Part shown: positions 1-42,313 of the stretch, in pieces
Position numbering within the stretch: position 1 is the stretch's first letter
Layout: the number at the start of each line of letters is the position of its first letter
DNA from: an uncultured Hormoscilla sp.
GTDB lineage: Bacteria > Cyanobacteriota > Cyanobacteriia > Cyanobacteriales > Desertifilaceae
Length of the DNA: 42,313 nt
Reading direction: 5' to 3'
Assembly (NCBI GenBank): GCA_963921275.4
Contig: CAWUFA030000005.1
Coordinates: 1-42,313 of the forward strand
Position numbers and translations under genes: made by a program
Notes under the pieces: generated by a model
Seen by the model: only the letters and a program-made list of their open reading frames with translations
Told to the model about the DNA's origin: nothing
Database searches by the model: none

Positions 1-2
1 AA

Positions 3-644
3 TACCGCACACGCTATAACTCTATCGTAGCACACAATGGCCGGGGCGATCTGGATAATATATCGGCGCAGGTCTCGGACTTGGAAGGCGTTCAGGCCGT
101 GGCGGTTTTTGACAACGACACGGATGCCGAAGTAACCACACAGGGAACGGCTATAGCCGAACATTCCATATTAGTCGCAGTGCAGGGCGGGGATGATGAT
201 GAAATCGCTCAAGCGATTTTCAGAACCAAACCCGCCGGTATTCCAACCATTGGGGCAACGGTCATAAATATCGAACGGGAAATCGGGACAGATATCGTGG
301 TCCGATTTGCCCGCGTGACGGAAGTCCCTATCAGGTTTGTGCTCGATATCAGGGTCGGCCCGGCCTTTCCTGTTGCCGGTCTCGAATTAATTCAGACTCG
401 GTGCGTGGAATGGATCGGCGGAACATTCAACGCCCTCACAGGGCGGTTCGACACTACGGGTATTGGTATAGGCGAATCAATTGACGCCAGCCGGGCACTG
501 ACGCCGGTTCAATCTGTCCCAGGCCATGAGGTGATTTCTCTCTCGGTTCAGCTGCAGGATGGTTCAAATCTACCAACGGTTCAGGGGTTGACCAGCCGAT
601 ATACGCTGGTAGCAGATGATGTAAACATAACGATTTCGGCATGA
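3..644 (+). CDS. Baseplate J-like protein, C-terminal part (continues from 41375..42313 across the circular junction)
   Basis: Frame open from position 3 (YRTRYNSIVAHNG...); has V..V.V.DN.T, HSILVAVQGGDDDEIAQAIFRTKPAGI and VRFAR motifs typical of baseplate J. Confidence 0.9.
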   Translation, partial: YRTRYNSIVAHNGRGDLDNISAQVSDLEGVQAVAVFDNDTDAEVTTQGTAIAEHSILVAVQGGDDDEIAQAIFRTKPAGIPTIGATVINIEREIGTDIVVRFARVTEVPIRFVLDIRVGPAFPVAGLELIQTRCVEWIGGTFNALTGRFDTTGIGIGESIDASRALTPVQSVPGHEVISLSVQLQDGSNLPTVQGLTSRYTLVADDVNITISA

Positions 645-1363
645 CAGATATCCGCCCAGCCGCAAGCGAATTAATCACTCAATACCGTGAATCCGAAAAC
701 CTCAAGGGCTGGATTGACGGATGGCTCGACCTCACTCAGAGAGAAATTATCGACGGCCTTCAGGAGGTTCAGGATCAACTATCGCTCGACACGGCGGGCG
801 GGGTGTGGCTCGACTTCATAGGGGAACGGCTGGGATACAGCCGCCCAAACAGGCGGATGGACAATCTCTTATATTTTGGCTTCGGTACGTACAACGCAGC
901 GGGCGACCGGATGCCTGACGATCTTTTCACGGGGTGGAATCAAGAACCTTTCTACGACGCCGGTCAAGCCGTCATGGGAGTGGCACCGATCCCAGATAAC
1001 TGGTACAGGTCGATGTTAAAGGCGCGAGGCATATCCATAATAGGCGGGACTAGTATTGAGAATCTGGATCGGGTCGCACAGGCCCTTTTTAATTTGGCGT
1101 CATACGTAACAGAGACACCGACTATGACGGCGAACCGTTTCGGTTTCGCCCCTGACCCAGACCGGTTCATTCCGGCGGTGCACTCGAACGCAAATCAGAC
1201 TTGGGGCTATGCCCCGTTCGTCGGGGACAATTTGGAAATCAATCTGGTGATAACTATTATGGCACGGGACAGCCGCAAGGGGTTCATTCAATTTATCAGA
1301 GAACAAAATTTCTTTCCCCGTACAGCGGGTATAGGCTTGACAATTCAAGATGTAACGAGATAG
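641..1363 (+). CDS. DUF2612-like baseplate wedge protein
   Basis: LITQY.ES.NL and LDTAGGVWLDFIGERLGYSR motifs; directly follows baseplate J with ATGA overlap. Confidence 0.8.
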   Translation: MTDIRPAASELITQYRESENLKGWIDGWLDLTQREIIDGLQEVQDQLSLDTAGGVWLDFIGERLGYSRPNRRMDNLLYFGFGTYNAAGDRMPDDLFTGWNQEPFYDAGQAVMGVAPIPDNWYRSMLKARGISIIGGTSIENLDRVAQALFNLASYVTETPTMTANRFGFAPDPDRFIPAVHSNANQTWGYAPFVGDNLEINLVITIMARDSRKGFIQFIREQNFFPRTAGIGLTIQDVTR

Positions 1364-1372
1364 GTATTTGTC

Positions 1373-2248
1373 ATGACTAGATCAGCCCCGTCTTTATTAA
1401 TTCGCCCGTGGGCGACAAGCGCAACGGCGGATACCACAACGCCGGAAACGGTAGGTCTTGTTAGAGCAGACGGATGGCCGTCGACATATTCCCCGCCGGG
1501 GACTCTCGCGCCGCGCCGGGAAGTGTTCAATGAAATGTTCTCGGAGTTGTACGCGCTCGGCGATGACGTCAACCGTAACGGCGCACTGTTGCCGTGGTCA
1601 GATCAGTTAAACTACTATGAGCACGCCCGCGTATTAGGAAGCGACGGCCTGGTCTATCGGGCCGTGGTTGCAACCGGCCCCGCTACCAGCAACGCCGTGG
1701 ACCCGGCGACGAAAACAAATAGCAACGTCTGGGCCGATGGGGTCAACCCGAATACCGAGAACAGAATCCGACAGGTGGGATGGGTTGCTAACCAAGCAGC
1801 TGGCGGCGGCTCTGAGTCAATTACCGCCGCAGGAAATACCGTGGTAGAAACTTCCGCAAACATGACGACCGTTAGTATGACGTTCGACCGCGCGAATGTA
1901 AACGTTCTTATATGGGTCTGCGTGCCCTCAATTATTCGCCTGAACGATTCCAGGCTTCAACAGGTGCAGCCGCACTTAACGACTTTTGCTGATAGCAATT
2001 CTATTCAAACGCTGATTTTTGGCAATCGCACCAGCTTTACCAGCACGGCGAATTCGGACGACATGCATGTTGCGTCATCTTCTGTAGTATACAGAACCGG
2101 CGCTATCGGTGTTTATACTTTCACTTCTAAAATTGGAGTGACCGCGCCTAATAATTCTGTCGGAAGCATTTCAGTTTCCTGGGGTAATGCCGCCGGTCCG
2201 CGTAATCCAAATCCCGCGACAATGATTGTTATGGAGTTGGAAGATTGA
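1373..2248 (+). CDS. Tail fibre protein
   Basis: N-terminal GWP..Y..P....PRREVFN anchor motif, beta-rich C-terminus; position after the baseplate genes. Confidence 0.7.
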   Translation: MTRSAPSLLIRPWATSATADTTTPETVGLVRADGWPSTYSPPGTLAPRREVFNEMFSELYALGDDVNRNGALLPWSDQLNYYEHARVLGSDGLVYRAVVATGPATSNAVDPATKTNSNVWADGVNPNTENRIRQVGWVANQAAGGGSESITAAGNTVVETSANMTTVSMTFDRANVNVLIWVCVPSIIRLNDSRLQQVQPHLTTFADSNSIQTLIFGNRTSFTSTANSDDMHVASSSVVYRTGAIGVYTFTSKIGVTAPNNSVGSISVSWGNAAGPRNPNPATMIVMELED

Positions 2249-2580
2249 ATTTTGAAACCGCTATGGCTATTCATTGGAAATGGCCTTCCGAATTTATCAT
2301 TGAAGGCGATAATATCCGCCCAAAAATTAAGGGAGCGGGTACGAAAATTCCTACGGCTGTGCAGATCAAAAAAGCCGTAAAGGAATACAAAAAAGCACAG
2401 GCCGTCGTTCAGTGGATCGGCGAAAGAGAAATCGCGTATAACGCGGCGGGGCTTTCCATTAATCGACTAGCCGTCGCCCTCTTAGACGCCTACGAAGGCG
2501 ACAACACGGAAATCGACCAGTTCATTTCTGAACGTAATGCGGTAAGAAACCGCTCAGATTTTCCAACAAAACCGGAGTAA
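2245..2580 (+). CDS. Putative tail-fibre-associated/chaperone protein (paralog 1)
   Basis: Follows the fibre gene; similar to the next ORF (A..WK.P ... R...Y...GL....L.VAL.D...GD ... RN.VR..S.FP.KP). Confidence 0.5.
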   Translation: MNFETAMAIHWKWPSEFIIEGDNIRPKIKGAGTKIPTAVQIKKAVKEYKKAQAVVQWIGEREIAYNAAGLSINRLAVALLDAYEGDNTEIDQFISERNAVRNRSDFPTKPE

Positions 2581-2583
2581 AAA

Positions 2584-3030
2584 ATGGCATCGTTGCAGAA
2601 CAGAAGATACATGGGAACGAAACTCGCAGGCGAACCGCCGCACGAGGTCTGGTGGGCACTAGCCTGGAAATATCCCCAATACAGCCCGACCGATGTGCCG
2701 TTTCAAAACGGCGTTCAGATTTTTTTCCAAGGCGAGGATGATGACGAACCCTTTCCCGGACCGACGCCTTTCGTTTCCCTGATGAACGAATGGAGAATGT
2801 GGAAGTCCCAGACCGAGTGGAAAGCGGCGCGGCGCGAAGTATATGAAGAACACGGGTTGACGCTTCAGGTTTTGACTGTTGCTCTCATGGATAAAGAGGC
2901 TGGCGATTCCGCCCTGTGGAATGCGTACATTGCTCGCCGAAATTCGGTCCGGGCTCTTTCGACCTTCCCGGCGAAACCGACCAACGCGCTCGAATCTGAT
3001 CTTCAAAATATGCAGGCCGCTGTACCCTAA
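2584..3030 (+). CDS. Putative tail-fibre-associated/chaperone protein (paralog 2)
   Basis: Same C-terminal motif set as 2245..2580. Confidence 0.5.
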   Translation: MASLQNRRYMGTKLAGEPPHEVWWALAWKYPQYSPTDVPFQNGVQIFFQGEDDDEPFPGPTPFVSLMNEWRMWKSQTEWKAARREVYEEHGLTLQVLTVALMDKEAGDSALWNAYIARRNSVRALSTFPAKPTNALESDLQNMQAAVP

Positions 3031-3260
3031 TGGATGAGCGGCACCCCGATTGCTCTATGACGTCCGATGACCTTAAGTTGATTATGAAGAAACTTGGATG
3101 GAACAACGGAAACCTCAAATACGAATTAGGCATAAGTAGAAGAACGGCGCGCGGCTGGACGAACGGTTATTACGCAATCCCTTCTACTGTATCCAGATTG
3201 ATGCGGTTGATCGAGGTTTCGTACTTGGAAGAACACAAAGAAACGAAAGCCCCGTTATGA
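3030..3260 (+). CDS. Small HTH DNA-binding protein
   Basis: MTSDDLK...KKLGW....L..ELGISRRT..GW..G...IP pattern of XRE/Cro-like HTH. Confidence 0.65.
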   Translation: MDERHPDCSMTSDDLKLIMKKLGWNNGNLKYELGISRRTARGWTNGYYAIPSTVSRLMRLIEVSYLEEHKETKAPL

Positions 3261-3271
3261 ACGGAGTTTTT
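3247..3271 (+). terminator. Probable intrinsic terminator
   Basis: Imperfect hairpin gccccgtt-atg-aacggagt followed by a T tract. Confidence 0.4.
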
Positions 3272-3328
3272 GTTGCGGCAAATATTTCCTAATTTACAGG
3301 GATTGTTATCTGTGCGAAATTCCGAAAC

Positions 3329-3718
3329 ATGAATTTTAATTCAGAAGCAACAGTGTTAAAAACTGACGACCGTCTTGGACTGGTTATGGGATTCGCCATC
3401 GTCTGTACCGACAAAGGAAAGCCTTACGTGGATACGCAGGGCGATCACATTCCAGAAGCGGCTATGTTGAAAGCGGCGACTGATTTTATGGAAGATAACA
3501 GAACGGCGTCGGTGATGCACACCGGTATCGATGTAGGGCCTGTGGTGTTTGCCTGGCCGCTAACGCAAGACATTGCTGCGGCCCTTGGAATCCAGACAGA
3601 AAAAACCGGTCTATTAATTGGAATGAAGCCCGCACCAGAAATATACGAACGGTTCAAGTCTGGAGAGTTTACGGGGTTCAGCATTGGCGGGAAACGGATC
3701 ACGGATCAGGCGGCATGA
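3329..3718 (+). CDS. XkdF-like prohead serine protease
   Basis: D.QGDHI, VMH and KSGEFTGFSIGG motifs; upstream of scaffold and capsid genes. Confidence 0.85.
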   Translation: MNFNSEATVLKTDDRLGLVMGFAIVCTDKGKPYVDTQGDHIPEAAMLKAATDFMEDNRTASVMHTGIDVGPVVFAWPLTQDIAAALGIQTEKTGLLIGMKPAPEIYERFKSGEFTGFSIGGKRITDQAA

Positions 3719-4995
3719 ACGTTATGGAAGAATTCACGATTGAAGAAATATCCGCTGTTGACACGCCCGCGCAGGAAGGCGCGAAAGCGGTTATCATGAA
3801 ACGAAAGGAACCAGAAATGGCGACGAAGAAAATCGCGAAAACTGTAGCGAAAGATTGTCCAGAAAATCCTGACGATTGCTTGATAGATGATGATTGGGAC
3901 GATTTTTGGCTTCGTTATTCGGCGAAGGCCGAGGCGTTAAAGATTGATACCGTTGCCCTGAAGGCCGCTACCGAGGCCGCCGTAAAGGCTCGTGGATTGG
4001 CCGCCGTCAAGGCGATTGTTATGCCAGACGATATGCCGGACGATGAGTTAATTTACTTGCCGCCGATACCAGCTGAAAAAACCTGGGAAGATGGAATACC
4101 GTGGGACGGCGTGCCGTGGGACGGCAAGCCGCGCCCCGGCAAGCCGAGACCGCCGTTTACAATGGCGGACGACACGGACAAATCGAAGCCGCCTTATACC
4201 TTGCCAGGGGTTATTCCCTGGGATGGGAAAGGCACCCCACCACCGAATTGGAATTGGCTCTATTTGAGGGATGGAAAAATGATGGACGAAGAAAAAATGG
4301 ACGACACCGACAAGGCGAATCGAGGCGGGTATATATGGATGGATGGAGAGGGCCGACGCATTCTTTCTCGTGAAGGCTACCCTGATCAGGTCGTCGGGCA
4401 CCATGATGATTCTTATGAAATGATGGATGAAACCGATAAGGCGATAATTGGTCCATTTTCCGTTCCTGTTCCTGGCGGCGGGAAGTGGCCGCCAGACATT
4501 CCAAAAATGAAAGAAAAGGCGACCGCCAAAGGCGACGTTATTTACAAGGCCGCCGACGGTTCTGTTTACAGTAAAGGTGACGACCCTCGGCTTGTCGCAT
4601 TGGCGAAACGCCATGATGAAGCACAGGCCGAAATCGCCAAGGCAAAAGCAGAAGCAGAATGGCGTGAATACGAGAAACGGGCGGAAGCAGAATTGAACAA
4701 CTTCCCCGGCGGAACGGAGTACCGCGCCGCGCTTCTGAAGGCGATTGACGGTATGAATCAGCATCAGGCCGAAGCCGCCCAGGCATTGAAAGCTGCGAAC
4801 AACGCAATCGGTTCCGCCTTCGACCGGATGTCTGTGGAAGCCCGCCAGGACTTTGCGCCGTCTGGTTCAGAAAGTGAATTGAATAAACTTGCGAAAGCCT
4901 ATGCCGATAAACACGGCGGCACGCCTGAACAGGCGTACAGCGAAGTCCTGAAAACCGCTGAAGGCAAACGCCTTTACGCGAAAATGTATAACTAG
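3715..4995 (+). CDS. Capsid scaffolding protein with N-terminal protease-like EISxVDxPA segment
   Basis: EEISAVDTPAQEGA at the N-terminus, Ala/Lys/Glu-rich coiled-coil C-terminus; possible nested start at 3817 (AAGGA RBS); lies between protease and capsid genes. Confidence 0.7.
   Translation: MNVMEEFTIEEISAVDTPAQEGAKAVIMKRKEPEMATKKIAKTVAKDCPENPDDCLIDDDWDDFWLRYSAKAEALKIDTVALKAATEAAVKARGLAAVKAIVMPDDMPDDELIYLPPIPAEKTWEDGIPWDGVPWDGKPRPGKPRPPFTMADDTDKSKPPYTLPGVIPWDGKGTPPPNWNWLYLRDGKMMDEEKMDDTDKANRGGYIWMDGEGRRILSREGYPDQVVGHHDDSYEMMDETDKAIIGPFSVPVPGGGKWPPDIPKMKEKATAKGDVIYKAADGSVYSKGDDPRLVALAKRHDEAQAEIAKAKAEAEWREYEKRAEAELNNFPGGTEYRAALLKAIDGMNQHQAEAAQALKAANNAIGSAFDRMSVEARQDFAPSGSESELNKLAKAYADKHGGTPEQAYSEVLKTAEGKRLYAKMYN
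4162..4443 (+). repeat. Three dispersed M-x-D-D/E-T-D-K units (plus PWDG repeats nearby) in the scaffold gene
   Basis: atggcggacgacacggacaaa (~4162), atggacgacaccgacaaggcg (~4297), atgatggatgaaaccgataaggcg (~4420). Confidence 0.75.
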
Positions 4996-5008
4996 AGGAA
5001 ATTGAAAA

Positions 5009-5419
5009 ATGGCAGCAACGCAACAACCAAAAGTAGTGAATCTGGTGGCGGGCGAAGACCTGAACGGTGATTACGGGGCGGCGGTATCTCTGAACACCAG
5101 TGGACAGGTCGTGAAATCGACAACCGCCGGTCAGCTGGTGATCGGCGTCATTGCCGAGGACCCTGAGCGTACCACTGTAGCGGGCGATGACCGCGTACCC
5201 GTTGCATTGATTGCGGGCGGCGGCGTACTCCGTATCCGCGTAGGTAACGCGGCGGTTACCGCCGGTCAATTGCTCATTGCTAGCACAACGGCGGGCGGCG
5301 TTGCTGGTGTCGCTAACGTAAACGCCCTCACAGCTAATCAGGTCGCTTGTGGTGTTGCCCTAGAGGCAGGAGCTTCGTCTAATCTTATCGGCATGCTTGC
5401 GCATTCCGTTGCCAAATAA
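5009..5419 (+). CDS. Capsid decoration/cement protein (DUF2190-like)
   Basis: Gly/Ala/Val-rich 136 aa with AGEDL, IGV and GVALEA motifs, immediately upstream of the major capsid gene. Confidence 0.7.
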   Translation: MAATQQPKVVNLVAGEDLNGDYGAAVSLNTSGQVVKSTTAGQLVIGVIAEDPERTTVAGDDRVPVALIAGGGVLRIRVGNAAVTAGQLLIASTTAGGVAGVANVNALTANQVACGVALEAGASSNLIGMLAHSVAK

Positions 5420-5431
5420 GGAATATTGAAA

Positions 5432-6496
5432 ATGCCAATCTCTGAAAACTTCACCAAGGCAAGCGGCGGGTACTCTCAACCCTCTAGGGGCGATGTCCAT
5501 ATCAATCAGCCGCTGTCGAATATCTCGATTGCCTACATGCAGGCGGCTGATAACTTCGTTGCTTCTAAGGTGTTCCCCTCTATTCCCGTGGAGAAGCAAT
5601 CGGATGCTTTTTATGTTTATCCGCGCGGCGATTGGAACAGGTCATTCATGCAGGAGCGTGGACCTTCCACCGAAGCACCTAGGGGCACCTACGAAATTTC
5701 TAACGAGTTATACTTCGCGAAAGTTTACGCCGGTGCTCGATTGGTAGCCGATCAGATTCGCGCTAATCAAGACGCAGCCATTGATCTGGATCGAGAAGCC
5801 GTGGAGTTTCTTACGCATCAAGGATTGTTGATTCGTGAAATTCGCTGGGCCGAAAACTTCTTTCGTGACAGTCAATGGACCTTCCAATTGAACGGCGCAG
5901 GTTCACGGGCGGGCACGGTTGACCCGGCTAGCGGAACGGCAACAAACAGAAATGTTCTTCGTTGGTCTGATGCAGACAGCACGCCGATTGAGGATGTACG
6001 GCTATTAAAGCGTACGGTTCTGGGTGAGACGGGCTTCATGCCGAACACGCTCACTCTGGGACGGTCAGTGTTTGACACCCTCATTGATCACCCTGATATC
6101 GTTGGTCGGTTTGACCGGGGTCAGACAGAAGGCGGTGCCCTTGCGGGTGACGAATCCGCTCAGCGGATGCAACTGGCGGCGTTGCTTGGAGTGTCAGAAG
6201 TCTGGGTTATGGATGCCATTCAGAACACGGCCAACGAGGGCGCGACAGACGCTCATTCTTTCATTGGCGGCGATCACGCGCTGCTTTCGTACAAGCCTTC
6301 CACACCGGGCCTGATGACGCCCAGCGCGGGTTATACTTTCGCTTGGACGGGCTACGAAGGTGCTAGTGTTGAGGGCTCATGGATTTTCAAATATCGAAAC
6401 GATGAGACACGATCCGATGTGATTGAAAATGAAGTTGCTTTTGACCATAAGCAAATTGCGCCTGATCTTGGAGCGTTTTTTAATAGTATCATCTGA
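5432..6496 (+). CDS. Major capsid protein
   Basis: DVHINQPLSNISIAY, F.ASKVFP.IPV.KQSD and PSAGYTFAW motifs of lambda gpE-like capsid proteins; ATG at 5432 follows AAGGA. Confidence 0.9.
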   Translation: MPISENFTKASGGYSQPSRGDVHINQPLSNISIAYMQAADNFVASKVFPSIPVEKQSDAFYVYPRGDWNRSFMQERGPSTEAPRGTYEISNELYFAKVYAGARLVADQIRANQDAAIDLDREAVEFLTHQGLLIREIRWAENFFRDSQWTFQLNGAGSRAGTVDPASGTATNRNVLRWSDADSTPIEDVRLLKRTVLGETGFMPNTLTLGRSVFDTLIDHPDIVGRFDRGQTEGGALAGDESAQRMQLAALLGVSEVWVMDAIQNTANEGATDAHSFIGGDHALLSYKPSTPGLMTPSAGYTFAWTGYEGASVEGSWIFKYRNDETRSDVIENEVAFDHKQIAPDLGAFFNSII

Positions 6497-6702
6497 TGGC
6501 TGAAAAGAAACCGCTTAAGAGGATTAAAAATAACAGAGACTGGCGGCAGCGGTTTAACCCGCTTGCCGCTTTCGTCTGGCGGCGGCCCCTGATCTTTCGG
6601 GGAAAGAAGATGAAAGCCGGTGCAGCCATACCGAAAGCCTTGCGGGATAACGCCCGAAAGCTGCGGAAATTTTGGACGGCGAACGTTATTGAATTGGCCT
6701 GA
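6496..6702 (+). CDS. Small basic hypothetical protein
   Basis: Translationally coupled to the capsid gene (TGATG). Confidence 0.6.
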   Translation: MAEKKPLKRIKNNRDWRQRFNPLAAFVWRRPLIFRGKKMKAGAAIPKALRDNARKLRKFWTANVIELA

Positions 6703-6705
6703 CCG

Positions 6706-6960
6706 ATGGCGTTATTTTCCCGGTTCAGAAACACCCTAACAACGCCGCCTACCAGATCACAGCAGGCAACGGCGGGAACGGATCTGACTTTTGCAAATGC
6801 AACGCGGTCATTCATTCCACTGAACACCGGGGCGATCACCGTTCGGCTGCAGGATGATTCGACGGACAGGACCTTCGAGGTTCTGCAGGGTGCTCAATAT
6901 TCAATGAGGGTCAGTCATTTTCGGGCTGGCTCGACGGCGTCGATTGTAGGGCTCTGGTGA
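6706..6960 (+). CDS. Hypothetical structural protein (possible fibre base)
   Basis: In operon; short beta-rich protein. Confidence 0.5.
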   Translation: MALFSRFRNTLTTPPTRSQQATAGTDLTFANATRSFIPLNTGAITVRLQDDSTDRTFEVLQGAQYSMRVSHFRAGSTASIVGLW

Positions 6961-6961
6961 A

Positions 6962-7084
6962 ATGGATATCGGCCCGGCTCTGTTTTCTGTCTCGACGTTT
7001 TTCACGGCGTTCATAGGGTCAATCGGGGGCCGCCCAGGCAACCCGTTCTCACCCGGATTTTCTAACGCCTTCGGAGGCCCGTGA
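6962..7084 (+). CDS. 40-aa peptide MDIGPALFSVSTFFTAFIGSIGGRPGNPFSPGFSNAFGGP
   Basis: Exactly fills the gap between neighbours; TGA overlaps the next ATG; FS.GFS.AF motif. Confidence 0.55.
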   Translation: MDIGPALFSVSTFFTAFIGSIGGRPGNPFSPGFSNAFGGP

Positions 7085-9264
7085 TGGCCGTACGTTCCCA
7101 GACCAATCTAATCAATGACCTGGCAACGCGCATAATCGATAACACCAGCGGCCAGATCACCCCTGCGATTCTCCGTTCCATGCTACTCGATATGATCGAG
7201 TCGCTTTTCAATATTCACGGGCTGGAGGAGGGTCAGGTTGCCGCCCTTGGACAGGCGAATGAAAACGACCCTACGGGGATGCAGTTGATCGGGTCGACCC
7301 TGATGATGCCGGAAGAAATGACCTTCCAACAGCGGGCGGCTTTCCTTGGATCGAGTGCCCGGTTGTTCTCAACTGGGTCATTTCTGAATATCGAAAATAC
7401 CGTCACCGATGATCTTTATGAAGTTGTTGATCACCAAGCAAATAAACTCTCTGCAAGCCTTCCGCCTTCGTGGATTAATTACGCTGAAAGCCCGAACACA
7501 TGGCGGGCGGTTTACACCTCAATCACCGCTAATCAGCGGCCGATTCAATTGGACGGGTACACATTTGACTGGCGGCCGGATTATTTTGGGAGAGTTTGGG
7601 GGATTCGATTTATCCTACAGGGGAACCCAAGTCAGAATGTAAGGATTCGAGTTTACGATATTGAGGACGGCACCCCAGGCGAAACCTTGTGGACCTTTCC
7701 CACACAGATGGCGTGGGAGACCGGCGCGGGCGGGGTAGATTATCCCTTCGGTCTTACGGATATCGAGTTCCTTGGATCGACGGCGCCCTTGTTAGTAGAC
7801 CCCGCCCGGAATCTTCGTTTCGAGTTCAGGGCGGACAGCGGTACAATCGCTGAGAACATGAATACCAATCTTCCGGTGTTTGAGGTAATCCCGCAAATTG
7901 GCGGGCGCCGTACCCTGATGGACCGCCCGAGTAATTTCCCAAATGGCACGCTTCCGATTGTACTCAACGGCGGTCTCGAACGGTCTCGATTGAGTGAAAG
8001 CGCGGGACGGGTTCAGGTTACGGAATCAACGGACACGGAATTGATTTCGTTCAGCAGTTCAACAATCACCCAGACCCGTGGTGAGCAGACTTACTCGTTT
8101 AACTTCACACATACGGGACGGGTTACGGCCTTTGGGACCTACATTGGCGGGGTCAACAGCAACACCGAGGTTGAAGTTAGAATCGCTGATATCTCCCAGA
8201 GCGGGACTTCTGTTTATTCTTCAAACACGGTGGAAATTGCACGCGGGTTGACAAACGTAGGACCGCCTGAGTTGAGGTTTTTTCAACTCGACAACCCGTT
8301 GAATCTTTCGGGTTCCTACACGATTGAAATCGTAATCGGGCCGCGCGATTTTCGAGTGCAGGAAATTGGTACAAACAGTCTGAGACTTGTCGCTCGAAAC
8401 GACGAGGCCGCTGAATTGCTTTCAGGCGCGCGCCTGATTGATACAACCGGCGGGCTAACCGGCGGGGGTGATCTTTCCGCTGATAGAAGTCTTTCGATTG
8501 CGGACGACGGGGTGACCAGTATTAAACTTGCGGACGACGCGGTAACCAGTGCAAAGATCGCCGCCGACGCCGTAACAGAATTGAAGTTATTGGCGGGGGC
8601 GGTGGCGACCGACAAACTTGCGGACGACGCCGTTACCAAGGCGAAACTGAACGCGGATGTATTTGCTACGGGTGCAGCCGTGAATACGGGTACCGAGACT
8701 GACACGGCGGTGTCACCTTTCAGGTTACAGTCAAGATTAGAAACGCTTTCGTATGACCGGTACCGGAAGACGCTTGCCGTAGGCGGAACATTCCCCGCGG
8801 CGGACCGGGGCGACTACGTGATTGCCAACGGCAACGGTACGGCCAACGGTATCACAATCACAGTAGGTGAAGTCTATCGGTGCACGACAAACGGGACGGC
8901 GGTTTCCACACCCGCAAACTGGGACCGCCTTCAGGGAATCGAGGATACCGGCTGGCAGGCACTCGCATACGCAAGCGGCTGGGCGGCGTCCGGTGCAGGC
9001 CAATGGCCAAACGCGCGATGGCGGAAGTTTGGACCGGTCATATCCGTGGAAATAACAACCAGTGCAACCGGTACGGTAACAACGGCGGATACGATTATAA
9101 CGACGCTTCCAGTTCAGGCCCGGCCTGATCGGACTAAGTATTTCATATGGAATGAGAACGGGCAATTTCGCCCCGGCCTAATCCACACCGACGGGCGGGT
9201 GAACGTGAACAGTTTATTGACGGGTTCTTTCGTTACGATGCAAACAACCTATCAGCTGGGATAA
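7084..9264 (+). CDS. Long fibre-like structural protein (head or tail fibre)
   Basis: N-terminal DNTSGQITPA.LR, 10-aa AVTxAKLAxD repeats, C-terminal DTGW...RWRK.G.V...ITTLP..ARP fibre-tip-like domain. Confidence 0.65.
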   Translation: MAVRSQTNLINDLATRIIDNTSGQITPAILRSMLLDMIESLFNIHGLEEGQVAALGQANENDPTGMQLIGSTLMMPEEMTFQQRAAFLGSSARLFSTGSFLNIENTVTDDLYEVVDHQANKLSASLPPSWINYAESPNTWRAVYTSITANQRPIQLDGYTFDWRPDYFGRVWGIRFILQGNPSQNVRIRVYDIEDGTPGETLWTFPTQMAWETGAGGVDYPFGLTDIEFLGSTAPLLVDPARNLRFEFRADSGTIAENMNTNLPVFEVIPQIGGRRTLMDRPSNFPNGTLPIVLNGGLERSRLSESAGRVQVTESTDTELISFSSSTITQTRGEQTYSFNFTHTGRVTAFGTYIGGVNSNTEVEVRIADISQSGTSVYSSNTVEIARGLTNVGPPELRFFQLDNPLNLSGSYTIEIVIGPRDFRVQEIGTNSLRLVARNDEAAELLSGARLIDTTGGLTGGGDLSADRSLSIADDGVTSIKLADDAVTSAKIAADAVTELKLLAGAVATDKLADDAVTKAKLNADVFATGAAVNTGTETDTAVSPFRLQSRLETLSYDRYRKTLAVGGTFPAADRGDYVIANGNGTANGITITVGEVYRCTTNGTAVSTPANWDRLQGIEDTGWQALAYASGWAASGAGQWPNARWRKFGPVISVEITTSATGTVTTADTIITTLPVQARPDRTKYFIWNENGQFRPGLIHTDGRVNVNSLLTGSFVTMQTTYQLG
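8497..8646 (+). repeat. Five imperfect 30-nt (10-aa) tandem repeats in the fibre gene
   Basis: IADDGVTSIK/LADDAVTSAK/IAADAVTELK/LLAGAVATDK/LADDAVTKAK. Confidence 0.85.
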
Positions 9265-9611
9265 TGGAAGACCGGCGGAAAACGAACGGATTAAGTGAGG
9301 TGGGAGTTGCAATCGGGCGGCTGCAGGCCGAGGCTGAAGCAGGCAAACAGCAGCGGCTCGAGTTGTTCCAACAGAACGAGAAACTACGGGCAGAAGTAGG
9401 GGAGCTCAAAACACAAATCGCCCAGGGCTTTACAAAACTCGATGAAGCCACCACCGGAAACACCAAGCGGTTTGAAAAACAGTGCAGGGAAATTGAGAGC
9501 CTGAAGGTATCGAGAAACCGCGCCCGTATCGCGATAGCCTCAATCGGCGGCGCAAGCGGATCACTCGGGGGCATTGTTGCCGCCATTCTTCACAAGATTG
9601 GATTAAATTGA
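9264..9611 (+). CDS. Coiled-coil protein with C-terminal hydrophobic segment (lysis-associated candidate)
   Basis: Coiled coil then IAIASIGGASGSLGGIVAAIL; directly precedes the holin. Confidence 0.5.
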   Translation: MEDRRKTNGLSEVGVAIGRLQAEAEAGKQQRLELFQQNEKLRAEVGELKTQIAQGFTKLDEATTGNTKRFEKQCREIESLKVSRNRARIAIASIGGASGSLGGIVAAILHKIGLN

Positions 9612-9612
9612 A

Positions 9613-10050
9613 ATGCTTTCCCTGATTGGTTCACTGTTAGGATTCGGGACGTCGTTCCTTCCCAAAGTCATGGGGTACTTCGAGGAGAAACGCGATCAGG
9701 CGCATGAGCTCGCGCTTATGGACAAACAGTTGGAACAACAGAAACAGATCGGGGCTCAACGGCTCGAGGCCGTGAACGTGGACGCGGATATTCGAGAGAC
9801 CGAGGCACTCCACAAGGCCGAGGCCCGTATCACGGTGAAATCCTCTCAGTGGGTGATCAACCTATCGGCAACCGTTAGGCCGGTGATGACCTACGCGCTA
9901 TTTTTCGAGTTCATGCTACTCACCGCCCTGCTTGCGACCGGTCACATCGATGACGAAATGTATCGGCTGATATGGTCAAATGAAATACAGGCGGTATGGG
10001 CCGCCGTGGTTTCATTCTGGTTCGGAGCCCGCCAATGGAACAAGAAATAA
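9613..10050 (+). CDS. Holin, GTA 3TM-like
   Basis: SATVRPVMTY and AVVSFWFGAR motifs with hydrophobic helices. Confidence 0.75.
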   Translation: MLSLIGSLLGFGTSFLPKVMGYFEEKRDQAHELALMDKQLEQQKQIGAQRLEAVNVDADIRETEALHKAEARITVKSSQWVINLSATVRPVMTYALFFEFMLLTALLATGHIDDEMYRLIWSNEIQAVWAAVVSFWFGARQWNKK

Positions 10051-10227
10051 TTAAATATGATTCCAATGAAGGCCGCGTTTAAGCGCGCGAACATAAACCG
10101 GATGAATGTCGAAAGCCGCTGCGAGGTCTTTCGCGCCAATCCATGACCAGCACCTTTCGGGGTGTTTGGTCACAAATCGCCAAAACCTTTCTTCGAGTGG
10201 AACCGGGGGCCTTCCAATTTTTTTCAT
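10051..10227 (-). pseudogene. HNH endonuclease paralog lacking the nuclease core (58-aa intact ORF)
   Basis: MKKIGRPPVPLEERFWRFVTKHPERCWSWIGAK joined directly to DLAAAFDIHPVYVRALKRGLHWNHI; ATG overlaps the stop of the full HNH gene. Confidence 0.65.
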
Positions 10228-10667
10228 GCCGCTTTCCGAACCTGTCCCGCCCTGATTCGTACCGCGTGGCGGGTGTCGATTCCATATTCGGCGGCCAGCC
10301 GTTTCACAGGCTTACGGCTTTCCCTGATGGCCTGAACCTGATCACGGGTCAACCGGTAAGCGGGCGAAATCTGCCGCCCCTTCAAAACCATATCAGCCAT
10401 GTTCTCCGCGTGCGTCGCCGTGAATAGGTGATCTGGGTTTACACAGGCCGGGTTATCACATTCGTGGCAAACAAAAAGCCCGTACAGAATCGGGCCGCGA
10501 TTGAGCAGAAACGAAACCCGATGCGCGGTCTGAGTTGTTCCGTATAGCGAAAACTTTCCATAACCGTGGCGGTCTTTGCCCCCGGTCCAGTTCCAACACC
10601 CGCCCGGTTCTTTCCGGACATGTTCCATGAATCGCGATTCGATAGACTTGATTTTTTTGCCCTTCAT
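10224..10667 (-). CDS. HNH homing endonuclease
   Basis: CWNWTG..D.HGYG, AHRVS and VCHECDNPACVNPDHL...T..EN..DM..KGR motifs plus C-terminal HTH. Confidence 0.92.
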   Translation of the reverse strand: MKGKKIKSIESRFMEHVRKEPGGCWNWTGGKDRHGYGKFSLYGTTQTAHRVSFLLNRGPILYGLFVCHECDNPACVNPDHLFTATHAENMADMVLKGRQISPAYRLTRDQVQAIRESRKPVKRLAAEYGIDTRHAVRIRAGQVRKAA

Positions 10668-10720
10668 GGTAGAAAGAGTTGCGCAATTTTGCGCGATTGT
10701 CAACATCGAAGGGAAAGAAA

Positions 10721-10894
10721 ATGAACGACTTTCTAAAAGGCATGTTCGGAACCGTATGGGTGATCGCCGTGGTTTCATTCGCCGTTGCCGCCACAGTTTC
10801 AGACCCGCGCTACTGGTGGATGGTCACAGTGCTGGTGACACCCGCCGTCGGCCTTTTCATTGTTCGCCTGATTATGGGTGGGCGCGGTGTTTAA
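10721..10894 (+). CDS. Small two-helix membrane protein
   Basis: GAAGGGA RBS; two hydrophobic segments around DPRYWW. Confidence 0.6.
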   Translation: MNDFLKGMFGTVWVIAVVSFAVAATVSDPRYWWMVTVLVTPAVGLFIVRLIMGGRGV

Positions 10895-11051
10895 TCTGGT
10901 AGCCGGAATCACCGGCATTCTCTGGATCACCGGATTGATTTTTGCCGTCATAAACGCTATCGAGCATTCCCCTGATTGGTGGCCGCGCGCTATTCTGATG
11001 ATGGCGATTACGGTCGCCGCCCTGTGGATCTGGGTCATGGCGCGGCGATGA
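10887..11051 (+). CDS. Small two-helix membrane protein, probable paralog of the previous ORF (54 aa)
   Basis: GTG start; FNLVAGITGILWITGLIFAVINAIEHSPDWWPRAILMMAITVAALWIWVMARR; TGA overlaps the MTase ATG. Confidence 0.55.
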   Translation: MFNLVAGITGILWITGLIFAVINAIEHSPDWWPRAILMMAITVAALWIWVMARR

Positions 11052-12097
11052 GTGAAAAACTGAAGGCGGCAAAGAAGGCCAAAAAAGATGAGTTCTATAC
11101 CCAGCTTGCGGATATCGAGAAAGAGCTCGGGCACTACAAAAATCATTTCAAGGGCAAGACCGTCTATTGCAACTGTGATGACCCGCGGCGCTCTAATTTT
11201 GTTCGGTACTTTCGCGACAATTTCACCGCCCTAGGTCTCAAAAAATTATTTGCAACCTGCTACGGGCGGGCGGGTGATCTGTTATCAAATAAGACGACGC
11301 CCGCGCTCAAACTCGAATACACGGGCAGCGGGGAGGTCATTGAACCCCTGAACGGCGACGGCGATTTCCGTAGCCCCGAATGTATCGACATTCTCAAACA
11401 AGCGAATATCGTGGTGACTAACCCGCCGTTCTCACTGTTCCGGCCTTACGTGGCGCAACTCATGGAATACGGCAAGAAGTTTTTGATTATCGGGAATATG
11501 AATGCGGTCACCTACAAGGAGATTTTCCCGCTGATCAAGGAAAATAAATTGTGGTGCGGGCCCAGCATTAAGAGCGGGGATCGGACTTTTGGAGTTCCAG
11601 ATCACTATCCACTTGATGCTGCGACAGTGTGGATTGATGAAAATGGGAAAAAATTTATCAAGGTCAAAAGTGTCCGCTGGTTCACCAATCTCGACCATGA
11701 CAAGCGGCATGAGGAATTGATCTTGGACCGTACCTACACACCGGAGGATTATCCTACTTACGACAACTATGACGCCATTGAAGTCAGCAAGACCAAAAAC
11801 ATTCCGATAGATTACGCCGGTGTCATGGGTGTACCGATTTCGTTTCTCGACAAGTATAACCCGGATCAGTTTAAGATTCTCGGATATTGTTCTGAATGGT
11901 ATGGCGCCGCTGAAAAAAAATACGAAGAACATATTCAGGTTTCGCCTGGCGGCGGGCAAAAAAAAACTACAAGACTTAACGCAACGGCTGTGATTGAAAT
12001 AAAAAATCCGATTGAAAAAACCTACTATATTTCTAACTGCTGTTTGTACCGAGGAACGTATGCGCGGATACTTATCCGCAACAAGGCACTCCAATGA
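11048..12097 (+). CDS. Adenine-specific DNA methyltransferase, EcoRI-methylase family
   Basis: KDEFYT, VYCNCDDP, GDGDFRS.EC, VVTNPPFSLFR and GVMGVPISFLDKYNP motifs. Confidence 0.9.
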   Translation: MSEKLKAAKKAKKDEFYTQLADIEKELGHYKNHFKGKTVYCNCDDPRRSNFVRYFRDNFTALGLKKLFATCYGRAGDLLSNKTTPALKLEYTGSGEVIEPLNGDGDFRSPECIDILKQANIVVTNPPFSLFRPYVAQLMEYGKKFLIIGNMNAVTYKEIFPLIKENKLWCGPSIKSGDRTFGVPDHYPLDAATVWIDENGKKFIKVKSVRWFTNLDHDKRHEELILDRTYTPEDYPTYDNYDAIEVSKTKNIPIDYAGVMGVPISFLDKYNPDQFKILGYCSEWYGAAEKKYEEHIQVSPGGGQKKTTRLNATAVIEIKNPIEKTYYISNCCLYRGTYARILIRNKALQ

Positions 12098-12549
12098 AGA
12101 TTAATCAGGCCGGCCTCGACATTATTAAACAGTTCGAGGGCTTTTCGGCAACCCCGTATTTGTGCCCGGCCGGTTACCCCACAATCGGCTACGGTTCCAT
12201 ATGGGACCTGGAGGGCAACCGGCTGACGATAGATTCCCCTGAAGTGACCGAGGCCGAGGCCGATACCCTGCTTGCCCGGGAATGCCGTCACGCTGAACGG
12301 ACGGTCACTCGACTGGTGCGGGTGCCGCTGAACGGAAACCAGTTCAGCGCTCTAGTTTCGTTCACGTACAATCTGGGAAGCGGTAACCTGCAATCGAGCA
12401 CGCTTCGCATGAAGCTGAACCGGGGTGATTACGCAGGTGCGGCGGACGAGTTTCCGAAATGGCGCAGGGCTGGCGGGCGGATACTCAAGGGCCTTGTTAG
12501 AAGGCGGGCAGCTGAACAGGCGTTGTTTAAAAAAGAACCCTCGCCGTAG
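12094..12549 (+). CDS. Endolysin, GH24 lysozyme
   Basis: IKQFEG....PY.CPAG.PTIGYG, QF.ALVSF.YNLG and GLVRRR.AE motifs. Confidence 0.95.
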   Translation: MKINQAGLDIIKQFEGFSATPYLCPAGYPTIGYGSIWDLEGNRLTIDSPEVTEAEADTLLARECRHAERTVTRLVRVPLNGNQFSALVSFTYNLGSGNLQSSTLRMKLNRGDYAGAADEFPKWRRAGGRILKGLVRRRAAEQALFKKEPSP

Positions 12550-12557
12550 CGAGGGTC
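12529..12557 (-). terminator. Intrinsic terminator of cassette A
   Basis: accctcgc-cgta-gcgagggt hairpin preceded by an A tract on the + strand. Confidence 0.7.
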
Positions 12558-12584
12558 AAGGTTCCACAGGGAGAAAGGTAAAAA

Positions 12585-12824
12585 TTAACAGAAATGCTTT
12601 TTTAATTCAACAAAAACTTCTTCTAACATTTCGTTGTATTCTTTTTCTTGAAACATTGCTGGAAGCGGTTCGGAATATTCTTCAACCTGATTCATAAGAG
12701 CTTCGTTCAGGACTTCTTCAATATTTTCTTTATCGGTCAAGTCCAAAAGAGCAACCGAGCGGCGGGTTATTTCATACAAGTCTTCGGCATAGGGTCTTTG
12801 TTCAAATTTCAATTCGTAAAACAT
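12585..12824 (-). CDS. Small acidic cassette protein (paralog of 33098..33355)
   Basis: TGGAG RBS, own promoter, ~20 D/E in 79 aa. Confidence 0.75.
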   Translation of the reverse strand: MFYELKFEQRPYAEDLYEITRRSVALLDLTDKENIEEVLNEALMNQVEEYSEPLPAMFQEKEYNEMLEEVFVELKKHFC

Positions 12825-12870
12825 TTTTCACTCCAGTTTGATGCGGGGCCATTTCCCGGCTGATAGAAAC

Positions 12871-12960
12871 ACTATAATACGAGGTGTTGTTTTTGTCAAC
12901 AAAAAACACACCTTTTTTCGCATTAAACTGCTTGACATGGAAAGCACTTTAATATATAAA
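12871..12960. promoter_or_regulatory. Divergent sigma70-like promoter pair (cassette A)
   Basis: Minus strand TTGACA-17-TATAGT; plus strand TTGACA(12932)-17-TATAAA(12955). Confidence 0.8.
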
Positions 12961-13007
12961 CAACAGAATCAGTGAAATGGTTTCGCTGAACATGATGGAG
13001 AAGATTG

Positions 13008-13277
13008 ATGAACAAGTACGAATTTTATAAAGAAGTAACGACCCCTGATCATATAACAGAAGATGCCGCTGTTCTTCTAGCTGCCGAAGCTTACGAATCA
13101 GGGTTGTTTAAAAGCAATGGAAGGCCTTTAACGAAACACCAGTTGAAGTGCATGATTCAAGAAGATTGGACGATGCCGCAGTATGTAAAAGTCTCAATGG
13201 AAAAAAATTGGACGCAAGACATTCTTCCTGATGATGTAAGAACAGCTGTAAAAGTTGCCGCATTACGATACCAATAA
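13008..13277 (+). CDS. Small hypothetical cassette protein
   Basis: TGGAG RBS, own promoter and terminator. Confidence 0.7.
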   Translation: MNKYEFYKEVTTPDHITEDAAVLLAAEAYESGLFKSNGRPLTKHQLKCMIQEDWTMPQYVKVSMEKNWTQDILPDDVRTAVKVAALRYQ

Positions 13278-13297
13278 TTGCCTTTATCTGTAAACTG

Positions 13298-13325
13298 AAC
13301 CCCGCCCTTGAGCGGGGTTTTTTTT
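13298..13325 (+). terminator. Intrinsic terminator
   Basis: aaccccgc-ccttga-gcggggtt followed by a T tract. Confidence 0.85.
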
Positions 13326-13362
13326 CGTGCACTGCACTTCATCACTGTTTATAATCTGGAGT

Positions 13363-15132
13363 ATGGCGGTTATCGACAATCTCTTCGTTCGGCTAGGCTG
13401 GAAGTATGATCCGAGAGGATTAAAGAAATTCCAGAACGGGATTGAGCGCGTTCGTGGCCGGCTTGACGGAATGAGGAATGCCCTCGCTGTTCCAGGCGCG
13501 GCCCTGACTGCGGGCCTTGGAATCATCGGCAAAAACATATACGACTTTGAGAAATCCATGCGGGTGCTTCAGGCTACGAGTCAAGCAACGGGTAAAGACT
13601 TTGAAGCAATGCGAAAGCAGGCTCGTGAGCTTGGAGCAACGACAGAGTTTTCGGCGACCGACGCCGCCAACGCTCAGGTCCTTCTTGCTCAAGCAGGTTT
13701 TAAAACTAATCAGATTTTGAAAGCGACGCCGACCATTCTGAACCTTGCAAGTGCAGGACAATTGAGTATGGCCGAGGCTTCAGAATTAGCCGCCAACCAG
13801 ATCAACGCCTTCGGACTGGATGTTTCAGAGGTTAGAAGGGTTGCCGATGTTATGGCGGAGGCGGCCCGTTCTGCTAACACGACCGTGAAACAATTAGGAC
13901 CTGCGTTCAGACAGGTAGCACCGCTTGCCGCTAAACTAGGATTAAATATCGAAAGAACGGCGTCGATGATAGCGGTCCTTCGTAACAACGGTCTCAAGGC
14001 TGAACAAGCAGGCACAGCACTGAGGGCGATTTTTTCACGGCTACAGAAGCCGACCACAGATGCCGCCAACGCCATGAGAGAATTAGGGCTGGACTCCGAA
14101 GAGATTTTTGCCCTCGCTCAAGCCGGAAAGGTTGAAGCGGTATTCAGGAAATTAGGCAAAGCGGGATTAACAACAGCGGGAGCTATTAGAATATTCGGGG
14201 AGGAAGCGGGCGTCGGTGCTATTATCATGACGGAGCAAATTGCGAAGACCGAGGCCCTAACTGAAAAGTTTGGTGACGCCGCTGGAACAGCTGAAGAAAT
14301 GTCTCGTATCCAGAATGAGGGGCTGGTCGGAGCCATAAGAAATGTCATAAGTCGGATTGTTGAAATGCAGTTAGCACTCGGCGATTCGGGGTTGACAAAG
14401 TACATTCAGATTGCCGCTAACTGGTTAGGGAAATTTGCAGACTGGTTTCGAACCTCACCAAGATGGTTGAAGAATTTCATCTCGATTTTACTCATTGCGG
14501 GCCCTGTTCTGCTTGGATTGGTCGGAACGATCGGGCTTTTGTCTGTTGCGCTTGGAGCTCTTGGCGTCACGCTTAATCTAGCATTCGGCTGGTGGCTGAT
14601 TGGTATTCTTGCAGTCGTGGCGGCGGCGGTTTCACTGGTTACGTATTGGGATGAAATCGTTGCGTATTTTCAGTCGTTCAATGCAGAATTAAAAGACCTG
14701 ATTGGTTTTAATTTTACCGATAACCCTCTCGTTAATAGCTTCAAGTTTTTCATCGGCCTTCTGTCTGACGCGTGGGAAATTTTAACAAACATCGGTGGAT
14801 GGATTGCGAGTATCACAGGCGTTTCCGGTCTGTTCGATGACTGGTTCGGAGACCCTGAACGGGGATCAGCACTGGAGCGGTCTGGAGGCGAAGAACAAGG
14901 ATTTTGGAGACGAGTCATATCAGGCGGGGATAAGCGCCTTGCCGGTGAAACACCAGCCCCGCCTTCCAATTCAACAGCGAACACAAACACCGACAACAGT
15001 GTTCAAGTAGGTGAAATTAAAGTCACGACACCAGCTACCGATGGAAGGAGCTTCGCCCGTGAAATGTTAGAGGGCTTGAGGTCCGAAAACCTGAACGCCG
15101 TTGATGCTTTTGATTCGGAAGTCGCCGCATGA
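13363..15132 (+). CDS. Tail tape measure protein (TP901-family core)
   Basis: A.ELGATTEFSA.DAA.AQ..LAQAG, ADV.A.AA..ANT and G..AGTALR motifs; hydrophobic C-terminal region; GGAG RBS. Confidence 0.92.
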   Translation: MAVIDNLFVRLGWKYDPRGLKKFQNGIERVRGRLDGMRNALAVPGAALTAGLGIIGKNIYDFEKSMRVLQATSQATGKDFEAMRKQARELGATTEFSATDAANAQVLLAQAGFKTNQILKATPTILNLASAGQLSMAEASELAANQINAFGLDVSEVRRVADVMAEAARSANTTVKQLGPAFRQVAPLAAKLGLNIERTASMIAVLRNNGLKAEQAGTALRAIFSRLQKPTTDAANAMRELGLDSEEIFALAQAGKVEAVFRKLGKAGLTTAGAIRIFGEEAGVGAIIMTEQIAKTEALTEKFGDAAGTAEEMSRIQNEGLVGAIRNVISRIVEMQLALGDSGLTKYIQIAANWLGKFADWFRTSPRWLKNFISILLIAGPVLLGLVGTIGLLSVALGALGVTLNLAFGWWLIGILAVVAAAVSLVTYWDEIVAYFQSFNAELKDLIGFNFTDNPLVNSFKFFIGLLSDAWEILTNIGGWIASITGVSGLFDDWFGDPERGSALERSGGEEQGFWRRVISGGDKRLAGETPAPPSNSTANTNTDNSVQVGEIKVTTPATDGRSFAREMLEGLRSENLNAVDAFDSEVAA

Positions 15133-15668
15133 TATTCGATCCAGATTTCGCATTGTTTGCCTATCAACAACCGACGACCATAGCGGCCATTCCTGGAATC
15201 ACGGGCTTCGTTTCAATCAATCACTCGATCGGTATGGGATCAACCGAATATCCTGTTGAAACAGGCTCAACACTAACCGACAACGCTGTCGCAAAACGGA
15301 AACGGTTGTCGTTGAGGGGATGGGTTGCGGACTTGACTTATTTGGAAGGGTCGAACCTTCCAGATCACTCAACGGCTGCCGATGTGTGGCAACGAATTCT
15401 TCAACTCTTTGAGCAACGAAACCTGATTGAAGTCGTTACGCGGCTCGGTGTTTATACGGATATGCTTATAACAAGCGCCGCCACGAAAGACGATGTAAAC
15501 ACCAGGCGGGGCCTTAGATTCAATCTGGAGGCTACGCAAATTTTAACCAGTCAATCGACTATAACCAGCCTCTCGGCCGGCATTGTGAACCCGAATGGCC
15601 CCGCCGCCCAAAGAACAGCAATCGTTGATGGTGGTCAAAGGTCTGCACCTCAATACACTGGGCGATAA
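15129..15668 (+). CDS. Baseplate/Dit-like tail protein
   Basis: TEYPVE.GS...DNA and V.TRLGVY.DMLI motifs; follows the tape measure gene. Confidence 0.75.
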   Translation: MIFDPDFALFAYQQPTTIAAIPGITGFVSINHSIGMGSTEYPVETGSTLTDNAVAKRKRLSLRGWVADLTYLEGSNLPDHSTAADVWQRILQLFEQRNLIEVVTRLGVYTDMLITSAATKDDVNTRRGLRFNLEATQILTSQSTITSLSAGIVNPNGPAAQRTAIVDGGQRSAPQYTGR

Positions 15669-15670
15669 CG

Positions 15671-15940
15671 ATGCAGCGGGTTCCTATCACTTCCGATCTA
15701 CGGCAACGGTTCCAGACTACCCTTGGAGAAATTTCATATAACTTTGAAATATGGTGGCAGCCGTCCGATGAAAATTGGTACTTTTCGATTGATCAGATTC
15801 TATCAGGGGCCCGCATTGTTGAAGGCGGCGAATACCTCAAAAACAACTTGAGCTTTCCGGGTTTCCTATCGATTGAAGGCACAGGCCCGCTTAAAACAGA
15901 CGCCTGGGAAACAACTCACGCGATGGTCTTTAACCCGTGA
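15671..15940 (+). CDS. Small baseplate protein
   Basis: M..VP......Q.F.TTLG...Y....W......WY pattern; synteny. Confidence 0.65.
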   Translation: MQRVPITSDLRQRFQTTLGEISYNFEIWWQPSDENWYFSIDQILSGARIVEGGEYLKNNLSFPGFLSIEGTGPLKTDAWETTHAMVFNP

Positions 15941-16794
15941 CTCGTCTATTCCTCAGAAGGGTCGAAGTAACAATCGGTCTGGGAAACGAAGCCCTGATAA
16001 TAGACCCGACAAACTTCATAACGTTCGATATTGATAGGACCGCTTCCGACACTCCCGCAACCGGTAAAGTCGAGATATATAACCTACGAGAAGATAACGA
16101 GACTAGAGTTCGGCGGCGTGGAATCAATCTACAATTAAGCGCTGGATATGAGGGACGCTTCGGGCTTTTATTTTCTGGCGATATCACGAAGGTTGACAGA
16201 GAGAGGGAGGGGCTGGACCGAAAGATTGTCGTGACAGTTGGCGGTGCCATTGAACAAAGAACAAGGGCGATATTCAGTTTTTCTTATGCGGGCACCACAC
16301 CAGTTAAGCAAATCGTGAAGGATATCGCAAAAAGTTTTGACGGGTTGACTCTCGGACCGCTGGACTTAATCACTGACGCGGATGTTGAAGAAGATTACCA
16401 ATACGACGGATTTGCGAGCCACGCCCTGAACGGCGTTTTGAACCCGCGCGGGCTCAGATGGTATGAAGATAACGGCAAAATTAGAATAGCGAAAAATCAA
16501 AGTGCCGCTCCAGACAGGCCTTCAGGGGTTGTCGTAATTAGTGAAAAAACAGGAATGATCGGCACGCCTACATTGACTGACGAGGGCGCAAAAATCGAAA
16601 CCCTAATTGATCACAGACTTGAGCTGGAGGGCGTTGTTGAAGTTCAGTCTGAGATATTAAACGAAGGACCTAACGCTGTGAACCCTCGTGCACTTGAGAC
16701 TATCGGTAATCATAAGATTATCGGGCTTCGTCATTCAGGTGATAACCGTGAAGGCGATTTCAAAACTGAATTAAACTTAAGGCGGTTTCAATGA
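15937..16794 (+). CDS. Baseplate hub protein
   Basis: ITFDI, VEIYNL, L.AGY....GL.F.G.I and TGMIG.P motifs. Confidence 0.8.
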   Translation: MTRLFLRRVEVTIGLGNEALIIDPTNFITFDIDRTASDTPATGKVEIYNLREDNETRVRRRGINLQLSAGYEGRFGLLFSGDITKVDREREGLDRKIVVTVGGAIEQRTRAIFSFSYAGTTPVKQIVKDIAKSFDGLTLGPLDLITDADVEEDYQYDGFASHALNGVLNPRGLRWYEDNGKIRIAKNQSAAPDRPSGVVVISEKTGMIGTPTLTDEGAKIETLIDHRLELEGVVEVQSEILNEGPNAVNPRALETIGNHKIIGLRHSGDNREGDFKTELNLRRFQ

Positions 16795-17381
16795 GTAACC
16801 GAAACAGGGAGGCGAACGAATCCAGTCTCGTCTATACACTCAATTTTTCGTTCAGACAATTGATGAAAAATATCAATACCGCCACGCCTGGAATAGTCGA
16901 ATCTTATCAACCAACAGTCAAAAGGGCTGTCGTCAGACCTGCGTTACGACTGGTAAAAACTGATGGGACTCAAATAGACCGCGCCCCGATTGCTAATGTT
17001 CCAGTGTTGCAGCCCTCGGCAGGCGGGTTCATGGTTAACTTGCCGATCACTCCAGGCGATGCCGTCATGTTGCTGTTCAGTCAACGAGGATTGGCCGCTT
17101 TCAAAAAGACCTATCAGAACAGCACACCTACGGCGTCGTCGTTCTTCTCGTCCACGGATGCTGTTGCGCTTCCAGGGTTCGGCGGGCTCAATGTGAGACC
17201 CGCTACTACTCAAGGGGTGTCGGTGCAGTCTGAGAATGGTGTTGATTTTGTTTCTGTTGAACGAGGGCGGGTTACAGTTAAAACACCTGGAGCGGTTTCA
17301 ATTGATTGCGGTACACTGGATATTAAGGCGAGCGGGAATATTAATATCAGGGGTGCTCGGATCGGGCTAAACGATCCATAA
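16791..17381 (+). CDS. Baseplate central spike (Gp138-like)
   Basis: INTATPG.V.SY, V.P and NVPV.....GGF....P...GD.V.L.FSQR motifs; short beta-helix C-terminus. Confidence 0.85.
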   Translation: MSNRNREANESSLVYTLNFSFRQLMKNINTATPGIVESYQPTVKRAVVRPALRLVKTDGTQIDRAPIANVPVLQPSAGGFMVNLPITPGDAVMLLFSQRGLAAFKKTYQNSTPTASSFFSSTDAVALPGFGGLNVRPATTQGVSVQSENGVDFVSVERGRVTVKTPGAVSIDCGTLDIKASGNINIRGARIGLNDP

Positions 17382-17405
17382 GAAAAGGCCCCGAAAAGGG
17401 GCCTG
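17380..17405 (-). terminator. Intrinsic terminator of cassette B
   Basis: aggcccc-gaaaa-ggggcct hairpin between convergent genes. Confidence 0.75.
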
Positions 17406-17409
17406 ATCT

Positions 17410-17655
17410 TTATGCAACTTGCGGGGTGAATTTTCGTCTGATCCATTTCGGGGCTGGCGTGTGATTCCAGTCGTAGTCTTCCTCGAAATTAAATTTGAGT
17501 TTGTGCTTCATTCTGAATTCTAAAAACTGCTTAAGCCCTTCAGGGTAGCGGGTCTGCGAAATCATAAACTTAATATCACGGGCGGCAATCGGCTTTCCCC
17601 AAAGCGTAAACAGTCTAGAATCAGCGGCAGCTTTTGCTATGTCATTCGTTTTCAT
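17410..17655 (-). CDS. Small hypothetical cassette protein
   Basis: TGGAGA RBS inside the repeated leader. Confidence 0.75.
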   Translation of the reverse strand: MKTNDIAKAAADSRLFTLWGKPIAARDIKFMISQTRYPEGLKQFLEFRMKHKLKFNFEEDYDWNHTPAPKWIRRKFTPQVA

Positions 17656-17659
17656 TTTT

Positions 17660-17716
17660 TTCTCCAGTTGCGGGGATCATTCCCCTGGTTGAAGGGGGGC
17701 CTTCGGCCCCCCGGTT
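17660..17716 (-). repeat. 57-nt double-hairpin intercistronic repeat, copy 1
   Basis: 54/57 identical to 22942..22998; differences only in the hairpin loop. Confidence 0.95.
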
Positions 17717-17717
17717 T

Positions 17718-17882
17718 TTAAACTCTATCTTGAGGAACAGGCTGCGGGTAAACTTCACAGGCTTGTTCGTAGGCTTCAACCATTTCAGCTCGGCTCATTT
17801 TGGGATAGCTTTTTTGAACAGGCTGCTGAGTGTAAGCGTCCAAGGCTCGGACAACTTCTTCTCTATATTTACTCGTCCACAT
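17718..17882 (-). CDS. Small hypothetical cassette protein (MWTSKY..., 54 aa)
   Basis: TGGAGAG RBS upstream of the ATG at 17882; downstream of the cassette promoter. Confidence 0.65.
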   Translation of the reverse strand: MWTSKYREEVVRALDAYTQQPVQKSYPKMSRAEMVEAYEQACEVYPQPVPQDRV

Positions 17883-17932
17883 TTTTTTCTCTCCATTCAT
17901 TGTGTTTTGGGTTTTTACTTGTTGTTGATGAT

Positions 17933-17982
17933 TATATATAGCACTCGGTGCTATATATGTCAACAGAAAAAAGCACTTTTTT
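17933..17982 (-). promoter_or_regulatory. Cassette promoter B with perfect palindrome
   Basis: TTGACA-17-TATATA with A/T UP tract; ATATATAGCAC-TCG-GTGCTATATAT inverted repeat. Confidence 0.85.
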
Positions 17983-18001
17983 GCATTTTTCTTTTGTTTA
18001 A

Positions 18002-18014
18002 AATCAATGACTTA
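18002..18014 (+). promoter_or_regulatory. IHF-consensus site
   Basis: AATCAATGACTTA fits WATCAANNNNTTR; same context repeated at 32919. Confidence 0.55.
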
Positions 18015-18065
18015 TCGGAAACATGAAAAAAAACTTTGACGCCACCGGTAAAAACTGCCATCATT

Positions 18066-19403
18066 TTATGTCTTTAACAACATAAGAATCGTGTTGAGTA
18101 TAGAAGCGGCCTCGGCATCCAGTTTATCGATGTTGGTGATAATCTGATTCGGGCAACGCCGGGGGGCGGTGCCCGAAGTGTTCGGGTTCTTCACAGAAAG
18201 GTCGAAGGTGGTGGAGTCGATATCTGCCACGTTGACGGACCAGGATTTTTTGCTTGGTCTAAAGCCCGCCTGAAGCTCAAGGAAGTCTTTCAGGTCTTCG
18301 TCATTCAGCGGGTTGGTCTTTCCCAGGCTACGGCCTGGATCAAGTTGATAGTACCAAATAAGACGGGTCGGACCGTCGTTCTCAAAAAACAGAACGACGG
18401 TCCTGACGCCCGCTCCTTGAAAGGTGCCACTCGGCAAGTCTAGAATCGTGTAAAGGCGAAAGCCTTTCAGTAGTTTTTTTCTAAGTTCTATCGAGGCCCT
18501 ATCCGTATTCGACAGAAAGGTGTTTTTGATGACGACCGCCGCCCGCCCGTTTTTCTTCAAGGCGGTCATGAAGTGCTGCAAAAAAAGAAATGAGGTCTCG
18601 CTGGTTTTGATCGGCCATGATTTTTGTGCCGCACTGGTTTCCTTTCCACCGAAGGGCGGGTTCGCCAAAATCACATCGTACCGATCATCTGGCGGGTCAA
18701 TCAGGGTATTCGTCTGAACGATGTTAGGCGTATCAATACCGTGCAGGATCATGTTCATGATAGCGATAACATAAGGAAGCGATTTTTTTTCTCGGCCGTA
18801 AAAGGTCTTTTTCTTTTGCTTATTCCATCCAATTAATTTCGCTTCACGGTTCATGTATTGAGCGGCTTCACATAAGAACCCGCCTGAACCGCAAGCACCA
18901 TCGTAAACAGTTTCACCAATGTGCGGATCAATCACGGCAAGAATGGATCGGATCAATGGGCGGGGCGTGTAATATTCTCCACCGTTTCTACCGGCGTTAC
19001 CGGCTCGGTGTATTTTCTCTTCGTACAAAACAGATAATTCGTGTTTACTGTCGTCGGTAAAATCTAGTCGGTTAATCTGTTTAATAGCCGCCTTTATGTT
19101 TTCGCCAGATTCAAACTTGTTCTGAACACCCGAAAAGACTATACCGATAAAGCGCTCAATTGTATCTGGCGGGCTATCCTGAAAGCCCTGAAGATACGAA
19201 AAAAGATCGTCGTTCACATATTCAATCAGGTCGGTCCGCTTAGTCCAGTTTGACCACTGATGCTCGTTATTAATTGCGGCGTGATTGTCTAGGTATTTGA
19301 GGAACAGCAACCACGATGATTGTTCGATGAAGTCCAGTTCAGTCGTGCAGCCGGGTTCCTGTCGAAGAATGTTATCGAGATTATTGAAAATCGCTTTTGT
19401 CAT
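18066..19403 (-). CDS. hsdM: Type I R-M HsdM-like N6-adenine methyltransferase (orphan)
   Basis: EQ.SWLLFLKYLD, GEYYTPR, YDGACGSGGFL, ILANPPFGG and FDLSVKNPN motifs. Confidence 0.9.
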   Translation of the reverse strand: MTKAIFNNLDNILRQEPGCTTELDFIEQSSWLLFLKYLDNHAAINNEHQWSNWTKRTDLIEYVNDDLFSYLQGFQDSPPDTIERFIGIVFSGVQNKFESGENIKAAIKQINRLDFTDDSKHELSVLYEEKIHRAGNAGRNGGEYYTPRPLIRSILAVIDPHIGETVYDGACGSGGFLCEAAQYMNREAKLIGWNKQKKKTFYGREKKSLPYVIAIMNMILHGIDTPNIVQTNTLIDPPDDRYDVILANPPFGGKETSAAQKSWPIKTSETSFLFLQHFMTALKKNGRAAVVIKNTFLSNTDRASIELRKKLLKGFRLYTILDLPSGTFQGAGVRTVVLFFENDGPTRLIWYYQLDPGRSLGKTNPLNDEDLKDFLELQAGFRPSKKSWSVNVADIDSTTFDLSVKNPNTSGTAPRRCPNQIITNIDKLDAEAASILNTILMLLKT

Positions 19404-19540
19404 TTCGTCCCCTTCAATTTAAAACCTGCGGCGGTTGACTCAATTGGACTTGTTTAACGCTTCGGGGAGCCGCTTCATTGAGTCTGTTTCTTTTTAAGGA
19501 GATGCACCTGACGCCGCCGCTCGCCTTGCGGATTTTACCC

Positions 19541-19981
19541 CTAACTTCTCGGATCAATTGCCATTTGTCCCGTGTCCTGTTTAAACTGTGTTACGATTCC
19601 ATTCCATCCAAGAGCGGCAGTTTTATTCGCATTTAACTCCGCCCTGGATTCCAGATTGAGTTTGGTTCTAATCCAGTGAGCGGCTTCATTCTCATCGTTA
19701 GAATCAGTCCATTGTTGAAACTGTCTGTCGTTGCAAAGAATGGCCGCTTGCTGCGTCGGTTTTAAATCGTAAAACCTTCTGTGTTTGGCGGGTTTTTCTG
19801 TCGTTGCCAGCCTCGCAACTGCGACAGATATTTCTGCGGCAGGTTGAGGAAACCCGAACAAACGAACCACTTCCTCGCCCTGTTCAATCGGCACCTCGAT
19901 AATTAACTGTACCACGCTTCTGGTTTTTACTGTTTTTAAATCGGCAAAAGTGCCTTGGATTACAGCGTCGGTCATAACCAT
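19541..19981 (-). CDS. Hypothetical phage protein
   Basis: In the recombination operon; QAAILC.D..FQ.W motif. Confidence 0.65.
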   Translation of the reverse strand: MVMTDAVIQGTFADLKTVKTRSVVQLIIEVPIEQGEEVVRLFGFPQPAAEISVAVARLATTEKPAKHRRFYDLKPTQQAAILCNDRQFQQWTDSNDENEAAHWIRTKLNLESRAELNANKTAALGWNGIVTQFKQDTGQMAIDPRS

Positions 19982-20289
19982 TTTGCTCCTCGTAAAATCT
20001 CTTTTCCTTGTTCTTCATCGCCAGATATATCGTAAAGAATTGACGCCAACTCAAGCGGGTCTAATCCTGCGGCTTTCCAGAATGAAGGTTCACCGATTTG
20101 ATGTTGTTCGGCGTGACACTGATAGCAAAGCGGAACGGTTCTGTCGTCAGAAGGTTTCAGACTGATCCCGCCCTTTCCAATTCGCCCACCGAAACGAACA
20201 TGAGCAGCGGCCACATAGGGCGGGCCTGATCCACAAACAGCGCAAGGAAGCTGCCGAATGTATTTAAGGTGTTTTTGACTTCTAATCAT
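19972..20289 (-). CDS. DUF968/Ref-like HNH-type zinc nuclease
   Basis: L..IR.LPC.VCG, AAH and KP.D...VPLC..CH..QH motifs. Confidence 0.75.
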   Translation of the reverse strand: MIRSQKHLKYIRQLPCAVCGSGPPYVAAAHVRFGGRIGKGGISLKPSDDRTVPLCYQCHAEQHQIGEPSFWKAAGLDPLELASILYDISGDEEQGKEILRGAKWL

Positions 20290-20290
20290 T

Positions 20291-20713
20291 TTAAAACGGT
20301 ACCTCGTTTTCGGACTCGTCTAGTGAATCGGGTTCATCGGCCAGCGACTGATCATGTTTATCTTTCTTGGAATCCAGCATGACCAGCCGCCCGCCGTATC
20401 GAGGAAGAACAACCTCTGTGGTGTATCGCTCGACGCCGGAAGAATCCGACCACTTCCGAGTTTTTAATTCTCCTTCCAGATAGACCTTGGAACCCTTCGA
20501 TAGGTACCGGCCTGCGATATCGGCAAGCCGGTCATCGAAGATCACGACCCGATGCCATTCAGTGCGCTCAAGGGTTTCCTTAGTATGGCGGTCTTTCCAT
20601 TTCACAGATGTCGCTACGGACAGATTAACGATCTGATCACCAGATTGAGTCCGACGGATATCGGGGGCTTTACCGAGGTTCCCGATTAACATAACTTTAT
20701 TTAAACTACTCAT
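20291..20713 (-). CDS. ssb: Single-stranded DNA-binding protein
   Basis: LNKVMLIGNLG, TEWHRVVIF and KGSKVY.EG.L.TRKW motifs; acidic tail ending in PF. Confidence 0.97.
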   Translation of the reverse strand: MSSLNKVMLIGNLGKAPDIRRTQSGDQIVNLSVATSVKWKDRHTKETLERTEWHRVVIFDDRLADIAGRYLSKGSKVYLEGELKTRKWSDSSGVERYTTEVVLPRYGGRLVMLDSKKDKHDQSLADEPDSLDESENEVPF

Positions 20714-21345
20714 GCGGCTTCCAGTTCTGTTCTGCGTGTTTTTGTTTTCGTCTCAATTCCTTTGAGGATAGCGGGGTCGTCTTTCCTCAATTTCGCTAAT
20801 GGCGCGGCGTGTGATCGGATCAACTCATTCACTGTATCAACGGTCTGGGCGGCTTCTAGTTCGGCCATTAAACTTGTCGCAAAAATCATCCAGTCTGATT
20901 CACCGCCTATCTCTGGAACCTTGATAGTTTTTACTTCGGGTCGCTTTCGTTGAACCTTCTGAACCTCAACAGCACTTGCCTGGGCGGCATTTGCATCGTC
21001 GTCTTCATCGGCGCTTATTCCACAAATTGACGCCATTGAATATCGGCGTGCATAGGTCAATGCTGAACCAAAGTCTTGCGGCTTTACCCCGCCCCATATA
21101 ACAGGACAGGTTGAGTTAATTTCCTCGGAACCCTTTAACAACCTCGTGACTACTGTCGTTCCGTGTTCACTGGATTCAATCGCCTGGATTAAGGCGATTC
21201 CTTCAGCGGCTAAACAAGGAATGACCGCGTTTCTTATTGAAGCGAGGTCGGCATATCTAGAATTGAAGTGCGGGTTAATTTTGTTTAACGCCGCGTTGCT
21301 CATTTTCGATTGTGCTTTTGCCAAAGCGGCAACCAGATCAGTCAT
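20710..21345 (-). CDS. ERF-family ssDNA annealing protein
   Basis: AL.KAQ, NPHF.S.YADL, Q..GSALTYARRYS and EDDDAN motifs. Confidence 0.9.
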   Translation of the reverse strand: MTDLVAALAKAQSKMSNAALNKINPHFNSRYADLASIRNAVIPCLAAEGIALIQAIESSEHGTTVVTRLLKGSEEINSTCPVIWGGVKPQDFGSALTYARRYSMASICGISADEDDDANAAQASAVEVQKVQRKRPEVKTIKVPEIGGESDWMIFATSLMAELEAAQTVDTVNELIRSHAAPLAKLRKDDPAILKGIETKTKTRRTELEAA

Positions 21346-22195
21346 TGTCTTTTCCTTCCTTGAGTTTTTTAATTCGTAAAGAGTTGTTTGCGGCCCTGTT
21401 AATTTCCAGATTTTCACCTATGGCCTTTCGGACATCGGGTTCTACAAGCGCCTTCATAGTCTGGTCGGCCTTCTTATGGCGGAGTGCGGCAACAGCCGTG
21501 TCAAAGTATACCTGTTCAGCTTCCCTCCAGTCATCGTTCCCCTTCATATTTACTTCGCGCATATTCTCAAGAAGAACAACGGGCAAGGCCTCGGCTTCCA
21601 TAACAGGGGGCGGAGTGTCGTTTTCTACATATGACCAAAACTCGGTTTCTCTTTCCATCAATTCTGTTTGGTATTCTGCGTCGGCTTCAACTTCAATATA
21701 ACCCCATTTCAGGGTGCCGAAAAATACAGACAGATAGCACAGGTTCGTTTCGGTCACTGCAAGGTTATGCTGAATTTGAGCGTACGCTTTTTTATAAACC
21801 GCTTCCATATTCGTAAAGGCGTTGACGTGTTTGGCCTCGAAGATTCCAAGCCCGACTCGGCCGTCAAGATTTGCATGACTGAATCCGTTCGGGTGCATGA
21901 TCTGGTCGGGGTCCAGGTCTACCACCAAACTGGTTTCTCGCTGGAACCAGTATCGGTTCAGGGGCTCGGTCCATGATCCCATCGTTACAGGAAGAATACC
22001 AGAGAGGTCGTCGGGTGTTTTTCTTCCTGTTTTTAATTCCCAGAGCGGCAACCAGTTTTCGCCTATGATCTGGAAGGCGTCACTTCCACCTATGGACTGG
22101 CGGCGCTTGCTATGCCATTGGTTCGGTTTTTCTAGAAGTTCAGCAACGGCGGGGACCGGAATGTTGCAGGCGTTGCTATAGGAGCGGATTTTCAT
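21338..22195 (-). CDS. YqaJ-like viral recombinase exonuclease
   Basis: W...RR..IGGSD, ANLDG, FEAK, Y.Q.QH and FW..VE...PP motifs. Confidence 0.9.
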   Translation of the reverse strand: MKIRSYSNACNIPVPAVAELLEKPNQWHSKRRQSIGGSDAFQIIGENWLPLWELKTGRKTPDDLSGILPVTMGSWTEPLNRYWFQRETSLVVDLDPDQIMHPNGFSHANLDGRVGLGIFEAKHVNAFTNMEAVYKKAYAQIQHNLAVTETNLCYLSVFFGTLKWGYIEVEADAEYQTELMERETEFWSYVENDTPPPVMEAEALPVVLLENMREVNMKGNDDWREAEQVYFDTAVAALRHKKADQTMKALVEPDVRKAIGENLEINRAANNSLRIKKLKEGKDND

Positions 22196-22367
22196 TAATT
22201 CCCTCCTTGAATAGATCTCGGCTTTCGGAATAAAATAACAGATCTCTTTTGTCTTGCGGGTGTTGATCTTTGAGCACCCGCCAGGCGAGTCGTCTTAGAC
22301 TTTCGTGGGCGGTCTGATCTTCCAGAATATCGAAAGCTTCTTGCCGCCATTTCTCTATCGGTAACAT
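22176..22367 (-). CDS. Hypothetical protein (MLPIEKWR...)
   Basis: GGAG RBS; overlaps both neighbours in the operon. Confidence 0.5.
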   Translation of the reverse strand: MLPIEKWRQEAFDILEDQTAHESLRRLAWRVLKDQHPQDKRDLLFYSESRDLFKEGINENPLL

Positions 22368-22567
22368 TCTTCTTTCTCCATTTTTCGGGCGAGTCTCAAG
22401 GCACACCAGCGTAAGCAGGCGGCTTCGTAACGGTGTTCTGTGTGATGATAGTTTCGGTTGTCGGCCCTTGCTTGGCGGGCCTGTTCTAGGTGCCAGCGGC
22501 AATCCTCTTTTAACTCAATAAGTTTCCTTGCGGCCCTTAAGGACTGCAAGCGATTTTGTTCGTTCAT
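22355..22567 (-). CDS. Hypothetical protein
   Basis: GGAGG RBS; first gene after a TTGACC promoter-like site. Confidence 0.6.
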   Translation of the reverse strand: MNEQNRLQSLRAARKLIELKEDCRWHLEQARQARADNRNYHHTEHRYEAACLRWCALRLARKMEKEECYR

Positions 22568-22589
22568 GGAATCCCTCCACTTATATTAT

Positions 22590-22680
22590 GAATATAAGTA
22601 TAATGGCTTTTTGGTCAACGGAAATATTTTCAATTTATGTAAAAAAAGTGCTTGACCTTTCAGGCAATTCGTGTTATGGT
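22590..22680. promoter_or_regulatory. Divergent promoter-like pair upstream of the recombination operon
   Basis: Minus strand TTGACC-16-TATATT; plus strand TTGACC(22652)-17-TATGGT. Confidence 0.55.
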
Positions 22681-22720
22681 GAAATGACGACCTAATTTAA
22701 AAGCACTTTGTTTTTTAACT

Positions 22721-22936
22721 CTATTGATCAAGGAATTCCTTAACCAGTCTTTCAAGCGGAAACAAGTTATCGTAAATGTCGCAAATCTCTCCAAGGGTTT
22801 TTTGAGGATAGTACTCGGCAACCAGTCTCGGCATCTCTCTGGCGTTTACTTGATCGGCGTACTCCAGGAATTCAAGGTTGCGCTCAATGCCAATCGTCTT
22901 TTTTAAATAGCGGCTTTCATCAAGGATCGTTTTCAT
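22721..22936 (-). CDS. Small hypothetical cassette protein
   Basis: TGGAGA RBS inside the repeated leader. Confidence 0.75.
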   Translation of the reverse strand: MKTILDESRYLKKTIGIERNLEFLEYADQVNAREMPRLVAEYYPQKTLGEICDIYDNLFPLERLVKEFLDQ

Positions 22937-22941
22937 TTTCG

Positions 22942-22998
22942 TTCTCCAGTTGCGGGGATCATTCCCCTGGTTGAAGGGGGGCCAAAGGCCCCCCGGTT
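22942..22998 (-). repeat. 57-nt double-hairpin intercistronic repeat, copy 2
   Basis: Matches 17660..17716. Confidence 0.95.
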
Positions 22999-23001
22999 AA
23001 A

Positions 23002-23226
23002 TTATAATTCTTGATGGCGAAAATGTTTTGCGGCCTGTTTGGCAAAGCGTTTCTGAATCGCGGGCATTTTTGCGTTCAGCCGTTCACAGGCAAGCGATTC
23101 CCATTCAGTTGCTGGCATGTAGCTGTTCGTTTTTACAAATTCGTAAACTCGTTTAAATTCTTGAACCATGAACGGCTGCCAGTGTGTTTTTGCGTATTCT
23201 GCAAATTGTTCTTTTGAAATTGTCAT
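23002..23226 (-). CDS. Small hypothetical cassette protein
   Basis: AGGA RBS, hairpin leader and cassette promoter. Confidence 0.75.
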   Translation of the reverse strand: MTISKEQFAEYAKTHWQPFMVQEFKRVYEFVKTNSYMPATEWESLACERLNAKMPAIQKRFAKQAAKHFRHQEL

Positions 23227-23278
23227 TTTAATCTTTCCTGTGTTTTTGCTTGAGGGTGATTCCCTCCCGCTGATAAAA

Positions 23279-23381
23279 TATATATAGCACGAGGTGCTCG
23301 GAATGTCAACAGAAAAAAAGCACTTTTTTTATTTTTTTTCGCATTAAATTGCTTGACATCGAAGGCACTTTATGTTATGTT
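23279..23381. promoter_or_regulatory. Cassette promoter C plus divergent promoter
   Basis: Minus strand TTGACA-TTCCGAGCACCTCGTGC-TATATA; plus strand TTGACA(23353)-17-TATGTT. Confidence 0.85.
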
Positions 23382-23418
23382 ACGACTAAGGTTCTTTTTT
23401 TTCGGGAGTCCCAGATCA

Positions 23419-23694
23419 ATGCCAGGCATATCCAGATTAAACACCGATACCGCTGGCGGCCTGATCACAGGTCAACTTCAGTCAACAGTTTTTGTTCAGG
23501 GAAATCCCGCCGCTGTTATAGGTGATTCCGTTCAACCTCACGCGCCGTGTCCGACCGTACTAGTTCATTGCTCAGCGACTATGGCCGACGGATCATCAAC
23601 AGTTTCCATAAGCGGCATTCCTGTCTGTCGGTTAGGCGATGCGGCAACCTGTGGACACACTGCAACCGGCTCAACGACTGTTTACGCAGGATGA
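23419..23694 (+). CDS. PAAR-domain spike tip protein
   Basis: V.V.G.PAAVIGD...PH, GS.TV.I.G.PV.RLGD...CGH and GS.TV.AG motifs. Confidence 0.92.
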   Translation: MPGISRLNTDTAGGLITGQLQSTVFVQGNPAAVIGDSVQPHAPCPTVLVHCSATMADGSSTVSISGIPVCRLGDAATCGHTATGSTTVYAG

Positions 23695-23912
23695 AATGCC
23701 GAACCTGTAACGGTACTGGATTCGTTTTCAGGTCTGTAAAAAAATACGAAAAAACCATAACTAGAATTGAATACGAAGGCGGCTCTGATCAGGGTCGGCC
23801 TGTGATCGAGAAAAAAACCGTTACAGGTTTTACCGGCGGCGAAGATGCGTGTCCACAATGTGCGGCTGGAGCGGAAGCAGAATGGAAGTCGATAAAAAAA
23901 AGCCCCGCTTAA
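23691..23912 (+). CDS. Small CxxC...CxxC zinc-binding protein
   Basis: MKCRTCNGTG ... DACPQC; coupled to the PAAR stop (ATGA). Confidence 0.65.
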   Translation: MKCRTCNGTGFVFRSVKKYEKTITRIEYEGGSDQGRPVIEKKTVTGFTGGEDACPQCAAGAEAEWKSIKKSPA

Positions 23913-23926
23913 AAGCGGGGCTTTTT
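23894..23926. terminator. Bidirectional intrinsic terminator
   Basis: A8-gccccgctt-aa-aagcggggc-T5 between convergent genes. Confidence 0.9.
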
Positions 23927-23935
23927 CGTAGAAGT

Positions 23936-24163
23936 TTATTTTGCCAATCTGGTAGCGGCGCTGAAAACTCGTTGCATGTTTTGGCTTTTAGTCACTTCGT
24001 AAGGAGCGACCAGTTTTACCAGCCAGGCTTCCTCTTTTTCAACTTCTTTCATTGCTTTCCATATCGGCCATTCTTTTTCTTTTGCTTTTTGCACAACAGC
24101 GTTAACCATAACGGAAGCGGGGTTCTGTTGTTTTTCCGGCATTCTTTCAAGTTCTCTGTACAT
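23936..24163 (-). CDS. Small hypothetical cassette protein
   Basis: AGGAGA RBS, hairpin leader and cassette promoter. Confidence 0.75.
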   Translation of the reverse strand: MYRELERMPEKQQNPASVMVNAVVQKAKEKEWPIWKAMKEVEKEEAWLVKLVAPYEVTKSQNMQRVFSAATRLAK

Positions 24164-24213
24164 TTTAATTTCTCCTGTTTTTTACTGAAGGCCTTTTCCT
24201 TCAGTTCATGCTT

Positions 24214-24264
24214 TATATATATCACGAGGTGCTCGGAATGTCAACAGAAAAAAAGCACTTTTTT
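24214..24264 (-). promoter_or_regulatory. Cassette promoter D
   Basis: Nearly identical to promoters C and F (TTGACA-TTCCGAGCACCTCGTGA-TATATA). Confidence 0.85.
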
Positions 24265-24761
24265 CAATTTTTTTTATTCCATTCTTCCAGGGCCTTCAGA
24301 ATAGCCCGACGCTCAAAAGCGGCTTCATCAAGGACAATTTTTAATTCCGCCCAGGCCGGAAACCATTTCGAGTTCTCCGCCCATTTTTTGCATCCATTGA
24401 CGACGACGTCAGCGGGATAGTCGGAGGCGTCATCGATGTACAGGGTGACGAGTGCTTTAAGGTCATCGGCGTGCTCTTTCCTTGCATGTGTTCTTAATCG
24501 AAGAGCGGTTATGGCGGCGGCGGCTATATGTGAAGGGCAAGGTTGATCGGCGGCCTCTAGGACTTCTATGGCAGCGGCGATGTCTTTTTTGGGCGCGCCC
24601 TTAAATTGGAATCCCTTCAGTCGTGTGTCGAAACCACCCCGCTCCTGATAAATATCTTGCCAGGTTTTTACTAGAGCGGCGGATATAGTCTCGGGCAAGT
24701 GCGAAATAATATTCGTAAAATCGTTATAAGATTCAGCAGATAATTTTGCGAGTTTTTTCAC
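24264..24761 (-). CDS. Putative replication accessory/helicase-loader-like protein
   Basis: Follows the initiator; Y...L..YP.D.V....W......FP..AEL-like motif. Confidence 0.5.
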   Translation of the reverse strand: MKKLAKLSAESYNDFTNIISHLPETISAALVKTWQDIYQERGGFDTRLKGFQFKGAPKKDIAAAIEVLEAADQPCPSHIAAAAITALRLRTHARKEHADDLKALVTLYIDDASDYPADVVVNGCKKWAENSKWFPAWAELKIVLDEAAFERRAILKALEEWNKKN

Positions 24762-24807
24762 TGCGTCGTTCCTTCTAGTTCAGGAATAGTTGAAATTGTA
24801 GCGGCGG

Positions 24808-25596
24808 TCAATACCTGATTCCGTTCATTCGTTTTTCATTCAGGGAATCCAGGGCGGTCTTTCCGGCTTCCATAATGCTCGTTTTTTCTGACTTCCAGCT
24901 ATCGTAAAAACCTTCCATGATTTTTGTAAACGACGATTCCTGAAGAAGGAAGTCGAACCCGACCTTCCAAGTTCCTCCAGCCTTGCCGAGTAACCCATCG
25001 GACCGTTCAACAATTTCCAGGGCGGCCTTCCAGCCCTCCAGACCATTGCAGTCTTTCAATCGCTGTCGTAATTTTTTCTTTCTGGACTCTGTCAATTTCT
25101 GAACCCGTGAAAGAGAGTGTCGTTCAGCAAAATCGTTCCACATGTTGACGGCTTTTTTTTCAGGGGTCATTTCATCAGAAATGACAAAAGTTTTAAAACT
25201 TGTTTTAAAACTTATATTATCTTGACGGTTCAATGACGGTTTGGGTGAACGTGGTTCACCCGTGGGGTGAACATGGTTCACCCGTGAACCCTTGACGGAT
25301 AAACGTGGTTCACTTGTATTTTTCAATTTTTCGATATCAATCTGATAACTGTTTACGAAACCGTTTTGTGTTTTTCTTTTATTTTCTATTTCAATCCAGC
25401 CTTCATCTCGGAGTCGTTTCAAGTTTTTTTGAACACCCCTGTCGGATAATCCACATTCCTTCGCTATCCTGGAAACCGAGGGCCATGCCGAGCCGCCTTC
25501 CTCGTTTGAACAGTCTGCTAATTTCAACATGACGATTTTCATTGTTGCCGATGGTAGATTGGCCTTCCATACCAGTGAGGAAACATGAACGCTCAT
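24808..25596 (-). CDS. Replication initiator protein (N-terminal winged HTH)
   Basis: K.V...LAD.....G...WPSV.RIA.ECGLS.R.VQ..L..L...GWI; C-terminal W...FDFLL domain. Confidence 0.8.
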   Translation of the reverse strand: MSVHVSSLVWKANLPSATMKIVMLKLADCSNEEGGSAWPSVSRIAKECGLSDRGVQKNLKRLRDEGWIEIENKRKTQNGFVNSYQIDIEKLKNTSEPRLSVKGSRVNHVHPTGEPRSPKPSLNRQDNISFKTSFKTFVISDEMTPEKKAVNMWNDFAERHSLSRVQKLTESRKKKLRQRLKDCNGLEGWKAALEIVERSDGLLGKAGGTWKVGFDFLLQESSFTKIMEGFYDSWKSEKTSIMEAGKTALDSLNEKRMNGIRY

Positions 25597-25621
25597 TCGA
25601 AAATCCTTCCAAAAAAAACAG

Positions 25622-25654
25622 TTGACAGTCCGAGCACTGTAGTGCAGGCTCGGA
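25622..25654 (+). promoter_or_regulatory. Promoter/operator of the XRE regulator
   Basis: TTGACA then TCCGAGC-N12-GCTCGGA inverted repeat; shares GTTGACAnTCCGAGCAC with the cassette promoters. Confidence 0.65.
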
Positions 25655-25682
25655 AAATTATCAACATGGAAGGAATCAAAAA

Positions 25683-25934
25683 ATGATCGGTGACGCGATA
25701 TCGCACTATCGAAAACAACTCGGCATTACTCAAAAACAGTTATCTGATAAGACGGGAATTGAAAAAGCCCGCGTATGCAGAACGGAGAATGGCAAACACG
25801 AGAACATGCAGATTGAGAGCATTTTCAGATATGCCGAGGGACTTGAAGTCGATCCCTGTGAGTTGATCAAGTCGCACGAAAAGTACAATTCACCGGCTGA
25901 TAACAGGGGATTTTTGCAGCGGGTTTTTTCGTGA
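25683..25934 (+). CDS. XRE-family HTH transcriptional regulator
   Basis: IG..I..YRK..GITQKQLS..TGI....V.R.ENG ... A..L.V...ELI. Confidence 0.9.
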   Translation: MIGDAISHYRKQLGITQKQLSDKTGIEKARVCRTENGKHENMQIESIFRYAEGLEVDPCELIKSHEKYNSPADNRGFLQRVFS

Positions 25935-25999
25935 TTAAAATCCCTCAAGGCAAGAAAGACTCGAATAAATTACATGACTACGATTGAAGGGAAAGACCA

Positions 26000-26443
26000 A
26001 TGAAAAAAATGATTTTAACGCTTGCTGTAACATTTTTGTTTACAGCACCGGCCAACGCCTTGAGTGAACGGGAATATCAGATCGGGATGATCAACCTGTT
26101 TTATGAGTTTTTTTATTTACACAAATACGGCGGGTTGAGTGATGAAGGTCCAAACGCTGGAAAGTGGTTCAATGAGGGTCTTGGTCTCGAGTGGAAGCAA
26201 AAAGTAAAAGCCCTCAGCACTCAAGCCGACGCCGAAGGCAAAAGTCCTATCTGCATTAAGATTTTAGACACGATCCAAAATGACGCAGTCTGTATGGTTC
26301 ATTTAGACATGCTGCGAGCGATTGAAAATACTGATCATTATAATCTTCAGACGATGGTTGATGGCCTGGTTGCGAAGTTTTGGTTGGCGTCTGTCTGTTT
26401 CGAGAAAGCCGATCCAGATTGTGTTGCCGACAACTATGAATAG
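26000..26443 (+). CDS. Secreted/periplasmic hypothetical protein
   Basis: Signal peptide MKKMILTLAVTFLFTAPANA; four Cys residues. Confidence 0.7.
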   Translation: MKKMILTLAVTFLFTAPANALSEREYQIGMINLFYEFFYLHKYGGLSDEGPNAGKWFNEGLGLEWKQKVKALSTQADAEGKSPICIKILDTIQNDAVCMVHLDMLRAIENTDHYNLQTMVDGLVAKFWLASVCFEKADPDCVADNYE

Positions 26444-26720
26444 TATCGGCACCCTGATGGGAACGATTGAAATCGCCGCCGGCGATCCCATGCGGATAAC
26501 AATCAGGGACCCGGCATATTCCCGACCAATCCGGTGCTGGGTCCCCGCAAGCCTGATTGATCAAGTTTACGAATATCAGGGCGGGCGAGTGGAAATAACC
26601 GGCCCCGTTGAGTATGCGGCCGACGGGAAACCGGAATCAATACAGGTGCAGTCTATCGAGTCTATGGACGATGATCTTCCGACGCCAGGCGACGTTAGGA
26701 ACATTCTGGTCGATGAATAA
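26436..26720 (+). CDS. Hypothetical protein (OB-fold-like)
   Basis: Overlaps both neighbours; G.RVEITG.V.Y...G.P..I.V pattern. Confidence 0.55.
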   Translation: MNSIGTLMGTIEIAAGDPMRITIRDPAYSRPIRCWVPASLIDQVYEYQGGRVEITGPVEYAADGKPESIQVQSIESMDDDLPTPGDVRNILVDE

Positions 26721-27516
26721 ACTCGAAATAATTTCCCTTGGAGCGGGCGTTCAATCCACAACGATGGCCCTGATGGCTGCCCATAAAGAAATCACCCCGA
26801 TGCCTGACTGTGCTATTTTTGCGGATACAGAGGCGGAGCCGAAACCAGTTTACGAACATCTTCAATGGTTGAAAAAAATCTTGCCGTTTCCAGTTTACAC
26901 CGCTTCCGCCGGGTCATTGAAGGACGCGGCGTTGGCCGCGCTCAAAGACAAAAACCTTCCAGGTACACCGCCTTTTTTCACAGTTGATAACAAGGGCCGC
27001 CCTGGAAGAATGTCAAGGCAATGCACGACCGACTTTAAAGTTATGCCGATTCGTAGAAAGATTCGCAAACTTCTGAATAAAGGTCCGAATGATTACATTC
27101 CTGCAAAAGCGGTAAGGCTATGGATAGGAATAAGCGCCGACGAGGCTGTACGATACAAGCCGTCAAGGGTGAAATATATTGAACACCGTTACCCGCTTTT
27201 GGAGGGCGTTGATCGGCAGGACGGCTTGTGGATGAAGCGGCAAGATTGTTTGGCCTGGATGAAAAAGAATGATTATAAAATGCCGCCCCGTTCCGCCTGT
27301 ACGTTTTGCCCGAACCGATCAAACGCAGACTGGAAATGGTTAAAAGAAAATGACCCCAAAGGGTTCCAAGACGCCATTGAGTTTGAGGGAGACGCCCAGA
27401 CAATCACATCTGATCTTTATCTTCATCAAAAAATTAAACCGTTAGCTGAAATTGATTTTGACGAGTCGTCACAATTAAACTGGTTGAACGAATGCGAAGG
27501 AATGTGTGGAATTTAA
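26713..27516 (+). CDS. PAPS-reductase-like (PP-loop) phage protein
   Basis: ISLGAGVQST, IFADT..E, RQCT..FK..PI, IGIS.DE and PPRSAC.FCP motifs; ends in ECEGMCG. Confidence 0.8.
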   Translation: MNKLEIISLGAGVQSTTMALMAAHKEITPMPDCAIFADTEAEPKPVYEHLQWLKKILPFPVYTASAGSLKDAALAALKDKNLPGTPPFFTVDNKGRPGRMSRQCTTDFKVMPIRRKIRKLLNKGPNDYIPAKAVRLWIGISADEAVRYKPSRVKYIEHRYPLLEGVDRQDGLWMKRQDCLAWMKKNDYKMPPRSACTFCPNRSNADWKWLKENDPKGFQDAIEFEGDAQTITSDLYLHQKIKPLAEIDFDESSQLNWLNECEGMCGI

Positions 27517-27518
27517 GC

Positions 27519-27953
27519 ATGGCAAAACGAGGCGCAAAACGAAAGGAGTTTGACCTTGCGACCGTTGAAGGCCTGGGACGAATCCAGTGCACGAACAATG
27601 AAGTTGCCGCAGTTCTGGGAATAGACCCCGACACAGTTTATGAGCGTTTAAAAGAAAAAGGTGATTTTTACGAAGCACTGGAAGGCGGAAGAAATAGGGG
27701 ACGCGCCTCATTGAGGCGGCTCCAGATGCGGGCCGCTGAGGAATTGAACCCGACGATGCTTATATGGTTAGGGAAACAGTGTCTCGACCAAACCGACCGC
27801 CTCGACCTGAAGGCTGAAAGTAAAATAAAGCTAGAGGCCGCGCCTGATCTTTCTGTTCTTTCGGTTGAAGAATTGAAGGCGTTAAAAGCGATGTCGGCAA
27901 AAGTGATTGAGCACAAGCCCGCCGACACAAGCAACAGGGCGAAATTAAAATGA
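27519..27953 (+). CDS. terS: Terminase small subunit
   Basis: N-terminal HTH, G...GRASLRR.Q and NPTMLIWLGKQ.L.Q.D motifs. Confidence 0.75.
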   Translation: MAKRGAKRKEFDLATVEGLGRIQCTNNEVAAVLGIDPDTVYERLKEKGDFYEALEGGRNRGRASLRRLQMRAAEELNPTMLIWLGKQCLDQTDRLDLKAESKIKLEAAPDLSVLSVEELKALKAMSAKVIEHKPADTSNRAKLK

Positions 27954-28543
27954 TTGAATTAAAACACATTTCGCCCGATTCCTTAAAGCCGTATAAGCGT
28001 AACGCAAGGGTTCACTCGGACCGACAAATTAAACAGCTGGTAGCTTCAATTAAAGAGTTCGGTTTCACCAGTCCAGTGGTGATTGACGAGAAAAAAAACG
28101 TCATAGCAGGTCATGGAAGATTAGCCGCAGCGAAACGCCTCAAGCTGGAAACAGTTCCTTGCGTTGAAGCAAAAAACTTGACAACGAAACAAGCTCGCTC
28201 ATTGAGGATCGCCGATAACAAAATTGCTGAATCGGCGATATGGGATTTCGATCTTCTCAAGGAAGAAATTAAAGACTTGGACCTATCAGCGTTCGGCCTG
28301 GACATTCTTCCTTCTATTGGTGAAATCGCTGACGATGTTGAAGAAAATTGGAAGGGTATGCCAGAGTTTAACCCGCCCCGCGATTACTTCAAACGCATGG
28401 TTATAACCTGGGAAACAGAAGCCGAGTGGTTAGCGTTCGCAGAACGAGAGGGAATTAATCCAGACCGAAAGAAAGAAGGAAGATTTTCTTACCCGCTTCA
28501 AAAACAGGACGGCAATCAGGATCGGATTTACATCGATGAATAA
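27950..28543 (+). CDS. ParB/Srx N-terminal domain protein 1
   Basis: LKPY.RNARVHS..QI.QL..SI.EFGFT.P, IAGHGRL.AA and IADNKIAE motifs. Confidence 0.9.
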   Translation: MIELKHISPDSLKPYKRNARVHSDRQIKQLVASIKEFGFTSPVVIDEKKNVIAGHGRLAAAKRLKLETVPCVEAKNLTTKQARSLRIADNKIAESAIWDFDLLKEEIKDLDLSAFGLDILPSIGEIADDVEENWKGMPEFNPPRDYFKRMVITWETEAEWLAFAEREGINPDRKKEGRFSYPLQKQDGNQDRIYIDE

Positions 28544-29423
28544 AACACCGATTTACATTTTGTCAAAGAACAGGGCCTATTTAATTAAACGAAAATACAC
28601 GATAAGAATCCTTCAAGAAATGAACAGGGCTTTTTATGTTATCGTTGAAGATACCGACGTTGAAGATTACGCGCGGGCTCTCGGATCAGATAAAAACCTT
28701 CTGGTTCTTCCTCAAAAATATAAACAGGAATACGAGCTATGCGACAACCGAGGATTGAGCGTTTCGACAGGTCCAGGTCCCGCAAGGAATTTCGCGTGGA
28801 GTCATTCCATTGATCAAGGACACCGCTGGCATTGGGTAATGGACGACAACATTAATGACTTTTTTCGGCTCAATGGAGACTTGAGCAAAAGAGCGAAAAC
28901 CGCTCAAATATTTTCAGCAATGGAAGACTTCTGTGACCAGTTTGAGAATGTCGCTATGGCAGGCCCAGAATACCAGTGGCATGTCCGAGATAAAAAACGG
29001 CCCTATATGTTGAACACAAAAATCTTCTCGTGTAATTTGATCCGTAACGATATTCCTTTTCGGTGGCGTGGCCGGTATAACGAGGATACAATTTTAAGTC
29101 TCGACATTCTCAAAGCGGGGTGGTGCACAGTTCAATTCAAAGCGTTTTTACAAAACAAGGAATGTACGCAACTTCTGAAAGGCGGCAACACAGACGAGTT
29201 CTATTCCAGTGAAGGGACGTATTTGAAGTCAAAAATGCTCGTTGAACAACATGGCGATTGCGCAAAACTGGTGAAGAAATATGGTCGGCCGCATCATCAT
29301 GTAAATTATCGTCGGTTTAAACAGAAATTAATTAAGAAGAAGAACCCGCCGCCGCTTAAAAAGTACAAAATGAAATTGGTTGATAATCCAGGCTGGAAGC
29401 CGGTGGACAGTCGTCATGAGTAA
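28536..29423 (+). CDS. TAGT/GREB1-like DNA glycosyltransferase
   Basis: PIYI.SK.R, GPARNFAW.HS, WVMDDNI, SCNLI, WRGRYNEDT.LSL, KGGNTDE and GRPHHHVNY motifs. Confidence 0.75.
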   Translation: MNKTPIYILSKNRAYLIKRKYTIRILQEMNRAFYVIVEDTDVEDYARALGSDKNLLVLPQKYKQEYELCDNRGLSVSTGPGPARNFAWSHSIDQGHRWHWVMDDNINDFFRLNGDLSKRAKTAQIFSAMEDFCDQFENVAMAGPEYQWHVRDKKRPYMLNTKIFSCNLIRNDIPFRWRGRYNEDTILSLDILKAGWCTVQFKAFLQNKECTQLLKGGNTDEFYSSEGTYLKSKMLVEQHGDCAKLVKKYGRPHHHVNYRRFKQKLIKKKNPPPLKKYKMKLVDNPGWKPVDSRHE

Positions 29424-29895
29424 AATTCAGGACCTTCCACCCGATTCGCTGAAGCCTTATAAAAAAAATGCCAGAGTTCACTCAGTTAAACAAATAGAAC
29501 AAATTGCCGCGTCAATTCAGGAGTTCGGGTTCACCTCTCCTGTGATAATAGACGAAAACAAAAACGTCATAGCAGGGCATGGGCGGCTGGAGGCCGCGAA
29601 GGTTCTGAACATGGAGTCGGTACCCTGTGTTGAGGTTCGGGGCCTCACAAAAACGCAACGGCGAAAACTAGTAATAGCTGACAACAAAATTGCAGAGAAC
29701 GCAACCTGGGACTGGGACGTTCTCAAAAGTGAGTTAATTGACCTGGGTGATTTTAAAAATACAGGAATGACAAAATACGATTACGACTGGATTGTTAGCA
29801 AGGATCAATTCTATTCAAGCGTTAAAGAATATTCAGAAAAAGACTTTTCAGAGTTTAAACACAAGTGCCCAAGGTGTAAATTTGAATTCGACTAG
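29416..29895 (+). CDS. ParB/Srx N-terminal domain protein 2 with C-terminal CPxC
   Basis: Close paralog of 27950..28543; ends in HKCPRCKFEFD. Confidence 0.9.
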   Translation: MSKIQDLPPDSLKPYKKNARVHSVKQIEQIAASIQEFGFTSPVIIDENKNVIAGHGRLEAAKVLNMESVPCVEVRGLTKTQRRKLVIADNKIAENATWDWDVLKSELIDLGDFKNTGMTKYDYDWIVSKDQFYSSVKEYSEKDFSEFKHKCPRCKFEFD

Positions 29896-30901
29896 TTGGA
29901 ACCTATCAGATCTAAAATCGCCACCAGATGATGCACCGACCGTATTCAGCTGTTTCGCTGGTGCAGGTGGTTCCAGCATGGGATATCAACTTGCAGGATT
30001 CCGGTCGCTCGGCTGTCTGGAAATCGATAAAAAGATGGTTGAAGCTTATCAAAAAAATCTCAACCCCGTTCACTGTTATCATGAGCCGATTGCAGAATTC
30101 AACCAGCGGCCTGACCTTCCCGATGAATTGTATTCGCTGGATGTTCTGGACGGCTCTCCACCTTGCACTGTTTTTTCCTATGCCGCTGCGCTTAAGGGGG
30201 GCAGGGAAACTCAATGGCAAAAAAAAAGAAAATTCCATGAAGGAAATGCCGAGCAAATACTTGACGACCTGTTTTTTGACTTCATCAAAACCGTTCAAAA
30301 ACTGAAGCCGAAGCTAGTGGTAGCCGAGAACGTTCCAGGTCTTACAAAAGGATCGGCTCGCGGATATGTCAAGCATATATTTCAGAAGTTGAAGGCCGCA
30401 GATTATAAAGTCCAGATGTTCCTTCTGGACGCCGCTATGATGGGCGTTCCTCAAAGGCGGCAACGCGTTTTTTTTATAGCCCGAAGGAAGGACCTGAACC
30501 TTCCAGCGTTTAAACTGGATTTTAATCAGAAGCTAATTTCTTTCGCTGAAGCAACCAAAGATTTGCCGCCAGACAATGTTGAAAATGCGACTGAGAGGCA
30601 AAAAGATTTGTACGATAGAATCTCTCAAGGAAGGGGTTTTAAAGACATTTTTGGCGGTAACTCATTTTTTAATAACACTCGAATCAGGCCCGACAATCCA
30701 ATTCCAACAATGACGGCTCATCGAGATTTATATCATCCCGAAATAAAAAGACTTCTGAACACAGCCGAGCTAATTCGTTGCCAGACTTTTCCTGATGATT
30801 ACGATTTTTTAAAAAGGCATTCATGGTACTTCCTTGGAATGAGCGTACCGCCTAAAATGATGGAAGGGGTGGCAAAAGAATTAAGGGCGGTCCTGTGTTA
30901 A
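29882..30901 (+). CDS. C5-cytosine DNA methyltransferase (start uncertain; ORF open from 29792)
   Basis: FAGAGG, GSPPC, ENV, PQRRQRVFFIA and Q.FP..Y motifs. Confidence 0.92.
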   Translation: MNSTSWNLSDLKSPPDDAPTVFSCFAGAGGSSMGYQLAGFRSLGCLEIDKKMVEAYQKNLNPVHCYHEPIAEFNQRPDLPDELYSLDVLDGSPPCTVFSYAAALKGGRETQWQKKRKFHEGNAEQILDDLFFDFIKTVQKLKPKLVVAENVPGLTKGSARGYVKHIFQKLKAADYKVQMFLLDAAMMGVPQRRQRVFFIARRKDLNLPAFKLDFNQKLISFAEATKDLPPDNVENATERQKDLYDRISQGRGFKDIFGGNSFFNNTRIRPDNPIPTMTAHRDLYHPEIKRLLNTAELIRCQTFPDDYDFLKRHSWYFLGMSVPPKMMEGVAKELRAVLC

Positions 30902-32343
30902 ATTTGGAGAAAATAGATCCCGCCGCCCTGAACCTTGAAGCGATTAACGCTGCGCTTGCAGAACGATCACTCTATGAGTTTATAAAACAGTTCTGGAGTA
31001 CGATGGCCCCGGTTGAGTTTGTCGACGGGTGGCATATCGAAGCAATTTGTGAACATTTGGAAGCCGTTTCACGTGGCGAAATCCGTCGGCTGATTATAAA
31101 TATTCCTCCGAAGCATATGAAGTCGATTGCAGCTTCGGTTGCGTTTCCGGCGTGGGTCTGGTGCCAAAAAGAGTCGGGGCCTTTGGCGGGTCCACAAGTG
31201 CGTTTCAGTTTTGCGAGTTATGCACAGCGGCTATCAATTCGTGACAGCACTGCAACTAGGGCGGTGATCAGTTCACCGCTTTATCAATCCAGATGGTCAC
31301 ACCGCTTTATAATGAACGACGACCAGAACACGAAGATACGTTTCGACAACGATCAAGGCGGCGCCCGGTTTGCAACCAGTGTTCGAGGTGCGTTGACTGG
31401 ATTAGGGGCGGACTGTCTGGTTATCGACGACGCTCATAATATGGTTGAAAGAGAATCGGCAACGATCAGGCAAGGAGTAATTGACTGGTTCGACGCGGCA
31501 GTCACTTCACAGTTAAACGACATTAGAACAGGCGCGATTATCGTGATCATGCAGCGGGTTCATTATCAGGATTTGACTGGACACCTGTTGGACCGAGGCG
31601 GCTGGACTCATTTGTGTTTGCCCGCCAGATATGAGCCCGATCACTTTGCGGCTTTTCCTGATGATTCACGCACCGCCGCCCGTGAATTGCTATGGCCTGA
31701 ACGGTTTCCCGAAAAAGAATTAACTCAACTCGAAACAGACCTCGGAAGCTACGCCGCCGCTGGTCAACTCCAGCAACGGCCCGCGCCTAGAGAGGGCGGC
31801 ATGTTTAAACGCCGCTGGATTGAAACTGTGGACGCTGTACCGGCTGGCGGACAGACAGTTCGGGGCTGGGATTTGGCCGCGACGGAAGGCGGCGCATATA
31901 CCGCAGGGGTGAAGCTCACAAAGGTCGACGGCGTTTATTATATCGAAGACGTCATTCGGTTCAGGGGTTCACCGAAAGAAGTTGAAACCGCTATGACGTC
32001 AGCGGCTTCCAGCGATGGAAAGAATGTCGGTATAGACTTTCCGCAAGACCCCGGGCAAGCCGGGAAGGCTCAAGCGGTTCACCTGTCGAAATTGCTTGCG
32101 GGGTATAATGTGAGATCGTCACCGGAATCGGGCTCAAAAACAACCCGGGCTGAAGCGATATCAGCACAGGCGGAAGCGGGGAATCTCAAACTGGTGCGGG
32201 GCCCGTGGAACCAAGCCTTCTTAGATGAAGCGGCTGCTTTTCCTAACTCGGATTACATGGATCAGGTCGACGCCCTGTCCAGAGCGTTTCACCGGTTGAC
32301 TGTTCAGCGAAAGCGCCCGCAGGTTGTTTCTGGTGTGATATAA
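30895..32343 (+). CDS. terL: Terminase large subunit
   Basis: LIINIPP.H.KS Walker A, LVIDD, IMQR.H..DL, GWDLA and FP....DQVDA motifs. Confidence 0.95.
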   Translation: MLNLEKIDPAALNLEAINAALAERSLYEFIKQFWSTMAPVEFVDGWHIEAICEHLEAVSRGEIRRLIINIPPKHMKSIAASVAFPAWVWCQKESGPLAGPQVRFSFASYAQRLSIRDSTATRAVISSPLYQSRWSHRFIMNDDQNTKIRFDNDQGGARFATSVRGALTGLGADCLVIDDAHNMVERESATIRQGVIDWFDAAVTSQLNDIRTGAIIVIMQRVHYQDLTGHLLDRGGWTHLCLPARYEPDHFAAFPDDSRTAARELLWPERFPEKELTQLETDLGSYAAAGQLQQRPAPREGGMFKRRWIETVDAVPAGGQTVRGWDLAATEGGAYTAGVKLTKVDGVYYIEDVIRFRGSPKEVETAMTSAASSDGKNVGIDFPQDPGQAGKAQAVHLSKLLAGYNVRSSPESGSKTTRAEAISAQAEAGNLKLVRGPWNQAFLDEAAAFPNSDYMDQVDALSRAFHRLTVQRKRPQVVSGVI

Positions 32344-32366
32344 AAAAGGGGAGCCCGAAGGCCCCC
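32342..32366 (-). terminator. Intrinsic terminator of cassette E
   Basis: A6-gggg(a)gcc-cgaa-ggccccc hairpin. Confidence 0.7.
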
Positions 32367-32381
32367 AATGTTTGAATCGGC

Positions 32382-32804
32382 TTACATGAAATAAACATTT
32401 TCGTCATCGTCAATCATTTTTTCTTTGGCTAGCCACACCGGAACGTAGATGAAATCGGAACGTTCTTTGATGTCTGCGACGAAGTTTTTGTCGGCGCCCT
32501 TGACCTGGGACTTCGGCAAAATCACCGCGTGTCCGTGGGTGACGATCCGGATGGCCTTTTCGGAAATCGACTGGATTTTTGTGCAGTGGATTTTGTAGTG
32601 CGGCTTTCCGGAAGTGAAAGCCTTCGGGGCTTTTGCTTCGGCCCGGGCTTTCTCACCGGCAGGGGTCAGGGTTCCGTCTTTGCGAAGCATTTTCGGAGCG
32701 ATCCAATATTCTTTATCTTCATCAGTCTGAAGAAGATAGGCTCCACGCTGCGAGATTTTTTTAATGGTGTCCTGATTTTCAATTTTTTCATTAACGTCAA
32801 ACAT
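32382..32804 (-). CDS. Cassette protein with EKA...LPKSQ...VP.WLA small phage domain
   Basis: AGGAGA RBS, hairpin leader and cassette promoter. Confidence 0.75.
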   Translation of the reverse strand: MFDVNEKIENQDTIKKISQRGAYLLQTDEDKEYWIAPKMLRKDGTLTPAGEKARAEAKAPKAFTSGKPHYKIHCTKIQSISEKAIRIVTHGHAVILPKSQVKGADKNFVADIKERSDFIYVPVWLAKEKMIDDDENVYFM

Positions 32805-32850
32805 TTTTTTCTCCTGTGTTTGGGGTGTTTTCCCCGTTGTTCATAGTCTT

Positions 32851-32931
32851 AATATAGCCCGAAGTGTCTCAACTGTCAACAGAAAAAACGCACTTTTTTC
32901 AATTTTTCTTTTTTTTAATATCAATGACTTG
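32851..32931 (-). promoter_or_regulatory. Cassette promoter E with IHF-consensus site
   Basis: TTGACA-17-TATATT, same UP tract as the other copies; TATCAATGACTTG at 32919. Confidence 0.75.
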
Positions 32932-33025
32932 TCGGAAATCTCAAAAAAAACTTTAATGCCGATCAAAGAAAAGTGCTGTTTTTTGGAGCTGGAGTTAAAA
33001 GAGAATCGGCAAGAAAAAAAGCACC

Positions 33026-33054
33026 TTGACACCGAAGGCATCTTATAATATAAC
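33026..33054 (+). promoter_or_regulatory. Divergent sigma70-like promoter
   Basis: TTGACA-CCGAAGGCATCTTATAA-TATAAC; spacer resembles the one at 23353. Confidence 0.75.
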
Positions 33055-33097
33055 GGAATTATCCGGGCAATGTTGCCTGTTGATAAGGAGAAAAATT

Positions 33098-33355
33098 ATG
33101 TTTTACGAAACCCCGTGGTATCAAGAAATGCCGCAATATAAAAAGGCCTTTTTTGCTAGTCTTTACGAAGAAGTTCTTTCCAGAATCACTTGGAGAGAAG
33201 CCGAAGACGATGAACAATTAAACGAATTAATGATGAAATGGTTCTTTGATCTGGCCGCTGATCAATCAGAAGATATCTACACCTGGTACGACGATGACGA
33301 AAAATTAGATGCCGACCTTGATGAAGTTTTTGAGGCGCTTTCGCTTCATATTTAA
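33098..33355 (+). CDS. Small highly acidic protein (DNA-mimic candidate)
   Basis: TAAGGAG RBS; 23 D/E versus 6 K/R in 85 aa; own promoter and terminator. Confidence 0.8.
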   Translation: MFYETPWYQEMPQYKKAFFASLYEEVLSRITWREAEDDEQLNELMMKWFFDLAADQSEDIYTWYDDDEKLDADLDEVFEALSLHI

Positions 33356-33370
33356 TTGTGTTTAAATCTG

Positions 33371-33399
33371 GACCCCGCCATTGTGCGGGGTCTTTCTTT
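33371..33399 (+). terminator. Intrinsic terminator
   Basis: gaccccgc-cattgt-gcggggtc followed by tttcttt. Confidence 0.8.
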
Positions 33400-33450
33400 G
33401 GCGATATTTGCCGCCTTGATCCTTGACCCCGCAAGGGTTAAACTCCTTCC

Positions 33451-34869
33451 ATGCTCGACTTCGTCAAACGCATTTTCAATCGGGAAGCGGTTCCGGCTGA
33501 TCAACAACAGTCGTGGTCTGGCAACGCGATATACGGCGGGTATGTTCAGTATCGTGAAAAAGATGGGCGGCTTTCCACACACGAGAACCGTTACCGTCTG
33601 TTTGACGATATGTTGTCGAACATCGGGATCATCTCGGCTGGGATTAAACACGGGCAAACACTTGCAGGTCAACCGGCCTGGTCTATCGAAAAAGCTGAAG
33701 CCGATGATGGAGAATACGCGGCTCGGGTATCCCAGGCCCTGTTTGAGGATCCGGCGACGCCGTGGCCGCAAGTAGTCCAAGACTTGTACTTATCAAATTA
33801 TTACGGGTTCGCCGTTCTGGAATGGACCGCTCGCCGCGCCAATGATGGTATCATAACTTTTGACCGATTCAGCCGCGTTGCGCCTTATTCACTAGAACGC
33901 TGGGATGTTACCGACACAGGTGAAGTCGTGGGTATGGTGCAGAGAGACCCGCAATACTCTCGGTATATCTATTTGCCGAGAGATAAAGTTGTTTATATAT
34001 CGGATCGATCCCTTGGCGGCGGGCCTGACGGAATGCCTATGGCTCGGCTTCTTGTTGAACACGCTGAATTGCATCGGCACTATGTCGAATTACAGGCGGC
34101 GGCATTTGACGGCAATTTGAACAGCCCGCTAGTAGGAAAGGCCCCGCTCAGTGAATTGCGTGAAGCCGCCCTGATAGATGCCGATCCAGTTGCGTCTATT
34201 GAAGCACAAGTTCAGGGCGCGTTAACTGCTGCTGTTGATCCCTTAAGAAAAATCGTGGCAGCGAAATCCAGGCAACCCGACACAGGTATCGTTATGGATT
34301 CGGCAACATATAAAAACCAGGTTGCAAACAGTGATGCCGAATCCACTTCTTCAATTCGCAAATGGGACATTGAACGAATCAAGTCGGACGCAACAGCTTT
34401 TGATGAAATCGGCAGAGCCATCGAAGCGACCGAGTGGAGAATGGCCGCCATTATGGGCGTAGAAGGTCTTATGACTGGAAAGGGAGGAAGCGGTTCGTTG
34501 GCGTTGTCAAAAGACAAATCGAATACGTTCTTTATCAAAACAAACGCAGCGTTAAAATCAATGGCACGCGCCGTGAATAACGATCTAGTTCAAAGACTGT
34601 TTCAATTGAATGGGTGGGACGAAGTCTACCGACCGACAGTGCGAGTCGAGAACCTTCGTTTCTACGATGCTAGTGCACACGCGGCAACTCTTCGGGACCT
34701 TGCACAGGCTGGAATCATGGAAGCCGACCTGGAAGAACAAACGAAAATACTTTCGCATATTAATAGAGATTTTGGCCTTGATGCGGAATCAGAAAAATCA
34801 GAAAAACCGATTCCTTCATGGGAAACGATGCCGCTTATTCTTCCAGAACCTGGAGGCATTGACCGTTGA
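33451..34869 (+). CDS. Portal protein (DUF935-like)
   Basis: YGFAV.EW, G....Q.......YLPR.K, GSLALS.DK and L..LNGW motifs; size and position. Confidence 0.85.
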   Translation: MLDFVKRIFNREAVPADQQQSWSGNAIYGGYVQYREKDGRLSTHENRYRLFDDMLSNIGIISAGIKHGQTLAGQPAWSIEKAEADDGEYAARVSQALFEDPATPWPQVVQDLYLSNYYGFAVLEWTARRANDGIITFDRFSRVAPYSLERWDVTDTGEVVGMVQRDPQYSRYIYLPRDKVVYISDRSLGGGPDGMPMARLLVEHAELHRHYVELQAAAFDGNLNSPLVGKAPLSELREAALIDADPVASIEAQVQGALTAAVDPLRKIVAAKSRQPDTGIVMDSATYKNQVANSDAESTSSIRKWDIERIKSDATAFDEIGRAIEATEWRMAAIMGVEGLMTGKGGSGSLALSKDKSNTFFIKTNAALKSMARAVNNDLVQRLFQLNGWDEVYRPTVRVENLRFYDASAHAATLRDLAQAGIMEADLEEQTKILSHINRDFGLDAESEKSEKPIPSWETMPLILPEPGGIDR

Positions 34870-35405
34870 CGTTGTCGACCTTCACCATTAACGGAAACGA
34901 ATTCCACTCGTACGCAACCCTTCAGGAAGCCGATGCCTATCTCTCGCTTGACCTGAAGCGAGGCACAAACTGGGCGGGGTTCACGGACGAAGTCAAACAA
35001 CAGCGCCTTGCAGCAGCAAGCCGATTTCTGGATGAATTAAACTGGAGGGGCGAAGCCGAAGACTCAACCAGATCATGGCCCCGAAGGAATATAACAACGC
35101 AAGCAGGAACCCCGATCACTGGAATACCTCAAGCCCTTGCCGATGCGACCGCAGTTCTTGCCGTCAACCTATCAACAGAAACAGAAGACGACGCCGACAT
35201 AAAATCACATTCCGTTGGGGCTGTTCGTTTTGATAGATTCGATAATACTCGAACAACCGAAAAATCCGAGTACTTAAAAACAATTCGTCCCTTGATAGGG
35301 AGTTTTTTGATTCTCAAGTTAAATACCCCGACCGCCTATAACGCGGATGGAGAACCGTTTTATGAAAGCCGAAACCCTTTTGGACGCTCGGAGGGAATCG
35401 CGTGA
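34866..35405 (+). CDS. Head-tail adaptor/connector protein
   Basis: SYATL.EADAYL, K...L..A...LD.L.W.G and WPR motifs. Confidence 0.75.
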   Translation: MTLSTFTINGNEFHSYATLQEADAYLSLDLKRGTNWAGFTDEVKQQRLAAASRFLDELNWRGEAEDSTRSWPRRNITTQAGTPITGIPQALADATAVLAVNLSTETEDDADIKSHSVGAVRFDRFDNTRTTEKSEYLKTIRPLIGSFLILKLNTPTAYNADGEPFYESRNPFGRSEGIA

Positions 35406-36238
35406 ACCTTCAGCAGATTTTTAAACAGGCTGAAGCGTATCAGTTTAATCTTGCGTGGGCCGACATTCCTGAACCGCAACGCGCTCGAATGGTGAAGGCA
35501 TACAGAACAGCACTTATTCGTAAAGCTGAACGGATTCCATGGAGCGGCACCGATGGAGTGAAAGAAGGTGAAGCGTACGAACGAAAACTCAAGCGGGCGG
35601 GATGGACTAGATACAAAAGAGAATTGAAGGAAGCCGTTGACGGTGCACGAGATGGATTAGACGCTTCAAATAGAATTAAAGCGGTCCGACCAATGGACCC
35701 TAACAGTCTTTTGATTAGGAACCATTTCAATGAAATACGAAAAGCAGAACAGGCGGCACTTGCTGATTTTCTTGAAAAACAATTCGGGATTAAGCTGGAT
35801 GGATGGCTGGATGATATCCCGCTTGAAAAAGCGATGCGAAAAAGAATTGCCGAGAACATAGACTTGATTGGAGGCCTGGGAAGGGAAACAAAAAACCGCT
35901 TAAGCAAAAACATATATGAGGCGTTTAAAGAAAATCCATATGACCGAAAAGCCGCAAGGGAGATTTTCGCAACGGACGAGAGGATTGCCGACAACCGACT
36001 TCGTCTTATAACCAGGGATCAGACGAGTAAAGCGATTGGTCAAATTGACCAGATTCAGCAAACAAGTGCGGGCGTGAATAAATATATCTGGCGTACAATG
36101 GATGACGAGCGTGTTCGGCCTTCACATCGTGCCTTAAGTGGACAGGTATTCTCGTGGGATTCACCCCCGCCAGAAGGACACCCGAAGCAACCAATTCAAT
36201 GCAGGTGCTACGCCGAACCAGTCTGGGAAACAGAATGA
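35402..36238 (+). CDS. Head morphogenesis protein (Mu F / SPP1 gp7)
   Basis: LI.RDQT.K, Y.W.T..DERVRP.H..L.G..F.W and HP..PIQCRC motifs. Confidence 0.9.
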   Translation: MNLQQIFKQAEAYQFNLAWADIPEPQRARMVKAYRTALIRKAERIPWSGTDGVKEGEAYERKLKRAGWTRYKRELKEAVDGARDGLDASNRIKAVRPMDPNSLLIRNHFNEIRKAEQAALADFLEKQFGIKLDGWLDDIPLEKAMRKRIAENIDLIGGLGRETKNRLSKNIYEAFKENPYDRKAAREIFATDERIADNRLRLITRDQTSKAIGQIDQIQQTSAGVNKYIWRTMDDERVRPSHRALSGQVFSWDSPPPEGHPKQPIQCRCYAEPVWETE

Positions 36239-36681
36239 CCATACAAGTAAAATTGCCGCAATCTCGAAAGCTGAAAAAGTTCTTTGCCGAGGCTGGATCA
36301 GGCGGCGTGAGTTCTGTAGAGGTCGGTTTCTTTGAGGGGTCTCGCTATCAAGAAACTGGTACACCGGTCACGACAGTGGCAGCCGCAAATGAGTTCGGAA
36401 CACAGCGAGGCATTTTAGAAAGACCCTTTTTCAGAAATGCCGTGAACAGTTTTGACCTTGCCGACTGGTTAGAAGTGAATGTTGATCATCGTAAACTGGT
36501 GATACAGCCGCCCGCTGCTAGAAGGCTCGGATTGACTGTAAAGGCGAAAATCCAGAACAGCATTAGGGAATTAAAAACACCCCCGAACGCCTCGGCCACT
36601 GTTGCTCGTAAAGGATCAAGCAACCCGCTAATCGATACTGGAACATTGATTAACTCAGTCACTTTTAAGATTAACCGATGA
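36235..36681 (+). CDS. Neck/tail completion protein
   Basis: VGF, AAANEFGT, RPFFR and PPNA..T..RKGSS.PLIDTG motifs. Confidence 0.8.
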   Translation: MTIQVKLPQSRKLKKFFAEAGSGGVSSVEVGFFEGSRYQETGTPVTTVAAANEFGTQRGILERPFFRNAVNSFDLADWLEVNVDHRKLVIQPPAARRLGLTVKAKIQNSIRELKTPPNASATVARKGSSNPLIDTGTLINSVTFKINR

Positions 36682-37079
36682 CGAAAAAGCAGATCAACAC
36701 TATTCTCAGCGGGCGGGCTTTTGGTCAACTCAAGGAAACCGCTACTCGTATAAGAACAGGGGAAGGCTCGTATGACCGAAACCGCCGGTATCAACCAGGC
36801 ACCGAAACCCGTGAAGCCTTCGATTGTCGGTCTCAACCTCTATCGGCCAGGGCTCAAGCCGAGGTTCGTGATAACACACCAGCCGGGATTCGTTATGCTG
36901 AAATGCGCCGCTTTTGGGTGAATGACGCGGCGGGCGATTTTCTTATTCCAGGCAAGCCTTCAGGCGAAGGCGCCGACCAGATTGAGTACCGAGGAATTCG
37001 TTACCGGGTGGTGTATGTCGTGGATTTTTCGGACAAGGGGTATATTGAGGCGGTAGCCGCCAGACCGGATGAAGGATAA
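36678..37079 (+). CDS. Head-closure/stopper-like protein
   Basis: G.Y....Y, QPLS and D.I.Y.G..YRV motifs; synteny. Confidence 0.65.
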   Translation: MTKKQINTILSGRAFGQLKETATRIRTGEGSYDRNRRYQPGTETREAFDCRSQPLSARAQAEVRDNTPAGIRYAEMRRFWVNDAAGDFLIPGKPSGEGADQIEYRGIRYRVVYVVDFSDKGYIEAVAARPDEG

Positions 37080-37104
37080 AAAAAGCCCCGCCGAAGCGGG
37101 GCCT
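37078..37104 (-). terminator. Intrinsic terminator of cassette F
   Basis: A7-gccccgc-cgaa-gcggggc hairpin. Confidence 0.8.
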
Positions 37105-37108
37105 CTCC

Positions 37109-37315
37109 TTATTTCTTTAAACACTTAACAGCGGTGGTATAAACTTGTGAGAGTTGATCAACAGTCAAAGCGGGTTGACGTTTTGCAAGGACGGTCAACA
37201 GAGCTTGAAGTGCGTAGGCTTTATATTTTTTAACCTGTTGAAGGGCAAGTAAATAATCAACAGCATCACGGACTTTAACATCGTGTTGATATTGTTTTTG
37301 ATCGTGAAGGTACAT
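37109..37315 (-). CDS. Small hypothetical cassette protein (MYLHDQKQ..., 68 aa)
   Basis: AGGAGA RBS, gcttgagga-aaa-tcctcaagc hairpin leader and cassette promoter. Confidence 0.75.
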   Translation of the reverse strand: MYLHDQKQYQHDVKVRDAVDYLLALQQVKKYKAYALQALLTVLAKRQPALTVDQLSQVYTTAVKCLKK

Positions 37316-37366
37316 TTTTAATTTCTCCTGTGTTTTTGCTTGAGGAAAATCCTCAAGCTTGTATTC

Positions 37367-37405
37367 TATATATAGCACGAGGTGCTCGGAATGTCAACAG
37401 AAAAA
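37367..37405 (-). promoter_or_regulatory. Cassette promoter F
   Basis: 39 nt identical to 23279..23317. Confidence 0.9.
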
Positions 37406-37542
37406 TGAACATTTTTTTAAAAGCGCTTAAAACCAGCAGTCTGCTGATTGTTTCGGCGGGCGTGACTTTTGCCATCGGGTTTATGGCGTGTCATTTTCTG
37501 TTGAAGATTTTCGGCGACGCCCTGTTCGAGTTCTTCACGTGA
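37405..37542 (+). CDS. Small membrane protein
   Basis: Single hydrophobic helix; no clear RBS. Confidence 0.4.
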   Translation: MNIFLKALKTSSLLIVSAGVTFAIGFMACHFLLKIFGDALFEFFT

Positions 37543-37603
37543 AACCGGAAATCGCCGTCATGATGATTTTGGCTTTTGCCGCCGCCCTGGTAGCCTGCTT
37601 CAA

Positions 37604-38125
37604 ATGATCGACCAGATCACCGCCGCCGCCATATATACCGTTGCCGAGGGTTCAGGCCTTGACCTGGACCAGGTCATAAGGGCGAACGAAAATGCCCCGG
37701 CCCCGCGCGGGTTATATTCGACCGTGCTGATTATCAGCGACGGCATTGATGGCACGGGCGTTAACTGGTATCGGGCGGGCGACTCCGCCGTTGCCGCTCA
37801 CACCCGTCTGGTAGGACAGGCGACGGCGTCAGTACAATTCTACAGAACGGGCGCGCATGACGCGGCGCATGGTTTTCGGCAATGGATGGAGTCGACCGCC
37901 GGAATCGAATATATGGAAGCCCGCGGGCTGGCTTTTGATGGCTCTACCGATATCAGAAATCTGGACTTTATCGTTTCCACAGAATACGAAGAACGGGCGG
38001 GACTAGATGTGTCTGTACGGTACGCCGCCATGAGTGAGCGAACGGTCGAGACAATTCAGCAAGTGAACGCGGCCCTGGTTTCAGAACAACCAGAAGCCGC
38101 TATAACGATACGGGGGGATGAATGA
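37604..38125 (+). CDS. Neck/tail terminator protein
   Basis: VI.ANENAP.P, SVQFYR..A and E.EERA..D motifs; upstream of the sheath gene. Confidence 0.75.
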   Translation: MIDQITAAAIYTVAEGSGLDLDQVIRANENAPAPRGLYSTVLIISDGIDGTGVNWYRAGDSAVAAHTRLVGQATASVQFYRTGAHDAAHGFRQWMESTAGIEYMEARGLAFDGSTDIRNLDFIVSTEYEERAGLDVSVRYAAMSERTVETIQQVNAALVSEQPEAAITIRGDE

Positions 38126-38289
38126 CCGCCGCTGAAGAAGAATTAATTGACTGGATGAACCACACCGCCGCCCGGGCGGTGCGATGGGTGGAGAGCCCCG
38201 CCGACAAGAACGACAGGCTTCAGATTGTTTCACTGTTTTCGGAATTGAACCGGGCGATAGAAAAACTTGAGGCCGCCGACGGAATTTAA
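38122..38289 (+). CDS. Hypothetical 55-aa protein
   Basis: ATGA overlap with the upstream gene; MTAAEEELIDWMNH... Confidence 0.5.
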   Translation: MTAAEEELIDWMNHTAARAVRWVESPADKNDRLQIVSLFSELNRAIEKLEAADGI

Positions 38290-38362
38290 CGCGGCGAAAT
38301 TATCCTAATAGACCAACCGGGCGCTTCGTGGTACAAGCGGTGAGATTTTCAGGAGAATACGA

Positions 38363-39865
38363 ATGCCAGAAATTTCAGACATCGTAAGAGTGACGGCCCA
38401 AATTGCCGCCCAAGGCGTGCTGCGAAGGGAATTCGGAACAACCCTTTTTGTTTACGAATCAACGGTCGGCGATTCAACTGATGAAGCCGTGATCAGAGGG
38501 GCCCGCGCCCGGGACCTGCGGGTTAATTTCTACTCAAGCGCTAGCGCGGTGAATGACGAATATGTAGACGGGACCGAAGCCCGTGCCGCCGCCGCCATAT
38601 ATTTTCAACAGGTGCCTTTCCCGAAAAACTTCGCCACAGCGGCGGTCTTTCCAACAGGCGCGCCGACGTATGTTCTCGGCGTCGCCGCAAATACGGGAAG
38701 CCTTGCGACAATTATCGGTCTGGGAACCTCTCAGATCATCGTCGCTGGTCAAACTCTGGATGTAGACTTTGCGGTTACAGGCACAGGCGCGACCGGTTTT
38801 AACGCGGTCGCTACCAGATTGCAGGCACAAATTTCGGGAATAACAAATCCCGACCTTTCGGCGGTGACTGTGAATTGGTCAACAGATCACTTCGTCGTCA
38901 CGGTTCCGAACGGGGCCGCAATCAATGGAATAACCGGCCCGGCGGCTACCGCTCTCGGATTCGGGGGAGATACGTATTTTGAGGGAGTCGATGACGAGTT
39001 CACCAGCGAAGGCCTGGAGAGAATTTTGGGTCTGAACAACCAGTGGTATTGGTTGACGGCGGCCCCGTCTATCTGGTCGGACCGGACGAAAGCTCTCGAC
39101 ATTGCAGCCTGGGCGGCCACGCAGGAAATTAGCCTTATTCTTGAAAGCGATGATCCGACTGTTCTTAACGCGAACGAAACTAGTTCAATACCGGCGGCGC
39201 TCTTTGCTCTAGAGTACGACAGGACGTCGGTGATCTGGTCAAGGACGCGCGATTATAAATCGGTGAGTTATGCTGGTCGATTCAGTTCAGTGAATTTTTC
39301 TCAGTCTAATTCTATTATCACGGGCAAGTTCCAAGACCTACCTGGAACCACGCCAGACGAAATAACCCTGACGCAAAAGCGTGAGCTGGATCGGAAGCGG
39401 CTGAATCACTACAGCCCGTACGGTGCCGACTCGATTACGGCGGAAGGTGTGACGCTCAGATCTGGGACGTTCATCGACGTGCGGTATTTCCTGGATTGGT
39501 TGATTAACGCTGTGCAGACCAACGTATATAATCTGCTTCGACAATCGCCGACACGCATTCCACAAACTAGGGACGGCATTGCGGCGATAAACAATACGAT
39601 AACAAGTGTGATGGAGGAAGCGGTTAGAAATGGCGGCATCGCACCCGGTCAACTAACCGAAGCACTTCGGTCCGATGTTGCTCGAACGACAGGCGCACAG
39701 GACTTTGACGGTGCGTTGACGCTCGGCTACTTAATCCACATTGATAGCCTTGCAACGCAACCACAGAGCGACAGGGCTCAGCGTATCGCTCCGCCAGTTC
39801 GTATCTGGATTAAAGGCGCTGGTGCCATTCACTTCGTGAACATATCTATCACCTTCGAGAATTAG
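38363..39865 (+). CDS. Contractile tail sheath protein (DUF3383-like)
   Basis: S.IV.V, YF.Q.P.P, FIDV....DW, IP.T..G, GY.I, R..R..PP and GAIH.V.I motifs. Confidence 0.9.
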   Translation: MPEISDIVRVTAQIAAQGVLRREFGTTLFVYESTVGDSTDEAVIRGARARDLRVNFYSSASAVNDEYVDGTEARAAAAIYFQQVPFPKNFATAAVFPTGAPTYVLGVAANTGSLATIIGLGTSQIIVAGQTLDVDFAVTGTGATGFNAVATRLQAQISGITNPDLSAVTVNWSTDHFVVTVPNGAAINGITGPAATALGFGGDTYFEGVDDEFTSEGLERILGLNNQWYWLTAAPSIWSDRTKALDIAAWAATQEISLILESDDPTVLNANETSSIPAALFALEYDRTSVIWSRTRDYKSVSYAGRFSSVNFSQSNSIITGKFQDLPGTTPDEITLTQKRELDRKRLNHYSPYGADSITAEGVTLRSGTFIDVRYFLDWLINAVQTNVYNLLRQSPTRIPQTRDGIAAINNTITSVMEEAVRNGGIAPGQLTEALRSDVARTTGAQDFDGALTLGYLIHIDSLATQPQSDRAQRIAPPVRIWIKGAGAIHFVNISITFEN

Positions 39866-39874
39866 GAGGGCGGC

Positions 39875-40330
39875 ATGTCTCTGGAATTATCGCTCCGAGG
39901 AGCAACAGTAATAATCGGGGGCCACACGGTCACCGGCTGGGCGGACGAATCGGATGCGTTATCCCTTCCCGCAATCGAGTCCGCCCAGATCACACGGGGT
40001 GCTGATGGCCAATTGATGGCGATGAGCACGGGAAACCAGGGCGGTGAGGTCATGGTCAAACTCCTTGCGACTTCGGTCTCCGCCAGGTACTTTTCCCAGC
40101 GGTTTACCGAACAGGTGCAAGGCGCTCGGTTTGTCTGGGAAGGTTCCATTCGCTACGCCGACAACACCGTGATCAGCTTGAGCCGAGGCGTTCTCAAAAC
40201 TGCACCTTCAGGAATCACGATGGGAACCGGCGAAGTCGCAACACAGGAGTTCGTTTTCGAGTTTGAACAGATCCTGATGAACCGAGACATTGCGGACGTT
40301 TCATCTGCGCCGTCAATACCAGCGGCGTAA
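39875..40330 (+). CDS. Tail tube protein
   Basis: V.IGG..VTGW, GADG and G.V..KLL.TS motifs; follows the sheath gene. Confidence 0.8.
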   Translation: MSLELSLRGATVIIGGHTVTGWADESDALSLPAIESAQITRGADGQLMAMSTGNQGGEVMVKLLATSVSARYFSQRFTEQVQGARFVWEGSIRYADNTVISLSRGVLKTAPSGITMGTGEVATQEFVFEFEQILMNRDIADVSSAPSIPAA

Positions 40331-40345
40331 CCAGGGAGGAGGGGA

Positions 40346-40816
40346 ATGCAAGGCGAAATATTTGAGGAATTAAAAGCCGCTCAATCAAAAGATGATGTCA
40401 AAAACATTCTGGAGAAGTTTAATCAGTCCGAATGGGAAATCGGCGGCACCTGTTTTTATTTTCACAAAATGCCAGCCCTTAAAGGATGGGAGGTTATAGA
40501 ATCAATCCGAAAAGAGTTAGGCCGCACTTCAAAAGGAATGGATGCCGACGCTGGATTCTTAACTTTAATCGCATCACTAGACACGGGGTTCGTCTCTAAT
40601 TTAAGAACAGAGCTTTTTAAATTCGTTAGTTTCGTAAATAAAACTCAGACCAAAACGGCCCCGAATTCCAGACTTGCAGGAATGGAAGATATGGCTTTTG
40701 AAAATCTTCAACCAGTGACGATATATCAGGTTATGTGGAGGAGCCTGATCGTAAATTTTTCCGAGTCTTTTTCCGAGCTAACCTCAAGCTTCCAGGATAC
40801 CGAGGACCTTCATTAA
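40346..40816 (+). CDS. Tail assembly chaperone (G-like)
   Basis: Follows the tube gene; GGAGG RBS; contains a slippery site. Confidence 0.7.
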   Translation: MQGEIFEELKAAQSKDDVKNILEKFNQSEWEIGGTCFYFHKMPALKGWEVIESIRKELGRTSKGMDADAGFLTLIASLDTGFVSNLRTELFKFVSFVNKTQTKTAPNSRLAGMEDMAFENLQPVTIYQVMWRSLIVNFSESFSELTSSFQDTEDLH

Positions 40817-41004
40817 AAGAAACGATAAACATTCCGCCGGTGTTTGCCGGGCTTTTAACAGAAGGCGTAACAACTATGACCGAATTGAAAACGACGATTA
40901 GTTACGACGAGGCCCTTGACCTGAATGAAGCCCTTGCCGTGAAGGCCGCAAACGAAAAGCGGATATCCGATTGGTCCAGGGCTGAAGCGAAGAAGAAAAA
41001 ATGA
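40753..41004 (+). CDS. Tail assembly chaperone -1 frameshift extension (T-like)
   Basis: In-frame A-AAT-TTT slippery heptamer at 40753..40759; -1 frame open to 41004 (T..EL...S..E.LDLNE.L). Confidence 0.65.
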   Translation, partial: KFFRVFFRANLKLPGYRGPSLKETINIPPVFAGLLTEGVTTMTELKTTISYDEALDLNEALAVKAANEKRISDWSRAEAKKKK

Positions 41005-41378
41005 TTACGCTAGCGCACGCCGATCCTGAAGGAACGATCACTGGAGGCGGAGATCTGGAGCTGAATGCGAGCGGCAATATCGAGACTGTTTCTGATCTGG
41101 AGTCAGCCAGGCAAAGAGTTGTTCAACACCTTCGCTGGTGGCGAAACGAGTGGTTCCTGAATTTCCCCGAAGGCGTTCCGTACAGGTCTGAGGTTTTGAC
41201 CCGGCCAATATCGACCGCCCTTGCTTCAGCGATAATCGCCGATGAAATTCGCAAAGTTCCGGATGTGTTAGACGTCAAAAATATTGAGGCGTCGATTAAT
41301 CCCCAGACCAGAACAATGGATTGGCGGGCGAATATCAGTACGCGCTTCGGTGAGACTTTTGTGGAAGTCGGCATATGA
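41001..41378 (+). CDS. Baseplate wedge / gp25-like protein
   Basis: GDL, Q.....L.....EWFL...GVPY, I..V..V..V and T.FG motifs. Confidence 0.8.
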   Translation: MITLAHADPEGTITGGGDLELNASGNIETVSDLESARQRVVQHLRWWRNEWFLNFPEGVPYRSEVLTRPISTALASAIIADEIRKVPDVLDVKNIEASINPQTRTMDWRANISTRFGETFVEVGI

Positions 41379-42313
41379 GAATCGACAGAACCGGAATAAC
41401 CCCGACAGATTTGGCGGGTTATGTAGAGCAAGAGCGGCAACTGTTTCGGACTGTGTTCGGGGATTCTGTTGCGCTTCAAGACGAAACACCTCAAGGACAA
41501 ATTATTGGTATTGACGCCCTTGGTCGGGCGCAAGCCGATGAAGTCGCTGTGTCGATTGCTAACGGCATGAGCCTTGGAACCGCAAGCGGATTTCAGCTCG
41601 ACAATTGGTCGACGCTTCTGTCCATTCCACGCCGCGCCGGTTCCAGGTCAACGGTAGAAGTTCAGCTATCTGGAACACCGGGAACGACCATACCAGCGGG
41701 CACGCAAGCCCGGTCACTGAACAACGCTCAAGTTGTTTTTGAGACTACCGAAGATATTCTGATTCCCGATGCTGAAAATGTCACAAGTGCAACCGCTGTC
41801 GTTACTTTTGAGGCGGGAGACCCAGCCCCAGACGCACAATTGAGAATCGGCGACACGCCAGCCTATGTGTTTACGGATACCGACCCGGTGCCCGCAACAC
41901 CCGCTAACAGGGTTTTAATAGGCGGTGACCCGGCTGAACGAATGGCGGAAGCGATTAACGGGGCGGCCGCCGCATATATTTCTTCTTCAACAACGGCTAA
42001 CGCGCTGGTTACTGCGGCGTACGATTCTTCCAGTCCTAGAAGGATGGTTTTGACGGCGCGGGTTCCAGGAACGCAAGGCAATTTAATTCAACTCACGAGC
42101 AACCACCCGGGTATTATTTTGGACACGCTCAGCCTTGTCGGCGGCGACGATGGTCAAGGCCTGACAACGACAATTATGCAGGCGACCGAAGATGGGCCGA
42201 TTGTTCTTGAACCCGGTGCGTTAGTAGAAATTGTGAACCCGATTACTGGATGGGGTGCTGTATCAAACAGAACAGCCGCAACCCTTGGTCGTCTTCCTGA
42301 AACCGACGCCGAA
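41375..42313 (+). CDS. Baseplate J-like protein, N-terminal part (runs off the window end)
   Basis: ATG at 41375, open for 313 codons; TPQGQII, A.G.QLD, G.PGT.IPAG and ITGW..V.N...AT.GR..ETDAE motifs. Confidence 0.9.
   Translation, partial: MRIDRTGITPTDLAGYVEQERQLFRTVFGDSVALQDETPQGQIIGIDALGRAQADEVAVSIANGMSLGTASGFQLDNWSTLLSIPRRAGSRSTVEVQLSGTPGTTIPAGTQARSLNNAQVVFETTEDILIPDAENVTSATAVVTFEAGDPAPDAQLRIGDTPAYVFTDTDPVPATPANRVLIGGDPAERMAEAINGAAAAYISSSTTANALVTAAYDSSSPRRMVLTARVPGTQGNLIQLTSNHPGIILDTLSLVGGDDGQGLTTTIMQATEDGPIVLEPGALVEIVNPITGWGAVSNRTAATLGRLPETDAE

Follow-up and report, generated by a model that had tools for sequence, protein, structure and literature searches.

Why would a single phage genome carry several AT-rich islands, scattered among its operons, in which small genes stand behind copies of the same promoter? 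The window, by which we mean the whole stretch of 42,313 nucleotides analysed, is a complete circular 42.3-kb genome of a non-T4 myovirus, and the ends of the contig join in frame. The first-pass annotation had described six antisense cassettes with one shared promoter element and interpreted them as a scattered, co-regulated early regulon. The six cassettes are real. The observation is partly confirmed and the interpretation partly supported, and our analysis supports a shared-promoter family of accessory-gene cassettes that work like the promoter-stem-loop (PeSL) cassettes of T4-type phages. The minus-strand units consist of the following features:

12871..12924, minus strand: promoter A, with UP tract, TTGACA-17-TATAGT and spacer box 12881-12888
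12585..12824, minus strand: cargo A1, 79 aa, pI 4.3, paralogue of E'
12528..12557, minus strand: terminator-like hairpin behind A1, overlapping the endolysin stop
17935..17994, minus strand: promoter B, box 17945-17952 within an 11-bp inverted repeat
17718..17882, minus strand: cargo B1, 54 aa
17655..17716, minus strand: B intercistronic double hairpin and RBS, 57/62 nt identical to the C copy
17410..17655, minus strand: cargo B2, 81 aa, one outside homologue (P0123, 49% identity)
17386..17404, both strands: terminator-like hairpin between B2 and the baseplate spike gene
23281..23340, minus strand: promoter C, box 23291-23298, leader hairpin from 23268
23002..23226, minus strand: cargo C1, 74 aa
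22937..22998, minus strand: C intercistronic double hairpin and RBS, copy of the B element
22721..22936, minus strand: cargo C2, 71 aa, without a terminator behind it
24216..24275, minus strand: promoter D, box 24226-24233, leader hairpin from 24205
23936..24163, minus strand: cargo D1, 75 aa
23894..23923, strand not given: hairpin behind D1, with A- and T-runs on its flanks
32851..32960, minus strand: promoter E, box 32861-32868, 77-nt upstream stretch 86% identical to that of B
32382..32804, minus strand: cargo E1, 140 aa, no homologue found
32349..32366, minus strand: terminator-like hairpin behind E1, adjoining the terminase stop
37369..37428, minus strand: promoter F, box 37379-37386, leader hairpin 37338-37358
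37109..37315, minus strand: cargo F1, 68 aa
37078..37103, minus strand: terminator-like hairpin behind F1

All six minus-strand TTGACA-17-TATA promoters were recovered, with -35 elements at 12899, 17963, 23309, 24244, 32879 and 37397, and the copies are dispersed over 25 kb. Leave-one-out matrix scoring gave them 29-75 bits, whereas the best scores among 20 dinucleotide shuffles of each were 6-13. The window contains no seventh full copy (next score -1.9), and the assembly's chromosome contains no full copy (best score 13.3). As had been claimed, promoters C and F have a stretch of exactly 39 nt in common, from which D differs by one base. An extended -10 is present in four of the six. The RBS motifs, the ORF lengths (54-140 aa) and the AT-richness of the islands (GC 0.39-0.43 vs 0.49 genome-wide and 0.47-0.56 in 11 flanks) also held up. 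Stem-loop leaders are present in C, D, E and F, weak in A and missing in B, where the inverted repeat in the spacer stands in their place. Terminator-like hairpins lie behind A1, B2, D1, E1 and F1, with none behind C2. The leader hairpins have no U-tract, separate terminators sit behind the cargo, and no Rfam family was found within the window. The A/T tract upstream of the promoters is a generic UP element. We rejected the A-tract-GTGC-T-tract as a phage-specific operator because it precedes tRNA genes in two of four genome hits and also lies ahead of the promoters of unrelated phages.

A second promoter family, on the plus strand and overlooked by the first-pass annotation, has copies at 12932, 23353, 33026 and 22652:

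12932..12960, plus strand: sister promoter A', back-to-back with A, box 12943-12950, leader hairpin from 12969
13008..13277, plus strand: cargo A', 89 aa, paralogue of B2, bridged by P0123
13297..13328, plus strand: terminator-like hairpin behind A', directly ahead of the tape-measure gene
22590..22680, both strands: divergent promoter pair G, minus -35 at 22618, no box, ahead of the recombination operon
-35 at 22652, plus strand: plus copy of pair G, box-like 22663-22670, directed antisense into C2
23353..23381, plus strand: sister promoter C', back-to-back with C, box 23364-23371, ahead of the PAAR gene (to 23694)
33026..33054, plus strand: sister promoter E', box 33037-33044, leader hairpin from 33066
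33098..33355, plus strand: cargo E', 85 aa, pI 4.1, predicted four-helix fold, paralogue of A1
33370..33399, plus strand: terminator-like hairpin behind E', directly ahead of the portal gene

Islands A and E are back-to-back double cassettes, and the plus-strand cassettes at 13008-13277 and 33098-33355 have their own promoter, leader hairpin, RBS and terminator. The common minus-strand layout described earlier was therefore not confirmed for the islands as a whole. Promoters A' and C' have 39 nt in common beyond the core, and leader hairpins accompany two of the three plus promoters that face cargo or the PAAR gene. The term antisense applies to A, E and F, which lie inside late/virion operons, but not to B, C and D, which follow the minus-strand early region; the transcription unit of promoter C continues into the YqaJ/ERF/SSB operon. 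Units A, A', B, D, E, E' and F each have their own promoter and terminator, and C is without a terminator.

We compared the insertion sites with those of distant relatives. In all four relatives holding both, the terminase and portal genes are neighbours, separated by -7 to about 140 nt, against a gap of 1,107 nt in this phage. By this comparison, island E is evidently an insertion between normally adjacent genes. The F site could not be aligned with the relatives, and A and B are at rearranged junctions. A and B flank a displaced tape-measure-to-spike block. The idea that the cassettes mark rearrangements was dropped, as other displaced junctions (e.g., 41001 and 3260-3329) carry none.

We considered whether the assembly had multiplied a single repeat. 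Short-read contigs (three runs from two samples of one study, possibly the source) do end at the repeats over 12200-26400. However, the contigs from the two samples match this region piecewise, the copies have diverged, an ORF with its own RBS and terminator follows each of them, and the contig circularises in frame. An artefact is therefore largely refuted and scarcely credible. No alternative cargo was seen in the short-read contigs over 12200-26400.

The phage appears to belong to a lineage without a close known relative. A portal search of viral contigs for close relatives gave 72 stretches, none of them confirmed, and exact and degenerate promoter patterns had no matches in viral contigs. 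The nearest relatives by protein identity reach 42% for the terminase, 32% for the sheath and 62% for the capsid. Among 80 capsid loci and 76 pattern loci there was no cargo homologue and no matrix score >30.3 (self 55-76). The capsid gene was not found in any of 40 relatives of the assembly's chromosome. A search of the openly available literature found no paper on this phage or on the spacer box described below.

The cargo totals ten small ORFs. Contrary to the earlier description, they are not all unrelated: two paralogue pairs, A1/E' and A'/B2, are among the ten. The A1/E' global alignment outscored 20,000 of 20,000 shuffles, and that of A' with P0123 outscored 10,000 of 10,000. The existence of paralogous cargo suggests that duplication within the genome is at least part of the history. 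D1 weakly resembles the C-terminal portion of the adjoining upstream gene (24264-24761). Of 68 translated genes, A1 and E' give the two most acidic proteins (25-27% Asp+Glu). No credible family or fold match was found for the cargo. The E1 homologue search retrieved only E1 itself among 8 candidates, and the A1/E' profile search only A1/E' themselves among 5. The A'/B2 family had no locus in metagenome or genome contigs, and P0123, E', C1, C2 and F1 had no match among 50,697 phages. Atlas hits for E1 and E' were under 0.9, the B2 model had no clear match, and a weak match of B1 (E 0.036) was dropped because it was not behind the matched promoter. A resemblance of A1/E' to T7 Ocr was considered, but neither sequence nor fold searches upheld it, and no known DNA mimic matched A1/E' in sequence or fold among the matches listed. 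The best fold match among those listed was an archaeal-virus coat-protein helical bundle (Z 8.1, rmsd 2.4, 75 aligned), a Z value within the common range.

A further likeness among the units lies in the spacer. A blind pattern, TTGAC[AT]-17-TA[TCG][ATG], gave nine sites in the window, all intergenic. The motif RRCAYY, derived from the same sites it describes, occupies spacer positions 6-11 in nine of nine strict-consensus promoters, and the broader RRCAHY occurs in 3 of 248 distinct promoter spacers from other phage loci. Across the nine units, positions 6-14 are conserved and 1-5 variable (permutation p 0.006). TTGACA-N-TCCGAGCAC occurs four times, in C, D, F and ahead of an XRE gene in a lambda-like XRE/O-type replication module:

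25622..25664, plus strand: region H, TTGACA and the C/D/F spacer 9-mer, no good -10
25622..25664, minus strand: region H, TTGATA-17-TACAGT promoter for the replication gene
25629-25654: 7-bp inverted repeat of region H
25683..25934, plus strand: XRE helix-turn-helix gene, 83 aa, candidate repressor of the promoter family

Region H places a diverged copy of the box within an inverted repeat ahead of the small XRE gene. Its core-matrix score of 7.0 is under the shuffle maxima (mean 11.0), and its dyad centre is 4 nt, with 3 nt in B, C and F. The co-regulation proposed earlier gains some support from the common box and from this copy. No such support emerged for the other earlier proposals, namely cargo swapping between phages, a part for YqaJ/ERF, early timing and anti-defence function.

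Is the box an operator? We give an even chance to the reading that the units are stand-alone early mini-operons on duplicated promoters, co-silenced by the XRE protein through the spacer box. Two related near-consensus sigma-70-type promoters would have been duplicated to give the mini-operons, which host RNA polymerase would transcribe right after DNA entry. The UP tract, extended -10, 5' hairpin and strong RBS suggest high early expression, and the terminators would insulate the units. Accumulating XRE protein would then likely repress them via the box between -35 and -10, which would let late transcription pass through the antisense units. The cargo may be directed at the host, with A1 and E' as candidate DNA mimics, and such an early burst would favour establishment of the phage in the host cell. 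A fuller version is more tentative: an establishment regulon of about ten self-insulated slots across early and virion operons, under one XRE protein that also gates replication, with cargo duplicated or moved as leader-ORF-hairpin units and including A1/E' as a new acidic DNA-mimic anti-defence family.

Several points count against the mini-operon reading. All copies are homologous, so shared descent or gene conversion may explain much of the box; the motif comes from the very sites it describes; the copy in region H is poor; and the GTG half of the dyad also serves as the extended -10 motif. Moreover, the box-bearing promoter C' faces the PAAR gene, a virion part expected late, and the cargo gave no credible family or fold match. 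It is possible, though doubtful, that there is no operator at all, that strong host-type promoters were copied around the genome by recombination or gene conversion, and that these are PeSL-like early units without a dedicated repressor. The near identity of C, D and F, the identity extending beyond the core in B/E (77 nt) and A'/C' (39 nt), the generic upstream tract and a GCAC..GTG dyad that is not commoner than its scrambled control in viral contigs (76 vs 64 stretches) are all consistent with this. Descent would not readily account for conservation in a block (6-14, not 1-5) across both promoter families, the spacers of which otherwise agree at only 5-11 of 17 positions, or for the box copy within the inverted repeat ahead of the XRE gene.

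The box might instead bind an activator, as in MotA-like middle promoters, so that the family would fire after synthesis of a phage factor. We regard this as very improbable, since every one of the nine promoters combines a perfect TTGACA with 17-nt spacing and A/T-rich DNA upstream, a configuration that requires no activator. An activator site would fit the fixed position of the box beside the -35 and the PAAR gene and recombination operon behind box-bearing promoters. A Mot box is also used by T4-type PmSL cassettes (PMC4122927).

Returning to the early mini-operons, we compared them with known systems. As described in PMC2839356 and PMC4122927, PeSLs combine a repeated near-consensus sigma-70 promoter, an AT-rich upstream tract, a stem-loop in the spacer or downstream of the -10, a Shine-Dalgarno sequence and ORFans. 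A PeSL stem-loop is further expected to end transcription arriving from upstream, and gene exchange or mini-circles are expected at the element. The units here likewise have a repeated sigma-70 consensus promoter with an AT-rich upstream tract, a stem-loop in or beside it, then a Shine-Dalgarno sequence and an ORFan. Unlike PeSLs, they occupy a 42-kb non-T4 myovirus, with 9-10 copies dispersed singly (three within virion-gene operons), a hairpin that forms a 5' leader with the terminator behind the cargo, back-to-back promoter pairs and a conserved spacer box. PeSLs had been called clustered; this holds for T4-type hyperplastic regions, but a few occupy core modules (PMC2839356), so dispersal alone is less novel than claimed.

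A moron, as in lambdoid phages, is a lone gene with its own promoter and terminator inside other operons (PMC2839356), between structural genes and often against the local direction. Units A, E and F likewise stand alone in antisense within virion-gene operons, each with a promoter and a terminator, and island E sits between genes adjacent in relatives. The units could be morons of the classical kind, active in a carrier state or a repressed prophage and serving superinfection exclusion, defence or host fitness, rather than part of an early lytic programme, and the lambda-like replication module and the presence of the phage in two samples would fit. We consider this unlikely: a scan of 70 ORFs gave no integrase or ParA-like hit, promoter C at the head of a lytic recombination operon carries the box as well, and morons are not expected to have a common promoter family, whereas these units share homologous promoters, leaders and intercistronic elements.

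PMC8708921 describes EGeRS2 of p576, four strong promoters, one ahead of its repressor, with transient expression. The present family resembles EGeRS2/Reg576 in its dispersed operons, conserved strong promoter, copy ahead of a regulator gene and variable cargo. However, in p576, a plasmid, the repressor is an RHH protein and its direct-repeat operators flank the promoter, whereas here there is a phage, an XRE protein and a candidate spacer box. Early anti-defence regulons are known in archaeal viruses (PMC11065993). In acr-aca operons and such regulons, HTH repressors act on inverted repeats and shared promoters predict anti-defence genes; strong promoters and small unrelated or acidic cargo recur here (PMC6765145, PMC7648647 and PMC11065993). 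Unlike the aca gene, the XRE gene shares an operon with none of the cargo, and no cargo matches a known anti-defence family.

The box and the repressor are testable in E. coli without the host of the phage. If the box is an operator, it marks the complete set of early accessory genes in this phage lineage, and ten new small proteins, with two new families, would be available to screen for counter-defence or host take-over. The exchangeable slots of PeSLs and morons would then be joined, in one phage, with the single-repressor logic of plasmid establishment regulons and acr-aca loci.

The window is contig C6 in its entirety, within an assembly of 7 contigs and 7.03 Mb. The contig ends overlap by 2 nt, and joining them restores baseplate J as a single open frame 527 codons long; the contig is therefore a complete circular genome. 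Comparison of 70 ORFs with PHROGs recovered a myovirus gene set (terminase, portal, capsid, sheath, baseplate and endolysin), an O-like replication protein, YqaJ/ERF/SSB, several methyltransferases and two HTH proteins, with no match to an integrase. The phage is probably foreign to the assembly's chromosome, given a tetranucleotide correlation of 0.48 between the two, a single methyltransferase common to both, no convincing spacer-length matches between window and chromosome, and no capsid match in any of 40 genomes related to that chromosome. No close relative was found in the collections searched, where the best identities were 42% (terminase), 32% (sheath) and 62% (capsid).

The virion gene order is scrambled: portal/gp7 lies away from the head block (3329-6960), the tail chaperone and wedge lie away from a tape-measure-to-spike block (13327-17381), and PAAR is found in the early region. 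The head genes resemble loci in which a tape measure soon follows the capsid, and the tail genes resemble those of Magia-type myoviruses. Two neighbouring small paralogous genes (2245-3030; 32% over 76 aa) follow the tail fibre, and the second HTH gene is next (3030-3260). DNA-modification genes form a rich set (10976-12097, 18066-19403, 26608-27516, 28536-29423 and 29792-30901), comprising EcoRI-family and type I-like adenine methyltransferases, a C5 methyltransferase, a PAPS-reductase-like protein and a TET-associated glycosyltransferase next to two ParB-N proteins.

The first-pass annotation had described six AT-rich cassettes (A to F), each with a minus-strand promoter. All six promoters stand where it placed them, and each left-out copy was recovered by the matrix of the other five (29-75 bits; the top site in 20 shuffles reached 6-13). 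With all six in the matrix, neither the window nor the assembly's chromosome yielded a seventh copy. The 39-nt identity of C and F, the ORF sizes and the RBSs were all borne out; leader hairpins are present except in B, and terminator-like hairpins except after C, which runs on into the recombination operon. The proposed antisense layout holds for A, E and F only, which are antisense inserts; B, C and D follow the early strand. Contigs from three runs (two samples of one study, possibly the source) match 12200-26400 and end at repeats, and no alternative cargo was seen among the pieces listed.

A single minus-strand layout is not what we found, as a second, plus-strand promoter family stands back-to-back with the minus one:

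12932, plus strand: promoter A'
22652, plus strand: promoter G+
23353, plus strand: promoter C'
33026, plus strand: promoter E'

Leave-one-out scores were 32 (A') and 39 (C') against shuffle maxima near 20; E' (21) and G+ (22) are therefore only just above chance. Behind A' and E' lie complete cassettes, each with its terminator on the late strand, immediately upstream of the tape-measure and portal genes respectively, so that late transcription past them would need antitermination or new starts. C' is directed at the PAAR gene. G+ (22652-22720) is directed antisense into the end of C2, the second gene of C, with inverted AAGTGCTT/AAGCACTT boxes on both sides; its possible roles are production of a short antisense RNA or attenuation of transcription running on into the recombination operon.

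The A-tract-GTGC-T-tract upstream of TTGACA is not specific and fits a UP element (PMC6501063). An identical 20-21 bases precede TTGACA in 16 metagenome stretches, 10 of them from one unrelated phage group; the tract also occurs in an unrelated phage carrying its own promoter array, and in 4 bacterial genomes, before tRNA genes in 2 of these. In an unrelated phage group (L170:5950-6050; L164-L166, L169, L171, L174-L177), a tract near-identical to that of promoter C lies at a point of divergence; a conserved leader comes next, then a first gene that varies. An unrelated large-phage fragment (L179:3900-8000) has small ORFs preceded by a tandem array of TTGACA-17-GATAAT promoters, and also a back-to-back promoter pair similar to A/A'.

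The cargo had been taken to be unrelated, which does not hold for two paralogous pairs among the ten ORFs, A1/E' and A'/B2 (numbered in order behind each promoter). A1 and E' align end to end at 26%, above all of 20,000 shuffles and top of 91 pairs. B2 is linked to A' through its one outside homologue, P0123 (E 7.5e-11), with a score that 0 of 10,000 shuffles reached. Between D1 and the end of the gene immediately upstream there is a weak likeness (2 of 10,000 shuffles, before correction for 91 pairs). A 62-nt double hairpin with RBS lies between the genes of both B and C (57/62 identical). The latter half of this element is similar to the A leader, so what is reused may be a leader-ORF-hairpin unit. 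No cargo ORF could be credibly assigned to a Pfam, PHROG or PADLOC family (E1 gave two weak PHROG matches, both of unknown function), and an NCBIfam scan of five of the ten gave no real match. Of 68 genes, those for A1 and E' encode the most acidic products, and strong acidity is a reported trait of DNA-mimic anti-CRISPRs (PMC7648647). The predicted E' model, from an alignment of two sequences, is a four-helix fold (pLDDT 82). Foldseek gave it no significant match, and its best Z, 8.1, is usual for helical bundles; DNA mimicry by this pair is a lead only.

Terminase and portal were both matched in 4 of 80 capsid-related loci and adjoin in all four; in the window they are 1,107 nt apart, with island E between them. 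Spike and wedge adjoin in two named tail relatives, of which Magia also has the chaperone adjoining the tape measure, and the displaced tape-measure-to-spike block of the window is bordered by A and B. Other displaced junctions of the window have no cassettes. Copying within this phage lineage is shown by the cargo paralogues and by parts shared in a mosaic pattern (B/E upstream, B/C between genes, A'/C'), with YqaJ/ERF as a conjectural agent.

The promoters also share a box, RRCAYY at spacer positions 6-11, found in 9 of 9 promoters retrieved by a blind pattern in the window; a looser pattern added two sites, both within genes and without the box. RRCAHY occurred in 3 of 248 distinct spacers of similar promoters from fetched loci, excluding those chosen via the GCAC..GTG pattern. 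Across nine units, conservation covers spacer positions 6-14 but not 1-5 (p 0.006); D and F were left out, being near-copies of C, and the switch region H (25622-25664) was kept, though spotted partly via the box. Four sites carry TTGACA-N-TCCGAGCAC, namely C, D, F and 25622; the last lies in a 7-bp inverted repeat, with the replication gene and an 83-aa XRE gene diverging on either side of it. The main rival reading is that strong promoters were simply duplicated and there is no operator, which we judge rather unlikely. Several points do speak against an operator: the promoter copies are homologous to one another, H lacks a good -10, scores under the shuffle maxima with the core matrix and has a differently spaced inner dyad, the GTG half of the dyad may be just an extended -10, and GCAC..GTG dyads are unenriched in viral promoters generally (76 vs 64 control stretches). 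Within the O-like replication gene, three palindromic 22-nt repeats (25243-25318) are likely origin iterons, and directly after the XRE gene comes a 147-aa ORF (26000-26443) that starts like a signal peptide and matches no family, a candidate exclusion or surface protein.

As described in PMC2839356 and PMC4122927, the promoter-stem-loop (PeSL) cassettes of T4-type phages work alike, but the window family is not a member by location and any shuffling in it is hypothetical. A, E and F have the layout of morons. The putative repressor has parallels in accounts of p576 EGeRS2 (PMC8708921), acr-aca (PMC6765145) and archaeal-virus anti-defence regulons (PMC11065993). A dispersed, bidirectional variant with paralogous cargo and a box in the spacer linked to an XRE locus was not found in the literature searched.

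From the observed anatomy and box we infer timing, binding and function in a burst-then-XRE-shutoff scheme, to which, taken whole, we give about an even chance. The near-consensus promoters would be fired by host polymerase on DNA entry, and 5' hairpins and strong RBSs would give a burst of small proteins, with antisense units insulated by terminators. Accumulating XRE protein would then bind the spacer box, silencing the promoters and tuning replication, and this silencing would clear the late operons.
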